Source of the DNA: Escherichia coli
Lineage (GTDB): Bacteria > Pseudomonadota > Gammaproteobacteria > Enterobacterales > Enterobacteriaceae
Assembly: GCF_044324785.1 (NCBI RefSeq)
Contig: NZ_CP172127.1
DNA: 64,000 nt
Reading direction: 5' to 3' (one strand)
In this document: positions 1 to 64,000 of the stretch, piece after piece
How the letters are laid out: each line of letters begins with the position of its first letter
Numbering within the stretch: position 1 is the first letter of the stretch
The notes under the pieces: generated by a model
Seen by the model: the letters and a program-made list of their open reading frames with translations, nothing else
What the model was told of the DNA's origin: nothing
Databases searched by the model: none
Position numbers and translations under genes: made by a program

Positions 1-1530
1 CTGTACCCAACCGTTTTGCGTAAAGACAAAACCGTCGAGATGCTCGCCAAAGTATTCCACCATGTCATTACGCTCGGCCTCGCCATGCACCAGCACATCC
101 AGACCTAAACGTTCCTGCTCAACAATGGCCTGCTTGATATGTTCCGCAATGCCCGTACGGTAGTTGTTGGCGTCGAGATTACCCTTTTTGAAATCCAGAC
201 GCAGGGTACGAATTTCCGTGGTTTGCGGGAAGGAACCAATCGTGGTGGTCGGCCACGCGGGCAGTTTAAAACGCGCACGCTGGGCTTCAGCACGCACTTC
301 ATAGACATTCGCACGCTGACTGTCCTGGGCGGTGATCGCCGCCAGACGCTTTTCTACCGCCGGATTATGGACACGGGTAGAGTGACGACGCGCCTGAATC
401 GGAGCGCTCCACTCTGCCAGAGCTGCCGTATCACCACTGTTCAGCGCATCGCGCAGTAGTGCCAGTTCGTGACATTTTTGTAGAGCGAAGGCAAACCAGC
501 TTTTCACTTCTGCATCAAGACGCGTTTCCACGCTCAGGTCGATGGGGCTGTGCAGCAGTGAGCAGGAAGATGCCACCCACAAATCACGTTTGCCGACAAA
601 GTCCTTAATTTGCGCATATTTCTCGGTAAGATCGGCGCGCCAGACGTTACGACCATTGATAAGACCCGCAGACAGTAGCCAGTCTGAAGGCAGACGCTTG
701 TGCAGTTCAGCAACGTCATCTTTACCATGTACAAGGTCCACATGCAGCCCCTGAACAGGCAGCGCAGTAATCGTGTCGAGATTTGGCGTTACGCCTTCAA
801 AATAGGTAGTCAGCAGCAGTTTCACCTGGCCCTGGAGCGCGTCGTAAGCGGGTTTGTATGCGTCCAGCCACGCCTGCGGCAGTTCCAGAACCAGCGCGGG
901 TTCGTCGATCTGTACCCACTCAATGCCGCGTTTTGCCAGTTCTGCCAGCACTTGCTGATAAACCGGCAGAATGTCGTTCAGCAGGCTAAGGCGATCAAAC
1001 TGTTCACCTTTCACTTTACCCAGCCACAGGTAGGTAATCGGCCCCAGCAGCACAGGTTTCACCTTGTGGCCCAGCGCCAGCGCCTCGTCCACTTCCTCCA
1101 GCAGCTGCGTCCAGGTCAGTTTGAACTGTTGGCCTTTAACGAACTCCGGCACCATGTAGTGATAGTTGGTGTTAAACCATTTGGTCATTTCCGCTGCCGC
1201 CGCAGGTTCGCCAGTCGGTGCACGTCCACGACCAATACGGAACAGGGTGTCGATATCTACCGAACCATCGTTGTTCTGATGACGTGGCGGAACATTACCC
1301 AGCAGCAGACTGGTGGTCAGTACATGATCGTACCAGGCAAAATCGCCCACCGGCAGCAGGTCGATACCCGCTTGCTTTTGTTGATCCCAGTGACGAGCAC
1401 GCAATTCACGCCCTACTGCCAGCAGTTCTTCACGCGTGGAGTTCCCCGCCCAATAACTCTCTTGCGCTTTTTTCAGCTCGCGACGCAGGCCAACGCGAGG
1501 GAAACCGAGGGTGTGATTAAGAATTGTCAT
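1..1530 (-). CDS. metE: Cobalamin-independent methionine synthase, N-terminal ~510 codons; the gene runs off the left edge of the window
   Basis: Reverse complement from 1530 translates to [35 protein letters not shown]..., which I recognise as the MetE N-terminus; start codon is 'cat' at 1528..1530 on the + strand. Absent from the ORF track only because it is truncated by the window edge. Confidence 0.92.
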
Positions 1531-1647
1531 TATATGCCCCTTATGGAATTTTTAGTATTTAGCCGTCCAGATGTTTACACATCCATAATTGGCGGTTACT
1601 GTATATTCCTCAAGCGCAAATTATTCATGCCGAAGTGAAGGACTTTC
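1531..1647. promoter_or_regulatory. metE-metR divergent control region (expected MetR activation site and MetJ boxes)
   Basis: 117-bp spacer between divergent metE and metR starts; contains near-palindromic 8-mers resembling the MetJ box AGACGTCT (e.g. 'ccgtccagatgtttacacatcc'). Exact operator positions not resolved. Confidence 0.5.
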
Positions 1648-2601
1648 ATGATCGAAGTAAAACATCTGAAAACGCTACAAGCGTTGCGGAACTGCGGCTC
1701 GCTCGCAGCCGCTGCGGCGACGTTGCATCAGACGCAATCCGCCCTGTCTCACCAGTTTAGCGATCTGGAACAACGCCTTGGCTTCCGGCTATTTGTGCGT
1801 AAAAGCCAGCCGCTTCGCTTTACACCGCAGGGAGAAATCCTGTTGCAACTGGCAAATCAGGTGCTGCCGCAAATCAGCCAGGCACTGCAAGCCTGCAATG
1901 AACCGCAGCAGACGCGTCTGCGCATCGCCATTGAGTGCCATAGCTGTATTCAGTGGCTGACGCCCGCGTTAGAAAATTTCCATAAGAACTGGCCGCAGGT
2001 CGAGATGGACTTTAAATCGGGCGTGACATTTGACCCGCAGCCCGCCTTGCAACAGGGAGAGCTGGATCTGGTAATGACGTCCGATATTCTGCCGCGCAGT
2101 GGCCTGCATTATTCGCCGATGTTCGACTATGAAGTACGCCTGGTGTTAGCACCTGACCATCCATTGGCGGCAAAAACGCGTATTACACCGGAAGATCTCG
2201 CCAGCGAGACGCTGTTGATTTATCCGGTGCAGCGTAGCCGACTGGATGTCTGGCGGCATTTTCTTCAGCCGGCAGGCGTCAGCCCGTCACTGAAAAGCGT
2301 CGATAACACCTTATTGTTGATTCAGATGGTTGCCGCGCGGATGGGTATTGCCGCCCTGCCGCATTGGGTAGTAGAGAGTTTTGAGCGCCAGGGTCTGGTG
2401 GTGACCAAAACCCTGGGCGAAGGCTTGTGGAGCCGACTGTACGCCGCCGTGCGCGATGGCGAGCAGCGTCAGCCGATTACTGAAGCGTTTATTCGCTCAG
2501 CGCGCAATCACGCCTGCGATCATCTGCCGTTTGTGAAGAGCGCGGAGCGACCCACTTACGATGCACCCACAGTGAGGCCAGGATCACCAGCGCGCCTGTA
2601 A
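1648..2601 (+). CDS. metR: LysR-family transcriptional activator of metE/metH
   Basis: 317-aa [48 protein letters not shown]... with an N-terminal LysR helix-turn-helix; divergent from metE. Confidence 0.93.
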
Positions 2602-3388
2602 TGAACGTTGGCCAGTGCGGCTGTTGGTGCCAGATAGCCAGGTTTACCAGCAGCCCTGCCGGAACGTGCATATTATTCATAATGCCCAGCGTTCCGGCGT
2701 CCACCTGCGTCGCGCCGTAGTTCCACATAAAGTAGCCAATCCCGGAAGCCACCACGCCAAGAAACACCAGAATGCCCCATTGCAGCGTGGTTTGCGGCAT
2801 TTTCTGCGCATTTCCCAGCAAGAACCATGCAATCACCGCCACCAGGAACGCGCCAAGATAGAACCACGCAAAGGCGTTATGCTGCGGCATCGGGCGAGTT
2901 TCCATCAGACGTTTGTAACCCACCATGCCGATGGCAAAAGTGATATTGGAGAGCTGCACCAGCAGCAGGCCAGTCCAGAAGTGGTCGGTGACCTGATCAT
3001 AGCGAATAATCCCGGCACCAATCACCGCCAACAAGGCGCTAAAAGCATAGCCCCAGCGCAGACGGCGCTGACTCATGATGTCATAAATCAACGTGATGTA
3101 GAGCGGCGTCAGTACGGTGAACAGCAACAATTCGGAGACCGTCAGGTAGAGATAGGCGCGAAAACTCAGCATATACATCACGCCGAGCTGCATCGCGCCC
3201 ACCAGCATATACAGGCCGACCGTTTTCAGGCTATTGCCACGGGTACGCAGAAACGGTAAAAAAACGAGTGCCGCCAGGCCAACGCGCACCAGCACCGCAA
3301 AATAGCTATCGACGTGCCCCGCAAGGTACTCGCCATAAAAGCTAAAGGAGAAGGCCCACAGAATCGTGGTGATGATAAGTAGCGCCAC
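2489..3388 (-). CDS. yigM: EamA/DMT-family inner membrane transporter
   Basis: 299-aa polytopic hydrophobic ORF in the conserved position between metR and yigL; its 3' end overlaps the metR 3' end convergently. Confidence 0.85.
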
Positions 3389-3463
3389 AATGGAAAACTC
3401 TTTGATTAACGAGTATCCATTGTAGCGAAGTATCAGGTTGACAACTGACCAAATAAAGAACGA

Positions 3464-4264
3464 TTACGATAAATAGAGCTTACGCAGATAATGCGGCACT
3501 GCGTCCTCGGCGTTAGTACCAATCACTTCCAGCTCCGGATGCAGATCTTTCAGACGCTGGTGCGCACTGCCCATAATGCAGCCTTTCCCCGCCATCGACA
3601 GCATTTCGGCGTCGTTCATGCCATCGCCAAAGGCAATGCAATCTTGCAGGCTGTAGCCCAGTTTCTTCGCCACCGCTTCCAGCGCATGACCTTTCGACAC
3701 GCCGCCCGCCATCACTTCCAGACAGGTTAAGGTAGAGAAACTAACGTTGACGCGATCGCCCCAGCGAGCGTTGATCGCCTGCTCCAGCGGCAGAAGTTGT
3801 TCATGGGAATCGCAGGTGAAGAACACTTTGCTGACGCCTTCCGGCTCCAGTAATCCCGGCTCATACAGCGCATATTTGAACACCGCTTCTTTAAAAAAGC
3901 GCATCTCTTCCGGGCGATGGCGATTCATAAACCATTCGTCGTCGCGATAAACATTAGTAATGATGTCCGGATTGTCGTTGACTACGCCAAACAGATCGCT
4001 GGCAATGTCGCGATCCAGGTTATGAGCAAAAATCAGATTGCCATCCAGATCGTGAACGCGCGCGCCATTGGAGGTAATCATGTAAGACTTAATCTCCAGA
4101 TTATCGCGAATTTGCCCCACATCAACGTGGTGACGACCGGTCGCAAACACAAAGTTGATGCCGCGCGCGGTGAGCAGCTTCAGAGTTTCTTTGGCGTAAG
4201 GGGATAACGTATGGTCGGGAGAAAGTAACGTGCCATCTAAATCAGACGCAACAACCTGGTACAT
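3464..4264 (-). CDS. yigL: HAD-superfamily (Cof-type) sugar-phosphate phosphatase
   Basis: The ORF extends to 4390, but the start is placed at the internal Met (MYQVVASDLDGTLLSPDHTLSPYAKETLKLL...) giving ~266 aa; HAD motif DxDGTL at the N-terminus; 'cat' at 4262..4264. Confidence 0.85.
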   Translation of the reverse strand: MYQVVASDLDGTLLSPDHTLSPYAKETLKLLTARGINFVFATGRHHVDVGQIRDNLEIKSYMITSNGARVHDLDGNLIFAHNLDRDIASDLFGVVNDNPDIITNVYRDDEWFMNRHRPEEMRFFKEAVFKYALYEPGLLEPEGVSKVFFTCDSHEQLLPLEQAINARWGDRVNVSFSTLTCLEVMAGGVSKGHALEAVAKKLGYSLQDCIAFGDGMNDAEMLSMAGKGCIMGSAHQRLKDLHPELEVIGTNAEDAVPHYLRKLYLS

Positions 4265-4271
4265 AAGAAAT

Positions 4272-5294
4272 TTAAACCTCTGTAGAGCGGTTTCCGCTGG
4301 GTGAGTTATGCCTGTTGAAAAAATCAACGATGGCGTGGAGCGCGACTGAGCGCATTGCGTCCTTTTCAAAAAGGATCTCATGGTACGCACCTTTAATTAC
4401 CAACGGCCGTCCTCCTTCGACAGGATGGCCCGCGGCGGTGCGGAGTTCACAAAAACGATCGTGCATGCGGTTATCCACCACGCGTTCCTCTTCAGCTTGT
4501 AAGAGAAGCGTTGGCGTGGCGTCATCACCCGCACCGGCTAACACCTGTTCGCCAGCCAGAATACTTTCGCGTACCCAATGGTAGGTTGGCCCACCGACGC
4601 GAATCGTTGGGTCATCAGCATAGAAGCGTAAGTTACGTCGATATCGCTGTCTGCTGTGGGTCAGTACGTTGATAGCAAACGGCAACGCGCGCCAGCGCCC
4701 GGTGCCTATTGCATAGCCATCACGGAAACGTGGATGCGCTTCGGCCCAGTTGAGGATTTGCCGTGCCATAAATGACGGCATACGAATCACGATCCCAAAC
4801 ATTGGCGCAGTTAGCGCAATGGCGTCACATACACCTGGATGGCGTTGCAGAAATAATGTGGAGATCGCACCGCCCATTGAATGTGCCAGTATATAGCGTT
4901 TACGCCACGGACCGGGCTGAACCTCCTGTTGCCAGAATGCCGCCAGATCATCAACATAATCATTAAAGCGATTAACATGCCCGAGATGCGGATCGGCTAA
5001 CAGGCGACCGGAACGTCCCTGCCCGCGATGGTCGATGATTAAGACATCAAACCCCAAATGGAACAGGTCATAGGCCAGTTCCGCATATTTTACGTAGCTC
5101 TCAATACGCCCCGGGCAGATGACTACCACCCGGTCATGGTGCTGTGCGCGAAAACGGACAAAGCGCACCGGAATGTCATCCACACCAGTAAATTCTGCTT
5201 CATCACGCTGACGCCAGAAATCAGTCAGCGGTCCCATGGTAAAAGCAGCAAACGCGTTTTCTCTTGTTTCCCAGTCTTTTTGCTGCTGAAACAT
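4272..5294 (-). CDS. pldB: Lysophospholipase L2 (alpha/beta hydrolase)
   Basis: 340-aa ORF MFQQQKDWETRENAFAAF... with GHSMGG nucleophile-elbow motif; immediately upstream of yigL on the same strand. Confidence 0.92.
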   Translation of the reverse strand: MFQQQKDWETRENAFAAFTMGPLTDFWRQRDEAEFTGVDDIPVRFVRFRAQHHDRVVVICPGRIESYVKYAELAYDLFHLGFDVLIIDHRGQGRSGRLLADPHLGHVNRFNDYVDDLAAFWQQEVQPGPWRKRYILAHSMGGAISTLFLQRHPGVCDAIALTAPMFGIVIRMPSFMARQILNWAEAHPRFRDGYAIGTGRWRALPFAINVLTHSRQRYRRNLRFYADDPTIRVGGPTYHWVRESILAGEQVLAGAGDDATPTLLLQAEEERVVDNRMHDRFCELRTAAGHPVEGGRPLVIKGAYHEILFEKDAMRSVALHAIVDFFNRHNSPSGNRSTEV

Positions 5295-5404
5295 CGGGTA
5301 ATCTGCCTCTTAAACCACGTAAAATCGTTTTTTTAAGCGTGCCTGACACAACGCTGCGACAGTAGCGTATTGTGGCACAAAAATAGACACACCGGGAGTT
5401 CATC

Positions 5405-6025
5405 ATGACCTTAGAATGGTGGTTTGCCTACCTGCTGACATCGATCATTTTAAGCCTGTCGCCAGGCTCTGGCGCAATCAACACCATGACCACCTCGCTC
5501 AACCACGGTTATCGCGGCGCGGTGGCGTCTATTGCTGGGCTTCAGACCGGACTGGCGATTCATATTGTGCTGGTTGGCGTGGGTTTGGGGACGCTATTTT
5601 CCCGCTCAGTGATTGCGTTTGAAGTGTTGAAGTGGGCGGGCGCAGCTTACTTGATTTGGCTGGGAATACAGCAGTGGCGCGCCGCTGGCGCAATTGATCT
5701 TAAATCGCTAGCCTCTACTCAATCGCGCCGACATTTGTTCCAGCGCGCAGTGTTTGTGAATCTTACCAATCCCAAAAGTATTGTGTTTCTGGCAGCGCTA
5801 TTTCCGCAATTCATCATGCCGCAGCAGCCACAACTGATGCAGTATATCGTGCTCGGCGTCACCACTATTGTGGTCGATATTATTGTGATGATCGGTTACG
5901 CCACCCTTGCTCAACGGATTGCTCTATGGATTAAAGGACCAAAGCAGATGAAGGCGCTGAATAAGATTTTCGGCTCGTTGTTTATGCTGGTGGGAGCACT
6001 GTTAGCATCGGCGAGGCATGCGTGA
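5405..6025 (+). CDS. rhtB: LysE/RhtB-family homoserine/homoserine-lactone efflux protein
   Basis: 206-aa membrane [34 protein letters not shown]...; conserved position divergent from pldB. Confidence 0.92.
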
Positions 6026-6033
6026 AAAATAAT

Positions 6034-6063
6034 GTCGGATGCGGCGTAAACGCCTTATCCGAC
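6034..6063. repeat. REP (repetitive extragenic palindromic) element
   Basis: 'gtcggatgcggcgtaaacgccttatccgac' is a canonical imperfect palindrome of the GCCGGATGCGGCGTGAACGCCTTATCCGGC type, between convergent rhtB and rhtC. Confidence 0.8.
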
Positions 6064-6086
6064 TTACTCTGATGACGCGTCTGGCA

Positions 6087-6707
6087 TCAACGCGAAATAA
6101 TCAAATGAATGCCAAATCCGGCAAATAACGCCCCGGCAAAACCATCAATCCACTTCGCCAGACGTTGATAACCACGGCGCATTTGCGGCAGGGCAAACAG
6201 GCTGGCAACGACGGTAAACCACGCCAGTGTTTCGATAATAATCAACGCGAAAATGCCCCAGCGCTCAGTGGTGCCGACGTTATCGCCGACAAACAGCGAG
6301 AATACCGAACCAAAGTAGATAATCGCTTTCGGATTAGCGAGATTGGTCAGTAAGCCTTTCAGGAAACTGCGTCCGCTTTTTGCCAGTTCTACCTGTGGCG
6401 CAGGCGCAGAAACGACCTCTTTTTTCAGTGCGCTACGCAGCATCTGATAACCCATCCAGCAGAGATACAGGCCACCGCCCACCATAATCAGCGTATGCAG
6501 CCAGGCCATTTTTTCGATAATCAAATGCAGGCCAAGCAACGCAATCCCAGCCCAAACCATTACGCCGCAGGTAATGCCCAGCACGCCCATCATCGCTTCT
6601 TTACGGGAACGACTGACAGCGGTCTGAGAGACAAAAAAGAAATCGGGACCGGGGCTCATAAGCGCCACAATGTGCACCATGGCGACGGTGAGGAATAACA
6701 TCAACAT
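6087..6707 (-). CDS. rhtC: LysE/RhtB-family threonine efflux protein
   Basis: 206-aa hydrophobic ORF MLMLFLTVAMVHIVALMSPGPDFFF..., a paralogue of rhtB in the conserved adjacent position. Confidence 0.9.
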   Translation of the reverse strand: MLMLFLTVAMVHIVALMSPGPDFFFVSQTAVSRSRKEAMMGVLGITCGVMVWAGIALLGLHLIIEKMAWLHTLIMVGGGLYLCWMGYQMLRSALKKEVVSAPAPQVELAKSGRSFLKGLLTNLANPKAIIYFGSVFSLFVGDNVGTTERWGIFALIIIETLAWFTVVASLFALPQMRRGYQRLAKWIDGFAGALFAGFGIHLIISR

Positions 6708-6770
6708 ACATTAGACTCGCGGGGGAAACGTTTACGGAGTCTTCATCCTGGCACTTTTTTATCCTGCTGA

Positions 6771-8606
6771 CTACTCTTCGTCATCGCCATCAACATGCGC
6801 ACGAATCAGCGCCATGAACGGTTTGCCAAAGCGTTCCAGCTTGCGCATCCCAACGCCGTTAACGCTGAGCATTTCGCTGGCAGTGATCGGCATCTGTTCC
6901 GCCATCTCAATCAAGGTTGCGTCGTTAAATACCACGTACGGCGGGACATTGCTTTCATCGGCAATCGATTTACGCAGTTTGCGTAATTTGGCGAACAGTT
7001 TGCGATCGTAGTTGCCGCCGAAGGATTTCTGCATCGCTTTCGGTTTGAGCGCCACGATACGCGGCACGGCAAGTTGCAAAGAGGATTCGCCGCGCAGCAC
7101 CGGGCGCGCGGCCTCTGTCAGTTGTAGGGCAGAATGCTGGGCAATATTTTGCGTCACCAGGCCGAGGTGAATCAGCTGGCGGATCACGCTAACCCAATGT
7201 TCATGGCTTTTATCACGGCCCATGCCATAGACTTTCAGTTTGTCATGACCATAGTCGCGGATACGCTGGTTATTAGCGCCACGAATCACTTCCACCACAT
7301 AACCCATCCCAAACCGCTGATTCACACGACCAATGGTGGAAAGGGCAATCTGAGCATCGGTTGAACCATCGTATTGTTTCGGCGGATCGAGGCAGATATC
7401 GCAGTTCCCGCACGGCTCCTGCCGCCCTTCGCCAAAGTAGTTCAGCAGCACCAGACGACGGCAAGTTTGCGCTTCGGCAAACGCGCCCATCGCATTGAGT
7501 TTATGGCGCTCGATATCCTGCAACTGCCCCTGCGGTTTCTCTTCCAGACAACGGCGCAGCCACGCCATATCCGCTGGATCGTAAAACAGCATCGCTTCCG
7601 CGGGCAGGCCATCACGCCCGGCGCGTCCGGTTTCCTGATAATAGGATTCGATATTGCGCGGAATATCAAAGTGGACCACGAAGCGGACGTTTGGTTTATT
7701 GATGCCCATGCCGAACGCCACCGTCGCCACCACAATTTGCAGGTCATCGCGCTGGAATTTCTCCTGCACGTCGGCGCGAATATTATTTTCCAGCCCGGCA
7801 TGATAGGCCGCCGCGCTAATTCCCTTGCTTTGCAGGCGCGCAGCGGTGTCTTCTACTTTCGCCCGGCTGTTGCAGTAAATAATCCCCGACTTACCGCGTT
7901 GTTCCTGCACGTAGCGCATCAGCTGATCGAGAGGTTTGAACTTCTCCATCAACATGTAGCGAATATTCGGACGGTCAAAACTGCTAATTTGAATCAGCGG
8001 ATCGTTCAGCCCCAGCAGGCGCACGATATCCTGCCGCGTGGTGTCGTCGGCGGTGGCAGTCAGCGCCATAAACGGCAGCGTCGGAAAACGCTGACGCAGC
8101 TGACCGAGGGCAGCGTATTCCGGGCGGAAATCGTGGCCCCATTGGGAGATACAGTGCGCTTCATCAACGGCTAATAACACCGGATTCCAGTGCGCCAGAT
8201 GCTCAAGAAAGTTATCCAGCATCAGGCGTTCCGGCGCGATATAAAGCAGGCGGATTTGCCCGGTGCGACAGCCTGTCATAACTTCAAGTTGCTGCTCGCG
8301 GGTTTGCGTCGAGTTAAGGCACGCCGCCGCCACGCCGTTGGCTTGCAGTTGATCCACCTGATCTTTCATCAACGAAATCAGCGGTGAAACAACCACGGTA
8401 AGGCCGTTTAGCAATAAGGCAGGAATTTGATAGCAAAGGGATTTTCCGCCACCAGTGGGCATAACAACCAGGCAATCGCGACCGGAAAGTACGGTGTCGA
8501 TAATCTCTTCCTGGCCGGGGCGAAACTGTTGGTAGCCAAAGGTTTCTTGTAAAACCTGTTTAGCCCCTGACTCCAGATTCAACACTTCCGCCTGCGCCAC
8601 ATTCAC
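6771..8606 (-). CDS. recQ: ATP-dependent DNA helicase RecQ
   Basis: 611-aa ORF with helicase motifs (PTGGGKS, DEAH) and a C-terminal HRDC-like region; the true start may lie 2 codons downstream of the ORF start. Confidence 0.93.
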
Positions 8607-8618
8607 CCCGATTGCCTG

Positions 8619-8649
8619 AAATAAAAACAGGCGCTATTTTCAGCGCCTG
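8619..8649 (-). terminator. Intrinsic terminator upstream of recQ (terminates the pldA/8670..9128 transcript)
   Basis: Inverted repeat 'caggcgct...agcgcctg'; on the minus strand the stem is followed by a T-run (plus-strand 'aaataaaaa' at 8619..8627). Confidence 0.6.
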
Positions 8650-8669
8650 CGCGAGAAACTGCAATGCTT

Positions 8670-9128
8670 TTAGCGTCTGGCTGGATAATGTTGGATGCTG
8701 GATTCCAGATTTGCCAGGATCAAAGCGACATCGGCATCCGCCAAACGAAATTCCGCCTGCCATATATTCTCTGACGTATGAAATGTAGGGCATAGCCCGC
8801 AAGCCAGTATCACTTTGATAATAATGACATCACCGGAATACCCTGTGTATTCGAACTCCAGGCATGGCTCGGTAAATTCCAGATTTTTCTCCGGGTAGCC
8901 ATCGGGAGAAGGGCGCTGCAACAATGTGGTAAACCACCTATGAAGCTTTGTTAAGTCATATGTCCCTATTGCCGGATCTATCTTTTCAAACCGCTGATTT
9001 CCCTGCGTCACGCCCACTTTGAGGAATAACCAGTTACCATCCCAGAAATTACTGGCATCAGGATACTGATACCCCATAACATCCAGCGTCAAAGTAACGG
9101 CCAGCTCACTATTGCTTAACGTAATCAT
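8670..9128 (-). CDS. Hypothetical 152-aa protein (candidate accessory gene between pldA and recQ)
   Basis: Intact ORF MITLSNSELAVTLTLDVMGYQYPDASNFWDGNWLFLKVG...; no signal peptide or transmembrane segment seen; does not match any protein I recognise; sits between two core genes. Confidence 0.55.
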   Translation of the reverse strand: MITLSNSELAVTLTLDVMGYQYPDASNFWDGNWLFLKVGVTQGNQRFEKIDPAIGTYDLTKLHRWFTTLLQRPSPDGYPEKNLEFTEPCLEFEYTGYSGDVIIIKVILACGLCPTFHTSENIWQAEFRLADADVALILANLESSIQHYPARR

Positions 9129-9176
9129 ATCATTTGATTTTTAAACAAAAATTAGGTGCTGGCACTCTACCATGCA

Positions 9177-10046
9177 TTAAAACAGGTCGTTTAGCATAAC
9201 CCCCACACCAACGCGGGTCTGGTTGAAGTTATAGTCGATGAGCGATTCGCCATAGCCGCTGTAAACCTGAGTATAAAGGCGCACATGTTTGGTGATCGGG
9301 TAACTTAAGCCTAACTCCGCACCGCCGTAGCCCGTGTTCCAGTTGTACTGCCCTTTCGCACTGAGCACCGCATCACCGAGGTGATAGCCGATTTTAAGCT
9401 GGTAGTAACCCATATATTTGGTGATATCCGGGTTATCGTCAGTATTACCCACCACATACCACGGCTTCACCTCTACCAGCCAGTTACCGTTTTCTGCCAT
9501 CAGGCGTGTATAAAGGCGGTTCCAGCTGCGGGAGGTCGGGTCTGAACGCCCGTTAGAGTCGTGGTTATACCCCATCTCCACATCGCGCAGCGTCCAACCT
9601 GCAAAACGGTAATCGGTGGCAAAACCGAGGAACAATTGCGGTTCGTAGTTGGTTTCACGAAACGGTGAAGACTCTTCGCTATTGGACAGTTGCCACCAGG
9701 ATTTTTGCGTGTAAGACGCACCCAATACCGAGTTCGGGCCTAAAATCCCACGCCACAGCGGAAATGCCAGGCTCAACTGAAACTTTACTTCATCCTTACG
9801 CGCATTTTCCGCCCAGTCGTAACTGGCAATCGCTTCTTTATTCAGATCGCTGGTTTGGGTGTAGATGAGGTAGTTAGTGTCATAAGGATAGAGTGTGAAC
9901 GGATTGTCATGCTCCTGCAGCATATTGGCGATAATACTGCCACGCACCGCAGGCGCGTCATGCACCTCTTTCACCGTTGCCTCTTGTGCATATACTGCCA
10001 TAGGCAACATAAACACCGGCAACAACCAGCCCTGCAGAGTCCGCAT
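9177..10046 (-). CDS. pldA: Outer membrane phospholipase A
   Basis: 289-aa ORF MRTLQGWLLPVFMLPMAVYAQEATVKEVHDAPAVRGSIIANMLQEHDNPF... with N-terminal signal peptide. Confidence 0.93.
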   Translation of the reverse strand: MRTLQGWLLPVFMLPMAVYAQEATVKEVHDAPAVRGSIIANMLQEHDNPFTLYPYDTNYLIYTQTSDLNKEAIASYDWAENARKDEVKFQLSLAFPLWRGILGPNSVLGASYTQKSWWQLSNSEESSPFRETNYEPQLFLGFATDYRFAGWTLRDVEMGYNHDSNGRSDPTSRSWNRLYTRLMAENGNWLVEVKPWYVVGNTDDNPDITKYMGYYQLKIGYHLGDAVLSAKGQYNWNTGYGGAELGLSYPITKHVRLYTQVYSGYGESLIDYNFNQTRVGVGVMLNDLF

Positions 10047-10210
10047 CGGTCGTGTTCTCCGTAACGAATTATTGATAAGGTGAATATTTTTCTGCGGGCT
10101 ATTTTACATACTTAACTCCATAGCCGTTAGTTATCCCTTCCTAAAGTAGAAACCAACAACAAAGAAGCATAAAATCAACATTTCATTAACTAATGAAGTG
10201 TAAGGATGAT

Positions 10211-10678
10211 ATGTCTGCCGTACTGACCGCTGAACAAGCCCTGAAATTAGTGGGTGAGATGTTTGTTTATCACATGCCATTTAACCGCGCATTGGGGATG
10301 GAACTGGAGCGTTACGAAAAAGAGTTCGCACAGCTGGCCTTTAAAAATCAGCCAATGATGGTGGGTAACTGGGCGCAAAGCATTTTGCACGGCGGGGTCA
10401 TTGCATCGGCGCTGGATGTCGCCGCCGGTCTGGTGTGCGTGGGAAGTACCTTAACCCGCCACGAAACCATCAGTGAAGATGAACTACGCCAGCGGCTATC
10501 GCGAATGGGGACCATTGATCTTCGCGTTGATTATCTGCGCCCTGGCAGAGGCGAGCGTTTTACTGCTACCAGTAGCCTGTTGCGGGCAGGCAATAAAGTC
10601 GCCGTCGCCCGCGTTGAATTACACAATGAAGAACAGCTTTATATTGCCAGCGCTACCGCCACCTATATGGTAGGTTGA
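10211..10678 (+). CDS. yigI: PaaI/hotdog-fold acyl-CoA thioesterase
   Basis: Start placed at the internal ATG ([29 protein letters not shown]...), 155 aa; divergent from pldA. Confidence 0.85.
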
Positions 10679-10729
10679 TAACGTAAAAGCAGGTAAACTG
10701 CTGTTACCAATTAAAAATGAGTATTCCCG

Positions 10730-11620
10730 ATGGATGCAAAACAAACGCGGCAGGGCGTATTACTCGCTCTTGCCGCTTATTTTATTTGGGGTATTGCGCC
10801 AGCGTACTTCAAGCTGATTTACTACGTGCCCGCCGATGAGATCCTGACGCATCGCGTGATCTGGTCGTTTTTCTTTATGGTGGTGCTGATGAGCATCTGC
10901 CGCCAGTGGTCCTATTTAAAAACGCTGATTCAGACGCCACAGAAAATTTTTATGCTGGCAGTCTCTGCCGTGCTGATTGGTGGCAACTGGCTACTGTTTA
11001 TCTGGGCGGTGAACAATCACCATATGCTGGAAGCGAGCCTTGGTTACTTTATTAACCCGCTGGTGAACATTGTGCTGGGGATGATTTTCCTCGGCGAGCG
11101 ATTCCGCCGGATGCAATGGCTGGCGGTGATTCTGGCGATATGTGGCGTGTTGGTTCAGTTGTGGACTTTTGGTTCACTGCCGATTATCGCGCTGGGGCTG
11201 GCGTTTAGTTTTGCCTTCTACGGCCTGGTACGCAAGAAGATTGCTGTTGAAGCGCAAACCGGCATGTTAATCGAAACTATGTGGTTGCTGCCCGTGGCGG
11301 CGATTTACCTGTTTGCTATTGCCGACAGCTCAACCAGCCATATGGGGCAAAACCCGATGTCACTGAATTTACTGCTGATCGCCGCCGGGATTGTCACTAC
11401 CGTACCGCTGTTGTGTTTTACTGCGGCTGCGACACGCCTGCGTCTCTCAACGTTAGGCTTTTTTCAGTACATTGGCCCGACGCTGATGTTCCTGCTGGCT
11501 GTGACGTTTTATGGTGAAAAACCGGGTGCCGATAAGATGGTGACCTTCGCCTTTATTTGGGTGGCGCTGGCAATTTTTGTGATGGATGCGATTTATACGC
11601 AGCGTAGAACGTCCAAATAA
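10730..11620 (+). CDS. rarD: EamA-family membrane protein RarD
   Basis: 296-aa polytopic ORF MDAKQTRQGVLLALAAYFIWGIAPAYFKLIYY... Confidence 0.9.
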   Translation: MDAKQTRQGVLLALAAYFIWGIAPAYFKLIYYVPADEILTHRVIWSFFFMVVLMSICRQWSYLKTLIQTPQKIFMLAVSAVLIGGNWLLFIWAVNNHHMLEASLGYFINPLVNIVLGMIFLGERFRRMQWLAVILAICGVLVQLWTFGSLPIIALGLAFSFAFYGLVRKKIAVEAQTGMLIETMWLLPVAAIYLFAIADSSTSHMGQNPMSLNLLLIAAGIVTTVPLLCFTAAATRLRLSTLGFFQYIGPTLMFLLAVTFYGEKPGADKMVTFAFIWVALAIFVMDAIYTQRRTSK

Positions 11621-11714
11621 AAAATAAATATATTCTGAAAAAATATGCCGACTCTTGCATGAGAGTGGGCATATTGCCATGCTGACAGGAGACTCACACA
11701 AGGATGTAAAATTT

Positions 11715-12095
11715 ATGTTACGTATGTTTATCCCAACATCTAATGGTAAGATTTCCAGACGCCGTTATATATTTTCATTTATTTTAATAAATTTCATTTT
11801 TGCCTTTCTTATTATCTTTTTTAACGATGGGGAAGCAGATTTTCTTGTTATAGTCTCTACCATCGTACTCCATTATCTCGTCATCAACTTGAATTGCCAA
11901 CGACTCCGTGATAGTGGTTTCGTCTATATAAAAACTTATGTTTTTGGTACATTAGCAGTATATATCATCTCTATCATCACAATGATAGCCGAAGATTTTG
12001 CCTGTTCAGGCAATGGTTCGATGATTTTTTTGATTTGTTATTTTTCCACTTTCAGTATGCTAATGCTTGCACCTACTGATTCATCAAAACAATAG
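11715..12095 (+). CDS. yigF: Small inner membrane protein (DUF805-like RRLxDxG motif)
   Basis: 126-aa product from [20 protein letters not shown]... with two hydrophobic segments and the motif NCQRLRDSG; AT-rich; Shine-Dalgarno 'aagga' upstream of ATG 11715. Confidence 0.75.
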
Positions 12096-12108
12096 TTATG
12101 GAGTATTT

Positions 12109-12489
12109 ATGAGTAAGGAATATATGAACGATGGTTCATTAAGTGAAAAATGGAAATACCGATTTAATTTTTATGATCAACATGGCTTTCCAGGATTCTG
12201 GGGGGCAACACCAGAATATAAAGCAGCATTTAAAACATTAAAAGTAAGACAACGATTAACTATTCAAATGAATTTCATTGCTTTCTTCTGTTCCTGGATC
12301 TATTTATTTGTTCTGGGATTATGGAAAAAAGCAATTATAGTTCTATTACTTGGCATTCTATCTCTATTTGTTGGTGCACTAATTGGCGTTAACATTCTGG
12401 GAATTGCCGTAGCAGCCTATGTTGCTGTTAACACGAACAAATGGTTTTATGAGAAAGAGGTAAAAGGGTTAAATACCTGGAGCCTTTGA
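12109..12489 (+). CDS. yigG: Small inner membrane protein
   Basis: 126-aa product from MSKEYMNDGSLSEKWKYRFNFYDQHGF... with two hydrophobic helices; AT-rich. Confidence 0.75.
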   Translation: MSKEYMNDGSLSEKWKYRFNFYDQHGFPGFWGATPEYKAAFKTLKVRQRLTIQMNFIAFFCSWIYLFVLGLWKKAIIVLLLGILSLFVGALIGVNILGIAVAAYVAVNTNKWFYEKEVKGLNTWSL

Positions 12490-12496
12490 ATAACAG

Positions 12497-12530
12497 GTGG
12501 CTTAGCCAGGCTAAGCCACCGCCTTCTTTT
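12497..12530 (+). terminator. Intrinsic terminator after yigG (bidirectional hairpin at the ancestral yigG/corA junction)
   Basis: Stem 'ggtggcttagcc / ggctaagccacc' followed by 'gccttctttt'. Confidence 0.65.
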
Positions 12531-12679
12531 TACAACCAGTTCTTCCGCTTAAAGTACAGATACGGTGCCAGGCCCGCGAGGATCATAAAGATAATCGCGC
12601 CAGGGTAGCCGAAACTCCACTTCAGTTCCGGCATAAACTCAAAGTTCATGCCATAGCTGGAGGCAATCCGCGTAGGAAA
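12530..12679 (-). pseudogene. corA: Displaced 3'-terminal fragment of corA (last ~48 codons, no start)
   Basis: ~150 bp that is a near copy of corA 14241..14390 (identical over the first 70 bp, a handful of mostly silent mismatches afterwards, then diverging); encodes ...[44 protein letters not shown], identical to the CorA C-terminus. The 67-aa ORF 12530..12733 is this fragment fused to unrelated upstream sequence. Confidence 0.85.
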
Positions 12680-12856
12680 AAGTTTCCTAATCGGTAAATT
12701 CAACATTTTGTTATTAACAATGAGCAAGACCAATCATTAACGACGTTCTCTTCAGAGATGTAATGAAAAAATGTGAAGTGTACTTCTTTTCTAAATATTT
12801 TTTTACCCTAGCATTTGTTCTCGAATTGATATTGAGCTTAAATATAACTAAGGCAA

Positions 12857-13711
12857 ATGCAAATGAATAACATATTACTTCCGCCAATTAATATTCCCTG
12901 TACACTTTTCGAAACTATTAGTTTATTCGATGATTTTTCTGCTGATGATATGCAATATGGTGATATGGTAGAACAAGACTTTCTCTCACTCGGCCTAAGC
13001 GATATCTCAGCAAAAGTTGATCCTTACCGACTTATTAAATACCATTTCCCTGGCCCAGGTTCTATTAATGTTGCTTTTAGTGCCTCAAGTTCCGGAACAA
13101 AAATATCACAACGTGAATGCACTGATATTTTATTTGCAGAAATGAAAGAACTAGCAAAAATGTTTTCCTTTTTTGGACAATATAAAACACTTATCGAAGA
13201 TCTGATTGAAAATTTTAGATATGGAAATGGCAGCAATTTTCATAGCCAACAATTAAATTTATCTTTTCATGAAAAAATAAATAAATATGGTTATAATAGT
13301 CCAATACGAATAATCAAAGAATGTATCGAAAATGGCATTAATTCAACTCCCTCGACAGGATACCAACCTCTTATCCTGCAAAGCATTAAAACCAAATTAC
13401 TTTCATCAAGACTAAATAAATTTAATGACTTCAAGGACAGTTTTAATGGCTTAGGAATCAGTGTTCATGATATTTCAGCTCAAAAAATATCTCTTTTAAG
13501 TTTTCAAAAATACGCTATAGGATGGAGTGCAACAATTCATTTTGTAGCACAGGACCACTTCGGTCTCGATGTAACTGATATCAAAAACAAGACTTATAGC
13601 AAATATAGATTTTTTCGCATATGGTTCTTTTTACAACGGCATAAAGACTTTGCTTTCAAACCTTTTTTCACCAATTTTAACACTATAGAAAGAATCGAAA
13701 ATTATCTATGA
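12857..13711 (+). CDS. Hypothetical 284-aa protein, no signal peptide (candidate toxin/effector or defence protein of an inserted cassette)
   Basis: Intact ORF in strongly AT-rich DNA; better Shine-Dalgarno spacing suggests the second ATG (12863, MNNILLPP...) may be the start; contains a Cys (QRECTD) and downstream His residues (SVHDIS, TIHFVAQDHFGLD); stop overlaps the start of the next ORF. Confidence 0.65.
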   Translation: MQMNNILLPPINIPCTLFETISLFDDFSADDMQYGDMVEQDFLSLGLSDISAKVDPYRLIKYHFPGPGSINVAFSASSSGTKISQRECTDILFAEMKELAKMFSFFGQYKTLIEDLIENFRYGNGSNFHSQQLNLSFHEKINKYGYNSPIRIIKECIENGINSTPSTGYQPLILQSIKTKLLSSRLNKFNDFKDSFNGLGISVHDISAQKISLLSFQKYAIGWSATIHFVAQDHFGLDVTDIKNKTYSKYRFFRIWFFLQRHKDFAFKPFFTNFNTIERIENYL

Positions 13712-14199
13712 AAAGCAAACTCCAGAAAATTATATTATGTTTATTTCTTCTATGCTGCATCTATAATTTATGGACATTGCGTCCTGTACAGATTTTGTAT
13801 ACATACTCTGATGCTGGCAATTCAGTCTTTCTGGTCGTTGATCATCTGCCATGGACTGACAGCGATAAAATAAATTGGTATCTGAAGCATCAGAATGAAA
13901 TTAAAAATCAACATCCCCTACCAGAAGGTAGTTGGCATACCTGGTATGTCATTGATATCGGTAATGGCTTCACTGACTATAAAAAATATATTGAAGGGCC
14001 GTATGAAGATCTCTACTGTTTCCCGACAATTAAGAGCAATGATAATTGCATCGTGAAAAATTACTTAATGGTTATTAATGAATACCCTTATCGTAACACT
14101 CATATTGGTATTAACGATTTTACTGAGTATCAATTAACACAAGAAAATAAAATAGAGCGAGTTTTCAATCCGCATGACTTTAAAAAAGACAATTTTTAG
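13708..14199 (+). CDS. Hypothetical 163-aa protein with N-terminal signal/anchor segment (candidate immunity or partner protein)
   Basis: MKSKLQKIILCLFLLCCIYNLWTL... hydrophobic N-terminus; start ATG overlaps the upstream stop (ATGA at 13708..13711), implying translational coupling; AT-rich. Confidence 0.65.
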   Translation: MKSKLQKIILCLFLLCCIYNLWTLRPVQILYTYSDAGNSVFLVVDHLPWTDSDKINWYLKHQNEIKNQHPLPEGSWHTWYVIDIGNGFTDYKKYIEGPYEDLYCFPTIKSNDNCIVKNYLMVINEYPYRNTHIGINDFTEYQLTQENKIERVFNPHDFKKDNF

Positions 14200-14205
14200 A
14201 AATAA

Positions 14206-14233
14206 GCCGGATAAAAAAATAGCTTTATCCGGC
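14206..14233. terminator. Hairpin between convergent cassette ORF and corA (putative bidirectional terminator)
   Basis: Inverted repeat 'gccggataaa ... tttatccggc' with an A-rich loop. Confidence 0.5.
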
Positions 14234-14240
14234 ACTCATA

Positions 14241-15191
14241 TTACAACCAGTTCTTCCGCTTAAAGTACAGATACGGTGCCAGGCCCGCGAGGATCATAAA
14301 GATAATCGCGCCTGGGTAGCCGAAACTCCACTTCAGTTCTGGCATAAACTCAAAGTTCATCCCGTAGCTGGAAGCAACCAGCGTCGGTGGCAGGAACACC
14401 ACGGATACCACCGAGAAGATTTTGATGATGCGGTTCTGCTCGATGTTGATAAAGCCCATAGCCGCCTGCATCAGGAAGTTCACCTTCTGGAACAGGGATT
14501 CGTTATGCGGCAGCAGGGATTCGATATCTCGCAGGATTTCACGCGCCTGCTCCAGTTGCCCACCCGGTAAGCGTGCTTTACGTACCAGGAAGTTGAGCGC
14601 GCGCTGGGTATCCATCAGACACAGGCGAACTTTCCAGCCGATATCTTCCAGTTCCGCCAGCGTGGAGAGCGCCTCGTCGTACTCATCGCCCTGATGCCCT
14701 TCCATAATTACCCGGCTCAACTGCTCCAGGTCGCTGTAGATATTTTCAATTTCATCTGCCAACTGTTCGATTTTGGTTTCGAACAGATCCAGCAGCAGCT
14801 CGTAGGCATTACCGTCTACCATCGACTGGCTACGGGCACGCATACGATACAGACGGAATGCAGGCAATTCACGCTCACGCAGAGTAAACAGACGACCATC
14901 ACGGATGGTAAATGCCACAGTGGAGTTACCGGCGTGATCTTCCGCATCTTCAAAGAAGAAGAAGGAGTGAATATGCAGGCCGTCATCGTCTTCAAAGAAA
15001 CGTGCCGATGCTTCGATGTCTTCCAGTTCCGGGCGGGTTGCCAGGCTCTGGCCAAGTTCAGATTGTACGCGCAGTCGCTCGTCGTCGTCCGGTTCGACAA
15101 GATCAATCCATACTGCATTTACAAGGGGTTGTGACTCTTCGACTTCCAGCCGGGTCAGTCGGTTATTTTCCAGTTGAAATGCGCTCAGCAT
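14241..15191 (-). CDS. corA: Mg2+/Co2+ transporter CorA
   Basis: Start placed at [31 protein letters not shown]... (316 aa); C-terminal GMN motif ([11 protein letters not shown]); 'cat' at 15189..15191. Confidence 0.93.
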
Positions 15192-15560
15192 GACCGGGAC
15201 TCCCAATGCTTAAAATATCGGACAGTTCGGTGGGCACACAGAAACAAATTGGGTTTCAGACCATTAAACAGCCTGACTCAGCGCGACGGGAAAAATTGAG
15301 GTCGCTGACAACCGCTAAGGCTATCAGCAAAAAGGGATAGCCTTAGGAGTTGATCCTGGATGACAGGATAGTGAGCCAGTATCTACTGGGTGTGTCCAAG
15401 GCGAATGTCCTCTTAGAGTGATCGTGCGCGCATGTTACGCCAGCAAAATTTTGCCGTCAACACGCAACAGAACACCACAGAACAATAGTTGAACTTCGCG
15501 CTTTTTGGTACTCGTCAAGGTCGCTAACAGGATAAAAAAATCCCACATCCAGGACCTATA

Positions 15561-16325
15561 ATGGCGCATCGGCTACTCATTGGTAAAGGAATGATCACCT
15601 TGAATCTCAAACGGATTTTTCTCGCCCTCACCTTACTTCCCTTGTTTGCTGTTGCCGCTGATGATTGCGCACTCTCAGATCCGACGCTGACCGTACAGGC
15701 GTATACCGTTAATCCTCAAACAGAGCGGGTGAAAATATACTGGCAAAAAGCCAATGGCGAAGCGTGGGGAACGTTACATGCTCTGCTGGCGGATATGAAT
15801 AGTCAGGGTCAGGTGCAGATGGCGATGAACGGCGGCATCTATGATGAAAGCTATGCGCCGCTCGGTTTGTACATCGAAAACGGTCAGCAGAAGGTGGCGT
15901 TAAATCTCGCTTCAGGTGAAGGGAATTTCTTTATTCGTCCTGGCGGCGTGTTTTATGTCGCGGGAGATAAAATCGGCATCGTTCGTCTGGATGCCTTTAA
16001 AACCAGTAAAGAGATTCAGTTTGCGGTGCAGTCAGGGCCAATGTTGATGGAAAACGGCGTAATTAATCCGCGTATTCATCCCAACGTCGCCTCACGTAAA
16101 ATTCGTAACGGTGTTGGGATTAATAAACAAGGGAACGCCGTGTTTTTGTTGAGCAAGCAGGCGACAAATTTTTATGATTTTGCCTGTTATGCCAAAGCGA
16201 AACTGAACGTTGAGCAGCTGCTTTATCTTGATGGCACGATTTCACATATGTATATGAAAGGCGGGGCAATCCCGTGGCAACGCTATCCTTTTGTCACCAT
16301 GATTTCCGTCGAGCGGAAAGGTTAA
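15561..16325 (+). CDS. yigE: DUF2233-family secreted protein
   Basis: 254-aa ORF with signal peptide (…LALTLLPLFAVAADD); conserved position divergent from corA. Confidence 0.8.
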   Translation: MAHRLLIGKGMITLNLKRIFLALTLLPLFAVAADDCALSDPTLTVQAYTVNPQTERVKIYWQKANGEAWGTLHALLADMNSQGQVQMAMNGGIYDESYAPLGLYIENGQQKVALNLASGEGNFFIRPGGVFYVAGDKIGIVRLDAFKTSKEIQFAVQSGPMLMENGVINPRIHPNVASRKIRNGVGINKQGNAVFLLSKQATNFYDFACYAKAKLNVEQLLYLDGTISHMYMKGGAIPWQRYPFVTMISVERKG

Positions 16326-16407
16326 GCATTGTACACTCGAGGAGGCCAGACAAACTGGGGCTGGCTACACAGCTGGAAAATCATCAGATAAATGAAGGGA
16401 AACAAAA

Positions 16408-17310
16408 ATGAAAAAAACGCTCGCAACGTTATTTTTATTAACGTGTCTGGGATCATCATCCGCTTATGCGGATAACGCTTTGATTTTACAAACTGATTTT
16501 AGCCTGAAAGATGGTGCCGTCTCGGCGATGAAAGGGGTCGCATTCGGTGTTGACCATAATCTTAAAATATTTGATTTAACACACGAAATTCCACCGTATA
16601 ACATCTGGGAAGGCGCTTACCGCCTGTATCAGACCGCCAGTTACTGGCCGCAAGGTTCGGTATTTGTCAGTGTGGTCGATCCTGGTGTTGGTACAGACCG
16701 TAAATCGGTAGTGCTGAAAACCAAAAACGGTCAATACTTCGTTTCACCAGATAACGGTACGCTCACTTTGGTGGCACAAACTCTGGGTATTGATAGCGTC
16801 CGGGAAATCGACGAAAAAGCTAACCGCCTGAAAGGTTCTGAAAAGTCATATACCTTCCACGGTCGTGACGTGTATGCCTACACCGGTGCGCGTCTGGCTT
16901 CCGGGGCGATTACGTTCGAACAGGTGGGGCCAGAGCTTCCTGCAAAAGTTGTCGAACTTTCTTATCAGAAAGCAAAAGCAACAAAAGGTGAAGTGAAGGG
17001 CAATATCCCGATTCTCGATATTCAGTACGGCAACGTCTGGAGCAATATCAGCGACGAGTTGCTGAATCAGGCAGGAATCAAACTCAACGACACGTTGTGT
17101 GTGACCATTTCCGAAGGTTCCCAGCAAAAATACGCAGGGAAAATGCCGTATGTCGCAAGCTTCGGCGATGTGCCGGAAGGCCAGCCGATGGTGTATCTGA
17201 ACAGCTTGTTGAATGTTTCCGTGGCGCTGAATATGGATAATTTTGCGCAGAAACATCAGGTTGCGTCTGGTGCTGACTGGAATATTGATGTGAAGAAGTG
17301 CGCTAAGTAA
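16408..17310 (+). CDS. SAM hydroxide adenosyltransferase (DUF62) family protein with N-terminal signal peptide
   Basis: 300-aa ORF; signal peptide MKKTLATLFLLTCLGSSSAYA; then LILQTDFSLKDGAVSAMKGVAFGVD...THEIPPYNI...VSVVDPGVGTDRKSVVLKTKNGQYFVSPDNGTL, which matches the DUF62 N-domain pattern as I remember it. Confidence 0.7.
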   Translation: MKKTLATLFLLTCLGSSSAYADNALILQTDFSLKDGAVSAMKGVAFGVDHNLKIFDLTHEIPPYNIWEGAYRLYQTASYWPQGSVFVSVVDPGVGTDRKSVVLKTKNGQYFVSPDNGTLTLVAQTLGIDSVREIDEKANRLKGSEKSYTFHGRDVYAYTGARLASGAITFEQVGPELPAKVVELSYQKAKATKGEVKGNIPILDIQYGNVWSNISDELLNQAGIKLNDTLCVTISEGSQQKYAGKMPYVASFGDVPEGQPMVYLNSLLNVSVALNMDNFAQKHQVASGADWNIDVKKCAK

Positions 17311-17319
17311 GGTGCTGAT

Positions 17320-17350
17320 GCGGAATGCGGTGTGGCGCACCGCATTCCGC
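17320..17350. terminator. Perfect 31-bp palindrome between convergent 16408..17310 gene and uvrD
   Basis: 'gcggaatgcggtg tggcg caccgcattccgc'; no clear U-run, so could be a terminator or a REP-like structural element. Confidence 0.4.
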
Positions 17351-17354
17351 AACG

Positions 17355-19517
17355 TCACACCGTCTCCAACCGGGCGTAAGCCGCCACCAGCCATTTAATA
17401 CCCTGGCCCTGGAACGCCACCTGCAAACGGCTATGCTCACCGCTGCCTTCCATATTGACGATGGTGCCTTCACCAAACTTAGCGTGGCGTACGCGCTGGC
17501 CGAGCTTGTAGCCGCTGTCGTTCTCGACCATCGGCGTACCCATCCGTTGATGGCTGACCGGGCGGCTTACCGTGGCGCGCAGGCGCACCTCTTCCACACA
17601 CTCTTCCGGCAACTCACCGATAAAGCGCGACGGGCGATGGTAAACCTCTTTGCCATACAGACGGCGGGTTTCCGCGTAGGTCAGCGTCAGTTTCTGCATC
17701 GCGCGGGTTACGCCAACGTAGGCCAGACGGCGTTCTTCTTCCAGACGTCCGCCTTCATCCAGCGACATCTGACTTGGGAACATACCCTCTTCCATACCGA
17801 CGATAAACACCTGCGGGAACTCCAGCCCTTTCGCCGAGTGTAGCGTCATCAACTGCACCGCGTCCTGCCAGGTATCCGCCTGCCCTTCACCTGCTTCCAG
17901 TGCCGCATGGGAGAGGAACGCCTGCAGCGGCATTAAATCTTCGTCTTCTTCGTTGTAGCTGAACTGGCGCGTCGCCGTCACCAGTTCCTCCAGGTTTTCG
18001 ATACGCGTCTGACCTTTTTCGCCCTTCTCCTGCTCGTACATGGTGCGCAAGCCGGAGTCTTTAATTACCCGGTCAGTCTGTACATGCAGCGGCATATCGG
18101 CAGTTTCCTGCGCTAAGGCGTCGATCAGTTCCATAAACCGTTGCAAGGCACTGGCAGCACGTCCGGCGAGGGCTTTTTCCTGCAACAGTTCACGACATGC
18201 CTGCCAGAGTGTTAACTGACGATCGCGCGATGTCTGACGTACCACGTCCAGCGTCCGGTCACCAATACCCCGCGTTGGCGTATTCACCACGCGCTCAAAC
18301 GCCGCGTCGTCGTTGCGGTTGGCAATCAGGCGCAGATACGAGAGCGCGTCTTTGATTTCCTGGCGTTCGAAGAAGCGCATCCCGCCGTAAATACGGTACG
18401 GCATACTCGCCTGCAACAGTGCTTCTTCCAGCACACGCGACTGGGCGTTACTGCGGTAGAGAATGGCGCACTCGGCGAGCGCCCCGCCGTTGTCCTGCCA
18501 GGTCTTGATACGGTTAACCACAAAACGCGCTTCGTCGAGTTCGTTAAAAGCGCAATAGAGGGAAATCGGCTCACCGTCCGCGCCATCGGTCCACAGTTTT
18601 TTACCCAGACGCCCGTTGTTGTTTTCAATCAGGGCGTTAGCGGCGCTCAGAATATTGCTGGTAGAGCGGTAGTTTTGCTCCAGACGAATAGTTTCGGCAC
18701 CGGGGAAATCATTAAGGAAACGCTGAATATTCTCCACCTGCGCCCCGCGCCAGCCGTAGATTGACTGGTCGTCATCGCCAACGATCATCACTTTGCCGGT
18801 GTCGCCCGCCAGCAGGCGGATCCACGCGTACTGAATGTTGTTGGTATCCTGGAATTCGTCCACCAGGATGTTAGTAAAACGTTCGCGGTAGTGTTGCAGG
18901 ATATGCGGCTTGTTAAGCCACAACTCGTGAGCACGTAGCAGCAGCTCGGCGAAGTCCACCAGGCCCGCGCGGTCACACGCTTCCTGATACGCCTGATACA
19001 CCTTCTGCCAGGTCTGCTCCACCGGATTACCGTAGCTTTGAATATGATGTGGACGCAGGCCTTCATCTTTCTGGCTGTTGATGTACCACATTGCCTGGCG
19101 CGGCGGCCACTGCTTCTCGTCGAGGTTCATCGCCTTGATTAGGCGTTTGAGCAGGCGTAGCTGGTCCTCGCTGTCGAGGATCTGAAAATCCTGCGGCAGA
19201 TTGGCGTCCATATGGTGCGCACGCAGCAGACGGTGCGCCAGCCCGTGGAAGGTGCCGACCCACATGCCGCCCTGGCTGGTGCCCATCAGCTGCCCGATAC
19301 GATGACGCATCTCCGCCGCCGCTTTGTTGGTAAACGTTACCGCCATAATCGAGTATGGCGAGCAGTTTTCCACGCTCATCAGCCAGGCGATACGATGCAC
19401 CAATACGCGCGTCTTACCACTGCCCGCGCCCGCCAGCACCAGAAGGTTGCTGCGTGGCGCGGCCACCGCTTCGCGCTGTTTGTCATTAAGGCTGTCGAGC
19501 AGGTAAGAAACGTCCAT
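17355..19517 (-). CDS. uvrD: DNA helicase II (UvrD)
   Basis: The ORF extends to 19703, but the start is placed at [38 protein letters not shown]... (720 aa); 'cat' at 19515..19517; SF1 helicase motifs. Confidence 0.93.
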   Translation of the reverse strand: MDVSYLLDSLNDKQREAVAAPRSNLLVLAGAGSGKTRVLVHRIAWLMSVENCSPYSIMAVTFTNKAAAEMRHRIGQLMGTSQGGMWVGTFHGLAHRLLRAHHMDANLPQDFQILDSEDQLRLLKRLIKAMNLDEKQWPPRQAMWYINSQKDEGLRPHHIQSYGNPVEQTWQKVYQAYQEACDRAGLVDFAELLLRAHELWLNKPHILQHYRERFTNILVDEFQDTNNIQYAWIRLLAGDTGKVMIVGDDDQSIYGWRGAQVENIQRFLNDFPGAETIRLEQNYRSTSNILSAANALIENNNGRLGKKLWTDGADGEPISLYCAFNELDEARFVVNRIKTWQDNGGALAECAILYRSNAQSRVLEEALLQASMPYRIYGGMRFFERQEIKDALSYLRLIANRNDDAAFERVVNTPTRGIGDRTLDVVRQTSRDRQLTLWQACRELLQEKALAGRAASALQRFMELIDALAQETADMPLHVQTDRVIKDSGLRTMYEQEKGEKGQTRIENLEELVTATRQFSYNEEDEDLMPLQAFLSHAALEAGEGQADTWQDAVQLMTLHSAKGLEFPQVFIVGMEEGMFPSQMSLDEGGRLEEERRLAYVGVTRAMQKLTLTYAETRRLYGKEVYHRPSRFIGELPEECVEEVRLRATVSRPVSHQRMGTPMVENDSGYKLGQRVRHAKFGEGTIVNMEGSGEHSRLQVAFQGQGIKWLVAAYARLETV

Positions 19518-19575
19518 TGGCACCGCCGCGTAAAAATAGGTTGGGCGGAGAAGCGCAACGCCCTCCGCCAAAAAG

Positions 19576-19591
19576 CTGGGTATATATACAG
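19576..19591 (-). promoter_or_regulatory. LexA operator (SOS box) of uvrD
   Basis: Minus-strand CTGTATATATACCCAG fits CTG-N10-CAG with a TA-rich core, ~60 bp upstream of the uvrD start. Confidence 0.8.
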
Positions 19592-19600
19592 ATTTGCTGA

Positions 19601-20317
19601 TTATATCAGCGAGGTCAGAGATGCCAACCGGGAAATTTCCAGATGCGGGAGTAAACGGCTGTCCCAGGTTTGCATCAGATCGCCATTTTCCGGTCTGATC
19701 CAACAGGCCTGCATTCCGCTGCGAATTGCCCCACCCACGTCAGTGGTGAGATCGTCCCCGACATGTAAGATCTCGCCGATCGGCACGTTGAGTTTTTCCG
19801 CCGCCAGGAAGTACATATCGCTGAACGGTTTTGAGCGCCCGTGCGGGCCAGCGCGCAACACAAACTCAAAATAATCCCCTAAACCAAACAGCTCCGGCTG
19901 GGCGTTACCGTTGGTGATCGCCACCAGCGGCCATTTCTTCGCCAGCTGTTTTAAGGTGTCGTGGGTTTGCTGCGGGACCTCGATCCGGCTGCGCCATTTG
20001 GCAAAGTTGATCATTGCTGCATGTGCGCCTGCACTGGCTTCTTCGGCACTCAACCCGGCGTCGAGCATCGCTTGTTCAATCGAACGAAAACGCCAGCGCG
20101 TCACGTCGTGATAAATCTCGGGTTCCGCTTCCCGTACCGCCTGGCGCAGGCGTTGCAGATCTTCATTCTGGAAGCTGCGCAGCGCCGGATGGTAATTTTG
20201 CACAAAGGTAAGCGCCTCTCGCTCGGTGCGCAAAATCACCGGACGGTTATCGTAAAGGGTATCATCCAGGTCAAAGGTGAGCGCCGAGATGCGCCCCAAA
20301 GGCCGGTAAAAACGCAT
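19601..20317 (-). CDS. yigB: HAD-family phosphatase (FMN/5-amino-6-ribitylamino-uracil phosphate phosphatase)
   Basis: 238-aa ORF with HAD motif ([10 protein letters not shown]); last gene of the lptM-dapF-yigA-xerC-yigB operon. Confidence 0.88.
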
Positions 20318-21213
20318 TATTTCCCCCGTTTGGCGCGTGGATGCGCCGCATCGTACACCGAGGCAAGGTGTTGAAAATCAAGATGAGTATAGATTTGCGT
20401 GGTGGAGAGGTTGGCATGACCCAGCAGCTCCTGCACACCACGAAGATCGCCGCTCGACTCCAGCATATGCGTGGCGAACGAGTGACGTAATTTATGCGGG
20501 TGAACGTGATTATTCAGCCCTTGTTTTATGCCCCATTCGGCAAAGCGTTTCTGCACATTACGCGCGGAGATACGCTTGCCCAGTTTCGACAGAAAAAGCG
20601 CGTCGTCTTCGCTACCAAACAGGTCGCGCAAATCAAGCCAGTGCTCAATCCACGCCACAGCGTTGCGACCAATCGGCAGGCGGCGCTCTTTGCTGCCTTT
20701 CCCCATCACCCACACTTCGCCGGACTCCAGGTCGAGGTGTTTGATATCGAGCCCCACCAGTTCGGAAAGACGTAGACCCGCGCCGTACATCACTTCCAGC
20801 ATTGCCCGATCGCGCACGGCGAGGGGATCGTTGATATCAATATCCAGCAGCCGATTCATATCATCGACGTCGATGTTTTTCGGCAGATGACGCGGCGCTT
20901 TCGGTGCCGAAACACCTTTCGCCGGGTTGGCTTTGAGTTCGTTCTGGCTGACCAGCCAGTCAAAAAAGCTACGTAGCGCAGAAAGCCGTAACGCCAGACT
21001 TGCAGCTCCCAGCCCTTTACGGCGACTGCGTACAGCGAAATTGCGCACCATCGTCACATCACATTGCTGCCAGCTTTGCAGGCCGTTTTCACTGGCAAAA
21101 TTGATGATCGCCTCAAGCTGACGCTGATAGTTAAGCAGGGTTATCGGGCTAAGCTGACGCTCCACGCTCAGATAACGTAGGTAGCGTTCTACATCGGTGT
21201 GTAAATCGGTCAT
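20317..21213 (-). CDS. xerC: Tyrosine site-specific recombinase XerC
   Basis: 298-aa [36 protein letters not shown]... with C-terminal R..H..R..Y catalytic signature ([12 protein letters not shown]...TQIYTH). Confidence 0.93.
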
Positions 21214-21917
21214 ACGCGTTCAATCCAACGCTCCAGAAGCTCCGGCAACATCAGCGCAATTTCATGAAGTAACTGCGTTCCCTGCCCTTGTTGATAGTGA
21301 CTGGCATCGCGACTGGTAAACAGCACGACACCCAAATCAGCATCGCTTCCCAGCATCGACATCGCCACCGATCCCACCGCTTTCGCTTCCGGTAGCACCA
21401 CCAGAAGCTCCGGTCCGTTAAGCGGCCCCAGATAGTGCTGTTCCTGCCCCAGACGCTGAATACGCAGCGGTTCGAAAGACTGACGGCTTAATGCCAGATG
21501 AGTGTGGTTCGACGGCGCACCTAAGCGCCAGCGATCTGGAAACAGCCGCAAACTCGCCCCTGCCAGGCCGAGATCGCGCGCCCAGCGGTGAAAGCGCATC
21601 AGCATATCATCGAGACTGCTGGCGGCGGTGAGACTACGCTGCAAGTAGAGTAAGCGATAAAACAGGCCTTCGTTGGCGATAGCCTGTTCCATCAACAGCG
21701 CCATGTTCTCTTCCAGAACATGAATATGATTACGTGCGCGGGCCATGTGCCATTCGACCAACGAAACGGTGCCGCGTACCGGATGCGGCACACGTATCGC
21801 TTCAACTGCGCGCGCATTGCGGATAAAAAACTCAGGATTTTTAATCAGATAATCGACAACCGCCCGGTCATCAAGCTCCGTGAGTGTTTCCTGCAGTTCT
21901 TCCCCTGGTTGCTTCAT
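21210..21917 (-). CDS. yigA: DUF484-family protein
   Basis: 235-aa ORF between dapF and xerC with start/stop codon overlaps on both sides. Confidence 0.85.
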
Positions 21918-22738
21918 AGATGAATAAATCCGTCGTAGACATGTACCGCCGGGCCAGTCATATATAACGGGTGACCCGGACCTTTCCAGGCGATATCAAG
22001 ACGACCGCCGGGGAGATCCACGCGTACTTCTTCGGCCAGCAAACCTTGCTGGATCCCTACCGCCACCGCCGCACATGCGCCGCTGCCGCAGGCCTGGGTT
22101 TCTCCTGCCCCACGCTCATAAACGCGTAAACGAATATGCTCGCGCTTAACCACTTGCATAAAACCGATATTGGCGCGCTCCGGAAAACGCTCGTGGCTTT
22201 CCAGAACAGGACCAAGCGTTTCTACCGCCGCGGTATCGACATCATCGACCTGAATCACGCAGTGCGGATTTCCCATCGACACCACGCCGCATAAGATTGT
22301 CTGCTCGGCGGCGCGCATAATATAGGTCTTTTCCGCTTTGTTAGCGCGAAACGGCACGGCAGAAGGTTCGAAGTTGGGTTCGCCCATATTTACGCGGACC
22401 AGATCATCATCGGTGACGGTAAGAACCATCCGCCCGTTGGCGGTGCTGACGCGGATATCGCGCTTATTAGTCAGCCCTTTCAGACGCACAAAACGGGCAA
22501 AGCAGCGTGCGCCGTTGCCGCACTGCGCCACTTCACTGCCATCAGCATTGAAAATGCGATAGTGAAAATCCAGTTCAGGATCATACGGCGGCTCAACCAC
22601 CAGCAGTTGGTCAAACCCTACCCCCAGGTGCCGATCAGCCAGGCGACGAATCAGCTCCGGTGAAAAAAAGACATTCTGCGTTACCGCGTCGACGACCATA
22701 AAATCGTTGCCAAGGCCATGCATTTTCGAGAACTGCAT
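21914..22738 (-). CDS. dapF: Diaminopimelate epimerase
   Basis: [33 protein letters not shown]...; 274 aa. Confidence 0.93.
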
Positions 22739-22774
22739 CATTTACTCCAATCACGCGGGTACAGAAACTGACTT

Positions 22775-22978
22775 TTAGTAATTCACCTGGGATGGACCAT
22801 CGCCAGTGGCGCGGTCGTTTTTATCCGGCAACGTGGATTGCGTTTGCGTCTCTACCGGTTTGGTCGGCGGCGGTGTGTTTTTATCTGCAGGCGGGAAATA
22901 GAGCGGACCTTTCAGACCGCAGCCCGTCAGGCTGAAGAGAGTAAGTAATACAGTGAGTGCCTTAAACACGTTTTTCAT
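22775..22978 (-). CDS. lptM: Small lipoprotein LptM (YifL)
   Basis: 67-aa ORF MKNVFKALTVLLTLFSLTGCGLKGPLYFPPADK... with lipobox LTGC. Confidence 0.88.
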   Translation of the reverse strand: MKNVFKALTVLLTLFSLTGCGLKGPLYFPPADKNTPPPTKPVETQTQSTLPDKNDRATGDGPSQVNY

Positions 22979-23136
22979 TATGGATTGCCTGTAAAGTTCA
23001 TCGCTTTCTGCTTTCTATCATCGCAGGAGAAGGCGTAAAAGCAAGCGTTTAGCGACTCTTTATGAAGTCTGAAAAGTGAGGAAATGCTGCGAGTATAACG
23101 CTTACTCGTGGGGATTTATGTTTTGCTGGTAGTTTC

Positions 23137-24645
23137 GTGATCGGCACCTCGCGCCAGGATGGCTTTATGCACTATCGCAATGTGGTTTGTTTGTTGTCTT
23201 GTTCGTTGTTTTTATCGTCGGCATGGGGATGTCGGCTTTCCGCGCCTGAACATAATATTTACCAGAAACAGGGAAAAGGCGTGGTATACCTGCGCCCTTA
23301 TAAAGAAACAAATCTTTCTCTTCCTGACGTGAATTACAAAAGTTTGCGTCGGTTACCCAATTTATTAATAGACCCGACAACACTAGACGAATGGGATAAA
23401 GAACCGCCTCTGACTGATTTGACAACCGACTACCTCTATGAAGGCGCACAGGCCTGGTATCCTCATTACTCCTGGCATAGCGATGGTCGCTATATCCTTT
23501 ACGCGGGTGAAGTTGTGCAAAACCCGCCAGACAAACCTCCCGTCGATGTCGCCTCGTTCAAGGCGTGGGGTGATTTTGCCGCAGATAAACACAGTCTCTA
23601 TTTCGAAGGCAAGCGCACCGATAACAATGGCGGGGGAAATAGCTTAGATATCAAAACACTGCATCAGGTGGAATTCCGGCCTCCCTGGAAACCTGACTTA
23701 CTGGGGCTGATATTACGTGACGCTAATTTCTTATATATCAATGGGCATCGCCTCGCTGACCCCGAGAGTTTCCGTGTGCTGGCGCAGAAGTCCTGGGATC
23801 AGCGAGGAAAGTTTTCTACCGCGTTTAATCCCTGTGTGGCTATGCCATTTGGCCCCTGGGATACCCTGGCTCGTACACGGACCAAAATCCTGATCAACGG
23901 CGAACAGCTTGATGCCGACCCGGACACCTTTTCCGTCGTGCGCTGGATGCCCGGCTCACTCTTGACCTGGCGTGATAAAAACGGGCTACAGCGTAAAGTC
24001 CTCGACAAGGAAAATCTGGCGTGGGATGAAGATTTAACAAAGCACTGTCTGGATTTTTCTCTGCTGGAAAAGAAAGTGTTCTGGCGTAAAGGGCCTGACT
24101 GTAAACAGGAAGAGTTACCGGGGCTCGATCCTGAACAGTTCCACCCCATCAGTGATGCTGTCGCCCAGTATCAGGATTCGCTTTATACCATCATCGAAAC
24201 AGAGTCTGGTGACCGCAAGCTGGAGATCGTGAAACTTGATGATCCCAATCTTATTATCAACAAACGTTTCAACGCCGGGAAACGCCACGGCTATTTACTT
24301 ACGCGTGCCGAAGGGTGGCCATACCATTCCGGTTTACACGTGTTTGAATCTGACGGACCGCTGATCTTACTGGATAACCGCTCTCCGGATGAACGCGAAG
24401 CCCATCTTAATGACCATCCCTTTTTGCGCAGATGGTATGCCCGCGATAACCGCTACATTTACAGCTTTGATGGCGCGCAGCTCTGGCGATACCGCATCGC
24501 TGATCCGAAACAAGTTCGCTTAATCTGGAAGGAACAACATTCGGGATATGGCTATGGCGTAAATTACAAAACGGGATATCTGGACGGAAAAATTACTGAT
24601 GACGGCGAATTTATTCCTGCCCCGCGCAATGAGGCGACAAAATGA
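23137..24645 (+). CDS. Secreted repeat protein (DKNYY-like repeats), first of a tandem paralogue pair
   Basis: 502-aa ORF (an alternative start at 23167, MHYRNVVCLLSCSLFLSSAWGC..., gives a signal-like N-terminus); recurring motifs DKHSLYFEGKR, DANFLYINGHRL, DNRYIYSFDG; collinear similarity to the downstream ORF. Confidence 0.65.
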   Translation: MIGTSRQDGFMHYRNVVCLLSCSLFLSSAWGCRLSAPEHNIYQKQGKGVVYLRPYKETNLSLPDVNYKSLRRLPNLLIDPTTLDEWDKEPPLTDLTTDYLYEGAQAWYPHYSWHSDGRYILYAGEVVQNPPDKPPVDVASFKAWGDFAADKHSLYFEGKRTDNNGGGNSLDIKTLHQVEFRPPWKPDLLGLILRDANFLYINGHRLADPESFRVLAQKSWDQRGKFSTAFNPCVAMPFGPWDTLARTRTKILINGEQLDADPDTFSVVRWMPGSLLTWRDKNGLQRKVLDKENLAWDEDLTKHCLDFSLLEKKVFWRKGPDCKQEELPGLDPEQFHPISDAVAQYQDSLYTIIETESGDRKLEIVKLDDPNLIINKRFNAGKRHGYLLTRAEGWPYHSGLHVFESDGPLILLDNRSPDEREAHLNDHPFLRRWYARDNRYIYSFDGAQLWRYRIADPKQVRLIWKEQHSGYGYGVNYKTGYLDGKITDDGEFIPAPRNEATK

Positions 24646-25952
24646 AGGGTCAAATAATCACAGTTGCACTCATCCTGTTGGGGCACACATTTCTGACACC
24701 TGCTGTACAGGCCATAGAGTTCGACTATTACAATGATCACGGTGTCATGTCTTACGGTAAAGGTTATTGGGGGGATAAGAAAATCATTGCCCAATTTCCG
24801 AAGATGAACAGGGCCGATTTGCGCCTTGTGAAAAATATATCCGGGGAGACGGATTATATACCTTCCGATGAAATGAGCATAAAAAATGAGGAATACCACT
24901 GGGTGACAGACGGCCACGTTATTCTCTGGCGTGGCAAAATCGTTAGCAATCCACCGGGAACACCCACTGTCGATATTGCCAGCTTTCAGGCTATGGGCCG
25001 CTTCGCGGTCGATAAATATAGCCTCTATTTTGACGGACAGCGCACCGAAAGTAATAGCGGCGCGTCACGTGTTGATCTGGCGACACTAAAAGCTATCGAA
25101 GGTAACTCTACCACGCTGGTGGATAGTAAAAATCTCTACTTGTCCGGTAGACGTCAGGGGAGCAGCAGTAATGTTACTGTATTAGAAAAAAGATGGTGGG
25201 GTATTAATCCACGTCTTATGAGTGTAAACAGAAATTTGTATTCCAATGATCTGCTTATCCGCAGTGGGCAGAATATTTATTTAAATGGCGTTCACCTTAC
25301 GGCGAATGCAGACTCATTTGAGATAATTCGCTGGATACCTCATTCACTGCTGGTTTTTCGCGATAATAAGGGTATGCATCGTTATCCCTTTGGGCAATTG
25401 TCTGGCAAAGCGATACCCGTAGATGATGACGTCTCTTTTGAAGTAGGAGAAAGTCGCGTTCGCTGGCGTAAACAGCTCACGCCCGACCGTCAGTGGAGCA
25501 AGTGGATAGACCTACCAGGTATTGAACCTGAACAATTCCATCTGATTACTGGCAATATTGCGCAATATAAAGATCGGTTGTATGTAACAAAATTATCGAC
25601 ATTTGGTGAAGACCAGCTTGAGATAATCCCGCTGGATACGCCAGACCTGGTCATTGATCGCTCATTTAATAGCGGCAAACAGCATGCTTATTTTATCCGC
25701 CAATTACGGTCAAAGAGCGTGCAAATTATTCCAGTTAACGGTCCGCTAACTAAAAACGATCGCTTCGCTTATGACGATCGCAATGTTTATACATGGACCG
25801 ATACAGAGGTAAGGATTACGCCCTCCCCCTGCCCGGCGAAAACACGCGTCAGAGAAGAGAATGTGCGTGAACTTCACAACAGAGACATTATTATTCCGTT
25901 GACGGATGAATCATGCCAGAACGCAGCAGACGAGCAAACTTTGAAGCCCTGA
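24642..25952 (+). CDS. Secreted repeat protein (DKNYY-like repeats), second of the tandem paralogue pair
   Basis: 436-aa ORF with signal peptide MKGQIITVALILLGHTFLTPAVQA; start overlaps the upstream stop (ATGA); motifs DKYSLYFDGQR, DSKNLYLSGRR, QNIYLNGVHL, DRNVYTW. Confidence 0.65.
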   Translation: MKGQIITVALILLGHTFLTPAVQAIEFDYYNDHGVMSYGKGYWGDKKIIAQFPKMNRADLRLVKNISGETDYIPSDEMSIKNEEYHWVTDGHVILWRGKIVSNPPGTPTVDIASFQAMGRFAVDKYSLYFDGQRTESNSGASRVDLATLKAIEGNSTTLVDSKNLYLSGRRQGSSSNVTVLEKRWWGINPRLMSVNRNLYSNDLLIRSGQNIYLNGVHLTANADSFEIIRWIPHSLLVFRDNKGMHRYPFGQLSGKAIPVDDDVSFEVGESRVRWRKQLTPDRQWSKWIDLPGIEPEQFHLITGNIAQYKDRLYVTKLSTFGEDQLEIIPLDTPDLVIDRSFNSGKQHAYFIRQLRSKSVQIIPVNGPLTKNDRFAYDDRNVYTWTDTEVRITPSPCPAKTRVREENVRELHNRDIIIPLTDESCQNAADEQTLKP

Positions 25953-25999
25953 CCCCATGCCGCTATACTGCCGCCATCACTTAAAAACAGGATACAACA

Positions 26000-26320
26000 A
26001 TGAACGACAGTGAATTTCATCGCCTGGCTGATCAACTCTGGCTGACCATTGAAGAGCATCTGGACGACTGGGATGGCGATAGCGATATCGACTGCGAAAT
26101 CAACGGCGGCGTACTGACCATTACCTTTGAGAACGGTAGCAAAATCATTATCAACCGTCAGGAACCGCTGCACCAGGTGTGGCTGGCAACCAGGCAGGGC
26201 GGCTACCATTTCGACCTGAAAGGCGATGAGTGGATTTGCGATCGCAGCGGCGAAACCTTCTGGGATTTGCTGGAACAGGCGGCGACGCAGCAGGCGGGTG
26301 AAACAGTCAGTTTCCGCTAA
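26000..26320 (+). CDS. cyaY: Frataxin homologue CyaY
   Basis: 106-aa [59 protein letters not shown]... Confidence 0.93.
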
Positions 26321-26359
26321 TATTGCATGCCGGATAAGCTTCGCTTTCCGGCACGCTCA

Positions 26360-28906
26360 TCACGAAAAATACTGCTGTAATAGCGGCGTGTCGTGATCCT
26401 GATTGGCAGGCGGCATGTTGCCGATAGATTTGGTGCGGAACGGAATCACCTGTTCACGACCATCAACCTTCACAATCTGATAGAACTGCGGCAGGTTGAA
26501 GTTGATGAAGCTTGAGCCGTAGGTAAAACGGTCGTGCGATGACGAGTAGAAGCGACTGACGTCACGCACCAGCTCCTCTTTGCTGCCTTCGCAGTGGTGA
26601 TACACCTCAACCCGGTTGCTTTCGTCGAGAATGTAGATATTAAAGCCATTCTCGTCTTGCGTTTCTTCGAAGAAGAACTGGATGATCCCTTCGCTGGCAA
26701 AGCCGTCCACCACCGCCGGTAATTTGACGTGATTGGTTTCAACCTGCACTGACAGGCCGTGCAGTTTGTTATGCGAAATAGCGCCATAAAACTCGATGGC
26801 GTTTTCCAGTTTCTGTACCGATACATTCAGGCGTTCGAAGAACAAGCCCCAGGTTTGACCAGAAACGCGCAGCGCCTTGAAACGTCCGGTTTCCTGGCGG
26901 GTGCTGGAAAGACGCAATTCAATACACTCAGAAACCAGTTGCTGCACGCGAGTACGGATTAAGCCGCGCAGATGCTGGCTGTAGCAGAAGACTTCCACGC
27001 TATCTGGCGGTGCGGCGTCCTGATGCATTTTGCCGAGAATAGTTTTCAGGGCTTCGATCATCGATTGCTCGCCGTTGAAGTGCAGCGTACGCACTTCGTT
27101 CCACGAGTTGCGGTACAGCAGGTCCACGCTACCCACCAGGCAATTTTGGTTTTCGCCAAAGCTGAAGACATCCAGCTTACGGAAATCAAAATGCACCACC
27201 TGATTGCGGAACGCAGCTGTCGGGTCATATTCCAGGTTAACGATAATCGCCAGATGGCGAATTTCACACGGGCTGTAGAGCGCTTTTGGCGTCGGTGCAG
27301 GCAGGCGCAGCGGGAAATGGTGTGACACATCGGCGACCATCTCCTGCAACTTAGGCAAATCGACAATGCCGTTACCTTTAATATACAAACGGGTACGCGA
27401 GGTCAGCAGGCCGTTAAACCATGCCCACGCCACCAGTTTATTCAGGTAACGGTTATATTCCAGCGGCTGATGGCTGATGATCGACTCAATATTTGGCGCG
27501 CGGTTATACAGATACCAACCTGAACGGTTAGCCCGGCCCGGCGGCACATAAATAAAGGTCAGATTCGGTTCCGAGAGATCGGGTGAAATCTGCGGGTTTA
27601 CCAGCGTCACTTTACCCGGCAATGCTTCAAACGCGGCATACAGCTTACGCGTCAGCACGCCGATATCCTGCGGACTGGCGGAGACGCTCAGGTTATTGCG
27701 ACGCGCAAAGCGGATCAGATTGCGGTAGCTCTGCATCATCGCGTCGAGCAACTCGTTGTGCGCCTCACGCACCTGATCAATCTTCCAGTTAGCGCGGTTA
27801 TCGAGCATTGCCAGACGCGCATCGTCCCATTCCCACTCTTTCACTAACTGGGTTAGCACTTCACGACGCCAGCCTACACAGGCGCGTTCACGGCTGAGTT
27901 TTTCGCACACTTTTAAATAGAAGCAGCGACGTACTAAATCCAGACGGGTGAAATCTTCAATCGCCGTCAGGTATTCAGTAACACGCTCCAGCATCATGCA
28001 GTACGGATCGAGGCCAAACGATACAATCTCGCCGTCGTGCAAACGCTGTTTGATATCTTTCGCCAGCAGTCGTGGGTTCGGGTATTCCCAGGAATAGGCT
28101 TCCAGCAGCAGTGTTTTCAGCACCGCTTTGTATGGGGAATCGATACTCTTATAGAGCTGCCAAAGGCTGGCACCAAAGTACTCTTCAGCAGAAAGTGAGC
28201 TTAAGCCACCGAGATCCAGCCATTCATTTGGCGTCAGCACGCCCTGCGCGTAAAGCGTCATCACATAGTCATCGTAATGCTCTTCTTCGTCGCACGGCAC
28301 CATATTCCACAGAATACGCTTACCGGCGAGACGCACGGCGGTACGATAAAATTCGTCAAGCAGCAGTATATGCTGGGTGGAGCCACAATCTTCGCCCCCC
28401 AGGCTGCCGCTTTCATTATGACGGAAGCGGTTTTCATCAATCAGGAAGAAGCTAACTTCCACGCCCAGCGAGGCGGCCCAGCTTTCCAGCAGGCTGCATT
28501 TACGTTGTAGTAACTGGCGCTCTTCGCTATCAAGCCAGGATTGATGACAGACCCAGATATCAAGGTCAGAGGAACAACTTTGCCCTACGGACGAGGTGCT
28601 GCCCATGGTGTATACACCAGTAATTGGAAGCTCACCTTTCGGCGGGTCCTGTACTGACATTCCACGATACAGTTCAAGCTCGTTCAGATAGTGGCGTTGA
28701 GTTTCATCAGGCGTGTAAAGGCAAATGCCTTTGGGAACGTTACCATCAAGGTAACCCGGCATTAGCGGATGGTGATAGTGCAACAATGTCGGCAGTAGAC
28801 TGTAGACCTGTTGGAATGCAGGCCCCATAGCAGCAAGCGCGCGATCCACACGCAATTGATTTATGGCATCCAGTCTCTGTTTCAGAGTCTCAATATAGAG
28901 GTACAA
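26360..28906 (-). CDS. cyaA: Class I adenylate cyclase
   Basis: 848-aa [38 protein letters not shown]...; initiation codon is TTG (plus-strand 'caa' at 28904..28906). Confidence 0.93.
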
Positions 28907-29292
28907 GACGTATCGCCTGATTTGCTACCCGTCATGACTGTGATTCCGCCAACATCAACGGTAACACGCGGCATTCGGGATATTTCGTATGTCAAAGGTA
29001 ACCGTTACCACTTTTCGCGCCTGGTTTTTTTAGTTTCACGACGAAAAAATGGTCTAAAACGTGATCAATTTAACACCTTGCTGATTGACCGTAAAGAAAG
29101 ATGCGCTACATACAAGTGTAGCACCGTTTATTCTCTGTAAATTCCTTATTACGACGGCGTGAAACGCCTGTCAGGATCCACTGCCAGACCTCATTTTACG
29201 GTTTGCGCAGGCGTCTACGTTTCACCACAACACTGACATCGCTCTGGCAAGGATGTTAGGATGGACCACGGATGATAATGACGGTAACAAGC

Positions 29293-30234
29293 ATGTTAGA
29301 CAATGTTTTAAGAATTGCCACACGCCAAAGCCCACTTGCACTCTGGCAGGCACACTATGTCAAAGACAAGTTGATGGCGAGCCATCCGGGCCTGGTCGTT
29401 GAACTGGTACCGATGGTGACGCGCGGCGATGTGATTCTTGATACGCCGCTGGCGAAAGTAGGCGGAAAAGGCTTATTTGTAAAAGAGCTGGAAGTCGCGC
29501 TCCTCGAAAATCGCGCAGATATCGCCGTACATTCAATGAAAGATGTGCCGGTTGAATTCCCGCAAGGTCTGGGGCTGGTCACCATTTGCGAGCGTGAAGA
29601 TCCTCGCGATGCCTTTGTGTCCAATAACTATGACAGTCTGGATGCGTTACCGGCAGGCAGTATCGTCGGGACGTCCAGTTTACGTCGCCAGTGCCAACTG
29701 GCTGAACGCCGCCCGGATCTGATTATCCGCTCCCTGCGCGGCAACGTCGGCACTCGCCTGAGTAAACTGGATAACGGCGAATACGATGCCATCATTCTTG
29801 CCGTAGCCGGACTAAAACGTTTAGGTCTGGAGTCACGCATTCGCGCCGCGTTGCCACCCGAGATTTCTCTTCCGGCGGTAGGACAAGGTGCGGTGGGCAT
29901 TGAATGCCGCCTTGATGATACACGCACTCGCGAGCTGCTTGCCGCGCTGAATCACCACGAAACTGCACTGCGCGTTACCGCAGAACGCGCCATGAATACC
30001 CGTCTCGAAGGCGGATGTCAGGTGCCAATTGGTAGCTACGCCGAGCTTATTGATGGCGAAATCTGGCTGCGTGCGCTGGTCGGCGCGCCGGACGGTTCGC
30101 AGATTATTCGCGGTGAACGCCGCGGTGCGCCGCAAGATGCCGAACAAATGGGGATTTCGCTGGCAGAAGAGCTACTGAATAACGGCGCGCGCGAGATCCT
30201 CGCTGAAGTCTATAACGGAGACGCCCCGGCATGA
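29293..30234 (+). CDS. hemC: Porphobilinogen deaminase (hydroxymethylbilane synthase)
   Basis: Start placed at [27 protein letters not shown]... (313 aa); the ORF has 7 additional upstream in-frame codons. Confidence 0.92.
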
Positions 30235-30971
30235 GTATCCTGGTCACCCGCCCGTCTCCCGCTGGAGAAGAGTTAGTGAGCCGTCTGCGCACACTGGGGC
30301 AGGTGGCCTGGCATTTTCCGCTGATTGAGTTTTCTCCGGGTCAACAATTACCGCAACTTGCTGATCAACTGGCAGCGCTGGGGGAGAGCGATCTGTTGTT
30401 TGCCCTCTCGCAACACGCGGTTGCTTTTGCCCAATCACAGCTACATCAGCAAGATCGTAAATGGCCCCGACTACCTGATTATTTCGCCATTGGACGCACC
30501 ACCGCACTGGCACTACATACCGTAAGCGGACAGAAGATTCTCTACCCGCAGGATCGGGAAATCAGCGAAGTCTTGCTACAATTACCTGAATTACAAAATA
30601 TTGCGGGCAAACGTGCGCTGATATTACGTGGCAATGGCGGTCGTGAGCTAATTGGGGATACCCTGACGGCGCGCGGTGCTGAGGTCACTTTTTGTGAATG
30701 TTATCAACGATGCGCAATCCATTACGATGGTGCAGAAGAAGCGATGCGCTGGCAATCCCGCGAGGTGACGACGGTCGTTGTTACCAGCGGTGAAATGTTG
30801 CAGCAACTCTGGTCGCTGATCCCACAATGGTATCGTGAGCACTGGTTACTACGCTGTCGACTATTGGTCGTCAGTGAGCGTTTGGCGAAACTCGCCCGGG
30901 AACTGGGCTGGCAAGACATTAAGGTCGCCGATAACGCTGACAACGATGCGCTTTTACGGGCATTACAATAA
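30231..30971 (+). CDS. hemD: Uroporphyrinogen-III synthase
   Basis: 246-aa ORF; start overlaps the hemC stop (ATGA). Confidence 0.9.
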
Positions 30972-30992
30972 CTCTCATAACAGGAAGCCATA

Positions 30993-32240
30993 ATGACGGA
31001 ACAAGAAAAAACCTCCGCCGTGGTTGAAGAGACCAGGGAGGCCGTGGACACCACGTCACAACCTGTCGCAACAGAAAAAAAGAGTAAGAACAATACCGCA
31101 TTGATTCTCAGCGCGGTGGCTATCGCTATTGCTCTGGCGGCGGGCGTCGGTTTGTATGGCTGGGGTAAACAACAGGCCGTCAATCAGACTGCCACCAGCG
31201 ATGCCCTGGCTAATCAACTTACGGCACTGCAAAAAGCCCAGGAGAGCCAAAAAGCCGAGCTGGAAGGCATTATCAAGCAACAGGCTACGCAGCTTGAACA
31301 GGCGAATCGTCAGCAAGAAACGCTGGCAAAACAGTTGGATGAAGTCCAACAAAAGGTCGCCACCATTTCCGGCAGCGATGCTAAAACCTGGCTGCTGGCT
31401 CAGGCTGATTTCCTGGTGAAACTCGCCGGACGGAAGCTGTGGAGCGATCAGGACGTCACGACCGCTGCAGCGTTGCTGAAAAGTGCAGACGCCAGCCTGG
31501 CGGATATGAATGACCCGAGTCTGATTACCGTTCGTCGGGCAATTACCGATGATATTGCCAGCCTTTCTGCGGTATCGCAGGTGGATTATGACGGCATTAT
31601 CCTTAAGCTGAATCAGCTTTCAAATCAGGTAGATAACCTGCGTCTGGCTGATAATGACAGCGATGGTTCGCCGATGGATTCCGACGGTGAAGAGCTTTCC
31701 AGTTCCCTCAGCGAATGGCGTATCAATCTGCAAAAAAGCTGGCAGAACTTTATGGACAACTTCATTACGATTCGCCGTCGTGATGACACCGCCGTACCGC
31801 TGTTAGCGCCGAATCAGGATATCTATCTGCGCGAAAATATTCGCTCTCGCCTGCTGGTCGCTGCACAAGCTGTACCGCGTCATCAGGAAGAGACTTATCG
31901 CCAGGCGCTGGAGAATGTCTCCACCTGGGTACGTGCTTACTACGATACTGATGATGCCACCACCAAAGCGTTCCTCGACGAGGTGGACCAGTTAAGCCAG
32001 CAAAATATCTCGATGGATCTCCCGGAAACCCTGCAAAGCCAGGCGATGCTGGAAAAACTGATGCAGACTCGCGTGCGTAACCTGCTGGCACAACCGGCAG
32101 CGGGGACAACGGAAGCTAAACCTGCACCTGCACCTGCACCTGCACCTGCACCTGCACCTGCACCTGCACCTGCACCTGCACCTGCACCTGCACCTGCACC
32201 GCAAGCTGATACTCCGGCAGCCGCGCCGCAAGGAGAATAA
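30993..32240 (+). CDS. hemX: HemX (membrane-anchored coiled-coil protein with C-terminal Pro-Ala repeat)
   Basis: 415-aa [55 protein letters not shown]...; ends ...AK(PA)13[13 protein letters not shown]. Confidence 0.9.
32121..32198 (+). repeat. Perfect hexanucleotide tandem repeat (CCTGCA)13 within hemX, encoding (Pro-Ala)13
   Basis: Thirteen uninterrupted CCTGCA units counted directly from 32121 to 32198; in frame. Confidence 0.95.
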
Positions 32241-32242
32241 CC

Positions 32243-33439
32243 ATGCTAAAAGTGTTATTGCTCTTTGTTTTGCTGATTGCGGGGATAGTGGTTGGCCCGA
32301 TGATTGCCGGTCATCAGGGTTACGTGCTGATCCAGACCGACAACTACAATATTGAAACCAGCGTCACTGGCCTGGCGATTATTTTGATTCTGGCGATGGT
32401 AGTGCTGTTTGCCATTGAGTGGCTACTGCGGCGGATCTTCCGCACTGGCGCGCACACCCGTGGGTGGTTTGTCGGACGTAAGCGTCGCCGTGCCCGTAAG
32501 CAGACCGAACAGGCGCTGCTGAAACTGGCGGAAGGCGATTATCAGCAAGTTGAAAAGCTGATGGCGAAAAATGCCGATCACGCTGAACAACCGGTGGTGA
32601 ACTATCTACTGGCTGCCGAAGCCGCGCAACAACGTGGTGATGAAGCACGCGCCAACCAACATCTGGAACGCGCAGCGGAGCTGGCCGGCAACGACACAAT
32701 TCCGGTAGAAATCACCCGTGTACGTCTGCAACTGGCCCGTAATGAAAACCATGCAGCACGTCACGGCGTTGATAAGCTGCTGGAAGTTACGCCACGCCAT
32801 CCGGAAGTATTACGTCTGGCGGAACAGGCGTATATCCGCACAGGTGCATGGAGTTCGCTGCTGGATATCATCCCATCAATGGCGAAAGCCCACGTTGGCG
32901 ATGAAGAACATCGTGCAATGCTGGAACAACAGGCATGGATTGGCCTGATGGATCAGGCGCGCGCCGATGACGGTAGCGAAGGTTTGCGAAACTGGTGGAA
33001 AAACCAAAGCCGGAAAACGCGTCATCAGGTGGCGTTACAGGTGGCAATGGCGGAACATCTTATTGAATGTGACGATCATGATACTGCTCAGCAAATTATC
33101 ATCGACGGCCTGAAACGCCAGTATGATGATCGTCTGCTGCTGCCGATCCCGCGTCTGAAAACCAATAACCCGGAACAGCTTGAAAAAGTGCTGCGCCAGC
33201 AAATCAAAAACGTCGGCGATCGCCCGCTGTTGTGGAGCACACTGGGTCAGTCGCTGATGAAGCACGGAGAATGGCAGGAAGCATCGCTCGCCTTCCGCGC
33301 AGCGCTGAAACAACGTCCGGACGCCTACGATTACGCATGGCTTGCCGACGCGCTGGACAGACTGCACAAGCCGGAAGAAGCCGCAGCGATGCGTCGCGAT
33401 GGCTTGATGTTAACGTTGCAGAACAACCCGCCACAGTAG
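32243..33439 (+). CDS. hemY: HemY (TPR-containing inner membrane protein)
   Basis: 398-aa ORF MLKVLLLFVLLIAGIVVGPMIAGHQGYVLIQTDNYNIETSVTGLAIILIL... Confidence 0.9.
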   Translation: MLKVLLLFVLLIAGIVVGPMIAGHQGYVLIQTDNYNIETSVTGLAIILILAMVVLFAIEWLLRRIFRTGAHTRGWFVGRKRRRARKQTEQALLKLAEGDYQQVEKLMAKNADHAEQPVVNYLLAAEAAQQRGDEARANQHLERAAELAGNDTIPVEITRVRLQLARNENHAARHGVDKLLEVTPRHPEVLRLAEQAYIRTGAWSSLLDIIPSMAKAHVGDEEHRAMLEQQAWIGLMDQARADDGSEGLRNWWKNQSRKTRHQVALQVAMAEHLIECDDHDTAQQIIIDGLKRQYDDRLLLPIPRLKTNNPEQLEKVLRQQIKNVGDRPLLWSTLGQSLMKHGEWQEASLAFRAALKQRPDAYDYAWLADALDRLHKPEEAAAMRRDGLMLTLQNNPPQ

Positions 33440-33486
33440 TTCTTTCTCACCCGGAGGCAAGCACCTCCGGGACCTTTCTGATACAT

Positions 33487-33693
33487 AAAAAAACGCCTGC
33501 TCTTATTACGGAGCAGGCGTTAAAACAGGTCTGTATGACAACAAGTGGGTGCTTCACTCAACGTTGTGTCCATGGTGTCTGATGAGGCATAAGCGACATC
33601 TGTCAGTGGACGATAAGCACCGTAAACGGCTCTGCGTCATTCCGGAGTTTATGAGGCACTAAGGCGAACATAAGAGATGGAATGAGCATCTAC
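33487..33693 (-). ncRNA. glmZ: Small regulatory RNA GlmZ
   Basis: Minus-strand sequence GTAGATGCTCATTCCATCTCTTATGTTCGCCTTAGTGCCTCATAAACTCCGGAATGACG...AACGCCTGCTCCGTAATAAGAGCAGGCGTTTTTTT matches the GlmZ sequence as I recall it, including its terminator hairpin and U-tail; located in the hemY-aslA spacer. Confidence 0.9.
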
Positions 33694-34117
33694 TCGTTTA
33701 TTATGCCACAGAGAACCGGGAAATAACATCCCTTAACACTTGTTATGAGATAATTCTGTAATCCTCTTTGCTTCCTGAGTAATAACTTCCTGAGTGAATA
33801 TTTCTCCTGCGCACGATTCTACACATATATATAATGAATAATAAAAGTCATTCAATTAATAACATATATATTAATTGCCGTTAAAACTAAAAACAGCATC
33901 AATAATCAACGCGATATAACATCACCGCCTTACATATCACCTGCGCCAGAGGTAGGATTGAAAACGCTCTCCTGATTTTCCAATTCATTTTCTGGATAAA
34001 TAAATAATTTATTTTTATCACTATTATTTATGCAATCATCCTGTCAGGGAGAGGGATCTCAATTATCAATGCTTAATTACGTCAACATTTTGACGACATG
34101 AAACCGGAGCATTTTGC

Positions 34118-35773
34118 ATGGAATTTTCGTTTTCACCCAAACTTCTTGTTGTGGCTGTCGCCGCCGCTCTTCCACTCATGGCCAACGCAGCAGATACCCC
34201 GTCAACCGCCACCGCACGCAAAGGCTTTGCCGGATACGATCACCCAAACCAGTATCTGGTTAAACCGGCGACCACTATTGCCGACAACATGATGCCGGTG
34301 ATGCAGCATCCTGCACAAGACAAAGAAACCCAGCAGAAGCTGGCAGAACTTGAGAAAAAAACCGGTAAGAAACCGAACGTGGTTGTTTTCTTGCTGGATG
34401 ATGTGGGCTGGATGGATGTTGGCTTTAACGGCGGCGGCGTGGCGGTGGGTAACCCTACACCAGATATCGACGCCGTTGCCAGCCAGGGGCTGATTTTAAC
34501 TTCGGCGTATTCTCAACCGAGTTCTTCCCCAACCCGCGCCACGATTCTTACCGGACAATACTCCATCCACCACGGCATTCTGATGCCGCCAATGTACGGG
34601 CAACCGGGCGGTCTGCAAGGGTTAACCACTCTGCCGCAGTTGCTGCACGATCAGGGCTACGTCACTCAGGCCATCGGGAAATGGCATATGGGGGAAAACA
34701 AAGAGTCGCAGCCGCAGAACGTTGGCTTTGATGATTTCCGCGGCTTTAACTCGGTATCCGATATGTATACCGAATGGCGTGATGTTCACGTCAACCCGGA
34801 AGTCGCCCTGAGCCCGGATCGTTCTGAATACATCCAAAAACTGCCGTTCAGCAAAGATGACGTTCATGCCGTGCGCGGCGGTGAACAGGAAGCCATTGCC
34901 GACATTACGCCGAAATATATGGAAGACCTGGATCAACGCTGGATGGAATATGGCGTTAAGTTCCTCGACAAGATGGCGAAGAGCGATAAGCCTTTCTTCC
35001 TCTACTACGGCACTCGCGGCTGTCACTTCGATAACTACCCAAATGCGAAATATGCGGGTAGCTCTCCGGCGCGCACCTCTTACGGCGACTGCATGGTGGA
35101 GATGAACGATATCTTCGCCAATCTGTATAAAGCACTGGAGAAAAACTGTCAGCTTGATAACACGCTGATTGTGTTCACCTCTGATAACGGTCCGGAAGCC
35201 GAAGTTCCGCCGCACGGTCGCACACCGTTCCGCGGTGCGAAAGGTTCTACATGGGAAGGCGGCGTTCGTGTGCCAACCTTCGTTTACTGGAAAGGCATGA
35301 TCCAACCGCGTAAATCTGACGGCATTGTCGATCTGGCGGATCTCTTCCCTACGGCGCTGGATCTGGCGGGGCATCCTGGGGCGAAAGTAGCGAATTTAGT
35401 ACCGAAAACCACCTTTATCGATGGTGTGGACCAGACATCTTTCTTCCTGGGAACAAATGGTCAGTCTAACCGTAAGGCCGAGCACTACTTCCTCAACGGT
35501 AAACTTTCTGCTGTGCGTATGGATGAGTTCAAGTATCACGTCCTGATCCAGCAACCGTACGCGTATACCCAGAGCGGGTATCAGGGTGGATTCACCGGCA
35601 CAGTAATGCAAACGGCGGGATCGTCGGTGTTTAACCTGTACACCGATCCGCAGGAAAGCGACTCCATCGGCGTGCGCCATATCCCAATGGGTGTACCGCT
35701 ACAGACCGAAATGCACGCGTATATGGAGATCCTGAAAAAATATCCACCACGCGCGCAGATTAAATCTGATTAA
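34118..35773 (+). CDS. aslA: Arylsulfatase (sulfatase family, periplasmic)
   Basis: 551-aa ORF with signal peptide and sulfatase active-site region (…[17 protein letters not shown]…). Confidence 0.9.
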
Positions 35774-35809
35774 GCCGGCGCTATCGCTACATCGGGCCAC
35801 ACTGACCTT

Positions 35810-35839
35810 GCCGGATGCGGCGTGAACGCCTTATCCGGC
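35810..35839. repeat. REP element
   Basis: 'gccggatgcggcgtgaacgccttatccggc' is the canonical REP palindrome, between convergent aslA and aslB. Confidence 0.85.
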
Positions 35840-35851
35840 AATCAACCGCAG

Positions 35852-35876
35852 GCGGCCACAAAATGGCCGCTTTTTT
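35852..35876 (+). terminator. Intrinsic terminator downstream of aslA
   Basis: Stem 'gcggcca caaaa tggccgc' followed by 'tttttt'; overlaps the aslB stop codon. Confidence 0.6.
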
Positions 35877-37110
35877 ACTTATTCACCACCATCAAATGCG
35901 CCTGCATAATGTCGCTGGCCGGACGACCGTGCGCCAGCAAATCAGCCATTGCTTTAAGATATGGCGGTAGATGGCGGAAATAACGCTGATACCCGGCACA
36001 CAAATAATTCAGCCCGGGTTTGCCGCTGGCATCGAGCATAAAGCGGTGTTTCGGACAGCCTCCCCAGCACGCTTTTAACACGTTGCAACTGCGACACTGC
36101 GCCGGTAACTGCTTAAATTTATCTTCACCAAACACCTGCTGTTGCGGGGAATCGATCATTTCTGCAATTGTTTGCTGGTGCATATTCCCCAGCCGATATT
36201 GCGGATAAACATAGTGATCGCAGGCGTAAACGTCGCCGTTGTGCTCAACAATCACCGAGCGCCCACAGGTTGGCTGATGATGGCAAACCGCACCTGGCGC
36301 ACCGACAAAATTGGCAAACGTCCATTCGATATTCATCACGAAAATCTTGCCGACGTCGCGTTTAATCCAGTGGTCGAATATCGCCACCAGAAATTCACCA
36401 AATTCATCGGGGCGCACCGACCATTCCGTCAGTTCGCCCTGAATATCGCCAGGCGCATGCAATTTCAGTCCATCGCGGGCAGCTGTTTCATCAGCCAGAC
36501 GCTCGACCACCGGAATAAACTGGATGAATTCCACTCCCGCATCGCACAAAAAATCATAAACCTGCAACGGTTGCTGCGCGCTGGTGCGGTTGACGCAGAC
36601 CAGCACGTTATAGTCGACATGATGTTTTTGCAGGAGCGTCAGGGCACGCATCACCAGCTTATGCGTTGGTCTGCCGCCTTTGGTCACGCGATATTGATTG
36701 TGGATCTCAGCCGGACCATCCAGCGATAACCCAACAAGAAAATGATTTTCTGCCAGAAATGCACACCATTCGTCATCAAGCAGAACGCCGTTAGTCTGGA
36801 AGCTGTTACTTATCTTCCTGCCAGCACCATATTTCGCCTGTAGCACCACGGCACGGCGGTAAAAATCCAGCCCGAGTAACGTTGGTTCGCCACCCTGCCA
36901 GGTAAAAGCCACTTCGTTTTGGGTTTCGCTGGCAGCGATATAGTGACGGACATACGCTTCCAGCGTGTCATCGTCCATATGAGTGACTGGCTTTTCGCGG
37001 TAAAGGGATTGTTTTTCGAGATAAAAACAGTAGTCACAGTTCAGATTACAATCGGAACCGCTCGGTTTCGCCATCACATGAAAAGCACGCGTTGGAACCT
37101 GTTGCAGCAT
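35875..37110 (-). CDS. aslB: Anaerobic sulfatase-maturating enzyme homologue (radical SAM)
   Basis: Start placed at MLQQVPTRAFHVMAKPSGSDCNLNCDYCFYLEKQ... (411 aa); CxxxCxxC radical-SAM motif; 'cat' at 37108..37110. Confidence 0.88.
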   Translation of the reverse strand: MLQQVPTRAFHVMAKPSGSDCNLNCDYCFYLEKQSLYREKPVTHMDDDTLEAYVRHYIAASETQNEVAFTWQGGEPTLLGLDFYRRAVVLQAKYGAGRKISNSFQTNGVLLDDEWCAFLAENHFLVGLSLDGPAEIHNQYRVTKGGRPTHKLVMRALTLLQKHHVDYNVLVCVNRTSAQQPLQVYDFLCDAGVEFIQFIPVVERLADETAARDGLKLHAPGDIQGELTEWSVRPDEFGEFLVAIFDHWIKRDVGKIFVMNIEWTFANFVGAPGAVCHHQPTCGRSVIVEHNGDVYACDHYVYPQYRLGNMHQQTIAEMIDSPQQQVFGEDKFKQLPAQCRSCNVLKACWGGCPKHRFMLDASGKPGLNYLCAGYQRYFRHLPPYLKAMADLLAHGRPASDIMQAHLMVVNK

Positions 37111-37223
37111 GGTCGCTCCTTGCCTGAAGTCATCCTTCAATAAGTTAAGGGCGAAATCATACCGTGGCGCAATGAGTTATTACGGGCGTTTATTGCGAAG
37201 GGAAAGTGACGAAATGCACAGAA

Positions 37224-37250
37224 AACAAAAAACCCCGCCGAAGCGGGGTT
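37224..37250 (-). terminator. Intrinsic terminator of the argX-hisR-leuT-proM tRNA operon
   Basis: Minus-strand 'ccccgcttcggcgggg' stem followed by 'ttttttgtttt' immediately 3' of proM. Confidence 0.8.
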
Positions 37251-37256
37251 CAAAAT

Positions 37257-37333
37257 TGGTCGGCGAGAGAGGATTCGAACCTCCGACCCACTGGTCCCAA
37301 ACCAGTTGCGCTACCAAGCTGCGCTACTCGCCG
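37257..37333 (-). tRNA. proM: tRNA-Pro
   Basis: Minus strand reads CGGCGAGTAGCGCAGCTTGGTAGCGCAACTGGTTTGGGACCAGTGGGTCGGAGGTTCGAATCCTCTCTCGCCGACCA, with encoded CCA. Confidence 0.95.
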
Positions 37334-37375
37334 AAATACTGCTTTTTGAATTTTTAGTTCAATTCTTTAAAGTCG

Positions 37376-37462
37376 TGGTGCGAGGGGGGGGACTTGAACC
37401 CCCACGTCCGTAAGGACACTAACACCTGAAGCTAGCGCGTCTACCAATTCCGCCACCTTCGC
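37376..37462 (-). tRNA. leuT: tRNA-Leu (anticodon CAG)
   Basis: Minus strand reads GCGAAGGTGGCGGAATTGGTAGACGCGCTAGCTTCAGGTGTTAGTGTCCTTACGGACGTGGGGGTTCAAGTCCCCCCCCTCGCACCA (long variable arm). Confidence 0.95.
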
Positions 37463-37482
37463 ATTGTCACAACTTCTAATAA

Positions 37483-37559
37483 TGGGGTGGCTAATGGGAT
37501 TCGAACCCACGACAACTGGAATCACAATCCAGGGCTCTACCAACTGAGCTATAGCCACC
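37483..37559 (-). tRNA. hisR: tRNA-His
   Basis: Minus strand reads GGTGGCTATAGCTCAGTTGGTAGAGCCCTGGATTGTGATTCCAGTTGTCGTGGGTTCGAATCCCATTAGCCACCCCA (with extra 5' G). Confidence 0.95.
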
Positions 37560-37616
37560 ACTACAAATCTTGTTACGCGGTATTACTACCACCGCAGCTC
37601 AAGCGCCGGGACTAAA

Positions 37617-37693
<77 letters not shown>

Positions 37694-37795
37694 TTAGCGC
37701 CGTTGCGGGGGTGGATAATACGGACTTCCCACCCCTCTGTCTAGTCCCTTTTTAAATAAATTGCGCGTTTGGTTACGGTTTGTGCGTTTTGCTGC

Positions 37796-39181
37796 TTATT
37801 CCTCCAGTTTATGCGCTTTACCGTGGCGATTAAGCCCAAAAACTTTATAAATCGCCGTCACCGCCAGCATAAAGATGATGCCGACAAACAGCGACATACG
37901 CGTATCTTCATTAAAGTACATGCCGATCAAAACGCAAATCAGGAATGCCATTGTTACGTAGTTGGCCCACGGGAACAGGATTGAGCGGAACGGATGGCTG
38001 GCAATCGCCGCTTTATGCGCACGACGAAAACGCAGCTGGCTTATCAATATCACAAACCATGGCACCATCCCCGGAAGCACGCTGGCACTGTAGACGTAGA
38101 CAAACACACGCTGCGGATTGGGAATGACGTAGTTCAGGCATGAGCCAATTAACAGGATAGCAATAGATACTGCCACACCCGCAACCGGTACGCCGTGACG
38201 GGAAACTTTCGCCATCGCCGCCGGTAACTGACGGTTTTTCGCCAGTGCGTAGAGCATACGTCCGCAACTGTACATGCCGCTGTTACAGCCAGAGAGCGCA
38301 GCCGTCAGCACCACAAAGTTGATAATGCCCGCCGCTGCGGTAATACCGATTTTGGCGAAAGTCAGTACGAACGGGCTGCCGTTACTGCCTATTTCATTCC
38401 ACGGGAAGATGGTGACGATAACGAAAATCGCGCCTACGTAGAAAATCAGGATACGCCACAACACTTTGCCTACGGCACTGCGCAGCGTCACCTGCGGATT
38501 CTTCGCTTCACCGGCAGTAATGCCAATCAGCTCCACGCCCTGGTAGGACGCCACCACAATACACAATGCGGTCAGGAACCCTTTCCAGCCACCCGCAAAG
38601 AAACCGCCATGCTCTGTGAGATTGCTAAAACCAATCGACTGCCCGCCATTGCCAAAACCAAAGAAAATCACGCCCAGGCCAATGACAATCATCACGATAA
38701 TCGTGGTGACTTTGATCATCGCGAACCAGAACTCGATTTCGCCGTACAACCGCACCGCCGCCAGATTCGCCAGCGCCACCAGCGCCACCGCGATCAATGC
38801 GGGTATCCACTGCGCCATCTCCGGGAACCAGAACTGGACATAAACGCCAATGGCGGTGATTTCTGAGATCCCCACCGCCATCCACATAAACCAGTAAGAC
38901 CAGGCGGTGAGATAACCAAAGAACGGGCTCATATAACGATGCGCGTAAACGGCGAACGAACCGGTAACCGGTTCGAGGAACAACATTTCGCCCATTGAAC
39001 GCATGATGAAAAAGACGAACAGCCCGGCGATGATATAGGCCAACAATACGGATGGCCCGGCCCATTTCAGGGTACTGGCGGCCCCCATAAACAGGCCGAC
39101 GCCAATGGTGCCCCCCAGGGCGATGAGTTCGATATGTCGAGCTTCCAGCCCACGCTGTAGCTCTGGTTTGTTATCTGCCAT
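37796..39181 (-). CDS. yifK: APC-family amino acid permease
   Basis: 461-aa 12-TM-like [40 protein letters not shown]... Confidence 0.9.
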
Positions 39182-39371
39182 AAATCCTCGTGTTGTGTTT
39201 GCATGCTTTCCGGTGTTACCGGTTATCGTTATGGGTACATCGAGTGTTGCGAATGTTTTCGTAATTCAGGAGAAATGGCAAATAAAGCATTAAAAATTTG
39301 AATGCTTTGTGTAATAAAAAAGCAGACAGGCGACGAAGTGACCACTCCGTCGCTTTACAAAGAGAGGAAAA

Positions 39372-40112
39372 TCAGAGGTTGCCGGTGTAATGCCAGCGTA
39401 AATAACGCAGCAAACGAAGCTGACGCTTAATGCGGCTCGGCTGCGAAAGTAGGCGGTAGAGCCACTCCAGCCCCAGCGTTTGCCAGATTTTCGGTGCGCG
39501 TTTCACGTGACCGGTGAAAACATCGTAAGTCCCGCCAACGCCCATATACAGCGCATCCGGATGCACCAGACGGCAGTCGCGCATGAAGATCTCCTGCTTT
39601 GGCGATCCCATCGCAACGGTGACGATTTGCGCTCCACTGGCATGAATGCGTTCAAACAGCGCCTGACGCTGCTCGGGTTTAAAATAACCATCCTGACTGC
39701 CAACGATATTCACATTCCACTGATTGCGCAGTTTAGCTTCAGTTTGCGCCAGCACTTCATGTTTACCGCCTACAAGAAATACCGGCGTCCCTTCTTTGCC
39801 TGCGCGCGCCATCAGCTCTTCCCAGAGATCGGCCCCGGCAACGCGGGAAACCTGCGCCTGCGGGTACTTTTTACGTACTGAACGTACAACGCTGATGCCA
39901 TCCGCATATTTAAATTCGGCAGCGTTAATTAACTCCCGGACCTCGGCGTTATCTTCAATGGTCAGCATTTTTTCGGCATTAATGGCAACCAGCGTTCCCT
40001 GCTTAAGCTGCCCGTCAGCGAACAGATAATCGAGGGCGTGCTGCATATCACGCCAACCAATCAACTGTAAGCCACGCAGCGTATAGGTCGGTGCCGTGGT
40101 ATTGTTATTCAT
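39372..40112 (-). CDS. wecG: UDP-N-acetyl-D-mannosaminuronic acid transferase (ECA biosynthesis)
   Basis: 246-aa ORF, last gene of the wec/rff cluster by position. Confidence 0.88.
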
Positions 40113-40114
40113 TG

Positions 40115-41467
40115 TTATCCTTCAACCTGCGTCCGGAGCGATGATTTTGTTCGTTTATGAATGAGTCCGGCGCTTTCAAAAAGCCAGTACAACAGTTTTG
40201 CGATCATCAGACATGCGCCGAAGACCACGATAAAAAAGACCACGCGTGAGACAAACGAATCCAGCCCTTCACGCGCCAGCACGATCATATTGAAGATCGC
40301 CCCAAAGCAGAAACTGTGCAATATCGCAGCCTTATAGCGATTAGTCTCTCGGTTGCCCAGCTCATACAGCCAGTCGAACCATTTGATGATCAGTCCAACC
40401 ACGATCGCCCCGAGCGGGATGAACAACGCGCCGCCCATAACAACCAGTGAGCCTATAAGCGTAGGCGAGATCGCCAGCCCGGAGTGGTTATTCAGCACTT
40501 CCCAGGTAAAGTAGTTGGCGGAGTTCAGTACCATACTCGGGCGACCCGGCCACAGCCAGGAAGGGATAAAGACATAGAAATCGCGGACAATGGGAGCCAG
40601 ACCCTGGAAGTCGATGTTGTCGTAGTTCTGCAACAGCAATGCCAGATTCTCCCACGGCGAAAAGGTATCGCGGGTGAGATAGAGAAACGTATAGAACGCT
40701 TCATCACCGCTCACATTCATTCCATAGCGTTTTAGCGCCAGCCAGAACATGCCAACAATCCCCAGCACGCCCGCTGCCGCCAGCATCCACAACGAAATCC
40801 AGCCGCGAATAATGCCAATAAACAGGAAGATAGCGAATGCGATGATGATATTGGCGCGAGTGCCGCCGACAATCATATAAGTCAGCAAGCCAAAAGCGAC
40901 CGTGCTGACGAGGAAAAACAGCCACGCTTTGCTGTCCTGGCGCAGAAAGTAGACCACCAGCATCGCCGGGATGAAAAAGTAAAAGAAGCGTTTTAACGCC
41001 ACGCCGGAGACTTCACTGGAGAAGATCTGACTGTAGGAGTTAAGCCGGAACAGCAAAAAGCCGTTGTGCATGAAGAAGATGCCGACGCTTACCAGCGCGA
41101 TGCCCATCAGGATCACCCACGTAAGATTGGTCTCCACGCGGTTCATGGTAAACAGCGGACGGCGCGGTACATCAGCAACGCGTTTGCGTAGGCGGGTTTT
41201 GTAGGTGACGTAGTAAACCGCGTAGAAGCAGCCCGCAGAAAGCAACGCCTGCAACAAGATTTCTGGCGGCGCGACACCAACATCAAAGCGAAATACCAGC
41301 ACGCTGGTCAGCGGGAAGCCGAAGAAAAAGGTGAGCAAAAACAGCAATGAAAAGAAGACATTGAAGTTAAAGCGCACACGGCGAAACTCAAACCAGGTCA
41401 GCGTGGCAATAAACAACGTACAGAGCAGCCAGACAACAAACAGGCCACTGAATTGCAGCAGACTCAT
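40115..41467 (-). CDS. wzyE: ECA polymerase
   Basis: 450-aa polytopic membrane ORF; start overlaps the wecF stop. Confidence 0.88.
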
Positions 41468-42543
41468 GCGACCTCCCCGGCGGCAATAGCCAACGCCCGC
41501 TGCCAGCCTTGCAGATAGTTCGGGCTAAAGAAGGCAATGGTGTTTTTATCCACCGACGCCAACTGGCGCTGCGCTTCACGCACAATATCCTCGTTGAGAT
41601 CATCGGTAGTAAACAGTACTGGCAAATGCTGTTCCGTCATATCCTGCCAGAACGGATTTTCCCGGTTAAGCACACAAGGAATGCCCGCCTGAATCAGTAA
41701 GCAAAGCGTACCAATGCCCTGCTGGCGGGCAAAAATAAAGTAACCGAGATCGCACTGGCGAAGTAGCGTCAGATAGGCGTCAAATTCCAGTTTTTCGCTC
41801 AGAACTTGTAGATTTTCTTCGCTGAATAACTCCAGTCCCGCCTGACGAACTTCCTCGATGTACGCTTCGTTATTAGGCGGATATCCCATCGGCACCACCA
41901 CTTTTACCGTATCGCCAAATTGCTGATGAACGGCGCGCAAGGCAGCAATATGCTCATTGCTGCGGTCACCGGAGTTCCCCACCAGAATGGTCATTTTTCC
42001 TTCACGTTGCCGATCGTTCGCCATCGTATTAAGAGAAGGGTCCATCCGCGTCGGGAAGTACAGCAGTTCTCCCCGCACCTTTGGATGCGTTTTGGCAAAA
42101 AAGCTCAAATCACCGCGGGTGGCAAATACACAGCCGACTCTCTTTTGCGCCAAGCGACGTAGCGGGTAAAAAAGCTTATATCTCAAGCCACTGGAAAGCT
42201 CGTACAGGTCTGCCCCCCAGATATGCCAGTAAAACTGGCTGGGCTTAATGCCACCACTCAGCAGAGCCAGCCACAGTGTGGGATTGAACTGACCGTGGAA
42301 GAAAAAACGCTGCTGACGGTTAGCTTTTGCTTTCGCGATGACCGCTTCCGCCAGCGATTTTTTCCCAGGGAAAAATTGCACAGAAAGCGTCGGACAGCTA
42401 TCACTTAAGCCGTCGTCCTTGCCAACAACCATAAACTCGCGCGCGTGCTCGCTCGTCGCGGCCAGCGCGTCATTGAAAAACCGCAAAACGGTTCGGTTAT
42501 GGTGAGGGATATCCGATCCCAGTACGTGAATCAGTACAGTCAT
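41464..42543 (-). CDS. wecF: TDP-Fuc4NAc:lipid II Fuc4NAc transferase
   Basis: 359-aa [28 protein letters not shown]... Confidence 0.88.
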
Positions 42544-43790
42544 GCCCGCCTACGCCAGAGTAAAAACACGCCACAACAAAGAGAAAAATAGACGATATAA
42601 GTTGCCATATATGCCTGCGCCGCGCCCAGTGCACCATGCGCAGGGATTAGCCAGTGGGCAAATACCATCAATAAAGTGAACTGGCTGACTTCCGCCAGAA
42701 TATAAAACCGCAATGACGCTTTGGCGATCACCAGATAACCAAAGACATAAGCGCCCACTTTTAACACATCACCCACCAACTGCCAGGCAAAGAGATCGCG
42801 CATAGCGGTAAATTTATTCGACAACAGCAGCCAGATAGCAAAATCACGCAGCAACCAGACGGTAAAACTCGCCGCCGCCACTGCCGGTAAGACGAATTTC
42901 AGCGATTTAACCACTTCCCGGGTGATATCGCGCTTTTCCGTTAGCCGCGACAACGTGGGCAGCAAATATACGCTGAACGATGCCGTAATAAATTGCAGGT
43001 AGGCATCGGAAATACTACTCACCCCTTGCCAGATCCCCACTTCATCCCAGCTATACTGCGCCGCCAGCAGTTTACGCATCATGATGTAAGCAACGGGCAA
43101 GGTCACCGACGTAATCAACGCCATGAGCGTAAATTTGCTCAACTGCCCTGCCAGGCCGTTATCCCAGCTGGGTTTCAGATAGCTTAACGGGATTGCACCA
43201 CGCTTAATTAGCATGATGACGGCAGGAATCACCACCAGCGCGGGAATCAACGCCAGCCCCAGCAACGCCCCTTCATAACCGCCCAAACGGTAACTGACGT
43301 AGTACGCGAGAACGCCAATCAGGCTGCCGACAATCAGGGATAACGCATTACCTGCGGCATCGCGAAAGCCTTTCATCAACGCCAGTAACAGGTTGCCCCA
43401 GGCGATCCCCATTTGCACCAACGCCACTAAACGCACCAGCCCCTGATAGTCGGTATTACCAAACAATCCCTGGCTAATTGGGGCTGCCGCTAGCACAAAA
43501 ACCAGCGCCATCAGCGTAGAGAAGCCAAGTACCATCGCTGATGAAGTGCCTACCACGCGGCGCAGCTGCTGCGGATTATCATGGTACTGAGCAACGTATT
43601 TGGTTACGCCATTAAAGATGCCCGCCCCGGCAAGCACGCCGAGCACGGTAATCAACTGGCGGAAATTTGCCGCCAGCCCAAGCCCCGCAGGACCAAATGA
43701 CACCGCCAGCAACTTACCTACCAGTAACCCGGCACCAATCTTGACCAGTGTACTGGCCGCCGTCCACAAGGACGCTTTTGCCAACGACAT
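42540..43790 (-). CDS. wzxE: ECA lipid III flippase
   Basis: 416-aa polytopic membrane ORF; overlapping stop/start with neighbours. Confidence 0.88.
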
Positions 43791-43791
43791 A

Positions 43792-44922
43792 TCAGGAGAA
43801 GTAGTTCAACAAGGTCGCAATTACCGTGCGCTGATTGACGGGCGACAGGTTGTAGAACAACGGCAGGCGCAGCAGGCGCTCGCTCTCTTTGGTGGTGTAG
43901 CGATCTTCACCGTGGAACTCACCAAAGCGTTCCCCCGCAGGGCAACCGTGCAGCGGAATGTAATGGAACACCGCCATGATTTCCGCTTCTTTCAGAAAGT
44001 TAATCAACGCGCTCCGGTCATCAATATCCCGCAGTTTAATGTAGAACATATGCGCGTTCTGCACGCAGCCATCGGGAATCGACGGCAGCTCGATACGCCC
44101 GGCTTTCGCCAGAGGTGCTAACGCATCGTAGTAGTTTTGCCACAGCGCCAGACGTTGCTGATTGATACGATCCGCTGCTTCCAGTTGCGCCCACAGGTAC
44201 GCAGCTTGCAGATCGGACATCAAATAGCTGGAGCCGATATCGCGCCAGGTATATTTATCGACCTGACCACGGAAGAACTGGCTGCGGTTAGTGCCTTTTT
44301 CACGGATGATCTCGGCGCGTTCGATCAACGCTTTATCGTTAATCAGCGTCGCACCGCCTTCACCGCCCGCCGTGTAGTTTTTGGTTTCATGGAAGCTAAA
44401 GCAGCCAATATGACCAATGGTTCCCAGTGCACGCCCTTTGTAAGTGGACATCACGCCCTGAGCGGCATCTTCCACCACAAACAGATTATGCTTTTTCGCC
44501 AACGCCATAATGGTGTCCATTTCGCAGGCCACACCCGCGTAATGGACCGGTACGATAACGCGCGTTTTGTCGGTGATCGCTGCTTCAATCAACGTTTCGT
44601 CGATGTTCATGGTGTCCGGGCGAACATCCACAAAAACGATTTTCGCGCCACGCAGCACAAAGGCATTGGCGGTGGAGACAAAGGTGTAGCTCGGCATGAT
44701 CACTTCATCGCCAGGCTGGATATCGAGCAGCAGCGCCGCCATCTCCAGCGAAGCGGTGCAGGATGGCGTCAGTAACACTTTGGCGCTGCCAAAACGTTGC
44801 TCCAGCCACTGCTGGCAGCGACGGGTAAAACCGCCATCGCCGCACAGTTTGCCGCTACCCATTGCCGACTGCATATAGTCGAGTTCGGTTCCCACCACCG
44901 GCGGTGCGTTAAATGGAATCAT
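43792..44922 (-). CDS. wecE: dTDP-4-amino-4,6-dideoxygalactose transaminase (DegT/AHBA family, PLP-dependent)
   Basis: 376-aa ORF MIPFNAPPVVGTELDYMQSAMGSGKLCGDGGFTRRCQQWLEQRFG... Confidence 0.9.
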   Translation of the reverse strand: MIPFNAPPVVGTELDYMQSAMGSGKLCGDGGFTRRCQQWLEQRFGSAKVLLTPSCTASLEMAALLLDIQPGDEVIMPSYTFVSTANAFVLRGAKIVFVDVRPDTMNIDETLIEAAITDKTRVIVPVHYAGVACEMDTIMALAKKHNLFVVEDAAQGVMSTYKGRALGTIGHIGCFSFHETKNYTAGGEGGATLINDKALIERAEIIREKGTNRSQFFRGQVDKYTWRDIGSSYLMSDLQAAYLWAQLEAADRINQQRLALWQNYYDALAPLAKAGRIELPSIPDGCVQNAHMFYIKLRDIDDRSALINFLKEAEIMAVFHYIPLHGCPAGERFGEFHGEDRYTTKESERLLRLPLFYNLSPVNQRTVIATLLNYFS

Positions 44923-44926
44923 GTGA

Positions 44927-45601
44927 TCACCTGTATAACCAGTACGCGGTGCTTTCTACATTCGCACCACTTTGTATGTATCGTTTTAGCGCGGCGGTGT
45001 TGCCCATTTGGGTCGCCACCCGCAAAGTTGTTTTACCGCGAGCATACGCCCAGTTTAGCGCCGTTTGCATCAGCTCAGCACCTGCACCTCGTCCAGCCAG
45101 CAGGCCAATTCGCGCATCTGTCGCATTGAGTTCCCGTAAAGAGACATAGCCGCGAATATCGCCGGACGCCGCACGTAAAATCAGACATTGATGATCAAAG
45201 GTGCCGCGCACGGCATTTTCAATCCACTGTGCATAAAAGCGTCCGCTGGCGTCAGGCGCATACCACGGCGCACGAAAACGGCTTTGCGCAAATGCGGCGC
45301 TGGCTAACTGACGTAATGCGGGAATATCGGTCTCTTGTGCCACTACAGCACCACTATCACTGACATTGTTCACGGGTAGCGCCAAATCAACTTCACCTTC
45401 TACCAGGGAGAATCCCAGCTGTTGCAGGGCATCCAGTTCACCCGTATTTGATGCCGCAATTTTGGCCTGTACCCGTGACCACGGCGCTAAGGTGTCTGAC
45501 GTCAGGAGCGGTGCTTCAGGCGTGATGCGCACGATGGCGCTGTTAACACCAAAGAAGGCGTTTTCCCAGGTTAGTGGCTCAATACTGGCGCGGACGGGCA
45601 C
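44927..45601 (-). CDS. wecD: dTDP-fucosamine acetyltransferase (GNAT)
   Basis: 224-aa ORF; overlaps the 3' end of rffH by 23 nt; the start codon is uncertain and shorter forms are possible. Confidence 0.8.
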
Positions 45602-46460
45602 GAAGTAACTCCAGCAGATATTGGCCGTAGCCGGTTTTCGCCAGCGAGCTGGCGGCGCGCTTCACGCCTTCGTCATCAAGCCAGCCGTTACGCCAGGCGA
45701 TCTCTTCCAGGCAGGCAATCTTAAAGCCCTGGCGTTTTTCTACCGTCTGTACAAAGGTACTGGCTTCAATCAGGCTGTCGTGAGTACCGGTGTCCAGCCA
45801 GGCAAATCCGCGCCCGAGCAGTTCAACGGTCAGGTTACCCGCCTCGAGGTACATCTGGTTGATGGAGGTAATCTCCAGTTCACCACGCTCCGACGGCTTC
45901 ACCTGCTTTGCGTACTCCACGACTTTACTGTCGTAGAAATAAAGTCCGGTCACCGCCCAGTTTGACTTCGGCTGTTTTGGCTTTTCTTCCAGCGAGATAG
46001 CGCGGAAATTGTCGTCAAACTCCACGACGCCAAAGCGTTCCGGATCCATCACCTGATAGCCAAATACCGTCGCGCCTTGCGTGCGCGCCGCAACATGACG
46101 CAACTTCGGACTGAAGCCCTGTCCGAAGAAGATGTTATCGCCCAGCACCAGACAAGAAGGTTCACCGTTGAGGAAGGTTTCACCGATGATAAAGGCCTGC
46201 GCCAGACCGTCCGGACTGGGCTGTTCGGCATATTCCAGCTGGATACCGAACTCACTACCATCGCCCAGCAGGCGCTGGAAATAACCTTTATCTTCCGGCG
46301 TAGTGATGATGAGAATTTTGCGGATACCGGCCAGCATCAGCACCGACAGCGGATAGTAAATCATTGGCTTATCGTAAATCGGCAACAGTTGCTTCGATAC
46401 GCCGCGCGTAATCGGATGCAATCGGGTACCGGAACCGCCTGCCAGGATAATACCTTTCAT
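45579..46460 (-). CDS. rffH: Glucose-1-phosphate thymidylyltransferase
   Basis: 293-aa [49 protein letters not shown]... Confidence 0.92.
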
Positions 46461-46478
46461 GTTTGCCTCCGCTGAAAA

Positions 46479-47546
46479 TTAGCCTTTCAGACCTAAACGC
46501 TCGCCCTGATAGCTACCGTCCTGCACCTGCTTCCACCAGCTTTCATTAGCCAGATACCACTGCACCGTTTTACGCATTCCACTTTCAAAGGTTTCCTGCG
46601 GCAGCCAGCCAAGTTCACGGGCAATTTTCGAAGCATCAATGGCATAACGCAGATCATGCCCCGGACGGTCAGCGACAAAGGTGATCAGGTCACGATAGTG
46701 CGCCACGCCGTGCGGCTTGTTCGGGGCCAGTTCTTCCAGCAACTCGCAAATGGTTTCCACAACATCGAGATTCTTACGCTCGTTGTGACCACCAATATTA
46801 TAGGTTTCACCGACTTTCCCGGTGGTCGCCACGCAATACAGCGCGCGGGCGTGATCTTCCACATACAGCCAGTCACGGATTTGCTGCCCGTTGCCATATA
46901 CCGGCAGCGGTTTACCCGCCAGCGCGTTGAGGATCATCAGCGGGATCAGTTTTTCCGGAAAGTGGTAAGGACCGTAGTTATTCGAGCAGTTGGTGATAAG
47001 CGTCGGCAGACCATAGGTCCGCAGCCAGGCGCGTACCAGATGGTCGCTGCTGGCTTTTGAAGCGGAATAAGGGCTGCTCGGCGCATACGGCGTGGTTTCG
47101 GTGAAGAAATCATCCGTCGAGTGCAGGTCACCATATACTTCGTCGGTGGAAATATGATGAAAACGGAACGCTGATTTTTTATCTTCCGTCAGCGCATTCC
47201 AGTAAGTCCGCGCCGCTTCAAGCAATGTATAAGTCCCGACAATGTTGGTTTCAATAAACGCTGCCGGGCCGTCAATAGAACGGTCAACATGGCTTTCGGC
47301 TGCCAGATGCATGACACAGTCTGGCTGATGCTCAGTGAATACGCGCGCCAGTTCTGCCCGATCGCAGATATCAACTTTCTCAAAGGCAAAGCGCTCGCTT
47401 TGCGCGACCGGTGCCAGCGACATCAGATTTCCGGCGTAGGTCAGCTTATCGACCACTATCACCGCGTCGCTCGTTTCGTTGATGATATAACGCACCAGCG
47501 CTGAGCCAATAAACCCGGCACCACCTGTTATCAGAATCTTTCTCAT
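46479..47546 (-). CDS. rffG: dTDP-glucose 4,6-dehydratase
   Basis: 355-aa [25 protein letters not shown]... with Rossmann motif and YxxxK. Confidence 0.92.
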
Positions 47547-48808
47547 CAGCGCCAGACTCCTTTGGCATCGACGACATACTGCTGATGGACATTGTCGCCA
47601 TTGATAACTTTGAACTGACTATGATCGACCAGCATCACCAGCACGTCTGCCGTTGCCAGCGCCTCGTCAAGCTGCGCCAGAGTACAAAGCCCAGTCAGTT
47701 TCTTCGGCAACTGGTGGATGTTAGGCTCAACAACCAGCGTTTCGCCGCTGTGCCACTGGGCGATCAGTTCAGCGATTTCCATCGCCGGGCTTTCGCGCAG
47801 GTCATCAATATTCGGTTTAAACGCCAGACCAAAGCAGGCGATTTTCAGTTCGCTGGCGCGTTTATCGGTAGCCGCCAGGCAGTCGGCAACCGCCGCTTTC
47901 ACCTGATCGATAACCCAGAACGGTTTGTGATCGTTCACTTCGCGCGCGGTACGGATAAGCCGCGCCTGCTGGGGGTTCTGTGCCACGATAAACCACGGAT
48001 CAACAGCGATGCAGTGGCCGCCCACGCCAGGGCCAGGCTGAAGAATATTGACGCGAGGGTGACGATTCGCCAGGCGAATCAGTTCCCAGACGTTAATTCC
48101 CTGATCGGCACAAATCAGCGACAATTCATTAGCAAAAGCGATATTCACATCGCGGAAGCTGTTTTCGGTGAGCTTACACATTTCCGCCGTCCGCGAGTTA
48201 GTGACGACACACTCACCTTCGAGGAAAATTTTGTACAGTTCGCTGGCGCGGGCCGAACAAACCGGCGTCATACCACCAATCACGCGATCGTTTTTAATCA
48301 GCTCGACCATAACCTGGCCCGGTAACACGCGTTCCGGGCAGTAAGCAATGTTGACGTCCGCCTGCTCGCCCACCTGCTGTGGGAAAGTGAGATCCGGACG
48401 CATCTCTGCTAACCATTCTGCCATCTTCTCGGTTGACCCCACCGGCGAGGTGGATTCAAGGATCACCAGCGCGCCTTTTTTCAGCACTGGCGCAATGGAG
48501 CGAGCAGCCGATTCAACGTAGGTCATATCTGGCTCATGATCGCCTTTAAACGGCGTGGGTACAGCAATCAGCCAGGCATCCGCTTCAACTGGCGTCGTGC
48601 TCGCTCGTAAAAAACCGCCTTCTACGGCAGTTTTTACTACGCTCGCCAAATCAGGTTCGACGATATGGATTTCGCCACGATTGATGGTATCAACCGCATG
48701 TTGGTTGATATCGACACCAATCACCTGTTTTTGCCGTGAGGCAAACGCTGCTGCTGTAGGCAGCCCGATGTAACCCAGTCCGATAACAGAAATGGTCGCA
48801 AAACTCAT
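47546..48808 (-). CDS. wecC: UDP-N-acetyl-D-mannosamine dehydrogenase
   Basis: 420-aa [36 protein letters not shown]... Confidence 0.92.
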
Positions 48809-49935
48809 AGTGATATCCGATTATTTTTTAACGCTTCCAGAATGCGAGAGCATGCCTGACCATCACCATACGGGTTATGGGCGCGGCTCATAGTTTGATA
48901 TTCGTTTTCGTCTTTTAAAAGACGCGTCACTTCCTCGACAATTCGCTGCTTATCCGTGCCTACCAGACGCACCGTACCCGCCGTCACCGCTTCCGGACGC
49001 TCAGTGGTATCGCGCATCACCAGCACCGGTTTCCCCAGCGAAGGCGCTTCTTCCTGAATGCCGCCTGAGTCGGTCAAAATCAGCCAGGCGTGGTTCATCA
49101 GCCAGACAAACGGTAAATACTCCTGGGGATCGATCAGAATGACATTTTTCACATGCCCCAGAATGCGATTGACCGGCTCTCTGACGTTCGGGTTGAGATG
49201 CACCGGATAGACAATCTGGATGTCCTGGTGCGTGGTGGCGATGTCTGCCAGCGCATGGCAGATTTCTTCAAAGCCACGACCGAAGCTCTCACGCCTGTGA
49301 CCGGTCACCAGAATCATTTTTTTATTGGGGTCGATAAACGGGTAATTTGCCGCCAGTTCTGAACGCAGCGTATCGCTGCTCATCACCTGGTCACGCACCC
49401 ATAACAGTGCATCAATAACTGTATTACCGGTAATGAAGATTCGGCTGTCAGCAACATTTTCACGCAGCAAGTTTTGCCGGGAAGTTTCGGTTGGAGAGAA
49501 GTGATACATCGCCAGATGCCCGGTCAATGTACGGTTAGCCTCTTCCGGCCACGGCGAATAGAGATCGCCCGTGCGCAGACCAGCCTCAACGTGACCAACA
49601 GGAATACGCTGATAAAACGCCGCCAGGCTGGTTGCCAGCGTTGTAGTAGTATCGCCGTGAACCAGCACGACGTCTGGTTTGAACTCGGCAAGAATTGGTT
49701 TTAGCCCTTCCAGAATCCGACAGGTTATCTCTGTCAGGCCCTGTCCTGGCTGCATTATGTTGAGATCGTAGTCAGGTACAATGGAAAAGAGTTTCAGCAC
49801 CTGATCGAGCATCTCCCGATGCTGCGCAGTGACGCAAACTTTAGCCTCAAAAAAAGGATCTTTTGCCAACGCATGCACCAACGGAGCCATCTTGATGGCT
49901 TCCGGGCGCGTACCAAATACAGTCAGTACTTTCAC
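48805..49935 (-). CDS. wecB: UDP-N-acetylglucosamine 2-epimerase
   Basis: Start placed at a GTG codon (plus-strand 'cac' 49933..49935) giving [26 protein letters not shown]... (376 aa); the ORF has 14 additional upstream in-frame codons. Confidence 0.9.
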
Positions 49936-49990
49936 ATCGATTCTCTTCGAATAAGCGGCGAGCGCCTTTGCGCTCACCGCAGCAGTGTTG

Positions 49991-51040
49991 CTATTTCGAG
50001 CAACGGCGGGTTAATGCGACACCAGCCCCGGTCAGCCCCCCGACAATGCCCCACATAATCATCAGGAAGGCACGACGTGGGCTATCGCGTTTTACCGGTT
50101 CTTCCGGCGTACGCAAATAGCGATAGGTCTGAAAACGCGGATCCAGGGTTGGACCAACATTCAGGGTGTTTAACATGGCCCGATTCTGATCATAGTCGAG
50201 ATCAAAGGCCGGACCGACGGCCTGTAAATTTTCCAGTCGAGCCTGGAGCATTGGACGCCCAAGCAGGAACATTTCTGAATCAGGCAATTCCTCGGCAGGC
50301 ACATCTGTCGCACTGCGCGAAATATTATGCTGCTCTGCAATTTTCAGCGCCTGTTCAATACTGTTCATCCGGCGGTCGTAGATGGCTTTCGCCACCTCTT
50401 CCTGACGCTTCACCTGTGCTTTCATCTGGATGGTGCGCGCCGCCCATGCACCTTTCAGCTCATCATTCAGATGGCTGGCTGCACGCTGGCTGGCAAAAGC
50501 AACATACTGACGTAACAGGTTATTAGCGTCAGGCGCGGTTTCGGCAATCAGCTTCACGCTGTCATTGACCGCGCGGGTAAAGTCTCCGGGGATAAACTGG
50601 ATGTTATTAATCATTTCATCCAGCAACGCCGCATCGGCTTTGCTGTTGCCCACCATCCGCTGCTTGTAATAGTCGGTTTGCAGCCAGAACTCTCTGCGGG
50701 TATCCCACGAGGCCAGTTGCATAACAAACTCTTTATAGGCTTCGTCCATGACCGATGGTTGGTCGGCAGAAGCCATGTTTGAACGGACATCCAGGTTACG
50801 CAAAAATTGCTGCTGTGAGTAATATCCCCCCAGCATATTCACCGTTGGACGATCGGTAATCGCCGTCGAGCTCCACTCCTGACGAGCAAAAAAAGTATAC
50901 GCCAGCGCGATTAACGCAAACGCCAGTCCCATGCCAATAATCCACAGCTTCCCAGCCCACAAGGTACGAAACAACCCACGAATATCCAGTTCATTTTCAG
51001 CGTCTTCGGCCGGTTTCCCAGGCATTGGTTGTGTCATCAC
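49991..51040 (-). CDS. wzzE: ECA polysaccharide chain-length modulation protein
   Basis: 349-aa ORF with N- and C-terminal transmembrane segments flanking a periplasmic coiled-coil domain. Confidence 0.9.
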
Positions 51041-51048
51041 ATCCTCAT

Positions 51049-52152
51049 TTATTTGGTTAAATTGGGGCTGCCACCACGATTTCTACGCAGTCTGCGTTTT
51101 ATGCGCTTAATAAAGCGAGCAACTTTCCAGGCACGCTTAATGCAATATCCATAGAGGAAGAATGCTAGCAAAAAGAGCACCAGCATGACCCACTCCGGGA
51201 CAAAATGAGAGTATTCTGCCAGCACGCCAATAGAGGCAAGCAGTGCTGCGGCAAGGGTAATCAGCACAAATGCCTGGCGGGAAGTAAACCCGGCACGCAT
51301 GATCAAATGGTGAATATGCTGACGGTCAGGAGAGAACGGGCTCATGCCTTTACGCAGGCGACGGTACATAATCGCCACCATATCCATTAGCGGAATGGCG
51401 ATAATCCATAATGCGGTAACCGGGCTTATTGGGTGCGTTTTTCCCTGAGTCGTTTCCAGCAGGATCCAGATAACGGTAAAACCAATCAGCGTACTACCCG
51501 CATCACCCATGAAGACTTTGTAGCGGCGCCCGAGGATACCAAGGTTGAGCATGATATAGGGCAGGATGGCGGCGATCATCGCAAAGCACCAGATTGCGAG
51601 GCTGGTTTGCCCGTCGAACCACAAAATCATACCGATTGCTGCAAACGAGACGCAGGACAGCCCACCCAGCAAGCCATCAATGCCATCGACCATGTTGAAT
51701 GCATTAATGGCCGCCCAGACGGCAAATAGCGTCAGGAAGTAGCCAAACGGTCCGAGCACCATCTCCCAGGAGCCAAAGATATAACCCAGGCTACTGAGAT
51801 ACAGTTTGCCGAACACCATCATAACAATGCCAACAGCGGCCTGTATGGTGGCACGGATTTTTACGCTGATATCAAAACGGTCATCCAGCGCGCCAATGAA
51901 AACAAGCACACCGGCACAAGCGAGATAGAGAGATGCATGCGGAATATAGTAATCGACGATTCCGAACGTGAAGCAAATCCCTGCGTAAACCGAAATCCCC
52001 CCAACGAGAGGTATCAATCCCTGGTGACGTTTGCGGAAGTTTGGTTTATCCACTAAACCGACTTTTTTTGCCACCTTACGGGCAAAAAACAGAAACAGTG
52101 TCGTGAATAAAAAAATACTGATGAGATCAGTACTCACTGTCAGTAAATTCAC
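51049..52152 (-). CDS. wecA: UDP-GlcNAc:undecaprenyl-phosphate GlcNAc-1-phosphate transferase
   Basis: 367-aa polytopic membrane ORF MNLLTVSTDLISIFLFTTLFLFFARKVAKKVGLVDKPNFRKRH... Confidence 0.92.
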   Translation of the reverse strand: MNLLTVSTDLISIFLFTTLFLFFARKVAKKVGLVDKPNFRKRHQGLIPLVGGISVYAGICFTFGIVDYYIPHASLYLACAGVLVFIGALDDRFDISVKIRATIQAAVGIVMMVFGKLYLSSLGYIFGSWEMVLGPFGYFLTLFAVWAAINAFNMVDGIDGLLGGLSCVSFAAIGMILWFDGQTSLAIWCFAMIAAILPYIMLNLGILGRRYKVFMGDAGSTLIGFTVIWILLETTQGKTHPISPVTALWIIAIPLMDMVAIMYRRLRKGMSPFSPDRQHIHHLIMRAGFTSRQAFVLITLAAALLASIGVLAEYSHFVPEWVMLVLFLLAFFLYGYCIKRAWKVARFIKRIKRRLRRNRGGSPNLTK

Positions 52153-52330
52153 AATGCATGCTCTCAGAGAAAAATATTAGCAGAAGTATAACCACGAAGG
52201 CCTTTATTCAGAAGGGAAACTCTGCTCTGAACCCACCAACCTTGTGCAAAAAACAACCACGTGATTCGTGTTATGCGCAATAAACAAACATAACTCGTAT
52301 TTGTTATAACGCCGTTAAGATTACAGATAT

Positions 52331-52365
52331 AAAAACAAAACGCCACGTAAATACGTGGCGTTTTT
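52331..52365 (-). terminator. Intrinsic terminator downstream of rho
   Basis: Hairpin 'cgccacgta aata cgtggcg' flanked by A/T runs on both sides (bidirectional). Confidence 0.7.
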
Positions 52366-52379
52366 GGCATAAAACAAAT

Positions 52380-53639
52380 TTATGAGCGTTTCATCATCTC
52401 GAAGAAATCGTCATTGGTCTTGGTCATTGCCAGTTTATTAATGAGGAATTCCATTGCATCGATTTCGCCCATCGGGTGAATGATTTTGCGCAGGATCCAC
52501 ATTTTCTGCAGTTCTTCCTGAGTAGTGAGCAGCTCTTCTTTACGGGTACCGGAACGGTTGTAGTCGATTGCCGGGAAGACGCGTTTTTCAGCGATCTTAC
52601 GAGAGAGGTGCAGTTCCATGTTGCCTGTACCTTTAAACTCTTCGTAGATAACTTCGTCCATCTTGGAACCGGTATCGATAAGCGCGGTAGCGATGATGGT
52701 CAGGCTGCCGCCCTCTTCCACGTTACGCGCCGCACCGAAGAAGCGTTTCGGACGATGCAGGGCGTTGGCATCCACACCACCGGTCAGCACTTTACCTGAC
52801 GCCGGAACAACGGTGTTGTAAGCGCGCGCCAGACGAGTGATGGAGTCGAGCAGAATGATAACGTCTTTCTTGTGCTCAACCAGGCGTTTCGCCTTCTCGA
52901 TCACCATTTCCGCAACCTGAACGTGGCGAGATGCGGGTTCGTCAAAGGTAGAAGCAACAACTTCACCTTTTACCAGTCGCTGCATCTCGGTTACTTCTTC
53001 TGGACGTTCGTCGATCAGCAGAACCATCAGCACACAATCCGGGTGGTTGTAAGCAATGCTCTGAGCAATGTTCTGCAGCAGCATGGTTTTACCGGCTTTC
53101 GGCGGTGCCACAATCAGACCACGCTGACCACGACCGATAGGTGATGCCAGATCCAGTACGCGAGCGGTTAAATCTTCAGTAGAACCGTTACCACGTTCCA
53201 TACGCAGACGAGAGTTTGCGTGCAGCGGGGTTAAGTTCTCAAAGAGGATTTTGTTGCGGGCGTTTTCAGGTTTGTCGAAGTTAACTTCGTTAACTTTCAG
53301 CAGCGCAAAATAGCGTTCACCTTCTTTCGGCGGGCGAATCTTACCAGAGATGGTATCACCAGTGCGGAGGTTGAAACGGCGGATTTGGCTAGGGGAAACG
53401 TAGATGTCATCAGGACCGGCGAGGTAGGAGCTGTCTGCGGAACGGAGGAAACCAAATCCATCCTGCAATATCTCCAGTACGCCATCACCAAAGATATCTT
53501 CGCCACTCTTTGCGTGCTGCTTCAGGATGGCAAAAATAATGTCCTGCTTACGCATACGAGCCAGGTTTTCCAGCCCCATATTTTCGCCGAGAGTGATCAG
53601 CTCAGAAACCGGCGTATTCTTTAATTCGGTAAGATTCAT
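52380..53639 (-). CDS. rho: Transcription termination factor Rho
   Basis: The ORF extends to 53711, but the start is placed at [57 protein letters not shown]... (419 aa). Confidence 0.95.
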
Positions 53640-53723
53640 AGTGGTGTGAGTTCTTAAACTTGGGGTAAATCTCGAACTTAATGTTGTGAATGGTATGGCA
53701 GGATCATCCATGCCTGTTTACGG

Positions 53724-53825
53724 TCATCGACTCATGTCTTTTCGCTGTCTGGTCACAGGAGAGTACGCAGAACTGAAACGACAAGACGGATTGAGTGACG
53801 AGCCAGAAATCTGTTCACTTCGCAT
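53724..53825 (-). CDS. rhoL: rho operon leader peptide
   Basis: Minus strand encodes MRSEQISGSSLNPSCRFSSAYSPVTRQRKDMSR (33 aa) in the rho 5' leader. Confidence 0.8.
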   Translation of the reverse strand: MRSEQISGSSLNPSCRFSSAYSPVTRQRKDMSR

Positions 53826-53965
53826 TTAAGATAAAACGGGAAGCGTTGGAAATTACAAGATTCAAACTTAATAAGGTATGTTTAATACGAAGTCAACACT
53901 AAGTTAGCATGACTCACGCCGGGCGTCCAGTTTTTAGCGACGGGGCACCCGAACATGAAATTCCC

Positions 53966-54295
53966 TTACGCCAGGTTAGCGTCGAGGAACTCTTTCAACT
54001 GACCTTTAGACAGTGCGCCCACTTTGGTTGCCGCCACTTCACCGTTTTTGAACAGCAGCAGAGTCGGGATACCACGGATACCATATTTCGGCGCAGTGCC
54101 AGGGTTTTGATCGATGTTCAGTTTTGCAACGGTCAGTTTGCCCTGATATTCGTCAGCGATTTCATCCAGAATCGGGGCGATCATTTTGCACGGACCGCAC
54201 CACTCTGCCCAGAAATCGACGAGGATCGCCCCGTCCGCTTTGAGTACATCCGTGTCAAAACTGTCGTCAGTCAGGTGAATAATTTTATCGCTCAT
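53966..54295 (-). CDS. trxA: Thioredoxin 1
   Basis: Start placed at [50 protein letters not shown]... (109 aa, WCGPC active site); the ORF extends upstream to 54400. Confidence 0.95.
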
Positions 54296-54425
54296 ATATA
54301 ACTCCACAGGAATAAGCCTGGCGTGTTGGTTTCGTTGTTGGTGTAACATTAACCAACTTAAGGTTGACTTTATTTCACCGGATACGCTTTCGTAAAGCAA
54401 TAGTAAGCTGATATTCTACCACACT

Positions 54426-55691
54426 ATGAGCAAAACACATTTAACAGAACAGAAGTTTTCCGACTTCGCCCTGCATCCGAAGGTTGTAGAAGCCCTTGAA
54501 AAAAAAGGGTTTCATAACTGTACGCCCATTCAGGCACTGGCCCTTCCGCTGACGCTGGCGGGTCGTGACGTAGCCGGGCAGGCGCAAACCGGTACCGGGA
54601 AAACGATGGCGTTTCTTACGTCAACGTTTCATTATCTTCTCTCTCATCCCGCGATTGCCGATCGCAAGGTGAATCAACCGCGTGCCTTAATTATGGCACC
54701 GACGCGTGAACTTGCCGTGCAGATCCACGCCGACGCAGAGCCACTTGCGCAAGCTACCGGCCTGAAGCTGGGTCTGGCTTACGGTGGTGATGGCTACGAC
54801 AAACAGCTGAAAGTGCTGGAAAGCGGCGTTGACATTCTGATTGGCACCACGGGGCGTTTAATTGACTACGCCAAGCAGAACCACATTAACCTCGGTGCCA
54901 TTCAGGTAGTGGTACTGGACGAAGCCGATCGCATGTACGATCTGGGCTTTATTAAAGATATCCGCTGGCTGTTCCGCCGTATGCCGCCTGCAAACCAGCG
55001 CCTCAACATGCTGTTCTCCGCCACGCTTTCGTACCGGGTACGTGAACTGGCGTTCGAGCAGATGAACAATGCCGAATATATTGAAGTGGAACCGGAACAG
55101 AAAACGGGCCACCGTATTAAAGAAGAGCTTTTCTACCCTTCTAACGAAGAAAAAATGCGTTTGCTGCAAACGCTGATCGAAGAAGAGTGGCCAGACAGAG
55201 CGATTATTTTCGCCAACACCAAACACCGTTGTGAAGAGATCTGGGGCCACCTGGCGGCAGATGGTCATCGTGTCGGTTTGTTGACAGGCGATGTCGCGCA
55301 GAAAAAACGTCTGCGTATTCTTGATGAATTTACCCGTGGGGATCTGGATATTCTGGTTGCCACCGACGTTGCCGCGCGTGGCCTGCATATCCCGGCTGTG
55401 ACGCACGTCTTTAACTACGATTTACCCGATGACTGTGAAGATTACGTTCACCGTATTGGTCGTACAGGTCGTGCAGGCGCAAGTGGTCATTCCATCAGCC
55501 TGGCATGTGAAGAGTATGCATTGAATTTGCCTGCTATTGAGACCTATATTGGTCACTCAATTCCGGTAAGCAAATACAATCCGGACGCATTGATGACCGA
55601 TCTGCCAAAACCGCTGCGCCTCACGCGCCCGCGCACAGGCAATGGTCCGCGTCGTACTGGCGCTCCGCGTAATCGTCGTCGTTCAGGTTAA
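54426..55691 (+). CDS. rhlB: DEAD-box ATP-dependent RNA helicase RhlB
   Basis: 421-aa ORF with Q-motif, GTGKT, DEAD and SAT motifs. Confidence 0.93.
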
Positions 55692-55825
55692 ATAAAAATG
55701 TCATACTCAAAATCATTCAAACTGTATCAAGATGGCAAGAGAATGAATCCCGATGCGCATGCTGTAGTAAGTGATTTGGGTGAAAGAACGCAGCCAACGC
55801 AGAGACAGATTGAAGGATGAAGAGT

Positions 55826-57310
55826 ATGGGTTCCACCTCGTCGCTGTATGCAGCCATTGATCTCGGTTCGAATAGTTTTCATATGCTGGTTGTGCGCGAG
55901 GTGGCTGGAAGCATCCAGACGCTGACGCGAATTAAACGCAAAGTGCGTCTGGCTGCTGGCCTGAACAGCGAAAATGCCCTGTCTAATGAAGCAATGGAGC
56001 GCGGTTGGCAATGTCTGCGCCTGTTTGCTGAACGTCTGCAAGATATCCCTCCCTCGCAAATTCGCGTTGTCGCTACGGCGACATTACGACTTGCCGTCAA
56101 TGCGGGTGATTTTATTGCCAAAGCGCAGGAAATCCTCGGTTGTCCGGTACAGGTGATCAGCGGTGAAGAGGAAGCGCGTCTGATTTATCAGGGCGTTGCT
56201 CACACCACTGGCGGTGCCGATCAGCGCCTGGTGGTGGATATAGGTGGTGCCAGTACTGAACTGGTAACCGGCACGGGTGCACAAACCACCTCTTTGTTCA
56301 GCCTGTCGATGGGCTGCGTCACCTGGCTGGAACGCTATTTTGCCGATCGTAATCTGGGGCAGGAAAATTTTGATGCTGCAGAAAAAGCGGCACGCGAAGT
56401 GTTACGTCCGGTTGCCGATGAATTACGGTATCACGGCTGGAAAGTGTGCGTTGGCGCTTCCGGCACTGTGCAGGCGTTACAGGAAATCATGATGGCACAG
56501 GGGATGGATGAACGCATTACCCTGGAAAAGTTGCAGCAACTGAAACAGCGCGCCATTCATTGCGGTCGGCTGGAGGAACTGGAGATTGACGGGCTGACGC
56601 TGGAACGTGCGTTAGTGTTCCCGAGTGGTCTGGCAATCCTGATAGCCATTTTTACCGAACTGAATATTCAGTGTATGACCCTGGCGGGCGGTGCGCTGCG
56701 TGAAGGCCTGGTCTACGGCATGTTGCATCTGGCCGTCGAGCAGGATATTCGCAGCCGTACGCTGCGTAATATTCAACGCCGCTTTATGATCGATATTGAT
56801 CAGGCACAGCGCGTAGCCAAAGTTGCGGCTAACTTCTTCGATCAGGTGGAAAACGAATGGCATCTTGAAGCAATAAGCCGCGATTTGCTCATCAGCGCCT
56901 GCCAGCTTCATGAAATCGGCCTGAGCGTTGACTTCAAACAAGCGCCGCAACATGCTGCTTATCTGGTACGTAATCTGGATCTTCCCGGTTTTACCCCCGC
57001 ACAGAAAAAATTGCTGGCGACGCTACTGCTCAACCAGACGAACCCGGTCGATCTCTCATCGCTGCATCAGCAAAATGCCGTACCGCCGCGCGTCGCAGAA
57101 CAACTCTGTCGTTTACTCCGCCTGGCCATCATTTTTGCCAGCCGTCGTCGTGACGATCTCGTGCCAGAGATGACATTACAGGCTAACCATGAACTGTTGA
57201 CCTTGACGCTTCCGCAAGGTTGGCTAACCCAACATCCGCTGGGTAAAGAGATTATTGATCAGGAAAGCCAGTGGCAGAGCTATGTCCACTGGCCGCTGGA
57301 AGTGCATTAA
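55826..57310 (+). CDS. gppA: Guanosine pentaphosphate phosphohydrolase / exopolyphosphatase
   Basis: Start placed at [33 protein letters not shown]... (494 aa). Confidence 0.93.
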
Positions 57311-57356
57311 TGAGTAAGTGCCGGATGCGATGCTGACGCATTTTTTCCGGCCTTGA

Positions 57357-59378
57357 TTATTTCCCTCGTTTTGCCGCCATCATCGCTTTCAGATTCGCCA
57401 GATGGCTTTGCCCTTTCTGCATCCGTTCTTCGGCGCTCACCACTTTGCGCTCCTGTTCCCAAATCAGATCATCCTGCGGCAGCTCCAGCAAAAAGCGGCT
57501 CGGCTCCGGGCGCACCAGTTCGCCGTACTGACGGCGTTCTTTACACAGCGTAAAGGTCAATTCCTTCTGGGCGCGGGTAATGCCGACATAGGCCAGCCGC
57601 CGCTCCTCATCGATATTATCTTCATCGATGCTGCTCTGGTGCGGCAAAAAACCTTCTTCCATACCGACCATGTAGACATAAGGAAACTCCAGCCCTTTCG
57701 ACGCGTGCAGAGTCATCAGTTGTACCTGATCCAGCTCTTCCTCACTCTCGCCGCGCTCCATCATGTCGCGCAGAGTAAAGCGCGTCACCACCTGGGTGAG
57801 CGTCATCGGCTCATCCAGTTCGCTGCCTTCCAGCATCTCCGTCATCCAGCTAAACAGTTGGTTGACGTTCTTCATGCGCATTTCGGCAGCTTTCGGGCTG
57901 GGCGATGTTTCGTACAGCCAGGATTCATAATCCATGCCGTGGATCAGATCACGCACCGCGGCAATCGGCTCCCGCTCCGCCAGGCGCTGGATTTCTGCCA
58001 ACCAGTGAGTGAAGCGGGTCAATGCTTCATAACCACGTCCGCTAAGCGTCTGACTCAGGCCCATATCAAAGCTGGCGGTAAACATGCTTTTATTGCGCGT
58101 CATCGCCCACTCACCCAGCTTTTTCAGCGTAGCCGGGCCAATCTCTCGCTTCGGCGTGTTAACGATACGCAGAAATGCGCTGTCATCGTCCGGGTTAGTC
58201 AGCACGCGCAGATAAGCCAGCAAATCCTTGATTTCAGGACGAGAGAAAAACGACGTACCACCAGAAATTTTGTACGGGATGCGGTTTTGCATCAGGAATT
58301 TTTCAAACACCCGCGACTGATGGTTACCGCGATAAAGAATGGCGTAATCTTTGTACTGCGTTTTATTGACGAAGTGATGGGCGATCAGCTCGCCAGTAAC
58401 GCGCTCGGCTTCATGTTCTTCGTTATTCGCGCTTAAAACTTTTAGCTCCGCGCCATAGCCCAGTTCGGAGAACAGACGCTTTTCAAAGACGTGCGGGTTA
58501 TTGGCAATGAGGATGTTCGCCGCTTTCAGAATACGTCCGGAAGAGCGGTAGTTCTGCTCAAGCTTAATCACCTTCAGTGCCGGGAAATCCTGACTCAGCA
58601 GCACCAGGTTTTGCGGACGTGCGCCGCGCCAGGAGTAGATCGACTGGTCATCATCACCCACCACGGTAAAGCGCGCGCGGCTGCCCACCAGCAGTTTCAC
58701 CAGCTCATACTGGCTGGTGTTGGTGTCCTGATATTCGTCCACCAGCAGGTAGCGAATTTTGTTCTGCCAGCGTTCACGAACTTCTTCATTGCGTTGCAAC
58801 AGTAACGTCGGCAATAAAATCAGGTCATCGAAGTCGAGAACGTTACAGGCTTTCAGGTGTGCATCATACAGCCCATAACAATGGGCAAAAATACGATCCC
58901 GCTCGCCCTTTGCCTCTGCCGCCGCCTGCGCCGGAGTTTTGAGATCGTTCTTCCAGTTGGAGATGGTCGAAATCAGCTGTTGCAGGAGAACTTTGTCATC
59001 TTCAATCAGCCCCTCGGTCAGCTCTTTAAGCAAAGCAAGCTGATCGGTATCGTCAAACAACGAGAAGTTTGCTTTCATCCCAAGCGCCGCATACTCTCGT
59101 TTGATGATATCCAGCCCCAGTGTGTGGAAGGTGGAGATCATTAGCCCACGCGCCTCTTTGCGACCCAGCGTCTGCCCGACACGCTCTTTCATCTCGCGCG
59201 CCGCCTTATTGGTAAAGGTCACCGCCGCGATATGTCGCGCCTGATAACCGCAACCGCGGATCAGATGGGCGATTTTATTGGTGATAACACGAGTTTTACC
59301 GGAACCCGCGCCCGCCAGCACCAGGCAGGGGCCGGTAACGAATTCGACAGCTTGTTGTTGGCCGGGGTTTAGACGCAT
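57357..59378 (-). CDS. rep: ATP-dependent DNA helicase Rep
   Basis: Start placed at [40 protein letters not shown]... (673 aa); 'cat' at 59376..59378. Confidence 0.93.
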
Positions 59379-59416
59379 AGGAAAATCGCTCAATGAAAGT
59401 CGGGAGGGGAAAATAA

Positions 59417-59746
<330 letters not shown>

Positions 59747-59750
59747 CAGC

Positions 59751-59775
59751 AAGGCCTTCTCCGGGAGAAGGCCTT
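59751..59775. terminator. Bidirectional hairpin between convergent ppiC and ilvC
   Basis: Inverted repeat 'aaggccttctcc ggg agaaggcctt'. Confidence 0.6.
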
Positions 59776-59791
59776 GAACTCTGAATCGCAC

Positions 59792-61267
59792 TTAACCTGC
59801 AACAGCAATACGTTTCATATCCGTCATATAGCCGCGCAGTTTCTTACCTACCTGCTCAATCGCATGGCTGCGAATCGCTTCGTTCACATCACGCAACTGC
59901 GCGTTATCTACCGCACCTTCCGGAATAGCTTTACCCAGGTCGCCCGGTTGCAGCTCTGCCATAAACGGTTTCAGCAGCGGCACACAAGCGTAAGAGAACA
60001 GATAGTTACCGTATTCAGCGGTATCAGAAATAACCACGTTCATTTCATACAGACGCTTACGGGCGATGGTGTTGGCAATCAGCGGCAGTTCGTGCAGTGA
60101 TTCATAGTAAGCAGACTCTTCGATGATGCCGGAATCAACCATGGTTTCAAACGCCAGCTCAACGCCCGCTTTTACCATCGCGATCATCAGTACGCCTTTA
60201 TCGAAGTACTCCTGCTCGCCGATTTTGCCTTCATACTGCGGCGCGGTTTCGAACGCGGTTTTGCCGGTCTCTTCACGCCAGGTCAGCAGTTTCTTATCGT
60301 CGTTGGCCCAGTCAGCCATCATACCGGAGGAGAATTCGCCGGAGATGATATCGTCCATATGTTTCTGGAACAGCGGTGCCATGATCTCTTTCAATTGCTC
60401 AGAGAGCGCGTAAGCGCGCAGTTTCGCCGGGTTAGAGAGACGGTCCATCATCAGCGTGATGCCGCCCTGTTTCAGTGCTTCGGTGATGGTTTCCCAACCG
60501 AACTGAATTAGTTTTTCTGCGTATGCCGGATCGGTGCCTTCTTCCACCAGCTTGTCGAAGCACAGCAAAGAGCCAGCCTGCAACATGCCGCACAGGATGG
60601 TTTGCTCGCCCATCAGGTCAGATTTCACTTCCGCAACGAAGGACGATTCCAGCACGCCCGCACGGTGACCACCGGTTGCTGCCGCCCATGCTTTAGCGAT
60701 CGCCATGCCTTCGCCTTTCGGATCGTTTTCCGGGTGAACGGCAATCAGCGTCGGTACGCCGAATCCACGTTTGTACTCTTCACGCACTTCGGTGCCCGGG
60801 CATTTCGGCGCAACCATTACTACGGTGATGTCTTTACGGATCTGCTCTCCTACTTCCACGATGTTGAAACCGTGCGAGTAACCCAGCGCCGCGCCATCTT
60901 TCATCAACGGCTGTACGGAACGCACAACGTCGGAATGCTGCTTATCCGGCGTCAGGTTAACCACCAGATCCGCCTGCGGGATCAGTTCTTCGTAAGTACC
61001 AACTTTAAAGCCGTTTTCGGTCGCTTTACGCCAGGACGCGCGCTTCTCGGCAATCGCTTCCTTACGCAGAGCGTAGGAGATATCGAGACCAGAATCACGC
61101 ATGTTCAGGCCCTGGTTCAGACCCTGTGCGCCACAGCCGACGATGACCACTTTTTTACCCTGAAGGTAGCTCGCGCCATCGGCGAATTCATCGCGCCCCA
61201 TAAAGCGACATTTGCCCAGCTGTGCCAGCTGCTGGCGCAGATTCAGTGTATTGAAGTAGTTAGCCAT
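59792..61267 (-). CDS. ilvC: Ketol-acid reductoisomerase
   Basis: The ORF extends to 61489, but the start is placed at [49 protein letters not shown]... (491 aa); 'cat' at 61265..61267. Confidence 0.95.
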
Positions 61268-61416
61268 GGTGATTCCTCGTGATGTTGTGCTTCTTATTGT
61301 TCGGTTCGCGTTTGCGAGATTGAATTCACTATATGACAGGAAATTTATTGCGGAAATTGATATATTCACAACGTCACATTGCAATTTCTGCAACGTCAAC
61401 ATCGAGGGCTGCGCCT
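61268..61416. promoter_or_regulatory. ilvC-ilvY divergent promoter/operator region (IlvY binding sites expected)
   Basis: 149-bp spacer between divergent ilvC and ilvY starts; A/T-rich with partial dyads. Operator positions not resolved. Confidence 0.5.
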
Positions 61417-62307
61417 GTGGATTTACGCGATCTGAAAACCTTCCTGCATCTGGCGGAAAGCCGCCATTTTGGCCGTAGCGCGCGGGCAATGCACGTTAGC
61501 CCGTCTACGCTTTCGCGACAAATACAGCGCCTGGAAGAAGATCTCGGTCAGCCGCTGTTTGTGCGTGATAACCGCACGGTAACGCTGACGGAAGCGGGCG
61601 AAGAACTGCGCGTTTTCGCCCAGCAAACACTGTTGCAATATCAGCAATTGCGCCACACCATCGACCAGCAAGGGCCGTCGCTCTCTGGTGAATTACATAT
61701 CTTCTGCTCGGTGACCGCTGCCTACAGCCATCTTCCACCGATTCTCGACCGCTTCCGCGCGGAACATCCGTCAGTGGAGATCAAACTCACTACCGGTGAT
61801 GCGGCCGATGCGATGGAAAAGGTGGTCACTGGCGAAGCGGATCTGGCGATTGCGGGTAAACCGGAAACCTTGCCGGGCGCAGTGGCGTTTTCGATGCTGG
61901 AGAATCTGGCGGTGGTGCTGATTGCTCCCGCGCTGCCCTGCCCGGTGCGTAATCAGGTATCTGTCGAAAAGCCCGACTGGTCTACAGTGCCGTTTATCAT
62001 GGCCGATCAGGGACCGGTACGCCGCCGCATTGAACTGTGGTTTCGGCGTAACAAAATCAGCAACCCAATGATTTACGCCACGGTTGGCGGGCATGAAGCG
62101 ATGGTATCGATGGTGGCGCTCGGCTGTGGCGTGGCGCTGTTGCCGGAAGTGGTGCTGGATAACAGCCCGGAACCGGTGCGTAACCGCGTGATGATTTTAG
62201 AGCGCAGTGATGAAAAAACGCCGTTTGAGCTGGGCGTGTGCGTACAAAAAAAGCGGCTTCATGAGCCGCTGATTGAGGCGTTCTGGAAGATTTTGCCGAA
62301 CCACTAA
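61417..62307 (+). CDS. ilvY: LysR-family regulator IlvY
   Basis: GTG start at 61417 giving (M)[47 protein letters not shown]...; the ORF extends upstream to 61333. Confidence 0.9.
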
Positions 62308-63848
62308 CCCGCCAAAAAGAACCTGAACGCCGGGTTATTGGTTTCGTCGTGGCAATCGTAGCCCAGTTCATTCAGCCGGGTTTCAAAATCCGGTTCATGA
62401 TCGCCAAGCTCGAACGCCGCCAGTACGCGCCCGTAGTCGGTACCGTGGCTGCGATAATGGAACAGCGAGATGTTCCAGTGCGTACCCAGCGTGTTGAGGA
62501 AGCGCAGCAGCGCGCCCGGTGATTCCGGGAATTCGAAGCTGTATAGGCGTTCCTGCAACGGATGCGATGGACGCCCGCCAACCATATAGCGCACGTGTAG
62601 CTTCGCCATTTCGTCGTCGGAGAGATCAACCACGCTGTAGCCGCCGTCGTTGAGCATCTGCAAAATTTCTTTGCGCTCTTCGAGACCGCGGCTCAGGCGC
62701 ACGCCGACAAAAATGCAGGCGTTTTTGGCATCAGCAAAGCGGTAGTTGAACTCGGTGACCGAGCGCCCACCAAGTAACTGGCAGAATTTGAGGAAGCTGC
62801 CCTTTTCTTCCGGAATGGTCACCGCCAACAACGCTTCACGCTGTTCGCCCAGTTCGCAGCGTTCCGAGACGTAGCGCAGACCGTGAAAGTTCACGTTGGC
62901 ACCGGAAAGAATATGCGCCAGCCGTTCACCGCGAATGTTGTGCTGGGCGATGTATTTTTTCATCCCTGCCAGCGCCAGCGCGCCAGAGGGTTCAGCCACC
63001 GCGCGTACATCTTCGAACAGGTCTTTCATCGCCGCACAGATGGCATCGCTATCGACGGTGATGATGTCGTCAAGATACTCCTGGCACAAACGGAAGGTTT
63101 CATCGCCGATGCGTTTTACCGCGACGCCTTCAGCAAACAGCCCCACGCGGGGCAGATCAACGGGATGACCCGCATCCAGCGCTGCTTTCAGGCAGGCGGA
63201 ATCTTCCGCTTCCACGGCGATCACTTTGATTTGCGGCATCAGTTGTTTGATCAGTACCGCGACGCCCGCCGCCAGACCGCCGCCGCCGACCGGTACAAAT
63301 ACGCGGTCGAGATGGGCGTCCTGCTGGAGCAGTTCCAGCGCCAGCGTGCCTTGCCCGGCGATCACCATCGGATGGTCGAACGGCGGTACCCAGGTGAAAC
63401 CCTGCTGCTGTGACAGTTCGATCGCTTTCGCTTTCGCTTCATCGAAATTTGCGCCGTGAAGCAGCACTTCGCCGCCAAAGCCGCGCACCGCATCAACTTT
63501 GATATCGGCGGTGGCGGTTGGCATGACGATCAGCGCCTTCACGCCTAACCGTGCGGAAGAAAACGCGACGCCCTGCGCGTGGTTACCCGCAGAAGCGGTG
63601 ATCACGCCGTGCGCTTTTTGTTCTTCCGTCAGGCCCGCCATCATGGCGTATGCGCCGCGCAGCTTAAAGCTGTGTACTGGCTGGCGATCTTCGCGCTTCA
63701 CCAGAATCACGTTATCAAGACGCGACGACAGTTTTTCCATTTTCTGTAGCGGCGTGACCTGCGCCGCTTCGTAGACCGGCGCGCGCAGCACCGCTCTTAA
63801 ATATTCGGCACCTTCCGGGGTACCGGACAGGGGTTGCGAGTCAGCCAT
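62304..63848 (-). CDS. ilvA: Biosynthetic threonine dehydratase
   Basis: 514-aa ORF MADSQPLSGTPEGAEYLRAVLRAPVYEAAQVTPLQKMEKLSSRLDNVILVKREDRQPVHSFKLRGAY... (PLP-lysine motif); 3' end overlaps the ilvY stop by 4 nt. Confidence 0.93.
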   Translation of the reverse strand: MADSQPLSGTPEGAEYLRAVLRAPVYEAAQVTPLQKMEKLSSRLDNVILVKREDRQPVHSFKLRGAYAMMAGLTEEQKAHGVITASAGNHAQGVAFSSARLGVKALIVMPTATADIKVDAVRGFGGEVLLHGANFDEAKAKAIELSQQQGFTWVPPFDHPMVIAGQGTLALELLQQDAHLDRVFVPVGGGGLAAGVAVLIKQLMPQIKVIAVEAEDSACLKAALDAGHPVDLPRVGLFAEGVAVKRIGDETFRLCQEYLDDIITVDSDAICAAMKDLFEDVRAVAEPSGALALAGMKKYIAQHNIRGERLAHILSGANVNFHGLRYVSERCELGEQREALLAVTIPEEKGSFLKFCQLLGGRSVTEFNYRFADAKNACIFVGVRLSRGLEERKEILQMLNDGGYSVVDLSDDEMAKLHVRYMVGGRPSHPLQERLYSFEFPESPGALLRFLNTLGTHWNISLFHYRSHGTDYGRVLAAFELGDHEPDFETRLNELGYDCHDETNNPAFRFFLAG

Positions 63849-63850
63849 TA

Positions 63851-64000
63851 TTAACTCCCCAGTTTCGATTTATCGCGCACCGCACCTTTGTCGGCGCTGG
63901 TTGCCAGGCTGGCGTAGGCGCGCAACGCAAAGGAGACCTGACGTTCGCGATTTTTCGGCGTCCAGGCTTTGTCGCCACGAGCTTCCTGCGCTTCACGACG
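63851..64000 (-). CDS. ilvD: Dihydroxy-acid dehydratase, C-terminal end only (gene continues beyond the right edge)
   Basis: Open minus-strand frame ending ...[23 protein letters not shown] with stop at 63851..63853, immediately upstream of ilvA on the same strand, consistent with the ilvD-ilvA operon order. Confidence 0.75.

Follow-up and report, generated by a model that had tools for sequence, protein, structure and literature searches.

Four accessory islets in the metE-ilvD region

The 64,000-nucleotide stretch of Escherichia coli DNA analyzed here (the window) in all likelihood carries four unrelated accessory islets of differing polarities that occupy junctions of the Escherichia core genome with a long history of variation and have been reshuffled by recombination in their flanks. 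Real insertions are found only at sites 2 and 3; at sites 1 and 4, K-12 has lost genes.

Comparison by blastn with K-12 MG1655 (3,950,000-4,015,500) yielded a single collinear chain from metE to ilvD, at 93.5-98.4% identity, interrupted by four window-only segments [Table 1]. This bears out a preliminary description of the window, which had proposed four separate small additions of one or two genes each (1, 2, 1 and 2 were found) in an otherwise conserved synteny. The positions that it gave at pldA/recQ, yigE/uvrD and lptM/cyaY stand, while the addition assigned to yigG/corA is displaced, yigF lying between yigG and the insert. The description depended on K-12 not holding the same genes at all four loci, and none of the six segment genes is present in the K-12 annotation; all six are annotated by RefSeq in strain N3. 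As had also been proposed, mobility genes are missing from the four segments, in which neither the window ORFs nor the N3 annotation revealed a transposase, integrase or tRNA gene. Several of the products may indeed be exported: an N-terminal signal or anchor is visible, on heuristic grounds only, in Ins2b, Ins3, Ins4a and Ins4b, and by the same heuristic none is visible in Ins1 and Ins2a. The qualification "envelope-associated" thus applies loosely to sites 2-4 and fails at site 1. The G+C content of the six genes is 0.32-0.49 versus 0.51-0.58 in neighboring core genes.

We note two further differences from K-12, additional to the four of the preliminary description: the metE-metR spacer is ~120 bp shorter in the window (1532-1557), and ~830 bp carrying the yifN pseudogene in the rep-ppiC interval of K-12 are missing (59395-59448). 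The yigG, yigF and yigE genes of K-12 are themselves patchy, low-G+C accessory genes.

Table 1. Window-only segments, their genes and the corA repeat (positions in the window)
Feature	Position	Strand	Junction	Description
Segment 1	8717-9162		pldA/recQ	446 bp, absent from K-12 (gap in K-12 alignment); one gene
Ins1	8670-9128	-	pldA/recQ	152 aa; member of the WapI-like family, without signal peptide
Segment 2	12667-14240		yigF/corA	1574 bp, absent from K-12 (blastn gap, low G+C); two genes
corA'	12525-12676	-	yigF/corA	Duplicated, non-functional corA 3' end, contiguous with native yigF-corA spacer
Ins2a	12857-13711	+	yigF/corA	284 aa, DUF3289/YPO3983 family
Ins2b	13708-14199	+	yigF/corA	163 aa, DUF943; start overlaps Ins2a by 4 bp
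corA 3' end	14236-14387	-	yigF/corA	Functional gene; second direct-repeat copy flanking segment 2
Segment 3	16326-17328		yigE/uvrD	1003 bp, absent from K-12 (blastn gap); one gene
Ins3	16408-17310	+	yigE/uvrD	Predicted exported DUF62 enzyme homologue
Segment 4	23322-25878		lptM/cyaY	2557 bp, absent from K-12 (blastn gap); two genes
Ins4a	23167-24645	+	lptM/cyaY	492 aa from Met11 of ORF 23137-24645; predicted exported DKNYY-like beta-repeat protein
Ins4b	24642-25952	+	lptM/cyaY	436 aa; predicted exported DKNYY-like beta-repeat protein

Sites 1 and 4 point to deletions in K-12

The preliminary description read the four segments as repeated acquisitions, which holds for sites 2 and 3 but not for sites 1 and 4, whose genes have left remnants in K-12. 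In its full form, this reading takes the four empty sites of K-12 as ancestral and the window as the recipient of four fairly recent envelope cassettes through recombination in the flanks. The absence of all four segments from K-12, the low G+C content of their genes, the lack of mobility genes, the mosaic similarity to other strains and the insertion-like appearance of sites 2 and 3 would all fit. We nevertheless consider it very improbable given the K-12 remnants, the homologues that at least four other genera or species carry at the position of site 4, the presence of sites 2-4 in 26-49% of E. coli with a divergence equal to or greater than that of their flanks, and the nature of Ins1, which lacks an export signal and whose closest family homologues are not envelope-linked.

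At site 1, the last 16 codons of Ins1 (8670-8716) are kept in K-12 as LANLESSIQDYPLRD, in frame and with the stop codon at the same place. Ins1 matches Pfam PF24716 (E=6.6e-22, model positions 9-138 of 138), and its WapI domain reaches residue 149 of 152, into the part that K-12 retains. The left boundary of the deletion is identical in K-12 (phylogroup A), IMT5155 (B2) and O103:H2 (B1), and the right boundary falls within 6 bp among the three. Because of the in-frame remnant, site 1 appears to be a deletion in K-12 rather than an acquisition by the window. Citrobacter has no remnant, since its alignments end exactly at the Ins1 stop codon. An inserted gene whose reading frame ran by chance into an existing spacer would also produce a shared 3' end; against this stand the in-frame conservation of the Pfam-covered C-terminus and the lack of this sequence in Citrobacter. 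On the deletion reading, the WapI-like gene would have entered the pldA-recQ spacer after the Escherichia/Citrobacter split, and a single 446-bp deletion, which virtually all E. coli now carry, would then have taken most of it, the window lineage being one of the rare ones with an intact copy. A 46%-identical (amino acid) Ins1 allele occupies the same site in an Escherichia lineage of ~94% identity.

It is the family name only that suggests a possible immunity function for Ins1. As in WapI, which confers immunity to WapA of Bacillus subtilis, the Pfam domain spans nearly the whole protein, and a lone gene with very divergent alleles is typical of the orphan immunity genes of polymorphic toxin systems. 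Unlike in WapI immunity, no cognate toxin gene adjoins Ins1, whose neighbors are pldA and recQ, or its closest homologues with informative context: homologues at 38-46% identity are located among housekeeping genes, and the two nearest of informative context (P0053 and P0051) stand alone with no toxin nearby. The contig of a third (P0050) consists of that gene only and gives no context. PF24716 relatives number 602 representatives, nearly all of ~150 aa among those listed; sequence comparison found no solved structure matching Ins1.

At site 4, K-12 retains a degenerate 5' end of Ins4a together with the last 74 bp of Ins4b, and the remnant in strain A10 is a frameshifted DKNYY pseudogene according to RefSeq. 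Because both ends of the pair remain in K-12 and homologues occupy the same position elsewhere, site 4, too, is best read as a deletion in K-12 and not as an acquisition by the window. The interval from lptM/dapF to cyaY contains homologues in Escherichia albertii (one gene), Citrobacter sp. FP75 (two), Salmonella (one, of 670 aa) and Escherichia sp. E4385 (three); in Klebsiella spallanzanii, lptM is followed by four tandem homologues, and the locus does not end at cyaY. Across genomes, the lptM-cyaY interval holds 0-4 DKNYY-like genes, with an extra DUF3304 gene in O103:H2. The pair would belong to a family of tandem genes, ancient in Enterobacteriaceae, whose copy number at this junction varies; in K-12, an internal deletion would have left a fusion between the beginning of the first gene and the end of the second.

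Ins4a and Ins4b are paralogues (36% identity, E=1e-61). The Met11 start of Ins4a, whose N-terminus is hydrophobic, coincides with the RefSeq start in N3. Matches to Pfam DKNYY (PF13644) are weak (E=9.5 for Ins4a; E=0.025 and 0.043 for Ins4b), while some homologues have a precomputed PF13644 match and are named DKNYY family by RefSeq. The AlphaFold model of Ins4b predicts an all-beta protein (pLDDT 77); searches of Pfam and of structures returned no informative sequence or fold match for Ins4. This family of predicted exported beta-repeat proteins is a lead more interesting than the overall pattern.

Site 2 is an old and common insertion carrying a putative toxin-immunity cassette

The insertion at site 2 is a true one; it is common and of old standing, not recent. 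The two-gene segment, whose G+C content is 32-33% against 0.51-0.58 in core genes, lies between two directly repeated copies of the corA 3' end: corA' was located both by local alignment to the end of the functional gene and by three-way alignment with K-12, which gives a duplication of ~150 bp, and RefSeq calls it a partial CorA pseudogene in N3 and O103:H2. The content of rarD-corA takes at least five forms across strains: K-12 has yigG-yigF; the window and N3 have yigG-yigF-corA'-cassette; IMT5155 and A10 have the cassette alone; O103 and GF4-3 have a 99-aa hypothetical gene, accompanied or not by the cassette; and L071 and Citrobacter have nothing. In B2 strains and A10, the same cassette directly follows rarD and lacks the corA repeat. 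None of the other genera sampled carries the cassette, nor do E. albertii, L071 and L084.

A foreign cassette of 32% G+C probably arrived at this site, the window copy being joined ~140-150 bp inside the corA 3' end by incoming DNA that brought a fresh corA 3' end with it. Campbell-type and homology-facilitated illegitimate recombination are established mechanisms, and both leave what is seen here, the 3' end of the target gene repeated in direct orientation, one flanking copy being truncated and the other belonging to the intact gene; the structure would be the signature of one homologous plus one illegitimate crossover or of a Campbell-type integration. No integrase, att site or circular form was identified at site 2. 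A crossover between the two corA repeats would return the site, scar-free, to a K-12-like state. As a separate observation, a 1.7-kb piece comprising the DUF943 3' end, corA, ysgD and the start of yigE is found on IncHI1 plasmids, such as R27, with an adjoining IS1.

Ins2a scores 435.7 bits against TIGR03034 (cut-off 156.45) over profile positions 1-274 of 274 and matches Pfam DUF3289 (E=4e-83); Ins2b, immediately downstream on the same strand, matches Pfam DUF943 (E=1.8e-26), and its hydrophobic N-terminus is predicted to be a membrane anchor. By analogy with published effector-immunity pairs of type VI secretion systems (T6SS), Ins2a is a candidate periplasm-acting, colicin M-like toxin (PMC11148199, PMC12135965) and Ins2b its predicted membrane-anchored cognate immunity protein (PMC11148199). 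The likeness extends to the domain pair, the gene order, the lack of a signal peptide in the toxin and the N-terminal anchor of its partner, and neutralization of periplasmic toxicity by the DUF943 partner has been demonstrated for another family member (PMC11148199). No vgrG, hcp, PAAR, T6SS core, Rhs or CDI gene was found in the 64-kb window, as follows from its collinearity with K-12. A DUF3289 effector encoded away from any T6SS cluster, like the Ins2 pair, is known as an orphan in Aeromonas jandaei (PMC12135965), where the immunity protein is a different protein of 95 aa, unlike the DUF943 protein Ins2b.

An alternative is that the islets are functionally linked loci of interbacterial conflict, namely orphan immunity genes and a toxin-immunity pair kept by selection, and not the debris of neutral gain and loss. 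Such a reading could draw on the immunity protein after which the Ins1 family is named, on the published pair to which Ins2 corresponds, on the extra DUF3304 gene at site 4 in O103:H2, and on the divergence of the Ins1, Ins2a and Ins4a alleles, which far exceeds that of their flanks. It is rendered very unlikely by the solitary position, among housekeeping genes, of the two nearest WapI-like homologues of informative context, the homology of Ins3 to enzymes, the uninformative sequence and fold searches with Ins4, a PADLOC search that returned nothing, and a window devoid of T6SS, Rhs and CDI genes.

Site 3 encodes a predicted exported DUF62 enzyme with a close homologue in Helicobacter pylori

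Segment 3 takes the place of the yigE-uvrD spacer found in K-12, which is 120 bp long and contains REP. Homologous empty spacers occur in K-12, O103, GF4-3 and E. albertii; because the empty spacer is common to E. coli and E. albertii, site 3 appears to be an old and common acquisition and not a recent one, although an ancestral gene might conceivably have been replaced by an imported albertii-like empty allele. On the acquisition reading, the DUF62 gene would have replaced the REP spacer after the E. albertii split and would since have segregated as an old presence/absence polymorphism. The divergence of the gene tracks that of its flanks (94.0% identity to the L071 gene, 94.5% for uvrD).

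Ins3 is homologous over its full length to enzymes of the SAM_HAT_N + SAM_HAT_C type, the DUF62 SAM hydroxide adenosyltransferases and SAM-dependent halogenases, which include the fluorinase, with PDB matches to the Thermotoga protein 2zbu (E=1.3e-43), SalL (1.5e-35) and PH0463 (8e-34); Pfam PF01887 and PF20257 are assigned to 99%-identical members of its cluster. Its scores lie below the NCBIfam equivalog cut-offs (131.5 vs 350, 116.9 vs 470 and 83.9 vs 400 bits), so that only a family-level assignment seems justified. Alignments to the solved homologues begin at residue 24-28 of Ins3: the solved enzymes are cytoplasmic and lack a signal peptide, whereas Ins3 has a predicted N-terminal one.

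Over all 300 residues, Ins3 is 90% identical in amino acids (83% in nucleotides) to HP0709 of H. pylori. The E. coli gene has a G+C content of 47% and the H. pylori gene one of 44.5%, with flanks at 38% in the latter; both values lie between those of the two genomes. HP0709 is poorly annotated; it has reportedly been detected in outer-membrane vesicles of H. pylori and singled out by a GWAS of gastric cancer. We tentatively propose that an exported DUF62 enzyme common to E. coli/Shigella and H. pylori/H. acinonychis quite possibly reflects inter-phylum transfer, perhaps from a third donor, and that the activity of the enzyme is extracytoplasmic; as SAM is not expected there, its substrate would probably be new. 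If true, this would be a case of gene transfer between phyla among gut and stomach bacteria.

Reassortment of the islets among lineages

Mapping across reference genomes, as outlined in the preliminary description, revealed a presence/absence polymorphism at each site. Segments 1, 2, 3 and 4 occur in 2, 2632, 2412 and 1393, respectively, of 5426 complete E. coli genomes, a clinically biased and phylogenetically non-independent sample (coverage of at least 80% for segments 2 and 4, the latter being partly present in 190 more); the two genomes with segment 1, by megablast and blastn alike, are N3 and GF4-3. The outgroup sample was thin, with one E. albertii contig that stops short of pldA-recQ and two Escherichia lineages of ~93-94% identity. 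With flanks at ~97-98% identity, the alleles of the islet genes fall to an identity of 46% (Ins1, amino acids), 87.5% (Ins2a, nucleotides) and 86% (Ins4a, nucleotides), and the alleles of segment 2 range from 88% to 100% identity. The frequencies of sites 2-4 (26-49%), together with a divergence at least equal to that of flanking core genes, argue that these three are not recent.

The mosaic similarity of the flanks supports reassortment by homologous recombination in flanking core DNA, a mechanism that the preliminary description had suggested, and is joined by the independent polymorphism of the sites, all eight combinations of sites 2-4 being found in an evenly spaced sample of 59 genomes. 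Sites 2 and 4 are associated in this sample (odds ratio 11), so that assortment is not free. The window is almost identical to N3 only from ~8.6 to 15.5 kb (3 mismatches), and to A10 around 16 kb (0.2% divergence at site 3). We consider it extremely unlikely that all four islets arrived in one large tract from a divergent Escherichia lineage: N3 has all four, and sites 1 and 2 do lie within one ~7-kb tract nearly identical between it and the window, but divergence from N3 reaches 4.4% outside 8.6-15.5 kb, site 3 is closest (99.9%) to A10, in which site 1 is absent and site 4 deleted, GF4-3 carries sites 1 and 4 without 2 and 3, and no combination of sites 2-4 is missing. Homologous recombination in flanking core genes would instead have reshuffled the islets among lineages, leaving the mosaic.

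Comparison with known hotspots of the E. coli pangenome

Strain-specific small blocks that lack mobility genes and are shuffled by their flanks are textbook E. coli pangenome, and the pattern as such matters little. In a comparison of 21 genomes, 49% of the junctions between core genes carried indels (Touchon et al. 2009, PMC2617782), and the four islets are no excess over chance expectation. More useful are a caution, namely that K-12 is not ancestral and that half of these "insertions" are K-12 deletions with recognizable scars, and the leads beyond the pattern, the predicted exported DUF62 enzyme also present in H. pylori and the IncHI1 plasmid copy of the region.

The pattern is the already known hotspot behavior of this pangenome. 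Core hotspots show gene flux at fixed junctions, mostly without a tRNA gene or integrase, and their content varies by strain and spreads by homologous recombination of the flanking genes (PMC2617782). As in those hotspots, the non-core content of one and the same junction differs between genomes at pldA-recQ, rarD-corA, yigE-uvrD and lptM-cyaY. The window departs from them in that two of its four differences are K-12 deletions and in scale: the published hotspots are large, whereas the present sites, with 0-4 genes in every genome inspected, are small variable junctions.

Comparison of the window with K-12

The window is a stretch of E. coli chromosome that reaches from metE to ilvD. Alignment of the window to the K-12 reference (MG1655 3,950,000-4,015,500) yielded a single collinear chain of 93.5-98.4% identity, interrupted by four window-only segments [Table]. 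These confirm the four micro-insertions, of one, two, one and two genes, that the preliminary description had claimed; the ORFs agree with those counts, K-12 is without the genes so that the observation stands, and three of the four loci had been named correctly, the second being yigF/corA and not yigG/corA. The four segments and their immediate surroundings contain no transposase, integrase or tRNA gene. Transposition or integrase-mediated insertion was rejected for sites 1, 3 and 4, which have neither flanking direct repeats nor a mobility gene, and, since several independent complete genomes show the same structures, an assembly artefact was rejected too. Signal peptides were called by eye and hydropathy only; on this basis the view that several of the genes have exported products is correct for four of the six, and the label "envelope-associated" fits only loosely, Ins1 (the site 1 product) being without an export signal. 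None of the six proteins matched a PADLOC defence model, and the functions proposed for them below are predictions based on homology or on what has been published about relatives.

Two smaller differences from K-12 had been overlooked in the preliminary description. Between rep and ppiC, a difference runs in the opposite direction to the four segments: ~830 bp of K-12, including the yifN pseudogene, are missing from the window, which has 54 bp there. The metE-metR spacer is ~120 bp shorter than in K-12 and in E. coli strain N3; this allele lacks the Shine-Dalgarno stretch that K-12 has in front of metE, and metE codons 3-4 carry synonymous changes. As many complete E. coli genomes have the same short allele at 100% identity, a lesion or engineered change was rejected, and the short spacer is one of the common natural forms of the metE regulatory region.

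Table. Coordinates and loci of the features discussed (columns: feature, sequence, coordinates, length, locus, remark)
Segment 1	window	8717-9162	446 bp	pldA/recQ	gap in K-12 alignment; 1 ORF (Ins1, 8670-9128, -)
Segment 2	window	12667-14240	1574 bp	yigF/corA	gap in K-12 alignment; 2 ORFs (Ins2a, 12857-13711, +; Ins2b, 13708-14199, +)
Segment 3	window	16326-17328	1003 bp	yigE/uvrD	replaces 120 bp of K-12; 1 ORF (Ins3, 16408-17310, +)
Segment 4	window	23322-25878	2557 bp	lptM/cyaY	gap in K-12 alignment; 2 ORFs (Ins4a, 23167-24645, +; Ins4b, 24642-25952, +)
Short spacer	window	1532-1557		metE-metR
rep-ppiC spacer	window	59395-59448	54 bp	rep-ppiC
yigG, yigF	window	11715-12489		rarD-corA
Left corA repeat copy (corA')	window	12525-12676		left of segment 2
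yigE	window	15561-16325
WapI-like gene	L084	8001-8483	160 aa	pldA-recQ
DUF3304 gene	O103:H2, L087	14919-15473		between lptM and Ins4a
Plasmid R27 copy	NC_002305.1, L103	2501-4199			= window 14143-15841
HP0709	H. pylori CP079055.1, L100	6001-6903			Ins3 homologue, vs window 16408-17310
Ins4 homologues	E. albertii			lptM/dapF-cyaY	one gene
Ins4 homologues	Citrobacter sp. FP75			lptM/dapF-cyaY	two
Ins4 homologues	Salmonella enterica		670 aa	lptM/dapF-cyaY	one
Ins4 homologues	Escherichia sp. E4385			lptM/dapF-cyaY	three
Ins4 homologues	Klebsiella spallanzanii			downstream of lptM	four in tandem; far flank not cyaY

Probable gene loss at sites 1 and 4

Ins1 is a protein of 152 aa matching the Pfam WapI-like immunity family (E=6.6e-22). 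K-12 has kept the final 16 codons of the Ins1 ORF in frame, with the same stop position (LANLESSIQDYPLRD against LANLESSIQHYPARR), and the Pfam domain reaches into this retained part. The left boundary of the deletion is identical in K-12, IMT5155 (B2) and O103:H2 (B1), the right boundary differing by 6 bp in the B2 strain. No Ins1 remnant was found in Citrobacter, where the alignments end exactly at the ORF stop codon, and L084, an Escherichia lineage of ~94% identity, carries a WapI-like gene at the same pldA-recQ site. Together, the K-12 remnant, the shared boundaries, the Citrobacter locus and the L084 allele argue that the gene would have been gained by Escherichia once it had separated from Citrobacter, and then lost by deletion in nearly all E. 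coli, the window keeping it. The outgroups on which such comparisons draw here were a limited, partly arbitrary set, with one E. albertii contig and without E. fergusonii. The L084 and window alleles are 46% identical overall, with the first ~20 and last ~10 residues nearly identical; conserved ends around a divergent centre suggest that the middle of the gene was replaced or has diversified rapidly. Between rhtC and rhtB, the L084 locus contains an Rpn (Transposase_31) gene as well.

A word-indexed search returned three Ins1 homologues and an exhaustive search 602 family representatives; in the PDB no sequence matched at E<=1. Genomic contexts were inspected for the three closest homologues, one of which (P0050) is alone on an uninformative 1-kb contig; beside the other two (P0051, P0053) no toxin gene was found, and Ins1 therefore stays no more than a candidate orphan immunity protein.

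The site 4 products Ins4a (492 aa) and Ins4b (436 aa) are paralogues (36% identical, E=1e-61), both with apparent signal sequences and with weak DKNYY Pfam matches only. In K-12, Ins4a survives as a degenerate 5' end and Ins4b as its last 74 bp, and the equivalent remnant in strain A10 is a frameshifted DKNYY pseudogene according to RefSeq. Homologues occupy the locus in other species and genera in differing numbers [Table]. Site 4 thus holds an ancient family of tandem genes whose copy number varies, and K-12 very probably carries a deletion. Ins4a alleles are strongly diverged between E. coli lineages: that of the window has 86% nucleotide identity to its counterpart in B2 strain IMT5155, against ~98% in the flanks and 96% in Ins4b. 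O103:H2 has an extra DUF3304 gene at this locus.

Probable insertion of a gene for a predicted exported DUF62 protein at site 3

Ins3 (300 aa) belongs to the DUF62 SAM-hydrolase/halogenase family, with homologues including PDB 2zbu (E=1.3e-43), SalL and PH0463, and scores under every NCBIfam equivalog cut-off. Its N-terminal signal peptide of ~22 aa, called by eye and hydropathy, is missing in the solved enzymes; a literature search for an exported DUF62 protein or SAM hydroxide adenosyltransferase in E. coli returned nothing relevant. The 120-bp yigE-uvrD spacer of K-12 contains a REP element and no Ins3 remnant, and the empty spacer is homologous among K-12, O103, GF4-3 and E. albertii, which indicates that the empty state is probably ancestral and Ins3 a real insertion. 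Ins3 is also present in two non-coli Escherichia lineages (L071, L084) and its divergence equals that of its flanks; the insertion is presumably old.

HP0709 of Helicobacter pylori and H. acinonychis shares 90% protein and 83% DNA identity with Ins3, gapless over the full 300 aa. This homologue is found in thousands of genomes and sits in native H. pylori context (uvrA ... rpoN), with a G+C content of 44.5% against 38% in its flanks and 47% for the E. coli gene. The pattern suggests an old transfer of a predicted-exported DUF62 enzyme between phyla. HP0709 is poorly annotated; it has been reported from outer-membrane vesicles and was a hit in a gastric-cancer GWAS. Among the papers found to mention HP0709, none names it in the title or abstract, and the HP0709 passages of the GWAS and of the vesicle proteomics study make no mention of a link to E. 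coli.

A hotspot between rarD and corA at site 2

The first site 2 product, Ins2a (284 aa), is a full-length DUF3289/YPO3983 protein (TIGR03034, 435.7 bits vs a cut-off of 156), and the second, Ins2b (163 aa), a DUF943 protein with an apparent N-terminal membrane anchor. They form the same domain pair as a published toxin-immunity pair, in which DUF3289 is a colicin M-like toxin active in the periplasm and DUF943 neutralises it (PMC11148199), and are by homology a candidate pair of this kind; an orphan DUF3289 protein of Aeromonas jandaei is a genuine T6SS effector (PMC12135965). Segment 2 has a G+C content of 32-33%, and its cassette was not found in E. albertii, L071, L084 or any other genus sampled.

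A direct repeat of ~150 bp, derived from the corA 3' end, lies on either side of segment 2. On the left, the copy is truncated and contiguous with the native yigF-corA spacer, and the right copy is part of intact corA, with a new hairpin downstream. One homologous crossover in corA and one illegitimate join ~140-150 bp inside the gene could have generated this arrangement; alternatively, a Campbell-type integration would lead to an identical structure. If the two repeats recombined with each other, a K-12-like site would be left, scar-free.

In B2 strains and A10, a cassette allele diverged by 9-12% directly follows rarD, without the corA' fragment and without yigG-yigF, and O103 and GF4-3 have another small gene at rarD-corA. 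The yigG and yigF genes (33-34% G+C) are patchy, being absent from IMT5155, A10, O103:H2, GF4-3, L071 and Citrobacter. For yigE, none of the sampled non-Escherichia loci yielded a homologue. All three are accessory genes, which the preliminary description had treated as conserved K-12 backbone. Given these varied contents, rarD-corA is a small hotspot, in which five or more configurations occur.

Only two plasmid records, of 1.0 Mb and 4.8 Mb, match the full-length cassette; they are evidently chromosomal and were rejected as true plasmid carriers. True plasmids have only the last 98 bp of the cassette, together with corA. In IncHI1 plasmids (R27, pHCM1 and ~50 others), window 14143-15841 recurs as a 1,699-bp copy of 98.4% identity that directly adjoins IS1A; it takes in the final 57 bp of the DUF943 gene, followed by corA, ysgD and 281 bp from the start of yigE. 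As the copy includes the DUF943 3' end, the source chromosome must have had the cassette, and DNA of the rarD-corA hotspot has moved from a cassette-bearing chromosome onto conjugative plasmids.

Distribution and reassortment in E. coli

Among 5426 complete E. coli genomes, N3 is the best match to the window (98.8%, most others ~97.1%). Ins1 is present in two of them (N3 and GF4-3; megablast and blastn agree), Ins2 in 2632 (alleles of 88% to 100% identity), Ins3 in 2412 and Ins4 in 1393, with a further 190 partial copies. In a sample of 59 genomes, taken at even intervals from the hits ranked against a query that spans sites 2-4, all eight presence/absence combinations of these sites were found, five genomes having all three, 19 none, and every intermediate being seen. 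An association is seen between sites 2 and 4 in this sample (odds ratio 11) and none of significance for pairs 2-3 and 3-4, the genomes sampled not being phylogenetically independent.

The window and N3 differ by three mismatches over ~8.6-15.5 kb, a ~7-kb stretch holding sites 1 and 2, and elsewhere by up to 4.4% (1-4% on either side); the common 8600-15500 tract is a recent recombination tract or a retained clonal segment. Site 3 is closest to that of A10 (0.2% divergence), a strain without site 1 and with site 4 deleted. A single large import of all islets is not backed by this patchwork and by the reassortment of sites 2-4. Both support movement of the islets along with flanking core DNA; the recombination proposed in the preliminary description holds to this extent, and four acquisitions in this lineage are not supported.

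Touchon et al. 2009 (PMC2617782) reported that gene flux in E. coli is restricted to fixed junctions, that 49% of core junctions are interrupted by an indel in one or more of 21 genomes, that tRNA genes and integrases are missing from most hotspots, and that recombination in the flanks spreads acquired genes. Since that study covers the pattern and all six genes already carry RefSeq annotation, the overall pattern is already known E. coli behaviour, of which the four islets are a small-scale instance.

Follow-up and report, generated by a model that had tools for sequence, protein, structure and literature searches.

Two genes on opposite strands of the window (the whole stretch of 64,000 nucleotides of E. 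coli DNA that was analysed) converge and share their 3′ ends (Table 1). The first of them, metR, carries the Pfam domains HTH_1 (residues 5-63) and LysR_substrate (86-288), and its product matches the NCBIfam MetR equivalog NF011950 over residues 1-317 of 317, with 741 bits vs. a cut-off of 382 bits. Residues 1-92 also match the MetR DNA-binding domain in PDB 5fo5 (E 6e-53), with all displayed aligned residues the same. In the RefSeq annotation of the closest E. coli genome and of K-12, metE lies directly upstream of metR on the opposite strand, and this divergent arrangement is kept at all the other Enterobacterales loci that we examined. The second gene, yigM, bears the RefSeq product name “bioP: biotin transporter”. 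Its product scores 308 bits against TIGR00950 (2A78; cut-off 230.2) over residues 11-273 and contains two stretches of Pfam EamA, ending at residue 275. YigM is an established biotin transporter, and according to the literature, ΔyigM strains do not grow on trace biotin; furthermore, yigM is synthetically lethal with the loss or inhibition of bioA (PMC5120140). Thus, both genes are securely identified. Two long antisense open reading frames also lie on the plus strand, one of 214 aa inside yigM (2615-3259) and one of 312 aa inside metE (700-1638); both are in frames other than that of metR, both are absent from the RefSeq annotation, and they look like the usual chance antisense frames of coding DNA.

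Table 1. Features at the junction of metR and yigM, in positions of the window
Feature	Position	Strand	Length or codons	Description	Source
metR CDS	1648..2601	+	317 aa	LysR-type regulator (methionine regulator), divergent from metE	ORF list, RefSeq
yigM/bioP CDS	2489..3388	-	299 aa, GTG start	DMT/EamA-family biotin transporter	ORF list, RefSeq
Convergent coding overlap	2489..2601	both	113 nt	metR and yigM 3′ ends	
YigM tail	2489..2536	-	codons 285-299 + stop	antisense to the constrained last MetR helix (codons 281-296)	
Doubly constrained zone	2536..2554	both frames		MetR K297-P302 and YigM W279-S284	
MetR tail	2554..2601	+	codons 303-317 + stop	antisense to the end of YigM TM10 (codons 263-278)	
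Rho-dependent termination region, approximate peak	~2760	- (yigM sense)		K-12 4011704	Adams et al. 2021

The sequence-only reading had placed the convergent overlap of the two genes exactly where the list of open reading frames gives it, and it had described antisense overlaps of this length as uncommon; the overlap is indeed long for a bacterial gene pair. It had also left room for an over-called 3′ extent of yigM, and this is excluded: neither 3′ end can be over-called because stop codons fix both. The two coding sequences and their overlap are annotated identically by RefSeq PGAP in the closest E. coli genome, and in the reference genome of K-12 MG1655, bioP (4011076-4011975) and metR (4011863-4012816) share 113 nt in the same way. 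Among 5426 complete E. coli genomes, the 113-nt segment was found in 5423, with an identity of at least 99% in 5419, and the identity of the window to these 5423 genomes is 97-99%. It is next to impossible that we are looking at an annotation or sequencing artefact in which one of the frames extends too far owing to a frameshift or an overlooked stop. The conservation data already refute this, given that at least 5419 genomes of E. coli have the same stop codons, as do 70 of 80 related species; the curated K-12 reference carries the overlap, and the Keio deletion of metR abolishes YigM function too (PMC5120140). Nor is the overlap new to the literature. Côté et al. (2016, mBio, PMC5120140) remarked that yigM “overlaps substantially” with metR and found that deleting metR produces the behavior of a yigM mutant. 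The metR-bioP overlap is therefore real, ancient, ordinary, and already annotated and published; what we add are the passenger tails that it appears to encode, a zone of 18 nt constrained in both frames, the age of the arrangement, and its repeated loss.

The overlap is conserved far beyond what chance would produce. We sampled the 80 closest species, all of them Enterobacteriaceae, with one genome per species (Hafniaceae, Morganellaceae, and Budviciaceae fall outside this sample), and found the overlap at 79 of the 80 loci. In 70 species, it measures 113 nt; six others have 116 nt (MetR of 318 aa), two have 98 nt (MetR of 312 aa), and one has 68 nt (YigM of 284 aa). In the alignment, which combines these 79 species with the window, all 80 sequences have the same spacing of exactly 1741 nt between the yigM start and the metR start. 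At the 80th locus, in Leclercia adecarboxylata NCTC13032 (L068, 4280-5245), metR contains several frameshifts, and a comparison with Enterobacter cloacae shows 9 gaps across 1.9 kb; these are probably indel errors of a long-read assembly and not the mark of a pseudogene. A different kind of disruption was observed in E. coli Z135-6 (L002, NZ_CP159632.1), where around 1.2 kb at 2065-3244 replaces parts of both genes. This isolate loses metR after codon 139 and bioP after codon ~76, and the insert carries a 636-nt gene for a “hypothetical protein”; it is thus a natural isolate without an intact metR or bioP.

The same layout is found outside Enterobacteriaceae. In Yersinia, the overlap measures 113 nt, with a MetR of 317 aa and a YigM of 299 aa, while in Rahnella and Pectobacterium, it measures 95 nt (MetR 311 aa, YigM 299 aa in both), and in Dickeya, 98 nt (MetR 312 aa, YigM 299 aa); the spacing of 1741 nt between the two starts is also preserved in these four genera. 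In a Logan contig resembling Dickeya solani (L083, 556-1455), YigM runs out of frame for ~45 internal residues and then returns, which lowers its identity to 57%; the cause is either a fault in the assembly or two frameshifts that compensate for each other. The overlap therefore extends to Enterobacteriaceae, Yersiniaceae (Yersinia, Rahnella), and Pectobacteriaceae (Pectobacterium, Dickeya), reaching beyond the very close species as a genuine overlap should according to Pallejà et al. The lengths of 299 and 317 aa likewise match those of the orthologues in 70 of the 80 species and in Yersinia, in agreement with the length criterion of the same authors. The nearest YigM homologues outside this group, in Vibrio and Microbulbifer, share 51% identity and have 292-294 aa, and they are not beside metR. 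For this reason, we place the origin of the overlap within Enterobacterales, where it is old; beyond this, the distant homologues are uninformative about the origin.

In several lineages, the two genes no longer overlap. In FGI94-like Serratia, a gap of 45 nt with a hairpin terminator separates them (MetR 316 aa, YigM 286 aa), and in Serratia liquefaciens, the gap is of 32 nt (MetR 316 aa, YigM 287 aa). Mixta calida has a gap of 476 nt, with 508 nt added between the starts and a small unannotated ORF in between (MetR 307 aa, YigM 282 aa), and Pantoea sp. B65 has one of 640 nt, with 705 nt added between the starts and a DUF1456 gene in between (MetR 313 aa, YigM 287 aa). Without the overlap, YigM thus has 282-287 aa and MetR 307-316 aa, and hairpin terminators are found between the separated genes. 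The intervening genes differ: the ORF of Mixta (L089, 3612-3860) encodes 82 aa with no Pfam match, the DUF1456 gene of Pantoea occupies 3551-4027 (L092), and both have hairpin terminators on their flanks, which suggests that they are independent insertions. Among all orthologues, the length of MetR ranges from 307 to 318 aa. The sequence-only reading had said that proteins ending earlier in orthologues would speak against its overlap, and such proteins do exist in part. YigM ends at 282-287 aa in Serratia, Mixta, and Pantoea and at 284-285 aa in one species genome of our sample (L027), in a 66-member Salmonella cluster (P0072), and in another cluster of 42 members (P0075), while MetR ends at 307-313 aa in Mixta, Pantoea, Pectobacterium, Dickeya, and Rahnella.

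How much of the overlap is under selection in both frames was assessed from the per-site diversity in the same alignment of 80 sequences, with ω calculated according to Nei-Gojobori. In this overlap, codon position 1 of metR lies opposite position 1 of yigM, 2 opposite 3, and 3 opposite 2, so that any third-position change that is silent in one gene necessarily affects the other protein. The three-base periodicity of the substitutions changes frame sharply at ~2536: between 2554 and 2601, variation falls on the third positions of yigM, and between 2489 and 2536, it falls on those of metR. For YigM, ω is 0.083 outside the overlap (residues 1-262), 0.17 at residues 263-278, 0.23 at residues 279-284, where pS drops to 0.18, and 4.4 at residues 285-299, with a pS of 0.043 and a pN of 0.172. 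For MetR, the corresponding values are 0.053 outside the overlap (residues 1-280), 0.073 at residues 281-296, 0.49 at residues 297-302, where pS drops to 0.16, and 1.86 at residues 303-317. The four-fold sites of YigM opposite the MetR tail are as variable as the others (π of 0.53 vs. 0.50 elsewhere, p=0.50), and those of MetR opposite the YigM tail are not depressed either (0.38 vs. 0.44, p=0.33).

Only between 2536 and 2554 does the pattern differ. There, in six codons of each gene, all three four-fold sites per frame have a π of at most 0.05 (p=0.005 and 0.004), a degree of conservation reached by only 3-4% of four-fold sites elsewhere. Judging from these substitution patterns, constraint from both proteins is confined to this zone, around 18 of the 113 nt. 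Synonymous-site constraint, which the sequence-only reading had proposed as the test for the conservation of both frames, is thus borne out over ~18 nt and fails over the rest of the overlap; an ω below 1 with reduced synonymous variation throughout, as expected of a fully dual-coding segment, was not observed.

The remainder of each reading frame seems to be carried along by its neighbor. Residues 285-299 of YigM would be an unconstrained passenger and residues 303-317 of MetR mostly a passenger, each written on the constrained end of the partner gene. For instance, PNGDAPTAK, a motif in the tail of MetR, results from reading YigM …SLWVHRRWV… in antisense, and it can still be read as a ghost frame opposite the yigM of Serratia. 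The YigM family models stop at residues 273-275, and in the AF2 model, the last transmembrane helix spans residues 259-279, with a pLDDT below 50 at 282-299. For MetR, homology to the regulatory domain of the Neisseria protein (PDB 4ab5) extends up to residue 296; we relied on this alignment and set aside the AlphaFold model of MetR, which was based on 23 close sequences and had a mean pLDDT of 47. Tails of this size need no special explanation. In the genes of the window, antisense stops in the relevant phase occur at 0.043 per codon, and a stretch of 15 or more open codons has a probability of 0.52 by chance, so tails of 15 codons are to be expected once the two cores abut. The natural truncations of both proteins are in keeping with this.

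It could be argued that both tails are functional and that the entire 113 nt is dual-coding and selected in both frames, as most species have a YigM of 299 aa and a MetR of 317 aa and a MetR tail is retained in Serratia even without the overlap. Within E. coli, moreover, 5419 genomes match the overlap with an identity of 99% or more, compared with a typical value of ~97.5% for the 2 kb around it (1500-3500). We nevertheless find this very improbable. The ω of the tails is 4.4 in YigM and 1.9 in MetR, the four-fold sites of the partner opposite the tails are not less variable, and the YigM tail is modelled with low confidence. Natural truncations and shorter orthologues also exist; for example, Serratia, Mixta, and Pantoea lack the YigM tail, as do the truncated variants of L027 and P0072. 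Furthermore, no additional constraint on a short timescale was detected among six Escherichia lineages, in which 26% of the free sites segregate in the overlap vs. 35% outside of it (p=0.34).

Two details weigh against tails that are pure passengers. The last residue of YigM (E299) and its stop codon are nearly invariant, and the stop positions of both genes are very stable; the conserved F281-I282 of MetR would explain the invariance of the YigM stop, and selection on the length of YigM is the alternative. In addition, V268 of YigM is encoded by GTG in 76 of the 80 species, and as MetR would end at 312 aa with GTT or GTC in this place, mild selection against this truncation is possible.

Serratia is informative on how such an overlap can be resolved. 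The extra DNA between the gene starts amounts to 116 and 106 nt at the two Serratia loci, close to the 113 nt of the overlap, and the independent MetR tails encoded there are RPNAAPPVAKPLAPQP and RPSAGVASVKPLASQP. The FGI94-like tail has 7 of 14 residues in common with the Enterobacteriaceae form (p=1e-4), the tail of S. liquefaciens has 5 of 14 in common with that of Yersinia (p=0.005), and the two diverged Serratia tails, both from a MetR of 316 aa, share 7 of 14 with each other (p=5e-4). Because the size of the insertion is near that of the overlap and the MetR tails resemble those encoded by the overlap elsewhere, the data point to Serratia deriving from an overlapped ancestor, in which the shared segment would have been duplicated. 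At the DNA level, a local alignment of the Serratia metR tail with the antisense of the yigM 3′ end gave no significant sign of a tandem duplication, its score being reached by 36 of 500 shuffles. The retention of the MetR tail in this genus hints at a weak function for the tail itself.

The sequence-only reading also proposed that convergent transcription might couple the expression of the two genes. A scan found no intrinsic terminator or promoter within 2489-2601, and the sole terminator-like site that it detected lies inside metR, at 2202-2214. The 171 nt around the overlap showed no significant RNA structure on either strand (z-scores of -0.67 and +1.34), and Rfam returned no match at E<=1 over 1400-3700. 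As no intrinsic terminator separates the genes, the two transcripts would be expected to run into each other. Adams et al. (2021, Supplementary file 2) reported a Rho-dependent termination region inside yigM, on its sense strand, with a Rho score of 5.07 (p=1.3e-12); their windows are of 800 nt and the position is therefore coarse, and we placed its peak in the window (Table 1) through the collinear K-12 coordinates. Their 3′-end tables contain no entry for metR and no curated 3′ end for metR or yigM.

It is plausible that metR and bioP are coupled in their expression, but whether this would explain the persistence of the overlap is another matter. In ExcludonFinder (NAR 2025, PMC12288877), bioP-metR is one of the 165 convergent excludons listed for E. 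coli on the basis of RNA-seq coverage, and selection could in principle have favored the overlap as an excludon in which convergent transcription or double-stranded RNA makes metR and bioP antagonistic and links methionine and SAM to biotin uptake. The lack of an intrinsic terminator between the genes is consistent with overlapping transcripts, and the layout is kept in at least three families of Enterobacterales. Biotin synthesis consumes SAM, and thus a physiological link between methionine and biotin is conceivable. We consider this explanation unlikely, however. The overlap is gone in Serratia, Mixta, and Pantoea, where terminators have been installed between the genes, and this loss argues against strong selection for coupling; the difficulty of separating overlapped genes would explain the persistence equally well. 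The Rho region on the yigM strand would, in addition, restrict how much antisense transcription enters metR. Conway et al. (2014) found overlapping 3′ ends in 75% of the convergent operons of E. coli, and so overlap between transcripts is the norm for convergent pairs and not something special to metR-bioP. Quite unlikely, too, is a selected link in which the metR promoter, controlled by MetJ and MetR, tunes bioP or the reverse, tying SAM to biotin, with a function of its own for the MetR tail.

The account that we consider probable is simpler. Two real and unrelated genes, metR and bioP/yigM, converge without intergenic DNA, with the selected portions of both proteins meeting almost end to end at the zone of double constraint. 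Beyond this zone, each frame would continue through the constrained 3′ end of its partner to the first chance stop, resulting in a tail of ~15 residues per protein whose sequence is dictated by the partner gene. The arrangement would have been inherited from the ancestor of Enterobacteriaceae, Yersiniaceae, and Pectobacteriaceae and then fixed, probably since any indel there would damage both genes. The overlap would have been lost on at least two occasions. A spacer with a hairpin terminator, into which the old YigM tail decayed, may have been restored in Serratia by an insertion of 106-116 nt, and in Mixta and Pantoea, larger insertions would have led to the same outcome. Where there is no intrinsic terminator, both transcripts should collide, and termination is probably Rho-dependent; any regulatory cross-talk would then be a by-product of the layout and not the reason for its persistence.

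The locus can be compared with several known systems. With respect to metR-bioP of E. coli K-12 as already described, the feature itself is no different, as the locus is the same and the overlap of 113 nt is identical. Pallejà et al. (2008, PMC2478687) concluded that long real overlaps are possible in the convergent orientation only, and of 178 convergent overlaps of more than 60 bp, they retained only 54 as possible real cases. The metR-yigM pair resembles these cases in being a tail-to-tail overlap of more than 60 bp between two well-characterised genes, with 3′ ends that are immune to start-codon errors, as in genuine long convergent overlaps; however, those 54 cases are mostly kept in very close species only, while metR-yigM spans at least three families. 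In the supplementary lists of that study, metR, yigM, b3827, and b3828 were not found. We regard metR-yigM as one of the longer genuine convergent overlaps. Long conserved overlaps of this orientation reportedly form through 3′ extension or stop-codon loss (Rogozin et al. 2002). The pair also shares with excludons the convergent genes without a terminator and the reported overlap of their transcripts, but in metR-bioP, the coding regions overlap and not the UTRs alone. Finally, as in antisense overprinted genes such as htgA/mbiA-yaaW and those of EHEC, the tails lie antisense to a gene under constraint, which dictates their sequence, but no new gene has been created, only C-terminal extensions of ~15 residues in two old genes.

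The overlap has a practical consequence in that neither metR nor bioP can be deleted cleanly and single knockouts damage both genes. By the standard Keio design, the metR deletion removes yigM codons from ~270 onward, and the yigM deletion should likewise remove MetR from around residue 288, inside its last helix. Since both Keio deletions hit the partner gene, the phenotypes of either knockout are confounded; for the metR deletion, biotin uptake is indeed abolished (PMC5120140). As for its wider meaning, the metR-bioP overlap opens no new biological question, and its functional content would come to ~18 nt. It is a clean textbook case of a long convergent overlap that is mostly “empty”, with natural lineages that show how it can be resolved.

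Follow-up and report, generated by a model that had tools for sequence, protein, structure and literature searches.

Regulation of yigL by the small RNA SgrS has been described in Salmonella and E. coli (Papenfort, Sun, Miyakoshi, Vanderpool, Vogel, Cell 2013). According to later accounts, RNase E processes the pldB-yigL transcript, SgrS pairs with the 'pldB-yigL RNA in the pldB 3' region, and this pairing blocks further decay by RNase E in a translation-independent manner (PMC4021124, PMC4098024). The SgrS site is unusually far from the start codon (PMC6354806), and PMC5286369, with reference to Papenfort et al. 2013, gives pldB +935-955 as the interval bound by SgrS, which there occludes an RNase E site at +948-955. 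The E. coli transcript used in vitro spans -191 to +50 relative to yigL (bioRxiv 10.1101/221978). A similar mode of action is known for RydC and cfa (Froehlich et al. 2013), where the sRNA likewise binds far upstream of the start and masks an RNase E site independently of translation (PMC4021124, PMC4098024, PMC6354806). However, the cfa site is located in the long 5' UTR of a primary transcript, whereas the yigL site belongs to the coding region of the preceding gene and, per the published model, is exposed only once RNase E has made a first cut. SgrS-ptsG and SgrS-manXYZ share with SgrS-yigL the sRNA and overlapping seed nucleotides within the invariant SgrS core, CUGAGUAuUGGUG (PMC2760817), which overlaps the yigL-pairing nucleotides. 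The ptsG and manXYZ sites, in contrast, lie at or near ribosome-binding sites and lead to translational repression and decay, whereas the outcome for yigL is stabilization; moreover, unlike ptsG and manXYZ, yigL pairing also uses SgrS nucleotides 168-173, 5' of the invariant core.

Here, we analyzed the pldB-yigL junction in a 64-kb stretch of E. coli chromosomal DNA (the window). The junction has the same genes, in the same order, with the site at the same position and facing the same SgrS seed nucleotides as in the system of Papenfort et al. 2013, and nothing of substance differs except that the window represents a different E. coli lineage. We assign a probability of about 93% to the feature being the established SgrS target in the pldB-yigL operon. 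The site is thus already known, and its confirmation adds nothing new to the mechanism.

Anatomy of the junction and the SgrS pairing site

Coordinates of the features are collected in Table 1. The original prediction that yigL starts 8 bp past the pldB stop is accurate: the spacer is 7 nt long and the A of ATG is the eighth base after the stop. The K-12 RefSeq annotation has the same boundaries, with pldB ending at locus position 1219 and yigL starting at 1227. A 2-kb stretch around the junction is found, annotated as pldB-yigL, in 5425 of 5426 complete E. coli genomes, among which strain ST2747 is the closest match (99.5%). Beyond E. coli, pldB is located directly 5' of yigL and co-oriented with it in all 80 Enterobacterales loci returned by a YigL scan. 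An AGAGGT-like motif is present about 11-13 nt 5' of the yigL ATG in most of the 79 loci aligned. A spacer of 7 nt is peculiar to Escherichia, other genera having 8-74 nt. In Escherichia, a C-terminal extension of PldB runs across the yigL AGAGG motif, leaving the 7-nt spacer; in other genera pldB stops earlier, and many of them carry a GC-rich stem-loop in the spacer (e.g. CCGGCG...CGCCG or GCGGCGCGTGCCGCC). A search against Rfam 15 gave zero matches above the gathering score at 4272..4460, which is unsurprising given that Rfam families do not comprise mRNA target sites. Elsewhere in the window, Rfam matched the GlmZ sRNA (33487-33693), the TrxA 5' UTR thermometer (54266-54365) and a cluster of four tRNA genes (37260-37693), all on the minus strand.

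Table 1. Features of the pldB-yigL junction in window coordinates
Feature	Position	Strand	Basis
pldB CDS (lysophospholipase L2, 340 aa), first gene of the dicistron	5294..4272	-	ORF and annotation
Putative 5' end (approximate) of processed 'pldB-yigL (-191 from yigL ATG = 4455), in GAUCG/UUUUUG	4452..4456	-	-191 from bioRxiv 10.1101/221978
Second constrained block, CAUGAGAUCCUUUUUGAAAAGGAC (CAT GAG ATC CTT TTT GAA AAG GAC), 24 nt	4382..4359	-	synonymous entropy; function putative
Upstream flank of the duplex, ACGC, 4 bp with SgrS 184-187 across a 5-nt/4-nt internal loop	4360..4357	-	RNAduplex
Core of the SgrS site, GCUCAGUCGCGC, contiguous 12 bp with SgrS nt 168-179 (GUGUGACUGAGU)	4351..4340	-	RNAduplex, dimer fold, conservation
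RNase E site reported as occluded by SgrS, AGUCGCGC = pldB +948-955	4347..4340	-	converted from PMC5286369 (passage citing Papenfort et al. 2013)
AGAGG, likely yigL Shine-Dalgarno, within the last pldB codons in Escherichia	4277..4281	-	role putative
pldB stop TAA	4274-4272	-	ORF list
pldB-yigL spacer ATTTCTT, 7 nt	4271-4265	-	sequence
yigL CDS (sugar/pyridoxal-phosphate phosphatase, 266 aa); SgrS stabilizes its mRNA	4264..3464	-	ORF and annotation
yigL ATG; yigL stop	4264-4262; 3466-3464	-	ORF list

The query for pairing was K-12 SgrS (NC_000913.3, 77367-77593), and helices were sought in 30-nt windows, by contiguous-helix scans and by dimer folding; RNAduplex applied to long inputs gave meaningless giant-loop duplexes. 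The original prediction left the pairing site unlocated and staked itself on an SgrS-complementary stretch in the pldB 3' region. Such a stretch is present: searching the minus strand of 4265..4500 for complementarity to the SgrS seed recovered 4360..4340 (12 + 4 bp). Its 12-bp helix is made of nine Watson-Crick and three G.U pairs and has an energy of -19.0 kcal/mol, and the duplex as a whole reaches -25.6 kcal/mol (RNAduplex). Furthermore, an identical 12-bp helix is the main intermolecular contact in the minimum free energy dimer of SgrS with the -191..+50 fragment, in which intramolecular folding competes. The pairing site sits 76-96 nt 5' of the yigL start codon. After coordinate conversion, the published interval +935-955 of pldB becomes exactly 4360..4340, so that our site and the published one coincide, and +948-955 becomes the RNase E site listed in Table 1, the sequence of which is not AU-rich.

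The site is also identical in sequence to alleles that have been studied experimentally. Across 4360..4340 the window does not differ from K-12, and it differs from Salmonella at one base, the unpaired wobble position 4356. Over 271 nt (-191 to +60), the window and K-12 are separated by three synonymous differences, none of them inside the SgrS site, and 5425 of 5426 E. coli genomes contain the 61-nt block 4390..4330 with an identity of at least 95%.

The sgrS gene itself is absent from the 64-kb window, and to judge from its relatives this strain presumably carries and uses SgrS. Nucleotides 162-187 of SgrS do not differ between K-12 and E. coli 042, the latter being a strain that resembles the window at this locus, while the two RNAs differ markedly at nucleotides ~132-161 and 188-212 (L083:15283-15520 versus L001:368-594). 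A megablast search with nucleotides 160-199 of K-12 SgrS found a match in 3242 of 5426 E. coli genomes, about 40% being without an exact 28-mer match; at least part of these missing matches reflects divergence outside the seed, as in E. coli 042.

What the SgrS duplex would do at this junction can be laid out along the published model, which we regard as established and from which we take the operon transcript, its processing by RNase E, its SgrS- and Hfq-dependent stabilization and the independence of translation; the anatomy, the complementarity, the identity to studied alleles and the clade-specific selection come from the present analysis. pldB and yigL would be co-transcribed and the dicistronic RNA cut by RNase E inside pldB, a cut that would take translating ribosomes off the 3' segment of pldB. 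Without SgrS, RNase E would go on degrading the 'pldB-yigL fragment. Under sugar-phosphate stress, SgrR would induce SgrS, whose seed (nucleotides 168-179 and 184-187) is predicted to pair with 4360..4340. The duplex would cover the reported RNase E site at 4347..4340, the yigL message would survive, and more YigL phosphatase would be made, which would dephosphorylate the accumulated sugar phosphates and allow their export. The -191 boundary (~4455) probably marks the processed 5' end of 'pldB-yigL and may be similar to the RNase E consensus; the sequence around it, CGTTTTTGTGAA, is identical in K-12 and Salmonella. The original prediction also held that the processed mRNA is stabilized by SgrS pairing within the pldB 3' region, and this statement draws support from the reviews cited above as well as from the location of the site at the published position.

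In an alternative scheme, SgrS would mainly open an inhibitory structure and thereby activate yigL translation, in the anti-antisense manner of DsrA and rpoS, with stabilization being secondary. Indeed, PMC8383071 words the effect as activation of YigL translation, and the predicted fold of the -191..+50 fragment puts the segment around the site in a long-range helix. However, this minimum free energy fold consists, around the site, of a small local hairpin within the long-range helix and has no pairing with AGAGG or the ATG, so that the site is not sequestered together with the yigL ribosome-binding site, from which it is also distant (~59 nt upstream of AGAGG). Moreover, the fold is no better than those of shuffled sequences (z = -1.25), and three sources (PMC4021124, PMC4098024, bioRxiv 10.1101/221978) describe the mechanism as translation-independent occlusion of an RNase E site. 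We consider primary activation of translation very improbable and retain protection of the processed message from RNase E as the preferred mechanism.

Complementarity and the chance background

The G/U-rich SgrS seed forms many helices across the 64 kb, and the strength of the match at the pldB site depends on the background against which it is judged. Among dinucleotide shuffles of 4265..4500, none of 1000 contained a helix as strong, and 5 of 300 yielded a 30-nt duplex as good. When both strands of the full 64 kb are considered, the pldB helix ranks second; the beyond-chance result is therefore local to 4265..4500. The strongest SgrS-seed helix in the window is on the plus strand at 39574-39586, pairing with SgrS 164-176 at -19.7 kcal/mol; it is antisense to wecG and is therefore a chance match. 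Because an equally strong chance helix occurs elsewhere in the window, complementarity alone is weak evidence and does not prove a site. SgrS-yigL binding is reported to be barely detectable in vitro (bioRxiv 10.1101/221978).

Two further candidate contacts within the operon were set aside. The 30-nt scan of the operon returned a slightly better duplex inside yigL, at 4144..4115 (-26.2 kcal/mol), which we do not regard as functional: it needs SgrS nucleotides 157-167, of which 161-164 are in a predicted SgrS stem, and it has no support in the literature. Dimer folding gave a second helix, between 4234-4226 and SgrS 151-159, which involves structured SgrS sequence and falls inside the translated region of yigL.

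The helix antisense to wecG, as one of several of similar strength that the U/G-rich seed can form in the window, is also an argument for regarding the pldB match itself as accidental, i.e. as complementarity without regulatory consequence at what would be merely a junction of two adjacent genes. Against this stand the exact coincidence with the published coordinates, the identity to experimentally studied alleles, the failure of all 1000 local shuffles to reach the helix and the clade-specific, pairing-preserving synonymous constraint described below. We consider an accidental match hardly credible. Identification of 4360..4340 as the SgrS site thus rests on the coincidence with the published coordinates, on the identity to studied alleles and on evolution.

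Synonymous variation in the SgrS site across Enterobacterales

Selection on the pairing nucleotides was assessed in a codon alignment of pldB comprising 79 sequences, the window included, from the 80 Enterobacterales loci of the YigL scan. When synonymous codon entropy was compared over 301 pldB windows in 50 Enterobacteriaceae, the minimum fell on the 15-codon window 4385..4341 (0.47 versus a median of 1.23). The tetrapeptide R-S-V-A is encoded at 4352-4341 in 43 loci from many genera, and all 12 pairs with SgrS are kept in 42 of these 43. Within the 43 loci, the four 4-fold degenerate sites inside the helix display the changes TCA>TCG, GTC>GTT and GCG>GCA, each of which preserves the pair, and a single CGC>CGA, which breaks one. 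Flanking 4-fold sites that are unpaired vary more freely, three bases (A/T/C) being found at 4356 and all four at 4338. Furthermore, the rare codons CTT and TCA are fixed in the R-S-V-A loci (for CTT, in 42 of 43).

The 36 loci without complementarity present a different picture. In these, the PldB residues are R-A-E/Q-A, and the corresponding codons, at rank 209 of 250, display no constraint. Taxa without the site include Buttiauxella, Mangrovibacter, Shimwellia, Serratia, Yersinia, Pectobacterium, Dickeya, Hafnia, Erwinia, Pantoea and Edwardsiella. The boundary accordingly separates the core Enterobacteriaceae, which have the site, from Buttiauxella, Mangrovibacter, Shimwellia, Yersiniaceae, Pectobacteriaceae, Hafniaceae and Erwiniaceae, which do not. 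The SgrS site is found only where PldB reads M-R-S-V-A-L (4340-4352), although the SgrS core is conserved more widely. Since taxa with the site have R-S-V-A and the others R-A-E/Q-A, gaining the site would have required two amino acid replacements in PldB. Overall, constraint and complementarity come and go together, as selection for pairing predicts, and the alignment shows clade-specific purifying selection on the pairing nucleotides.

For taxa lacking the pldB site, a search for a relocated site with the 13-nt SgrS core, used in place of each species' own SgrS, gave energies of -7 to -14 kcal/mol, which is background level. Short matches to the invariant core (e.g. CGCCAAUAC or ACUCAG), also with background-level energies, are present in the pldB-yigL spacer of L049, L052 (Pectobacterium; -33 to -18 from the yigL ATG), L069 and L073.

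Synonymous conservation over 4382..4340 might instead reflect some other overlapping function. Candidates would be a YigL with an N-terminal extension or a further overlapping reading frame, an internal promoter for yigL, or a palindrome bound by a protein at the DNA level. The original prediction had remarked that the yigL frame is open for about 40 codons upstream into pldB, which is real: read upstream from the ATG, the frame reaches a GTG at 4390 after 42 open codons and is closed by an in-frame TAA (4399-4397) after 44. In addition, an ORF on the plus strand spans 4315..4584, TCCTTT/AAAGGA is an inverted repeat in DNA as well as in RNA, and the upstream part of the conserved region, 4382..4359, is constrained also in taxa without the SgrS site. 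However, the openness of the yigL frame shrinks to 5 codons in E. albertii, another Escherichia species, Salmonella and Citrobacter, with E. albertii, Salmonella and Citrobacter all keeping the SgrS site, and its median over the 79 loci is 12 codons; the conservation of the open stretch that an extended YigL or an overlapping frame would call for is thus not seen among these loci. Because it is not conserved among relatives, the upstream-open frame looks like an incidental feature of the lineage with no bearing on regulation. A promoter and terminator scan of 3300..5500 likewise found neither on the minus strand near the junction and no promoter-like site on that strand within this interval. 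Moreover, nearly all variants in the SgrS helix keep the RNA pairs, including G.U pairs that are workable on the mRNA strand only, and constraint on 4352..4338 vanishes exactly where complementarity vanishes. An overlapping function other than SgrS pairing is very improbable as the explanation of the conserved region, and as an alternative it remains for the upstream block only. For the SgrS helix itself, pairing with SgrS is the reading that we keep.

A more widely constrained block next to the SgrS site

The strongest synonymous constraint in pldB belongs to the block 4382..4359 and not to the SgrS helix. Its synonymous entropy is the lowest in the gene whether or not the taxa carry the SgrS site, with rank 1 of 311 where the site is present and rank 1 of 238 where it is absent. 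In the clade with the site, the codons GAG, ATC, GAA and GAC are invariant in 43 of 43 loci; where Lys is encoded (42 loci), its codon is always AAG, and CTT is retained in 42 of 43.

The block could fold into a hairpin, UCCUUU-UUGA-AAAGGA, with 6 bp between 4375-4370 and 4365-4360 and the loop UUGA (-5.1 kcal/mol, z = -1.9). The sole freely varying synonymous position in the block, 4368, falls in the loop. Pair 4371-4364 has undergone double changes of two kinds, to CTC + GAG in Phytobacter and to CTG + rare CGG in Serratia, Yersinia and Hafnia, and in both pairing is kept. Furthermore, 93% of the hairpin cells are compatible with pairing, compared with 47-75% in shifted registers, and the G.U pairs seen in the hairpin fit the mRNA strand only. 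Against the hairpin, 20 sequences have a G.A mismatch at pair 4371-4364, the double changes represent few independent events, and RNAalifold applied to the 79-locus alignment did not call it. The evidence for the hairpin consists of pair counts and synonymous constraint.

Tentatively, block 4382..4359 may constitute an RNA element in its own right, acting in cis on the pldB-yigL transcript and older than the SgrS site. It could be a recognition structure for RNase E or Hfq that sets the basal decay of the yigL segment, and the SgrS site would have been added next to it later, in the core Enterobacteriaceae, by the change from R-A-E-A to R-S-V-A. We regard this scenario as possible but rather unlikely. 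No description of an element at 4382..4359 was found in the literature searched, Papenfort et al. 2013 itself being outside that search.

Taken together, the pldB-yigL locus is a textbook case of gene activation by an sRNA that protects a decay intermediate against RNase E, docking for this purpose inside the coding sequence of the upstream gene. The site can be pinpointed from sequence and comparative genomics alone, its marker being pair-preserving synonymous variation confined to the clade with complementarity. The added value is modest and consists of the phylogenetic boundary of the site and of the neighboring, more widely constrained block, which is a candidate determinant of RNase E or Hfq action.

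Follow-up and report, generated by a model that had tools for sequence, protein, structure and literature searches.

What is a lone 152-codon open reading frame (ORF) doing between pldA and recQ in Escherichia coli, how did it get there, and what might its product do? The ORF lies in a 64,000-nucleotide stretch of contig NZ_CP172127.1 (assembly GCF_044324785.1), hereafter the window, and is intact from its ATG start to its TAA stop (Table 1). The original prediction, made from the letters of the window, described an intact same-strand ORF of this size in a gap of ~570 bp, a G+C content below that of its neighbors, and a hairpin terminator just upstream of recQ, and these observations stand. 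The coordinates agree and the interval measures 570 bp; the ORF has 46.6% G+C (GC3 51%) against 51.3% in pldA, which encodes outer-membrane phospholipase A, 54.9% in recQ, and 51.8% in the window as a whole; and the terminator, a 10-bp stem followed by a T-tract, folds at -21.4 kcal/mol with a z-score of -2.5 relative to shuffled sequences. The window is colinear with E. coli strain N3 at ~99% identity, and the N3 gene is identical to the ORF at every nucleotide (100%). Its product, identical to that of the window, is recorded in RefSeq as WP_042003081.1, "WapI family immunity protein," the name also used by UniRef. The gene is, in other words, already catalogued, under a known family of proteins that confer immunity to polymorphic toxins, and what the locus adds concerns its history, its variation, and the meaning of that family name.

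Table 1. Features of the pldA-recQ slot and its neighbors; positions are those of the window.
Feature	Position	Strand	Basis
recQ, downstream neighbor	6771..8606 (longest ORF); RefSeq start, 8600	minus	ORF list and N3 annotation
Right conserved arm: last ~48 nt of the ORF, terminator, and recQ leader	8601..8717	minus	alignments A1 and A5; strains CM13 and 1190
pldA-recQ interval, 570 bp	8607..9176
Intrinsic terminator: 10-bp G+C-rich stem (8650..8627), 4-nt loop, then TTTTTATTT	8617..8650	minus	terminator scan and folding
152-aa ORF	8670..9128	minus	ORF list
Two-haplotype patch (…QHYPARR or …QDYPLRD, followed by the stop) in the 3'-terminal part of the ORF	8674..8697	minus	alignments A1 and A5
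Divergent core	8718..9082	minus	alignments A4 and A5, sliding identity, codon analysis
444-bp segment absent from the common E. coli arrangement	8719..9162	minus	gapped pairwise alignment
Left conserved arm: last 24 bp of pldA, 48-bp spacer, and first 46 nt of the ORF	9083..9200	minus	alignment A5
A+T-rich spacer, pldA stop to ORF start, 48 bp	9129..9176	minus	sequence read directly
pldA, upstream neighbor (outer-membrane phospholipase A)	9177..10046	minus	ORF list and RefSeq annotation of colinear strain N3

Whether the frame is a gene at all can be judged from how it varies. Selection was assessed on three 152-aa alleles, those of the window, strain GF4-3, and contig L006, with 15-26 nucleotide differences among them. 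Their dN/dS ratios fall between 0.26 and 0.33, with dS (0.07-0.14) like that of the flanking genes, and the most distant pair differs by 13 changes of each kind, synonymous (100 sites) and non-synonymous (356 sites), with a binomial P of 0.0015. The corresponding ratios for pldA and recQ are below 0.01. Intact 152-aa forms are recorded on more than 400 contigs, and intact forms of a second, 160-aa version on more than 250. Because the product matches a Pfam model over its full length, has relatives in 602 protein clusters, is modeled with a pLDDT of 95, and shows a synonymous excess among its alleles, we take the frame for a real gene and not a chance one; the substitution pattern indicates that it is under purifying selection, albeit much weaker than that acting on pldA and recQ.

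The protein was originally thought to match nothing recognizable, but a Pfam scan (hmmscan) places it in PF24716, the "Immunity protein WapI-like family," with an E-value of 6.6e-22 and a score of 78.6 bits. The match joins residues 12-149 of the protein to positions 9-138 of the 138-position model, and nothing besides WapI is returned by Pfam for this protein at E ≤ 10. Since NCBIfam has no match for the window protein or for three of its relatives, the name attached to WP_042003081.1 was evidently taken from the Pfam model. When 1.84 billion representative proteins were searched exhaustively, 602 homologous clusters emerged at E ≤ 1e-3; the clusters listed are nearly all single-domain proteins of ~150 aa, and the homologues found all carry a precomputed PF24716 match. 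Searches aimed at B. subtilis WapI, with profile A2 and with the Bacillus mycoides member, returned only uncharacterized or B. cereus-group proteins. Members of the family share the motifs GYxFP (GYxxP), NW, WF, FxEPC, and a C-terminal PxR, all of which are found in the 152-aa protein, as are the residues that never vary in the family (Y20, W33, W65, and P149) and those that hardly do (P23, F85, E87, P88, P114, and R151). Several of these residues (Y20, W33, W65, E87-P88, P149, and R151) are unchanged across phyla, a degree of conservation greater than that usually displayed by toxin-specific immunity proteins.

An AlphaFold model of the protein, built on an 85-sequence alignment, is confident (pLDDT 95, pTM 0.88) and predicts one compact, Whirly/PUR-like domain made of two β-β-β-β-α repeats. 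Its top matches in the AlphaFold database are uncharacterized proteins of the same size that superpose at TM 0.85-0.9, E. fergusonii B7LU34 among them, and proteins annotated as "Immunity protein 42" appear at ranks 12 and 16 (TM 0.85-0.90); the likeness to Imm42 is one of fold only, and the window protein has no match to that Pfam family at E ≤ 10. Sequence searches of the PDB with the protein and with the 85-sequence profile gave nothing meaningful and no solved structure of a relative. The two β4-α repeats recall the superfold of Whirly, PUR-alpha, MRP1-MRP2, and SsgA proteins, at only 8-12% identity and TM 0.4-0.5. Those proteins bind single-stranded nucleic acids via basic surfaces, whereas the window protein and its family are strongly acidic: the 152-aa protein has a pI of 4.7 and a net charge of -8, the family median pI is 4.76, and 91% of members lie below pI 6. 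Acidic charge is typical of nuclease inhibitors. The acidity of the family fits poorly with nucleic-acid binding of the Whirly type, and the resemblance to the Whirly/PUR fold is, as far as the models go, structural only. Neither hydropathy nor the model points to a signal peptide or a membrane segment, in line with what had been proposed from the outset: the N terminus carries acidic residues, and the most hydrophobic stretch (residues ~98-116, Kyte-Doolittle 1.7) is modeled as β-strands within the globular domain. The 152-aa protein is a clear, cytosolic member of PF24716.

How the gene came to occupy this slot is answered by genomes with and without it. The whole gene is found in 2 of the 5,426 complete E. 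coli genomes, N3 and GF4-3. The common arrangement is that of strain CM13, in which the gene is absent and pldA and recQ are separated by a 132-bp spacer. In it, the 14 bp that follow the pldA stop run straight into the final ~47 bp of the ORF, after which come the ORF's stop and the terminator. Relative to the window, this arrangement lacks 444 bp, from 14 bp past the pldA stop to about codon 137 of the ORF. All 28 partial matches sampled across the 5,425 matching genomes start, on the recQ side, at query position 515 or 516 (8716 or 8715 in the window); an identical junction in every sampled case argues for one old deletion, and the common E. coli state looks like the product of a single 444-bp event. 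The scar was seen in sampled common E. coli genomes that include CM13 and 1190, with K-12 itself not among them.

Two relatives have the gene at this very position. One is the E. albertii type strain, with flanks that match those of the window at 88-90% identity; the other is contig L005, whose flanks match at 94-97% and which, from this level of divergence and the names in the protein cluster, is probably E. fergusonii; members of that cluster are named E. fergusonii (the type strain ATCC 35469 included), E. albertii, and E. coli. A scan of species-representative genomes with the single protein gave no match, and a search with a five-sequence alignment recovered the E. albertii type strain alone. 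Because relatives share the slot and the sampled E. coli genomes keep a scar, comparison of these genomes indicates that the gene is ancestral in Escherichia and that the common E. coli state is derived, by loss and not by insertion. Neither direct nor inverted repeats, nor a target-site duplication, turned up around the ORF in the repeat search. The original prediction thus fares unevenly here. Its statement that the usual E. coli pldA-recQ arrangement lacks the gene agrees with the 132-bp spacer of CM13, but its description of the ORF as inserted is contradicted by the slot shared with E. albertii and L005 and by the ~47-bp scar kept at one junction in the sampled E. coli genomes. The notion that would have made the ORF commonplace, a conserved annotated gene present in K-12 and all relatives, holds in part: the gene is annotated where it is present, but in the sampled common E. 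coli genomes only the scar is found.

The slot is not only occupied or empty; it is occupied in two ways. It holds either the 152-aa version or a 160-aa version, with a protein identity of about 50% between them. The 160-aa version is found in E. albertii, in L005, and in cluster members named E. fergusonii, and E. fergusonii records include both versions; none of the 5,426 complete E. coli genomes has the 160-aa core. Divergence between the versions is confined to a core with 50-62% nucleotide identity, whose central 113 codons have a dN of 0.50 and a saturated dS, and this core is bounded by two near-invariant arms (Table 1). The left arm is identical at 117 of 118 positions between the window and E. 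albertii, against just about 87% for the flanking genes, and dS between the versions is 0 over the first 16 codons. The right arm differs at two positions in the same comparison, and all Escherichia sequences examined have it, even those that lack the gene. Within it, both haplotypes of the 3'-terminal patch of the ORF are found in intact genes and in deletion scars alike. In CM13, 68 bp of the left arm remain and carry 8 mismatches to the window, which suggests that constraint on this arm may lapse once the gene is lost.

The 160-aa version has evidently moved between species. Between L005 and E. albertii, this version is 97-99% identical with a dS of 0.048, against 81-90% identity for the pldA and recQ flanks; the flank dS values measured, which are those between the window and L005, are 0.48 for pldA and 0.30 for recQ. 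Because conserved arms enclose a diverged core and the 160-aa sequence is so alike across species, the simplest reading is that homologous recombination in the arms has exchanged the versions, both inside single Escherichia species and from one species to another.

How could a gene in this position be expressed? The promoter scan found no σ70-like promoter between pldA and the ORF. The only hexamer pair seen by eye in the 48-bp spacer has a spacing of ~13 bp and overlaps the start codon, and we dropped it as a candidate promoter. The spacer itself forms a weak hairpin only (-8.2 kcal/mol, z = 0.11), no better than shuffled sequences, and direct reading of the A+T-rich start region reveals no clear Shine-Dalgarno sequence upstream of the ORF. 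An Rfam scan of positions 8400-9400 returned just a chance lncRNA match and no known RNA in the interval. The intrinsic terminator, which is invariant in alignments A1 and A5, is common to pldA and the ORF, and in genomes without the gene the same terminator serves pldA. Given that no promoter-like site follows pldA and that the sole strong terminator lies after the ORF, read-through from pldA is expected; pldA, upstream and on the same strand, is the probable source of the transcript, and we infer that the ORF is transcribed with pldA as a two-gene unit.

The function of the protein is best approached through the namesake of its family. In B. subtilis, WapI neutralizes WapA, a toxin with Rhs repeats and a tRNase at its C terminus, and its gene lies directly downstream of wapA (PMC4436062, PMC8321402). 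The window protein is like WapI in matching the same family model over its full length, in its small single-domain size, and in its RefSeq family name, although the tie between the two runs through the name of the Pfam family and not through a direct alignment. WapI adjoins its toxin gene, whereas the window gene lies between pldA upstream and recQ downstream with no toxin nearby, and the annotation of colinear strain N3 lists no Rhs, CdiA, or T6SS gene over its first 50 kb. Stand-alone immunity genes are exemplified by orphan CdiI/RhsI genes and by the acquired interbacterial defence clusters of gut Bacteroidales. The window gene is like these in being an immunity-type gene without a toxin, strain-variable, horizontally exchanged, and plausibly protective against the toxins of neighbors, and it has the marks by which an orphan immunity gene would be known: it is intact without a linked toxin, it is under purifying selection, it exists in two versions, and its 160-aa version is shared across species. 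Known orphan immunity genes usually sit in arrays by rhs/cdi loci or on mobile islands (PMC4436062), whereas the window gene is single, occupies a fixed housekeeping slot, is apparently co-transcribed with pldA, and changes by allelic replacement.

Thirteen homologue contexts sampled outside Escherichia place the gene in a wider frame. One is a canonical toxin-immunity pair, in Ca. Thiodiazotropha endolucinida: the homologue, which aligns with the window protein at 27% identity and a pairwise E-value of 7e-18, starts 8 bp after the gene for a 3,852-aa Rhs/YD-shell protein that ends in a PT-HINT pretoxin domain (E 2.1e-19) followed by a basic C-terminal domain of ~120 aa with no Pfam family and no sequence match in the PDB. 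This relative, like WapI, is directly behind an Rhs-type toxin gene; the family thus includes toxin-linked members, in support of the immunity label. A second context is an array of small genes on a Methylomonas plasmid, where the homologue adjoins ADP-ribosylglycohydrolase and BREX genes, and a third, on metagenomic contig L021, is an operon of unknown proteins that also contains a Sel1-repeat gene. In the other ten, among them Gilliamella, Leptospiraceae, Spirochaetota, Anaerolineales, Cellulomonas, Kineosporia, and the B. cereus group, the homologue is a lone gene among housekeeping genes, and several of these lone homologues start 10-20 bp past an unrelated gene on the same strand. The B. 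cereus group homologue is 67-96% identical across species and has the same neighbors in three genomes; it appears conserved and syntenic, unlike typical immunity genes with their fast turnover. Functional ties to the Escherichia neighbors were considered and dropped: relatives in other taxa have neighbors unrelated to pldA, and a link to recQ via the Whirly-like fold is at odds with an acidic protein whose adjacency to recQ is confined to Escherichia.

The best description of the window gene is that of an orphan, or stand-alone, member of the WapI-like immunity family. An orphan immunity protein had been among the guesses of the original prediction, and it agrees with both the PF24716 assignment and the RefSeq name. 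We posit, with a probability of roughly 55%, that it acts protectively, by binding a toxin domain of the Rhs/WapA type that enters the cell. On this model, a competing bacterium would inject a WapA/Rhs-type polymorphic toxin whose C-terminal domain, probably a nuclease or tRNase, would be bound and blocked by the immunity protein in a cell that makes no such toxin itself. The 152-aa and 160-aa versions would recognize different toxin variants, the gene would be read through from pldA as part of a two-gene transcript, and homologous recombination in the arms would let strains and species trade one version for the other.

Several other accounts have to be set beside this one. The protein could be a true member of PF24716 that belongs to a non-immunity branch, a stand-alone Whirly/PUR-like cellular protein with a conserved partner or ligand, to which the immunity label was carried over from one characterized relative. 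We consider this possible, if doubtful. It would account for the 10 of 13 toxin-less contexts among housekeeping genes outside Escherichia, for the lone members placed 10-20 bp past an unrelated same-strand gene, for the apparent conservation and synteny of the B. cereus group gene, and for the invariant residues and motifs (GYxxP, NW, WF, FxEPC, and PxR) common to several phyla. It is harder to reconcile with the pairing of one member with an Rhs/PT-HINT toxin and with a family namesake experimentally proven to be an immunity protein (PMC4436062, PMC8321402). The acidity of the family (91% below pI 6) speaks against nucleic-acid binding of the Whirly type, proteins annotated as Imm42 are among the structural neighbors, and the loss of the gene from the sampled common E. 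coli genomes marks it as dispensable; two versions ~50% identical and exchanged across species fit genes of conflict better than housekeeping genes.

The rarity of the whole gene, in just 2 of 5,426 complete E. coli genomes, could be read in two further ways, neither of which we find persuasive. If the frame were a decaying relic, still open by chance, functionless in the window strain, and heading for deletion, one could understand a dN/dS of about 0.3, far above the values of pldA and recQ (<0.01), the want of a recognizable ribosome-binding site and of a promoter of its own, and G+C and GC3 values below those of the neighbors. Yet the synonymous excess is significant (P = 0.0015), unbroken copies of the ORF occur in hundreds of assemblies from three species, the fold is confident with all family-invariant residues in place, and the spacer and start region, near-invariant across species, have drifted in gene-less CM13 (8 mismatches in 68 bp); decay is accordingly improbable. 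Even less credible, and in our view very improbable, is a recent insertion, whether of horizontally acquired cargo, of what is left of a mobile element or island, or of a gene for phage defence or anti-defence. The lower G+C, the absence of the gene from almost all E. coli, and the evident movement of the 160-aa sequence between species are what such an event might leave behind, but that movement is allelic replacement via homologous arms; the 3' end of the ORF survives in E. coli without the gene, a sign of loss and not gain, and the basal species E. albertii has the gene in the same slot. A mobile-element insertion was rejected because neither target-site duplication nor terminal inverted repeats are present, and no repeats, integrase, or transposase remnants flank the gene. 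The defence or anti-defence reading was likewise rejected: PADLOC returned no match, PHROGs no meaningful match, and tblastn against 50,697 phage records no match, so that the original suggestions of an anti-defence gene or an island remnant found nothing to sustain them. An orphan immunity protein directed against toxins of the Rhs/WapA type remains the reading that we prefer.

What the locus contributes beyond its annotation is threefold. The pldA-recQ spacer of the sampled common E. coli genomes is the scar of a lost gene and not a simple gap between a terminator and a promoter. Near-invariant arms enclose one or the other of two versions that are deeply diverged, of which the 160-aa version has evidently crossed species boundaries, a pattern that suggests interbacterial-conflict selection at a housekeeping locus. 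And most of the sampled members of the "WapI" family stand alone, so that either immunity without a toxin is the norm in this family or its annotation is overstretched. Most E. coli are naturally without the gene, which makes the immunity question easily testable by rescue. The relevance of these observations is modest and pertains to bacterial competition and to the evolution of the E. coli genome, with small practical importance. Taken together they allow a more speculative picture, which we hold to be less likely than not: a long-lived immunity locus with two ancient versions might be kept by balancing selection, passed among E. coli, E. fergusonii, and E. albertii via its arms, and lost once in the main E. 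coli lineage, and, more broadly, most PF24716 genes might be toxin-less, fixed, "innate" protectors against widespread Rhs-type toxins, or else the immunity label of the family might be largely wrong.

Over window positions 6771-10046, pldA and the WapI-like gene together differ from strain N3 (L001), the colinear E. coli genome, at 1 of 1,329 bp, whereas the adjoining recQ differs at 21 of 1,815 bp, with a dS of 0.05. Near-identity on one side and divergence on the other place a recombination breakpoint near the terminator and the start of recQ.

Other features of the region are listed in the table. Two copies of the corA 3' end, which are 95% identical, enclose ~1.7 kb with two genes annotated in N3 as encoding a YPO3983 family protein and a DUF943 family protein, and this segment between yigF and corA has the appearance of a small insertion event in which the target was duplicated. 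Two further genes separate lptM/dapF from cyaY, which are neighbours in K-12, so the pair may be one more islet that varies between strains within a stretch of housekeeping genes. A gene of the SAM hydrolase/SAM-dependent halogenase family is also found, with PF01887/PF20257 matches, in L005, the E. fergusonii-like contig that carries a 160-aa version of the WapI-like gene. In N3, hemD is annotated as frameshifted.

Coordinates of features in the window and in contigs carrying WapI-family homologues
Feature	Location	Details
Extra copy of corA 3' end	window 12530-12673	144 bp
Intact corA end	window 14241-14384	
SAM hydrolase/SAM-dependent halogenase family protein	window ~16408-17310	between yigE and uvrD
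DKNYY family protein	within window ~23177-25977	about 492 aa; N3 annotation
Hypothetical protein	within window ~23177-25977	about 441 aa; N3 annotation
hemD of N3	L025:30255-30994	equivalent to window ~30256-30995
Small-gene series, M. koyamae pFW12EY	L026:3910-8833	order: YbjN-domain, two hypothetical, 5'-deoxynucleotidase, WapI-like, ADP-ribosylglycohydrolase
Rhs/YD-shell protein, Ca. T. endolucinida	L027:1-5992	3,852 aa; He_PIG repeats

Homologues of the WapI family are found in other settings. On the Methylomonas koyamae plasmid pFW12EY, one lies within a series of small genes on the same strand that is followed immediately by BREX genes (DUF1819, DUF1788), and the whole may constitute a mixed immunity and defence array. 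On the Ca. Thiodiazotropha endolucinida contig, the family member follows the gene for an Rhs/YD-shell protein that ends in a PT-HINT domain and then a basic domain of about 120 aa. This C-terminal domain has no match among Pfam families or PDB sequences. It is a candidate for a new toxin domain, paired with a member of the WapI family as its immunity protein.

Follow-up and report, generated by a model that had tools for sequence, protein, structure and literature searches.

Introduction

Flexible islets of the replacement type, or recombination hot spots between core genes, are a general concept of the Escherichia coli pan-genome. The gap between rarD and corA analysed here resembles such islets in its fixed site, its alternative contents, its lack of mobile-element hallmarks and its exchange by flanking homology, with breakpoints where rarD and corA end. 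It differs from them in that the exchanged module is only 0.8-1 kb long and encodes two small membrane proteins, not surface polysaccharide or restriction genes. A literature search found no account of a hot spot between rarD and corA.

One of the two proteins, YigG, lies close to the DUF805 family, whose hallmark is an Arg-rich N-terminus together with an R-L-(H/R)-D-x-G loop that follows helix 2, and whose E. coli members are YhaH and YhaI. YigG has in common with this family a small, polytopic inner-membrane architecture, Arg residues clustered before helix 1 and the characteristic loop after helix 2. No functional knowledge was found in the DUF805 literature.

Both genes are already annotated in E. 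coli K-12 as yigG (b3818) and yigF (b3817), and their AT-richness, 'alien' character and H-NS silencing have been published. In K-12 the pair is an H-NS/EPOD-silenced, AT-rich 'promoter island' with intragenic promoters (PMC8282354, PMC7229825, PMC3661553). Deletion of yigG in Salmonella has been reported to give attachment and chlorine phenotypes (PMC3579871). A further described system is the DUF3289-DUF943 gene pair, in which DUF3289 is a colicin M-like candidate T6SS effector and DUF943 its cognate immunity protein (Geller et al. 2024, PMC11148199). Toxicity and rescue were shown for a homologous pair, and the authors call its T6SS-dependent secretion unproven (PMC11148199).

The window analysed here is a stretch of 64,000 nucleotides of E. 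coli DNA, to which all positions refer and which matches strain N3 at 100% identity. It carries the same two genes as K-12, in the same order relative to rarD and corA, and K-12-type genomes are ~97.7% identical to it at the nucleotide level. Whereas yigF adjoins corA directly in the K-12 type, the window has a corA' scar and a DUF3289-DUF943 pair (hereafter the cassette) between them. The cassette has both domains of the described T6SS pair, the effector gene upstream of the immunity gene and a 4-nt overlap; unlike that pair it is an orphan next to corA rather than part of a T6SS cluster, and by homology it is a candidate effector/immunity pair.

Results

A predicted two-gene operon encodes YigG and YigF

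According to RefSeq and NCBIfam naming, the rarD-proximal gene is yigG and the corA-proximal gene is yigF (Table 1). An earlier sequence-only reading had swapped these names. It correctly noticed an RRLxDxG-type motif, NCQRLRDSG, but assigned it to 'YigF' when its carrier is YigG. Its size estimate of ~126 aa agreed with both plus-strand ORFs. The position of yigF's own Shine-Dalgarno sequence inside the 13-nt intergenic spacer indicates an operon, and the layout, read together with one common terminator, is that of a predicted two-gene transcription unit.

A crude consensus promoter scan returned 6 sites against 12.7 expected from shuffles, showing no enrichment, and called no promoter in 11621-11714. 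A null result from such a scan does not contradict the published PlatProm result. No non-coding RNA match at E <= 0.1 was obtained in an Rfam search of 10000-16000. By extension from the K-12 literature, H-NS/EPOD silencing may apply to the yigG-yigF region of the window as well, whose AT-richness was itself computed here.

Table 1 Features of the rarD-corA region in the window.
Feature	Position	Strand	Description
rarD (EamA transporter)	10730-11620	+	Conserved left flank
rarD-yigG intergenic region	11621-11714	+	36% GC; presumed to contain the promoter of yigG-yigF
yigG	11715-12095	+	126-aa ORF; four-helix inner-membrane protein; NCBIfam NF008474 equivalog
NCQRLRDSG motif	11892-11918	+	Loop after YigG helix 2; R63, R65, D66 and G68 invariant or nearly so
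GGAG Shine-Dalgarno of yigF	12100-12103	+	Within the yigG-yigF spacer; read from sequence
yigF	12109-12489	+	126-aa ORF; DUF2628; ~50 soluble N-terminal residues, then 2-3 membrane helices
G+C-rich hairpin, 11 pairs	12496-12520		Predicted bidirectional terminator: yigF (+), original corA 3' end (-)
corA' pseudogene	12530-12676	-	Last 147 nt of corA; direct repeat of 14241-14387; cassette-insertion scar
Cassette leader, AT-rich	12677-12862	+	29% GC over 12677-12856
DUF3289 / YPO3983-family protein	12863-13711	+	279.7 bits; TIGR03034 435.8 bits
DUF943 protein, N-terminal membrane anchor	13708-14199	+	93.2 bits; overlaps the effector gene at 13708-13711
Terminator-like hairpin	14206-14233	-	3' of intact corA
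corA, intact	14241-15191	-	Conserved right flank

YigG is a four-helix protein at the edge of DUF805 and YigF belongs to DUF2628

YigG matched NCBIfam NF008474 (PRK11371, the YigG equivalog) at 252.3 bits over residues 1-126, above the curated cut-off of 217. Against Pfam DUF805 (PF05656) it scored 17.7 bits (E = 0.005), below the gathering score of 25.7, and its homologues scored 12.9-22.1 bits. The DUF805 assignment of the sequence-only reading therefore fell short, being a real but sub-threshold match and attached to the wrong gene name. The hallmark residues of the family are nevertheless present: QRLRDSG (residues 62-68) forms a DUF805-type loop and, like SRRRY (residues 14-18), is invariant or nearly so among YigG proteins. 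The loop is predicted to be cytoplasmic by the positive-inside rule.

An exhaustive search with the YigG profile gave 30 matches at E <= 1e-3 among 1.84 billion cluster representatives and did not draw in the large DUF805 family. Ten of these matches were scanned for DUF805, of which one was above threshold and three were weak; a YigG-family protein that passes (P0176, 27.0 bits) has the motif KRLRDVG. The family is confined to Enterobacteriaceae, except for one borderline match in Providencia rettgeri (Morganellaceae). YigG is a four-helix bundle with an invariant R-x-R-D-x-G loop, in a tiny family at the edge of DUF805, and on these profile scores seems best called a divergent satellite of DUF805 and not a member.

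Both proteins had been described as two-helix. For YigG this was wrong, as hydropathy and an AlphaFold2 model (pLDDT 83.6) gave four hydrophobic helices. For YigF, hydropathy and AlphaFold2 gave ~50 soluble N-terminal residues, two strong hydrophobic segments and a third long C-terminal helix. YigF matched Pfam DUF2628 (PF10947) at 40.7 bits (E = 3.4e-10; gathering score 23), and its invariant LGLWKK and KW..RF motifs are common to Pseudomonas members of that family. YigG and YigF are unrelated small inner-membrane proteins. A short DNA repeat (INFIFAF / MNFIAFF) had prompted the idea that they are diverged paralogues, which was rejected (BLASTP E = 38; hhalign probability 0.1%). No informative fold match was found for either protein.

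The module is AT-rich at synonymous and non-coding sites

The GC content of yigG is 32.8% and that of yigF 34.4% (33.4% together), compared with 51.8% for the window, 51.0% for rarD and 52.6% for corA. The GC profile had been set beforehand as the refuting test, and it departed clearly from the flanks (z = -3.9 among 775-nt segments across the 64 kb, 1.5% of which were equally low). All 775-nt segments below 40% GC fell within one block, 11351-14500. GC3 was 0.315 in yigG and 0.276 in yigF, against 0.63 in rarD and 0.62 in corA, which places the bias at synonymous sites and not in amino-acid composition alone. The marked AT-richness relative to rarD was thus borne out, as was the proposed ~2.5-kb low-GC block at the corA 3' end: the block at 11621-14240 measures 2,620 bp at 33.9% GC and is broken by the 147-nt corA 3' fragment of 51% GC. 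Its non-coding spacers are likewise AT-rich (29-36% GC). The module also has a lower GC content than its flanks in Escherichia, Superficieibacter, Atlantibacter, Kosakonia, Pseudescherichia and Salmonella. Low GC therefore appears to be a trait that the module has kept in each genus rather than a mark of recent arrival.

yigG-yigF is an old occupant of the rarD-corA gap

In at least six genera the pair occupies the same site, with rarD on one side and corA on the other. Syntenic copies were found in Superficieibacter, Enterobacter sp. E76, E. whittamii, E. albertii, Atlantibacter, two Kosakonia species and Pseudescherichia. All nine loci with a YigF of at least 46% identity adjoin corA, and in the eight uncut by a contig end, rarD and a YigG-family ORF lie directly upstream of yigF. 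Distant DUF2628 loci (n = 71) have no YigG, RarD or CorA nearby. An ORF and repeat scan around 11621-12520 detected no integrase, transposase, tRNA, att site or flanking direct repeats. We found no genuine plasmid or phage carriage of the pair; the few plasmid and phage matches that were inspected, or judged by the size and type of the record, seem to be pieces of chromosome or mislabelled entries. The pair does have the atypical base composition and patchy within-species distribution of a genomic island, yet it is syntenic across six genera. We conclude that yigG-yigF has long resided in, and is locked to, the space separating the convergent rarD and corA genes, and is not a recent insertion.

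Alternative modules segregate between conserved flanks

We then surveyed 5,426 complete E. coli genomes, assigning states by megablast coverage thresholds rather than by inspection of each genome, and distinguished five main states of the gap. The K-12-type yigG-yigF was present in 2,407 genomes (44%), 300 of which also have the cassette, as in the window (5.5% of all genomes). An allele of yigG-yigF with 74%/70% identity was found in 565, a different YigG-like module in 1,431 and a yigG remnant fused to the cassette in 927, and the gap was empty in 28. The cassette occurred in 2,632 of the 5,426 (census figures in full: 2,407 / 300 / 565 / 1,431 / 1,410 / 927 / 28).

Two types of module can be distinguished. 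Type 1 is yigG-yigF, whereas type 2 consists of a 98-105-aa protein encoded on the opposite strand and a 128-157-aa YigG-like protein. Escherichia has both types segregating, and so does Salmonella, where both occupy the rarD-corA site. Comparison of E. coli alleles gave a dS of 0.6-1.3 for the module but 0.06-0.09 for the flanks, and a dN/dS of 0.25 for yigG and 0.15 for yigF; values below 1 indicate purifying, not positive, selection. At the nucleotide level, yigF of the E. coli type-1b allele and yigF of E. albertii are 99.5% identical, whereas identity drops to 93.9% in the adjacent corA. The last ~11 nt of rarD vary by allele class, and type-2 and empty alleles are homologous to the window up to 11609. 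With its diverged alternative contents, conserved flanks and step in identity at the yigF/corA boundary, the gap is a hot spot of the replacement type.

Cassette-only strains retain a 51-nt remnant of yigG (11751-11801) joined to position 12694, from which it follows that the cassette-only state arose by deletion from a state with both modules. One deletion derivative (L003) keeps 10700-11704 at 99.7% identity. From 12694 onward, the leader of the window's cassette is homologous to the sequence that precedes DUF3289 in cassette-only strains.

The cassette left a scar of corA

The corA' fragment and corA form a 152-nt repeat of 93% identity (94.6% over the 147-nt fragment), and the inner ~27 nt of corA' differ from all functional corA alleles examined. 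Type-1 and type-2 E. coli backgrounds share the corA' junction, and this common junction suggests a single origin of the insertion. Atlantibacter and Enterobacter sp. E76 have the tandem arrangement rarD-yigG-yigF-corA'-rarD'-DUF3289-DUF943-corA. The Atlantibacter junction, a 267-nt corA' plus a rarD' fragment, is unlike that of E. coli, so cassette insertions may be independent. No homology was detectable between yigG or yigF and the cassette. A WapI-family immunity annotation lies near the locus, at 8670-9128.

Discussion

The explanation we favour, with a probability of roughly 0.6, is that yigG-yigF is an old, locus-locked operon encoding two small inner-membrane proteins, whose alleles have been swapped, beside which a cassette was inserted, which has suffered deletions and whose AT-richness is maintained. 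Homologous recombination within the conserved flanks most likely swaps the module as a whole. The module exists in two deeply diverged types, 1 and 2, and one E. coli allele is nearly identical to the E. albertii allele. The DUF3289-DUF943 pair was probably inserted once into the 3' end of corA, an event that would have brought a new corA 3' end and left the 147-nt scar. Later deletions gave rise to the cassette-only and empty states, and the window shows the minority intermediate that has both modules (5.5% of the E. coli genomes). Repeated import between species would explain the trans-species polymorphism equally well, of which there is at least one case (E. coli type 1b and E. albertii).

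The sequence-only reading had proposed that this junction repeatedly accepted foreign small membrane-protein genes. The part that stands is the polymorphic hot spot with alternative AT-rich modules, including import of an E. albertii-like allele; the part that does not is yigG-yigF as a recent insert, given its synteny in at least six genera and lack of mobile-element traits. The comparison of phylogenetic distributions that it suggested also went against it, with the pair old at the site and the cassette-only state a deletion derivative. The fuller version of that proposal, in which yigG, yigF and the cassette are separate and fairly recent foreign acquisitions inserted serially at the corA 3' junction, is unlikely. 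Strongly low GC and GC3, the presence/absence polymorphism among E. coli genomes, H-NS/EPOD silencing of the kind typical for xenogeneic DNA, the corA' repeat left by the cassette and an allele clearly imported from, or common to, E. albertii all speak for it. For yigG-yigF, however, it is largely refuted by same-site synteny, and it fits poorly with a YigG family found almost nowhere beyond Enterobacteriaceae, with a pair that has no flanking repeats, integrase or tRNA and is not carried on genuine plasmids or phages, and with the derivation of the cassette-only state by deletion. Low GC as a mere by-product of hydrophobic proteins rich in Ile, Phe, Leu, Asn and Lys, silent on history or regulation, is highly improbable. 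YigG and YigF are indeed rich in these residues, and their GC1 and GC2 are low (0.33-0.41), but their GC3 is 0.28-0.32 against 0.63 in rarD, itself a polytopic membrane protein, and the non-coding spacers are AT-rich too. Amino-acid composition as a sufficient cause is ruled out by this inequality at synonymous sites.

What the proteins do is a separate matter. It is very unlikely that yigG and yigF lack a function or are decaying within an AT-rich spacer, as annotation artefacts or pseudogenes in the making would. They are silenced in K-12, often lost from E. coli by deletion, frameshifted in Enterobacter sp. E76 and fragmented in another locus (L098), and yigG-family ORFs are often missed by gene callers; yet intact ORFs of conserved length persist in different genera, dN/dS is 0.15-0.25 where dS is 0.6-1.3, the motif residues are invariant, the AlphaFold2 models are confident and loss of yigG has the phenotypes reported in Salmonella (PMC3579871). 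A membrane toxin/antitoxin or abortive-infection module, in which depolarisation of the cell by one protein is kept in check by the other, is quite unlikely. Two tightly coupled genes for small membrane proteins, silenced, hypervariable and set among conflict genes (DUF3289/DUF943, WapI-family), would suit such a module. Against it, neither YigG, YigF nor either type-2 protein has a match in PADLOC or PHROGs, and no known defence or toxin/antitoxin model was hit; the YigG-family gene is paired with YigF in some loci and with the 98-105-aa protein in others, and 71 loci have a distant relative of YigF on its own. The pair is also often deleted, and so shows no sign of addiction.

An immunity-like role within the favoured history is put forward tentatively. 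YigG and YigF might be protective, immunity-like membrane proteins, normally silenced, with membrane-targeting toxins or phage maintaining their alleles through balancing or diversifying selection; this is a possible but doubtful reading. The membrane immunity proteins of pore-forming toxins have 3-4 helices, and YigG has four. No cognate toxin gene was found adjacent to yigG or yigF, nor any likeness in sequence or fold to a known immunity protein. Rather unlikely is the stronger form, in which the YigG family is a locus-locked trans-species polymorphism of at least two ancient modules, maintained in Escherichia as well as Salmonella, swapped from species to species and persisting as immunity-like or exclusion proteins against membrane-targeting toxins or phages. 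The polymorphism itself is shown by the data, whereas the protective role is speculative.

An AT-rich module held at one site across several genera means that low GC fails here as a clock for foreign origin. The 128-aa YigG-like gene, present in about a quarter of E. coli genomes, is unannotated in the RefSeq records listed. The locus illustrates step by step how so small a hot spot diversifies: alleles are replaced, a single insertion rebuilds the 3' end of its target gene, and deletions follow. If the modules are protective, two y-genes would gain a testable role and E. coli a new class of chromosomal protective module.

Gene content of the rarD-corA interval

Over 11600-14300 the window is a 100% match to E. 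coli strain N3. The sequence-only reading had placed the gene pair at exactly the coordinates of the RefSeq annotation and had reversed the two names: the ORF carrying NCQRLRDSG is yigG (NCBIfam NF008474, 252 bits against a cut-off of 217) and the other is yigF (Pfam DUF2628, 40.7 bits against a gathering score of 23). With a spacer of 13 nt, a GGAG 5' of yigF and one shared hairpin after yigF, the two genes look like an operon.

Features of the rarD-corA region in the window
Feature	Position	Strand	Remarks
WapI family immunity protein (label)	8670-9128	-	RefSeq label; 152 aa; adjoins pldA
pldA		-	RefSeq; first in order
yigI		+	RefSeq; between pldA and rarD
rarD	10730-11620	+	RefSeq
yigG	11715-12095	+	RefSeq; rarD-proximal
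NCQRLRDSG motif	11892-11918		inside yigG
yigF	12109-12489	+	RefSeq; corA-proximal
G+C-rich hairpin, 11 bp	12496-12520		3' of yigF; can terminate both ways
corA' (CorA pseudogene fragment)	12530-12676	-	RefSeq
Putative 67-aa ORF, TTG start	12530-12733	-	encloses corA'; RefSeq: pseudogene
YPO3983/DUF3289 protein	12863-13711	+	RefSeq
DUF943 protein	13708-14199	+	RefSeq
corA, intact	14241-15191	-	RefSeq
yigE	15561-16325	+	
SAM hydrolase/halogenase-family gene	16408-17310	+	beyond yigE

The WapI-labelled ORF has no NCBIfam match and may represent a second orphan immunity gene, lying just 2.5 kb away from the rarD-corA hot spot. The putative 67-aa ORF consists of 20 novel residues followed by the last two CorA membrane helices.

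YigG had been described as a two-helix protein. Hydrophobicity analysis instead identified four segments (residues 18-36, 43-61, 74-92 and 101-119), and AlphaFold2 modelled a four-helix bundle (pLDDT 83.6, pTM 0.71). The positive-inside rule predicts a cytoplasmic location for both termini and for the R-L-R-D-S-G loop. YigF begins with about 50 residues in short helices; two strongly hydrophobic helices come next, and then a third, long one (pLDDT 86.4). No relatedness between YigG and YigF was detectable (BLASTP E = 38, hhalign probability 0.1%), and the operon encodes two unrelated small inner-membrane proteins. Neither matched an entry in PADLOC or PHROGs, the fold search was uninformative and an Rfam search of the region matched no family.

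The motif had been associated with DUF805, which proved a useful lead although the gene had been misnamed and YigG scores under the family threshold (17.7 bits, E = 0.005, gathering score 25.7). YigG homologues gave 12.9-22.1 bits, and one hit of the YigG profile (P0176) clears DUF805 at 27.0 bits. An exhaustive search of 1.84 billion cluster representatives with that profile, built from 12 YigG-family sequences, found just 30 proteins at E <= 1e-3; named clusters fell in Escherichia/Shigella, Salmonella, Pseudescherichia/Buttiauxella and Enterobacter sp., plus one borderline Providencia. An R-[LF]-R-D-x-G loop is common to all YigG-family members. We conclude that YigG lies outside the Pfam-defined membership of DUF805 and is probably a small divergent satellite of it.

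Low GC content and conservation of the site

As had been claimed, the pair is AT-rich, with a GC content of 32.8% in yigG, 34.4% in yigF and 33.4% in both together, compared with 51.8% for the window, 51.0% for rarD and 52.6% for corA. Set against the 775-nt windows of the 64 kb, the pair's value has z = -3.9; only 1.5% of these windows were equally low, and all those below 40% GC were confined to one block, 11351-14500. The GC profile of the pair thus differs from that of its flanks, as does GC3 (0.315 in yigG and 0.276 in yigF versus 0.63 and 0.62). Since rarD also encodes a polytopic membrane protein, yet has a GC3 of 0.63, hydrophobic amino-acid content fails to explain the bias and was ruled out as its cause. 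The low-GC block reported at this junction is real (11621-14240, 2.6 kb, 33.9%) but not continuous, being broken by the 147-nt corA' at 51% GC.

To examine the locus outside E. coli, a YigF alignment was run over one genome per GTDB species, followed by tblastn. At YigF identities of at least 46%, nine of nine loci adjoin corA, and every contig not cut at yigF has rarD and a YigG-family ORF immediately upstream. Eight of the nine come from E. coli, Escherichia sp. E1V33, E. whittamii, E. albertii, Superficieibacter electus, Atlantibacter subterranea, Kosakonia cowanii and K. oryzendophytica; the other, a 1.5-kb contig labelled Alistipes, is essentially E. coli in sequence. Pseudescherichia vulneris also has the order rarD-yigG-yigF-corA. 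DUF2628 also occurs at 71 more distant loci, in Pseudomonas, Pantoea, Proteus and other genera, all of which lack YigG, RarD and CorA within 5 kb. The GC content of the module was below that of its flanks in every genus examined, at 33-39% in Escherichia, Superficieibacter, Atlantibacter and Salmonella and 45-47% versus 53-57% in Kosakonia and Pseudescherichia. Low GC is a persistent property of the module and no sign of recent arrival. A recent foreign addition does not fit a pair that occupies the same site, at low GC, across genera; the shared gene order shows that yigG-yigF is a resident of this one site.

Atlantibacter and Enterobacter sp. E76 share the order rarD-yigG-yigF-corA'-rarD'-DUF3289-DUF943-corA, where rarD' is a rarD 3' fragment. 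In this arrangement two 'rarD-end to corA-end' frames follow one another in tandem, apparently through the joining of two alternative locus versions. The adjacent corA and rarD 3' fragments lie at 4429-4910 in the E76 locus (L007) and 5432-5907 in the A. subterranea locus (L019). In E. whittamii (L016, 5487-5975), an orphan DUF943 immunity gene without the DUF3289 effector follows yigG-yigF.

States of the locus in E. coli

Across 5,426 complete E. coli genomes, megablast counts separated five main states, together accounting for 98.7% of the genomes. The cassette (DUF3289-DUF943) was counted in 2,632 genomes, in agreement with 300 + 1,410 + 927.

States of the rarD-corA interval in complete E. 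coli genomes
State	Genomes	Remarks
Type 1, K-12-like yigG-yigF	2,407 (44%)	300 of 2,407 (5.5% of all genomes) add corA' and DUF3289-DUF943, the window's arrangement
Type 1b, diverged yigG-yigF	565	74% / 70% aa identity
Type 2, different 976-bp module	1,431	1,410 of 1,431 joined to corA' plus cassette
yigG remnant fused to cassette	927	
Empty: rarD, 128 bp, corA	28	

The type 2 module consists of a 128-aa YigG-like ORF (NF008474, E = 7e-6; 26% identity to YigG) and a minus-strand gene for a 105-aa membrane protein. At L002, a type 2 locus, the YigG-like ORF lies at 3090-3476 (+) and the opposite-strand ORF at 2575-2892 (-). In the RefSeq records listed, the YigG-like ORF lacks annotation and only the opposite-strand 'hypothetical protein' of 101-105 aa is called. 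Type 2 carriers, about 1,431 E. coli genomes, include O157:H7 and O111. Both module types occur in Salmonella (type 1 in serovar Senftenberg, type 2 in many serovars), and its type 2 proteins share 58% and 49% identity with their E. coli counterparts.

The remnant consists of 51 nt of yigG (window 11751-11801) joined directly to window position 12694, so the cassette-only state is a deletion product of the window's arrangement with both modules; this yigG remnant at the junction rules out a separate insertion. Next to the cassette, corA' is a scar: it and its junction are identical in type 1 and type 2 backgrounds, its inner ~27 nt are unlike any functional corA allele examined, and the intact corA of the window has an ordinary E. 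coli 3' end. The cassette insertion in E. coli probably had a single origin.

A mosaic of truncated yigG, yigF fragments and a DUF3289 fragment was seen in one Escherichia genome (L098, GCA_045607565.1, 3501-5919), where a second, intact yigF follows the fragments and precedes corA. The stretch just past corA is another presence/absence spot: yigE is missing in comparison locus L005 and frameshifted in L003 (a cassette-only locus), and, of the five E. coli loci examined, all but L002 have the SAM hydrolase/halogenase-family gene.

Allele exchange and search for mobile elements

Between the window and type 1b, yigG differs by dS = 0.61 and dN = 0.154 (dN/dS = 0.25) and yigF by dS = 1.3 (dN/dS = 0.15), ratios that place both genes under purifying selection. 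The flanks differ by dS of only 0.086 (rarD) and 0.062 (corA), with dN ~0. The yigG and yigF alleles are thus far older than the surrounding chromosome, or imported. The two genes have had different histories: window YigF is 83% identical to that of Superficieibacter and 70% to that of type 1b, the corresponding values for YigG being 46% and 74%. In one case import is directly visible: the type 1b yigF and the spacer after it (L004, 3011-3433) match those of E. albertii NBRC 107761 (L018, 33-455) at 99.5% and 100% nucleotide identity, whereas the adjoining corA is 93.9% identical, the mark of a recent transfer between E. coli and E. albertii. The breakpoint falls either at the terminator or in the 3' end of corA; on the rarD side, homology between classes stops 11 nt inside the rarD 3' end. 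Together, these comparisons show several deep allele classes and at least one inter-species exchange. Balancing or diversifying selection would keep these classes in place.

The window shows no integrase, transposase or tRNA and no flanking repeat around yigG-yigF, and the tblastn matches from collections of plasmids and phages appear to be pieces of chromosome under wrong labels. The 141-kb Salmonella Senftenberg 'plasmid 4' in PLSDB (L099, NZ_LN868946.1) carries recQ-pldA-yigI-rarD-yigG-yigF-corA-uvrD, a gene content that marks it as evidently chromosomal in origin. Two yigF-matching 'phage' records (1.6-3.5 kb) look like similar chromosomal fragments.

Silencing, function and evolution of the pair

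In K-12, yigF and yigG have served to illustrate a small extended protein-occupancy domain, a class tied to H-NS silencing (PMC8282354). An H-NS-repressed intragenic promoter within yigG serves as a model of spurious transcription in horizontally acquired genes (PMC7229825), and yigG-yigF is an illustrative 'promoter island' (PMC3661553). The pair is probably silenced by H-NS in the window's strain. A Salmonella yigG deletion mutant attached less well to produce and grew less well under chlorine, and S. Enteritidis is without yigG (PMC3579871), which fits the polymorphism found at rarD-corA. DUF3289 has been proposed to be a candidate T6SS effector resembling colicin M, and DUF943 to be its immunity protein (PMC11148199; PMC12469244). 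Size and topology, fast evolution with long-lived alleles, and a neighbourhood containing this effector/immunity pair and the WapI-family immunity annotation suggest that YigG and YigF could be protective, immunity-like membrane components, a speculative role that we regard as rather unlikely.

The two genes were known before, as were their AT-richness and silencing, and the locus census and trans-genus polymorphism are incremental additions. The sequence-only reading had proposed that this junction repeatedly accepted foreign genes; it is indeed a hot spot that foreign alleles enter, as with the type 1b/E. albertii yigF. However, yigG-yigF is the ancestral occupant of the rarD-corA gap, and the locus probably changes mainly by allelic replacement and deletion rather than by serial insertion.
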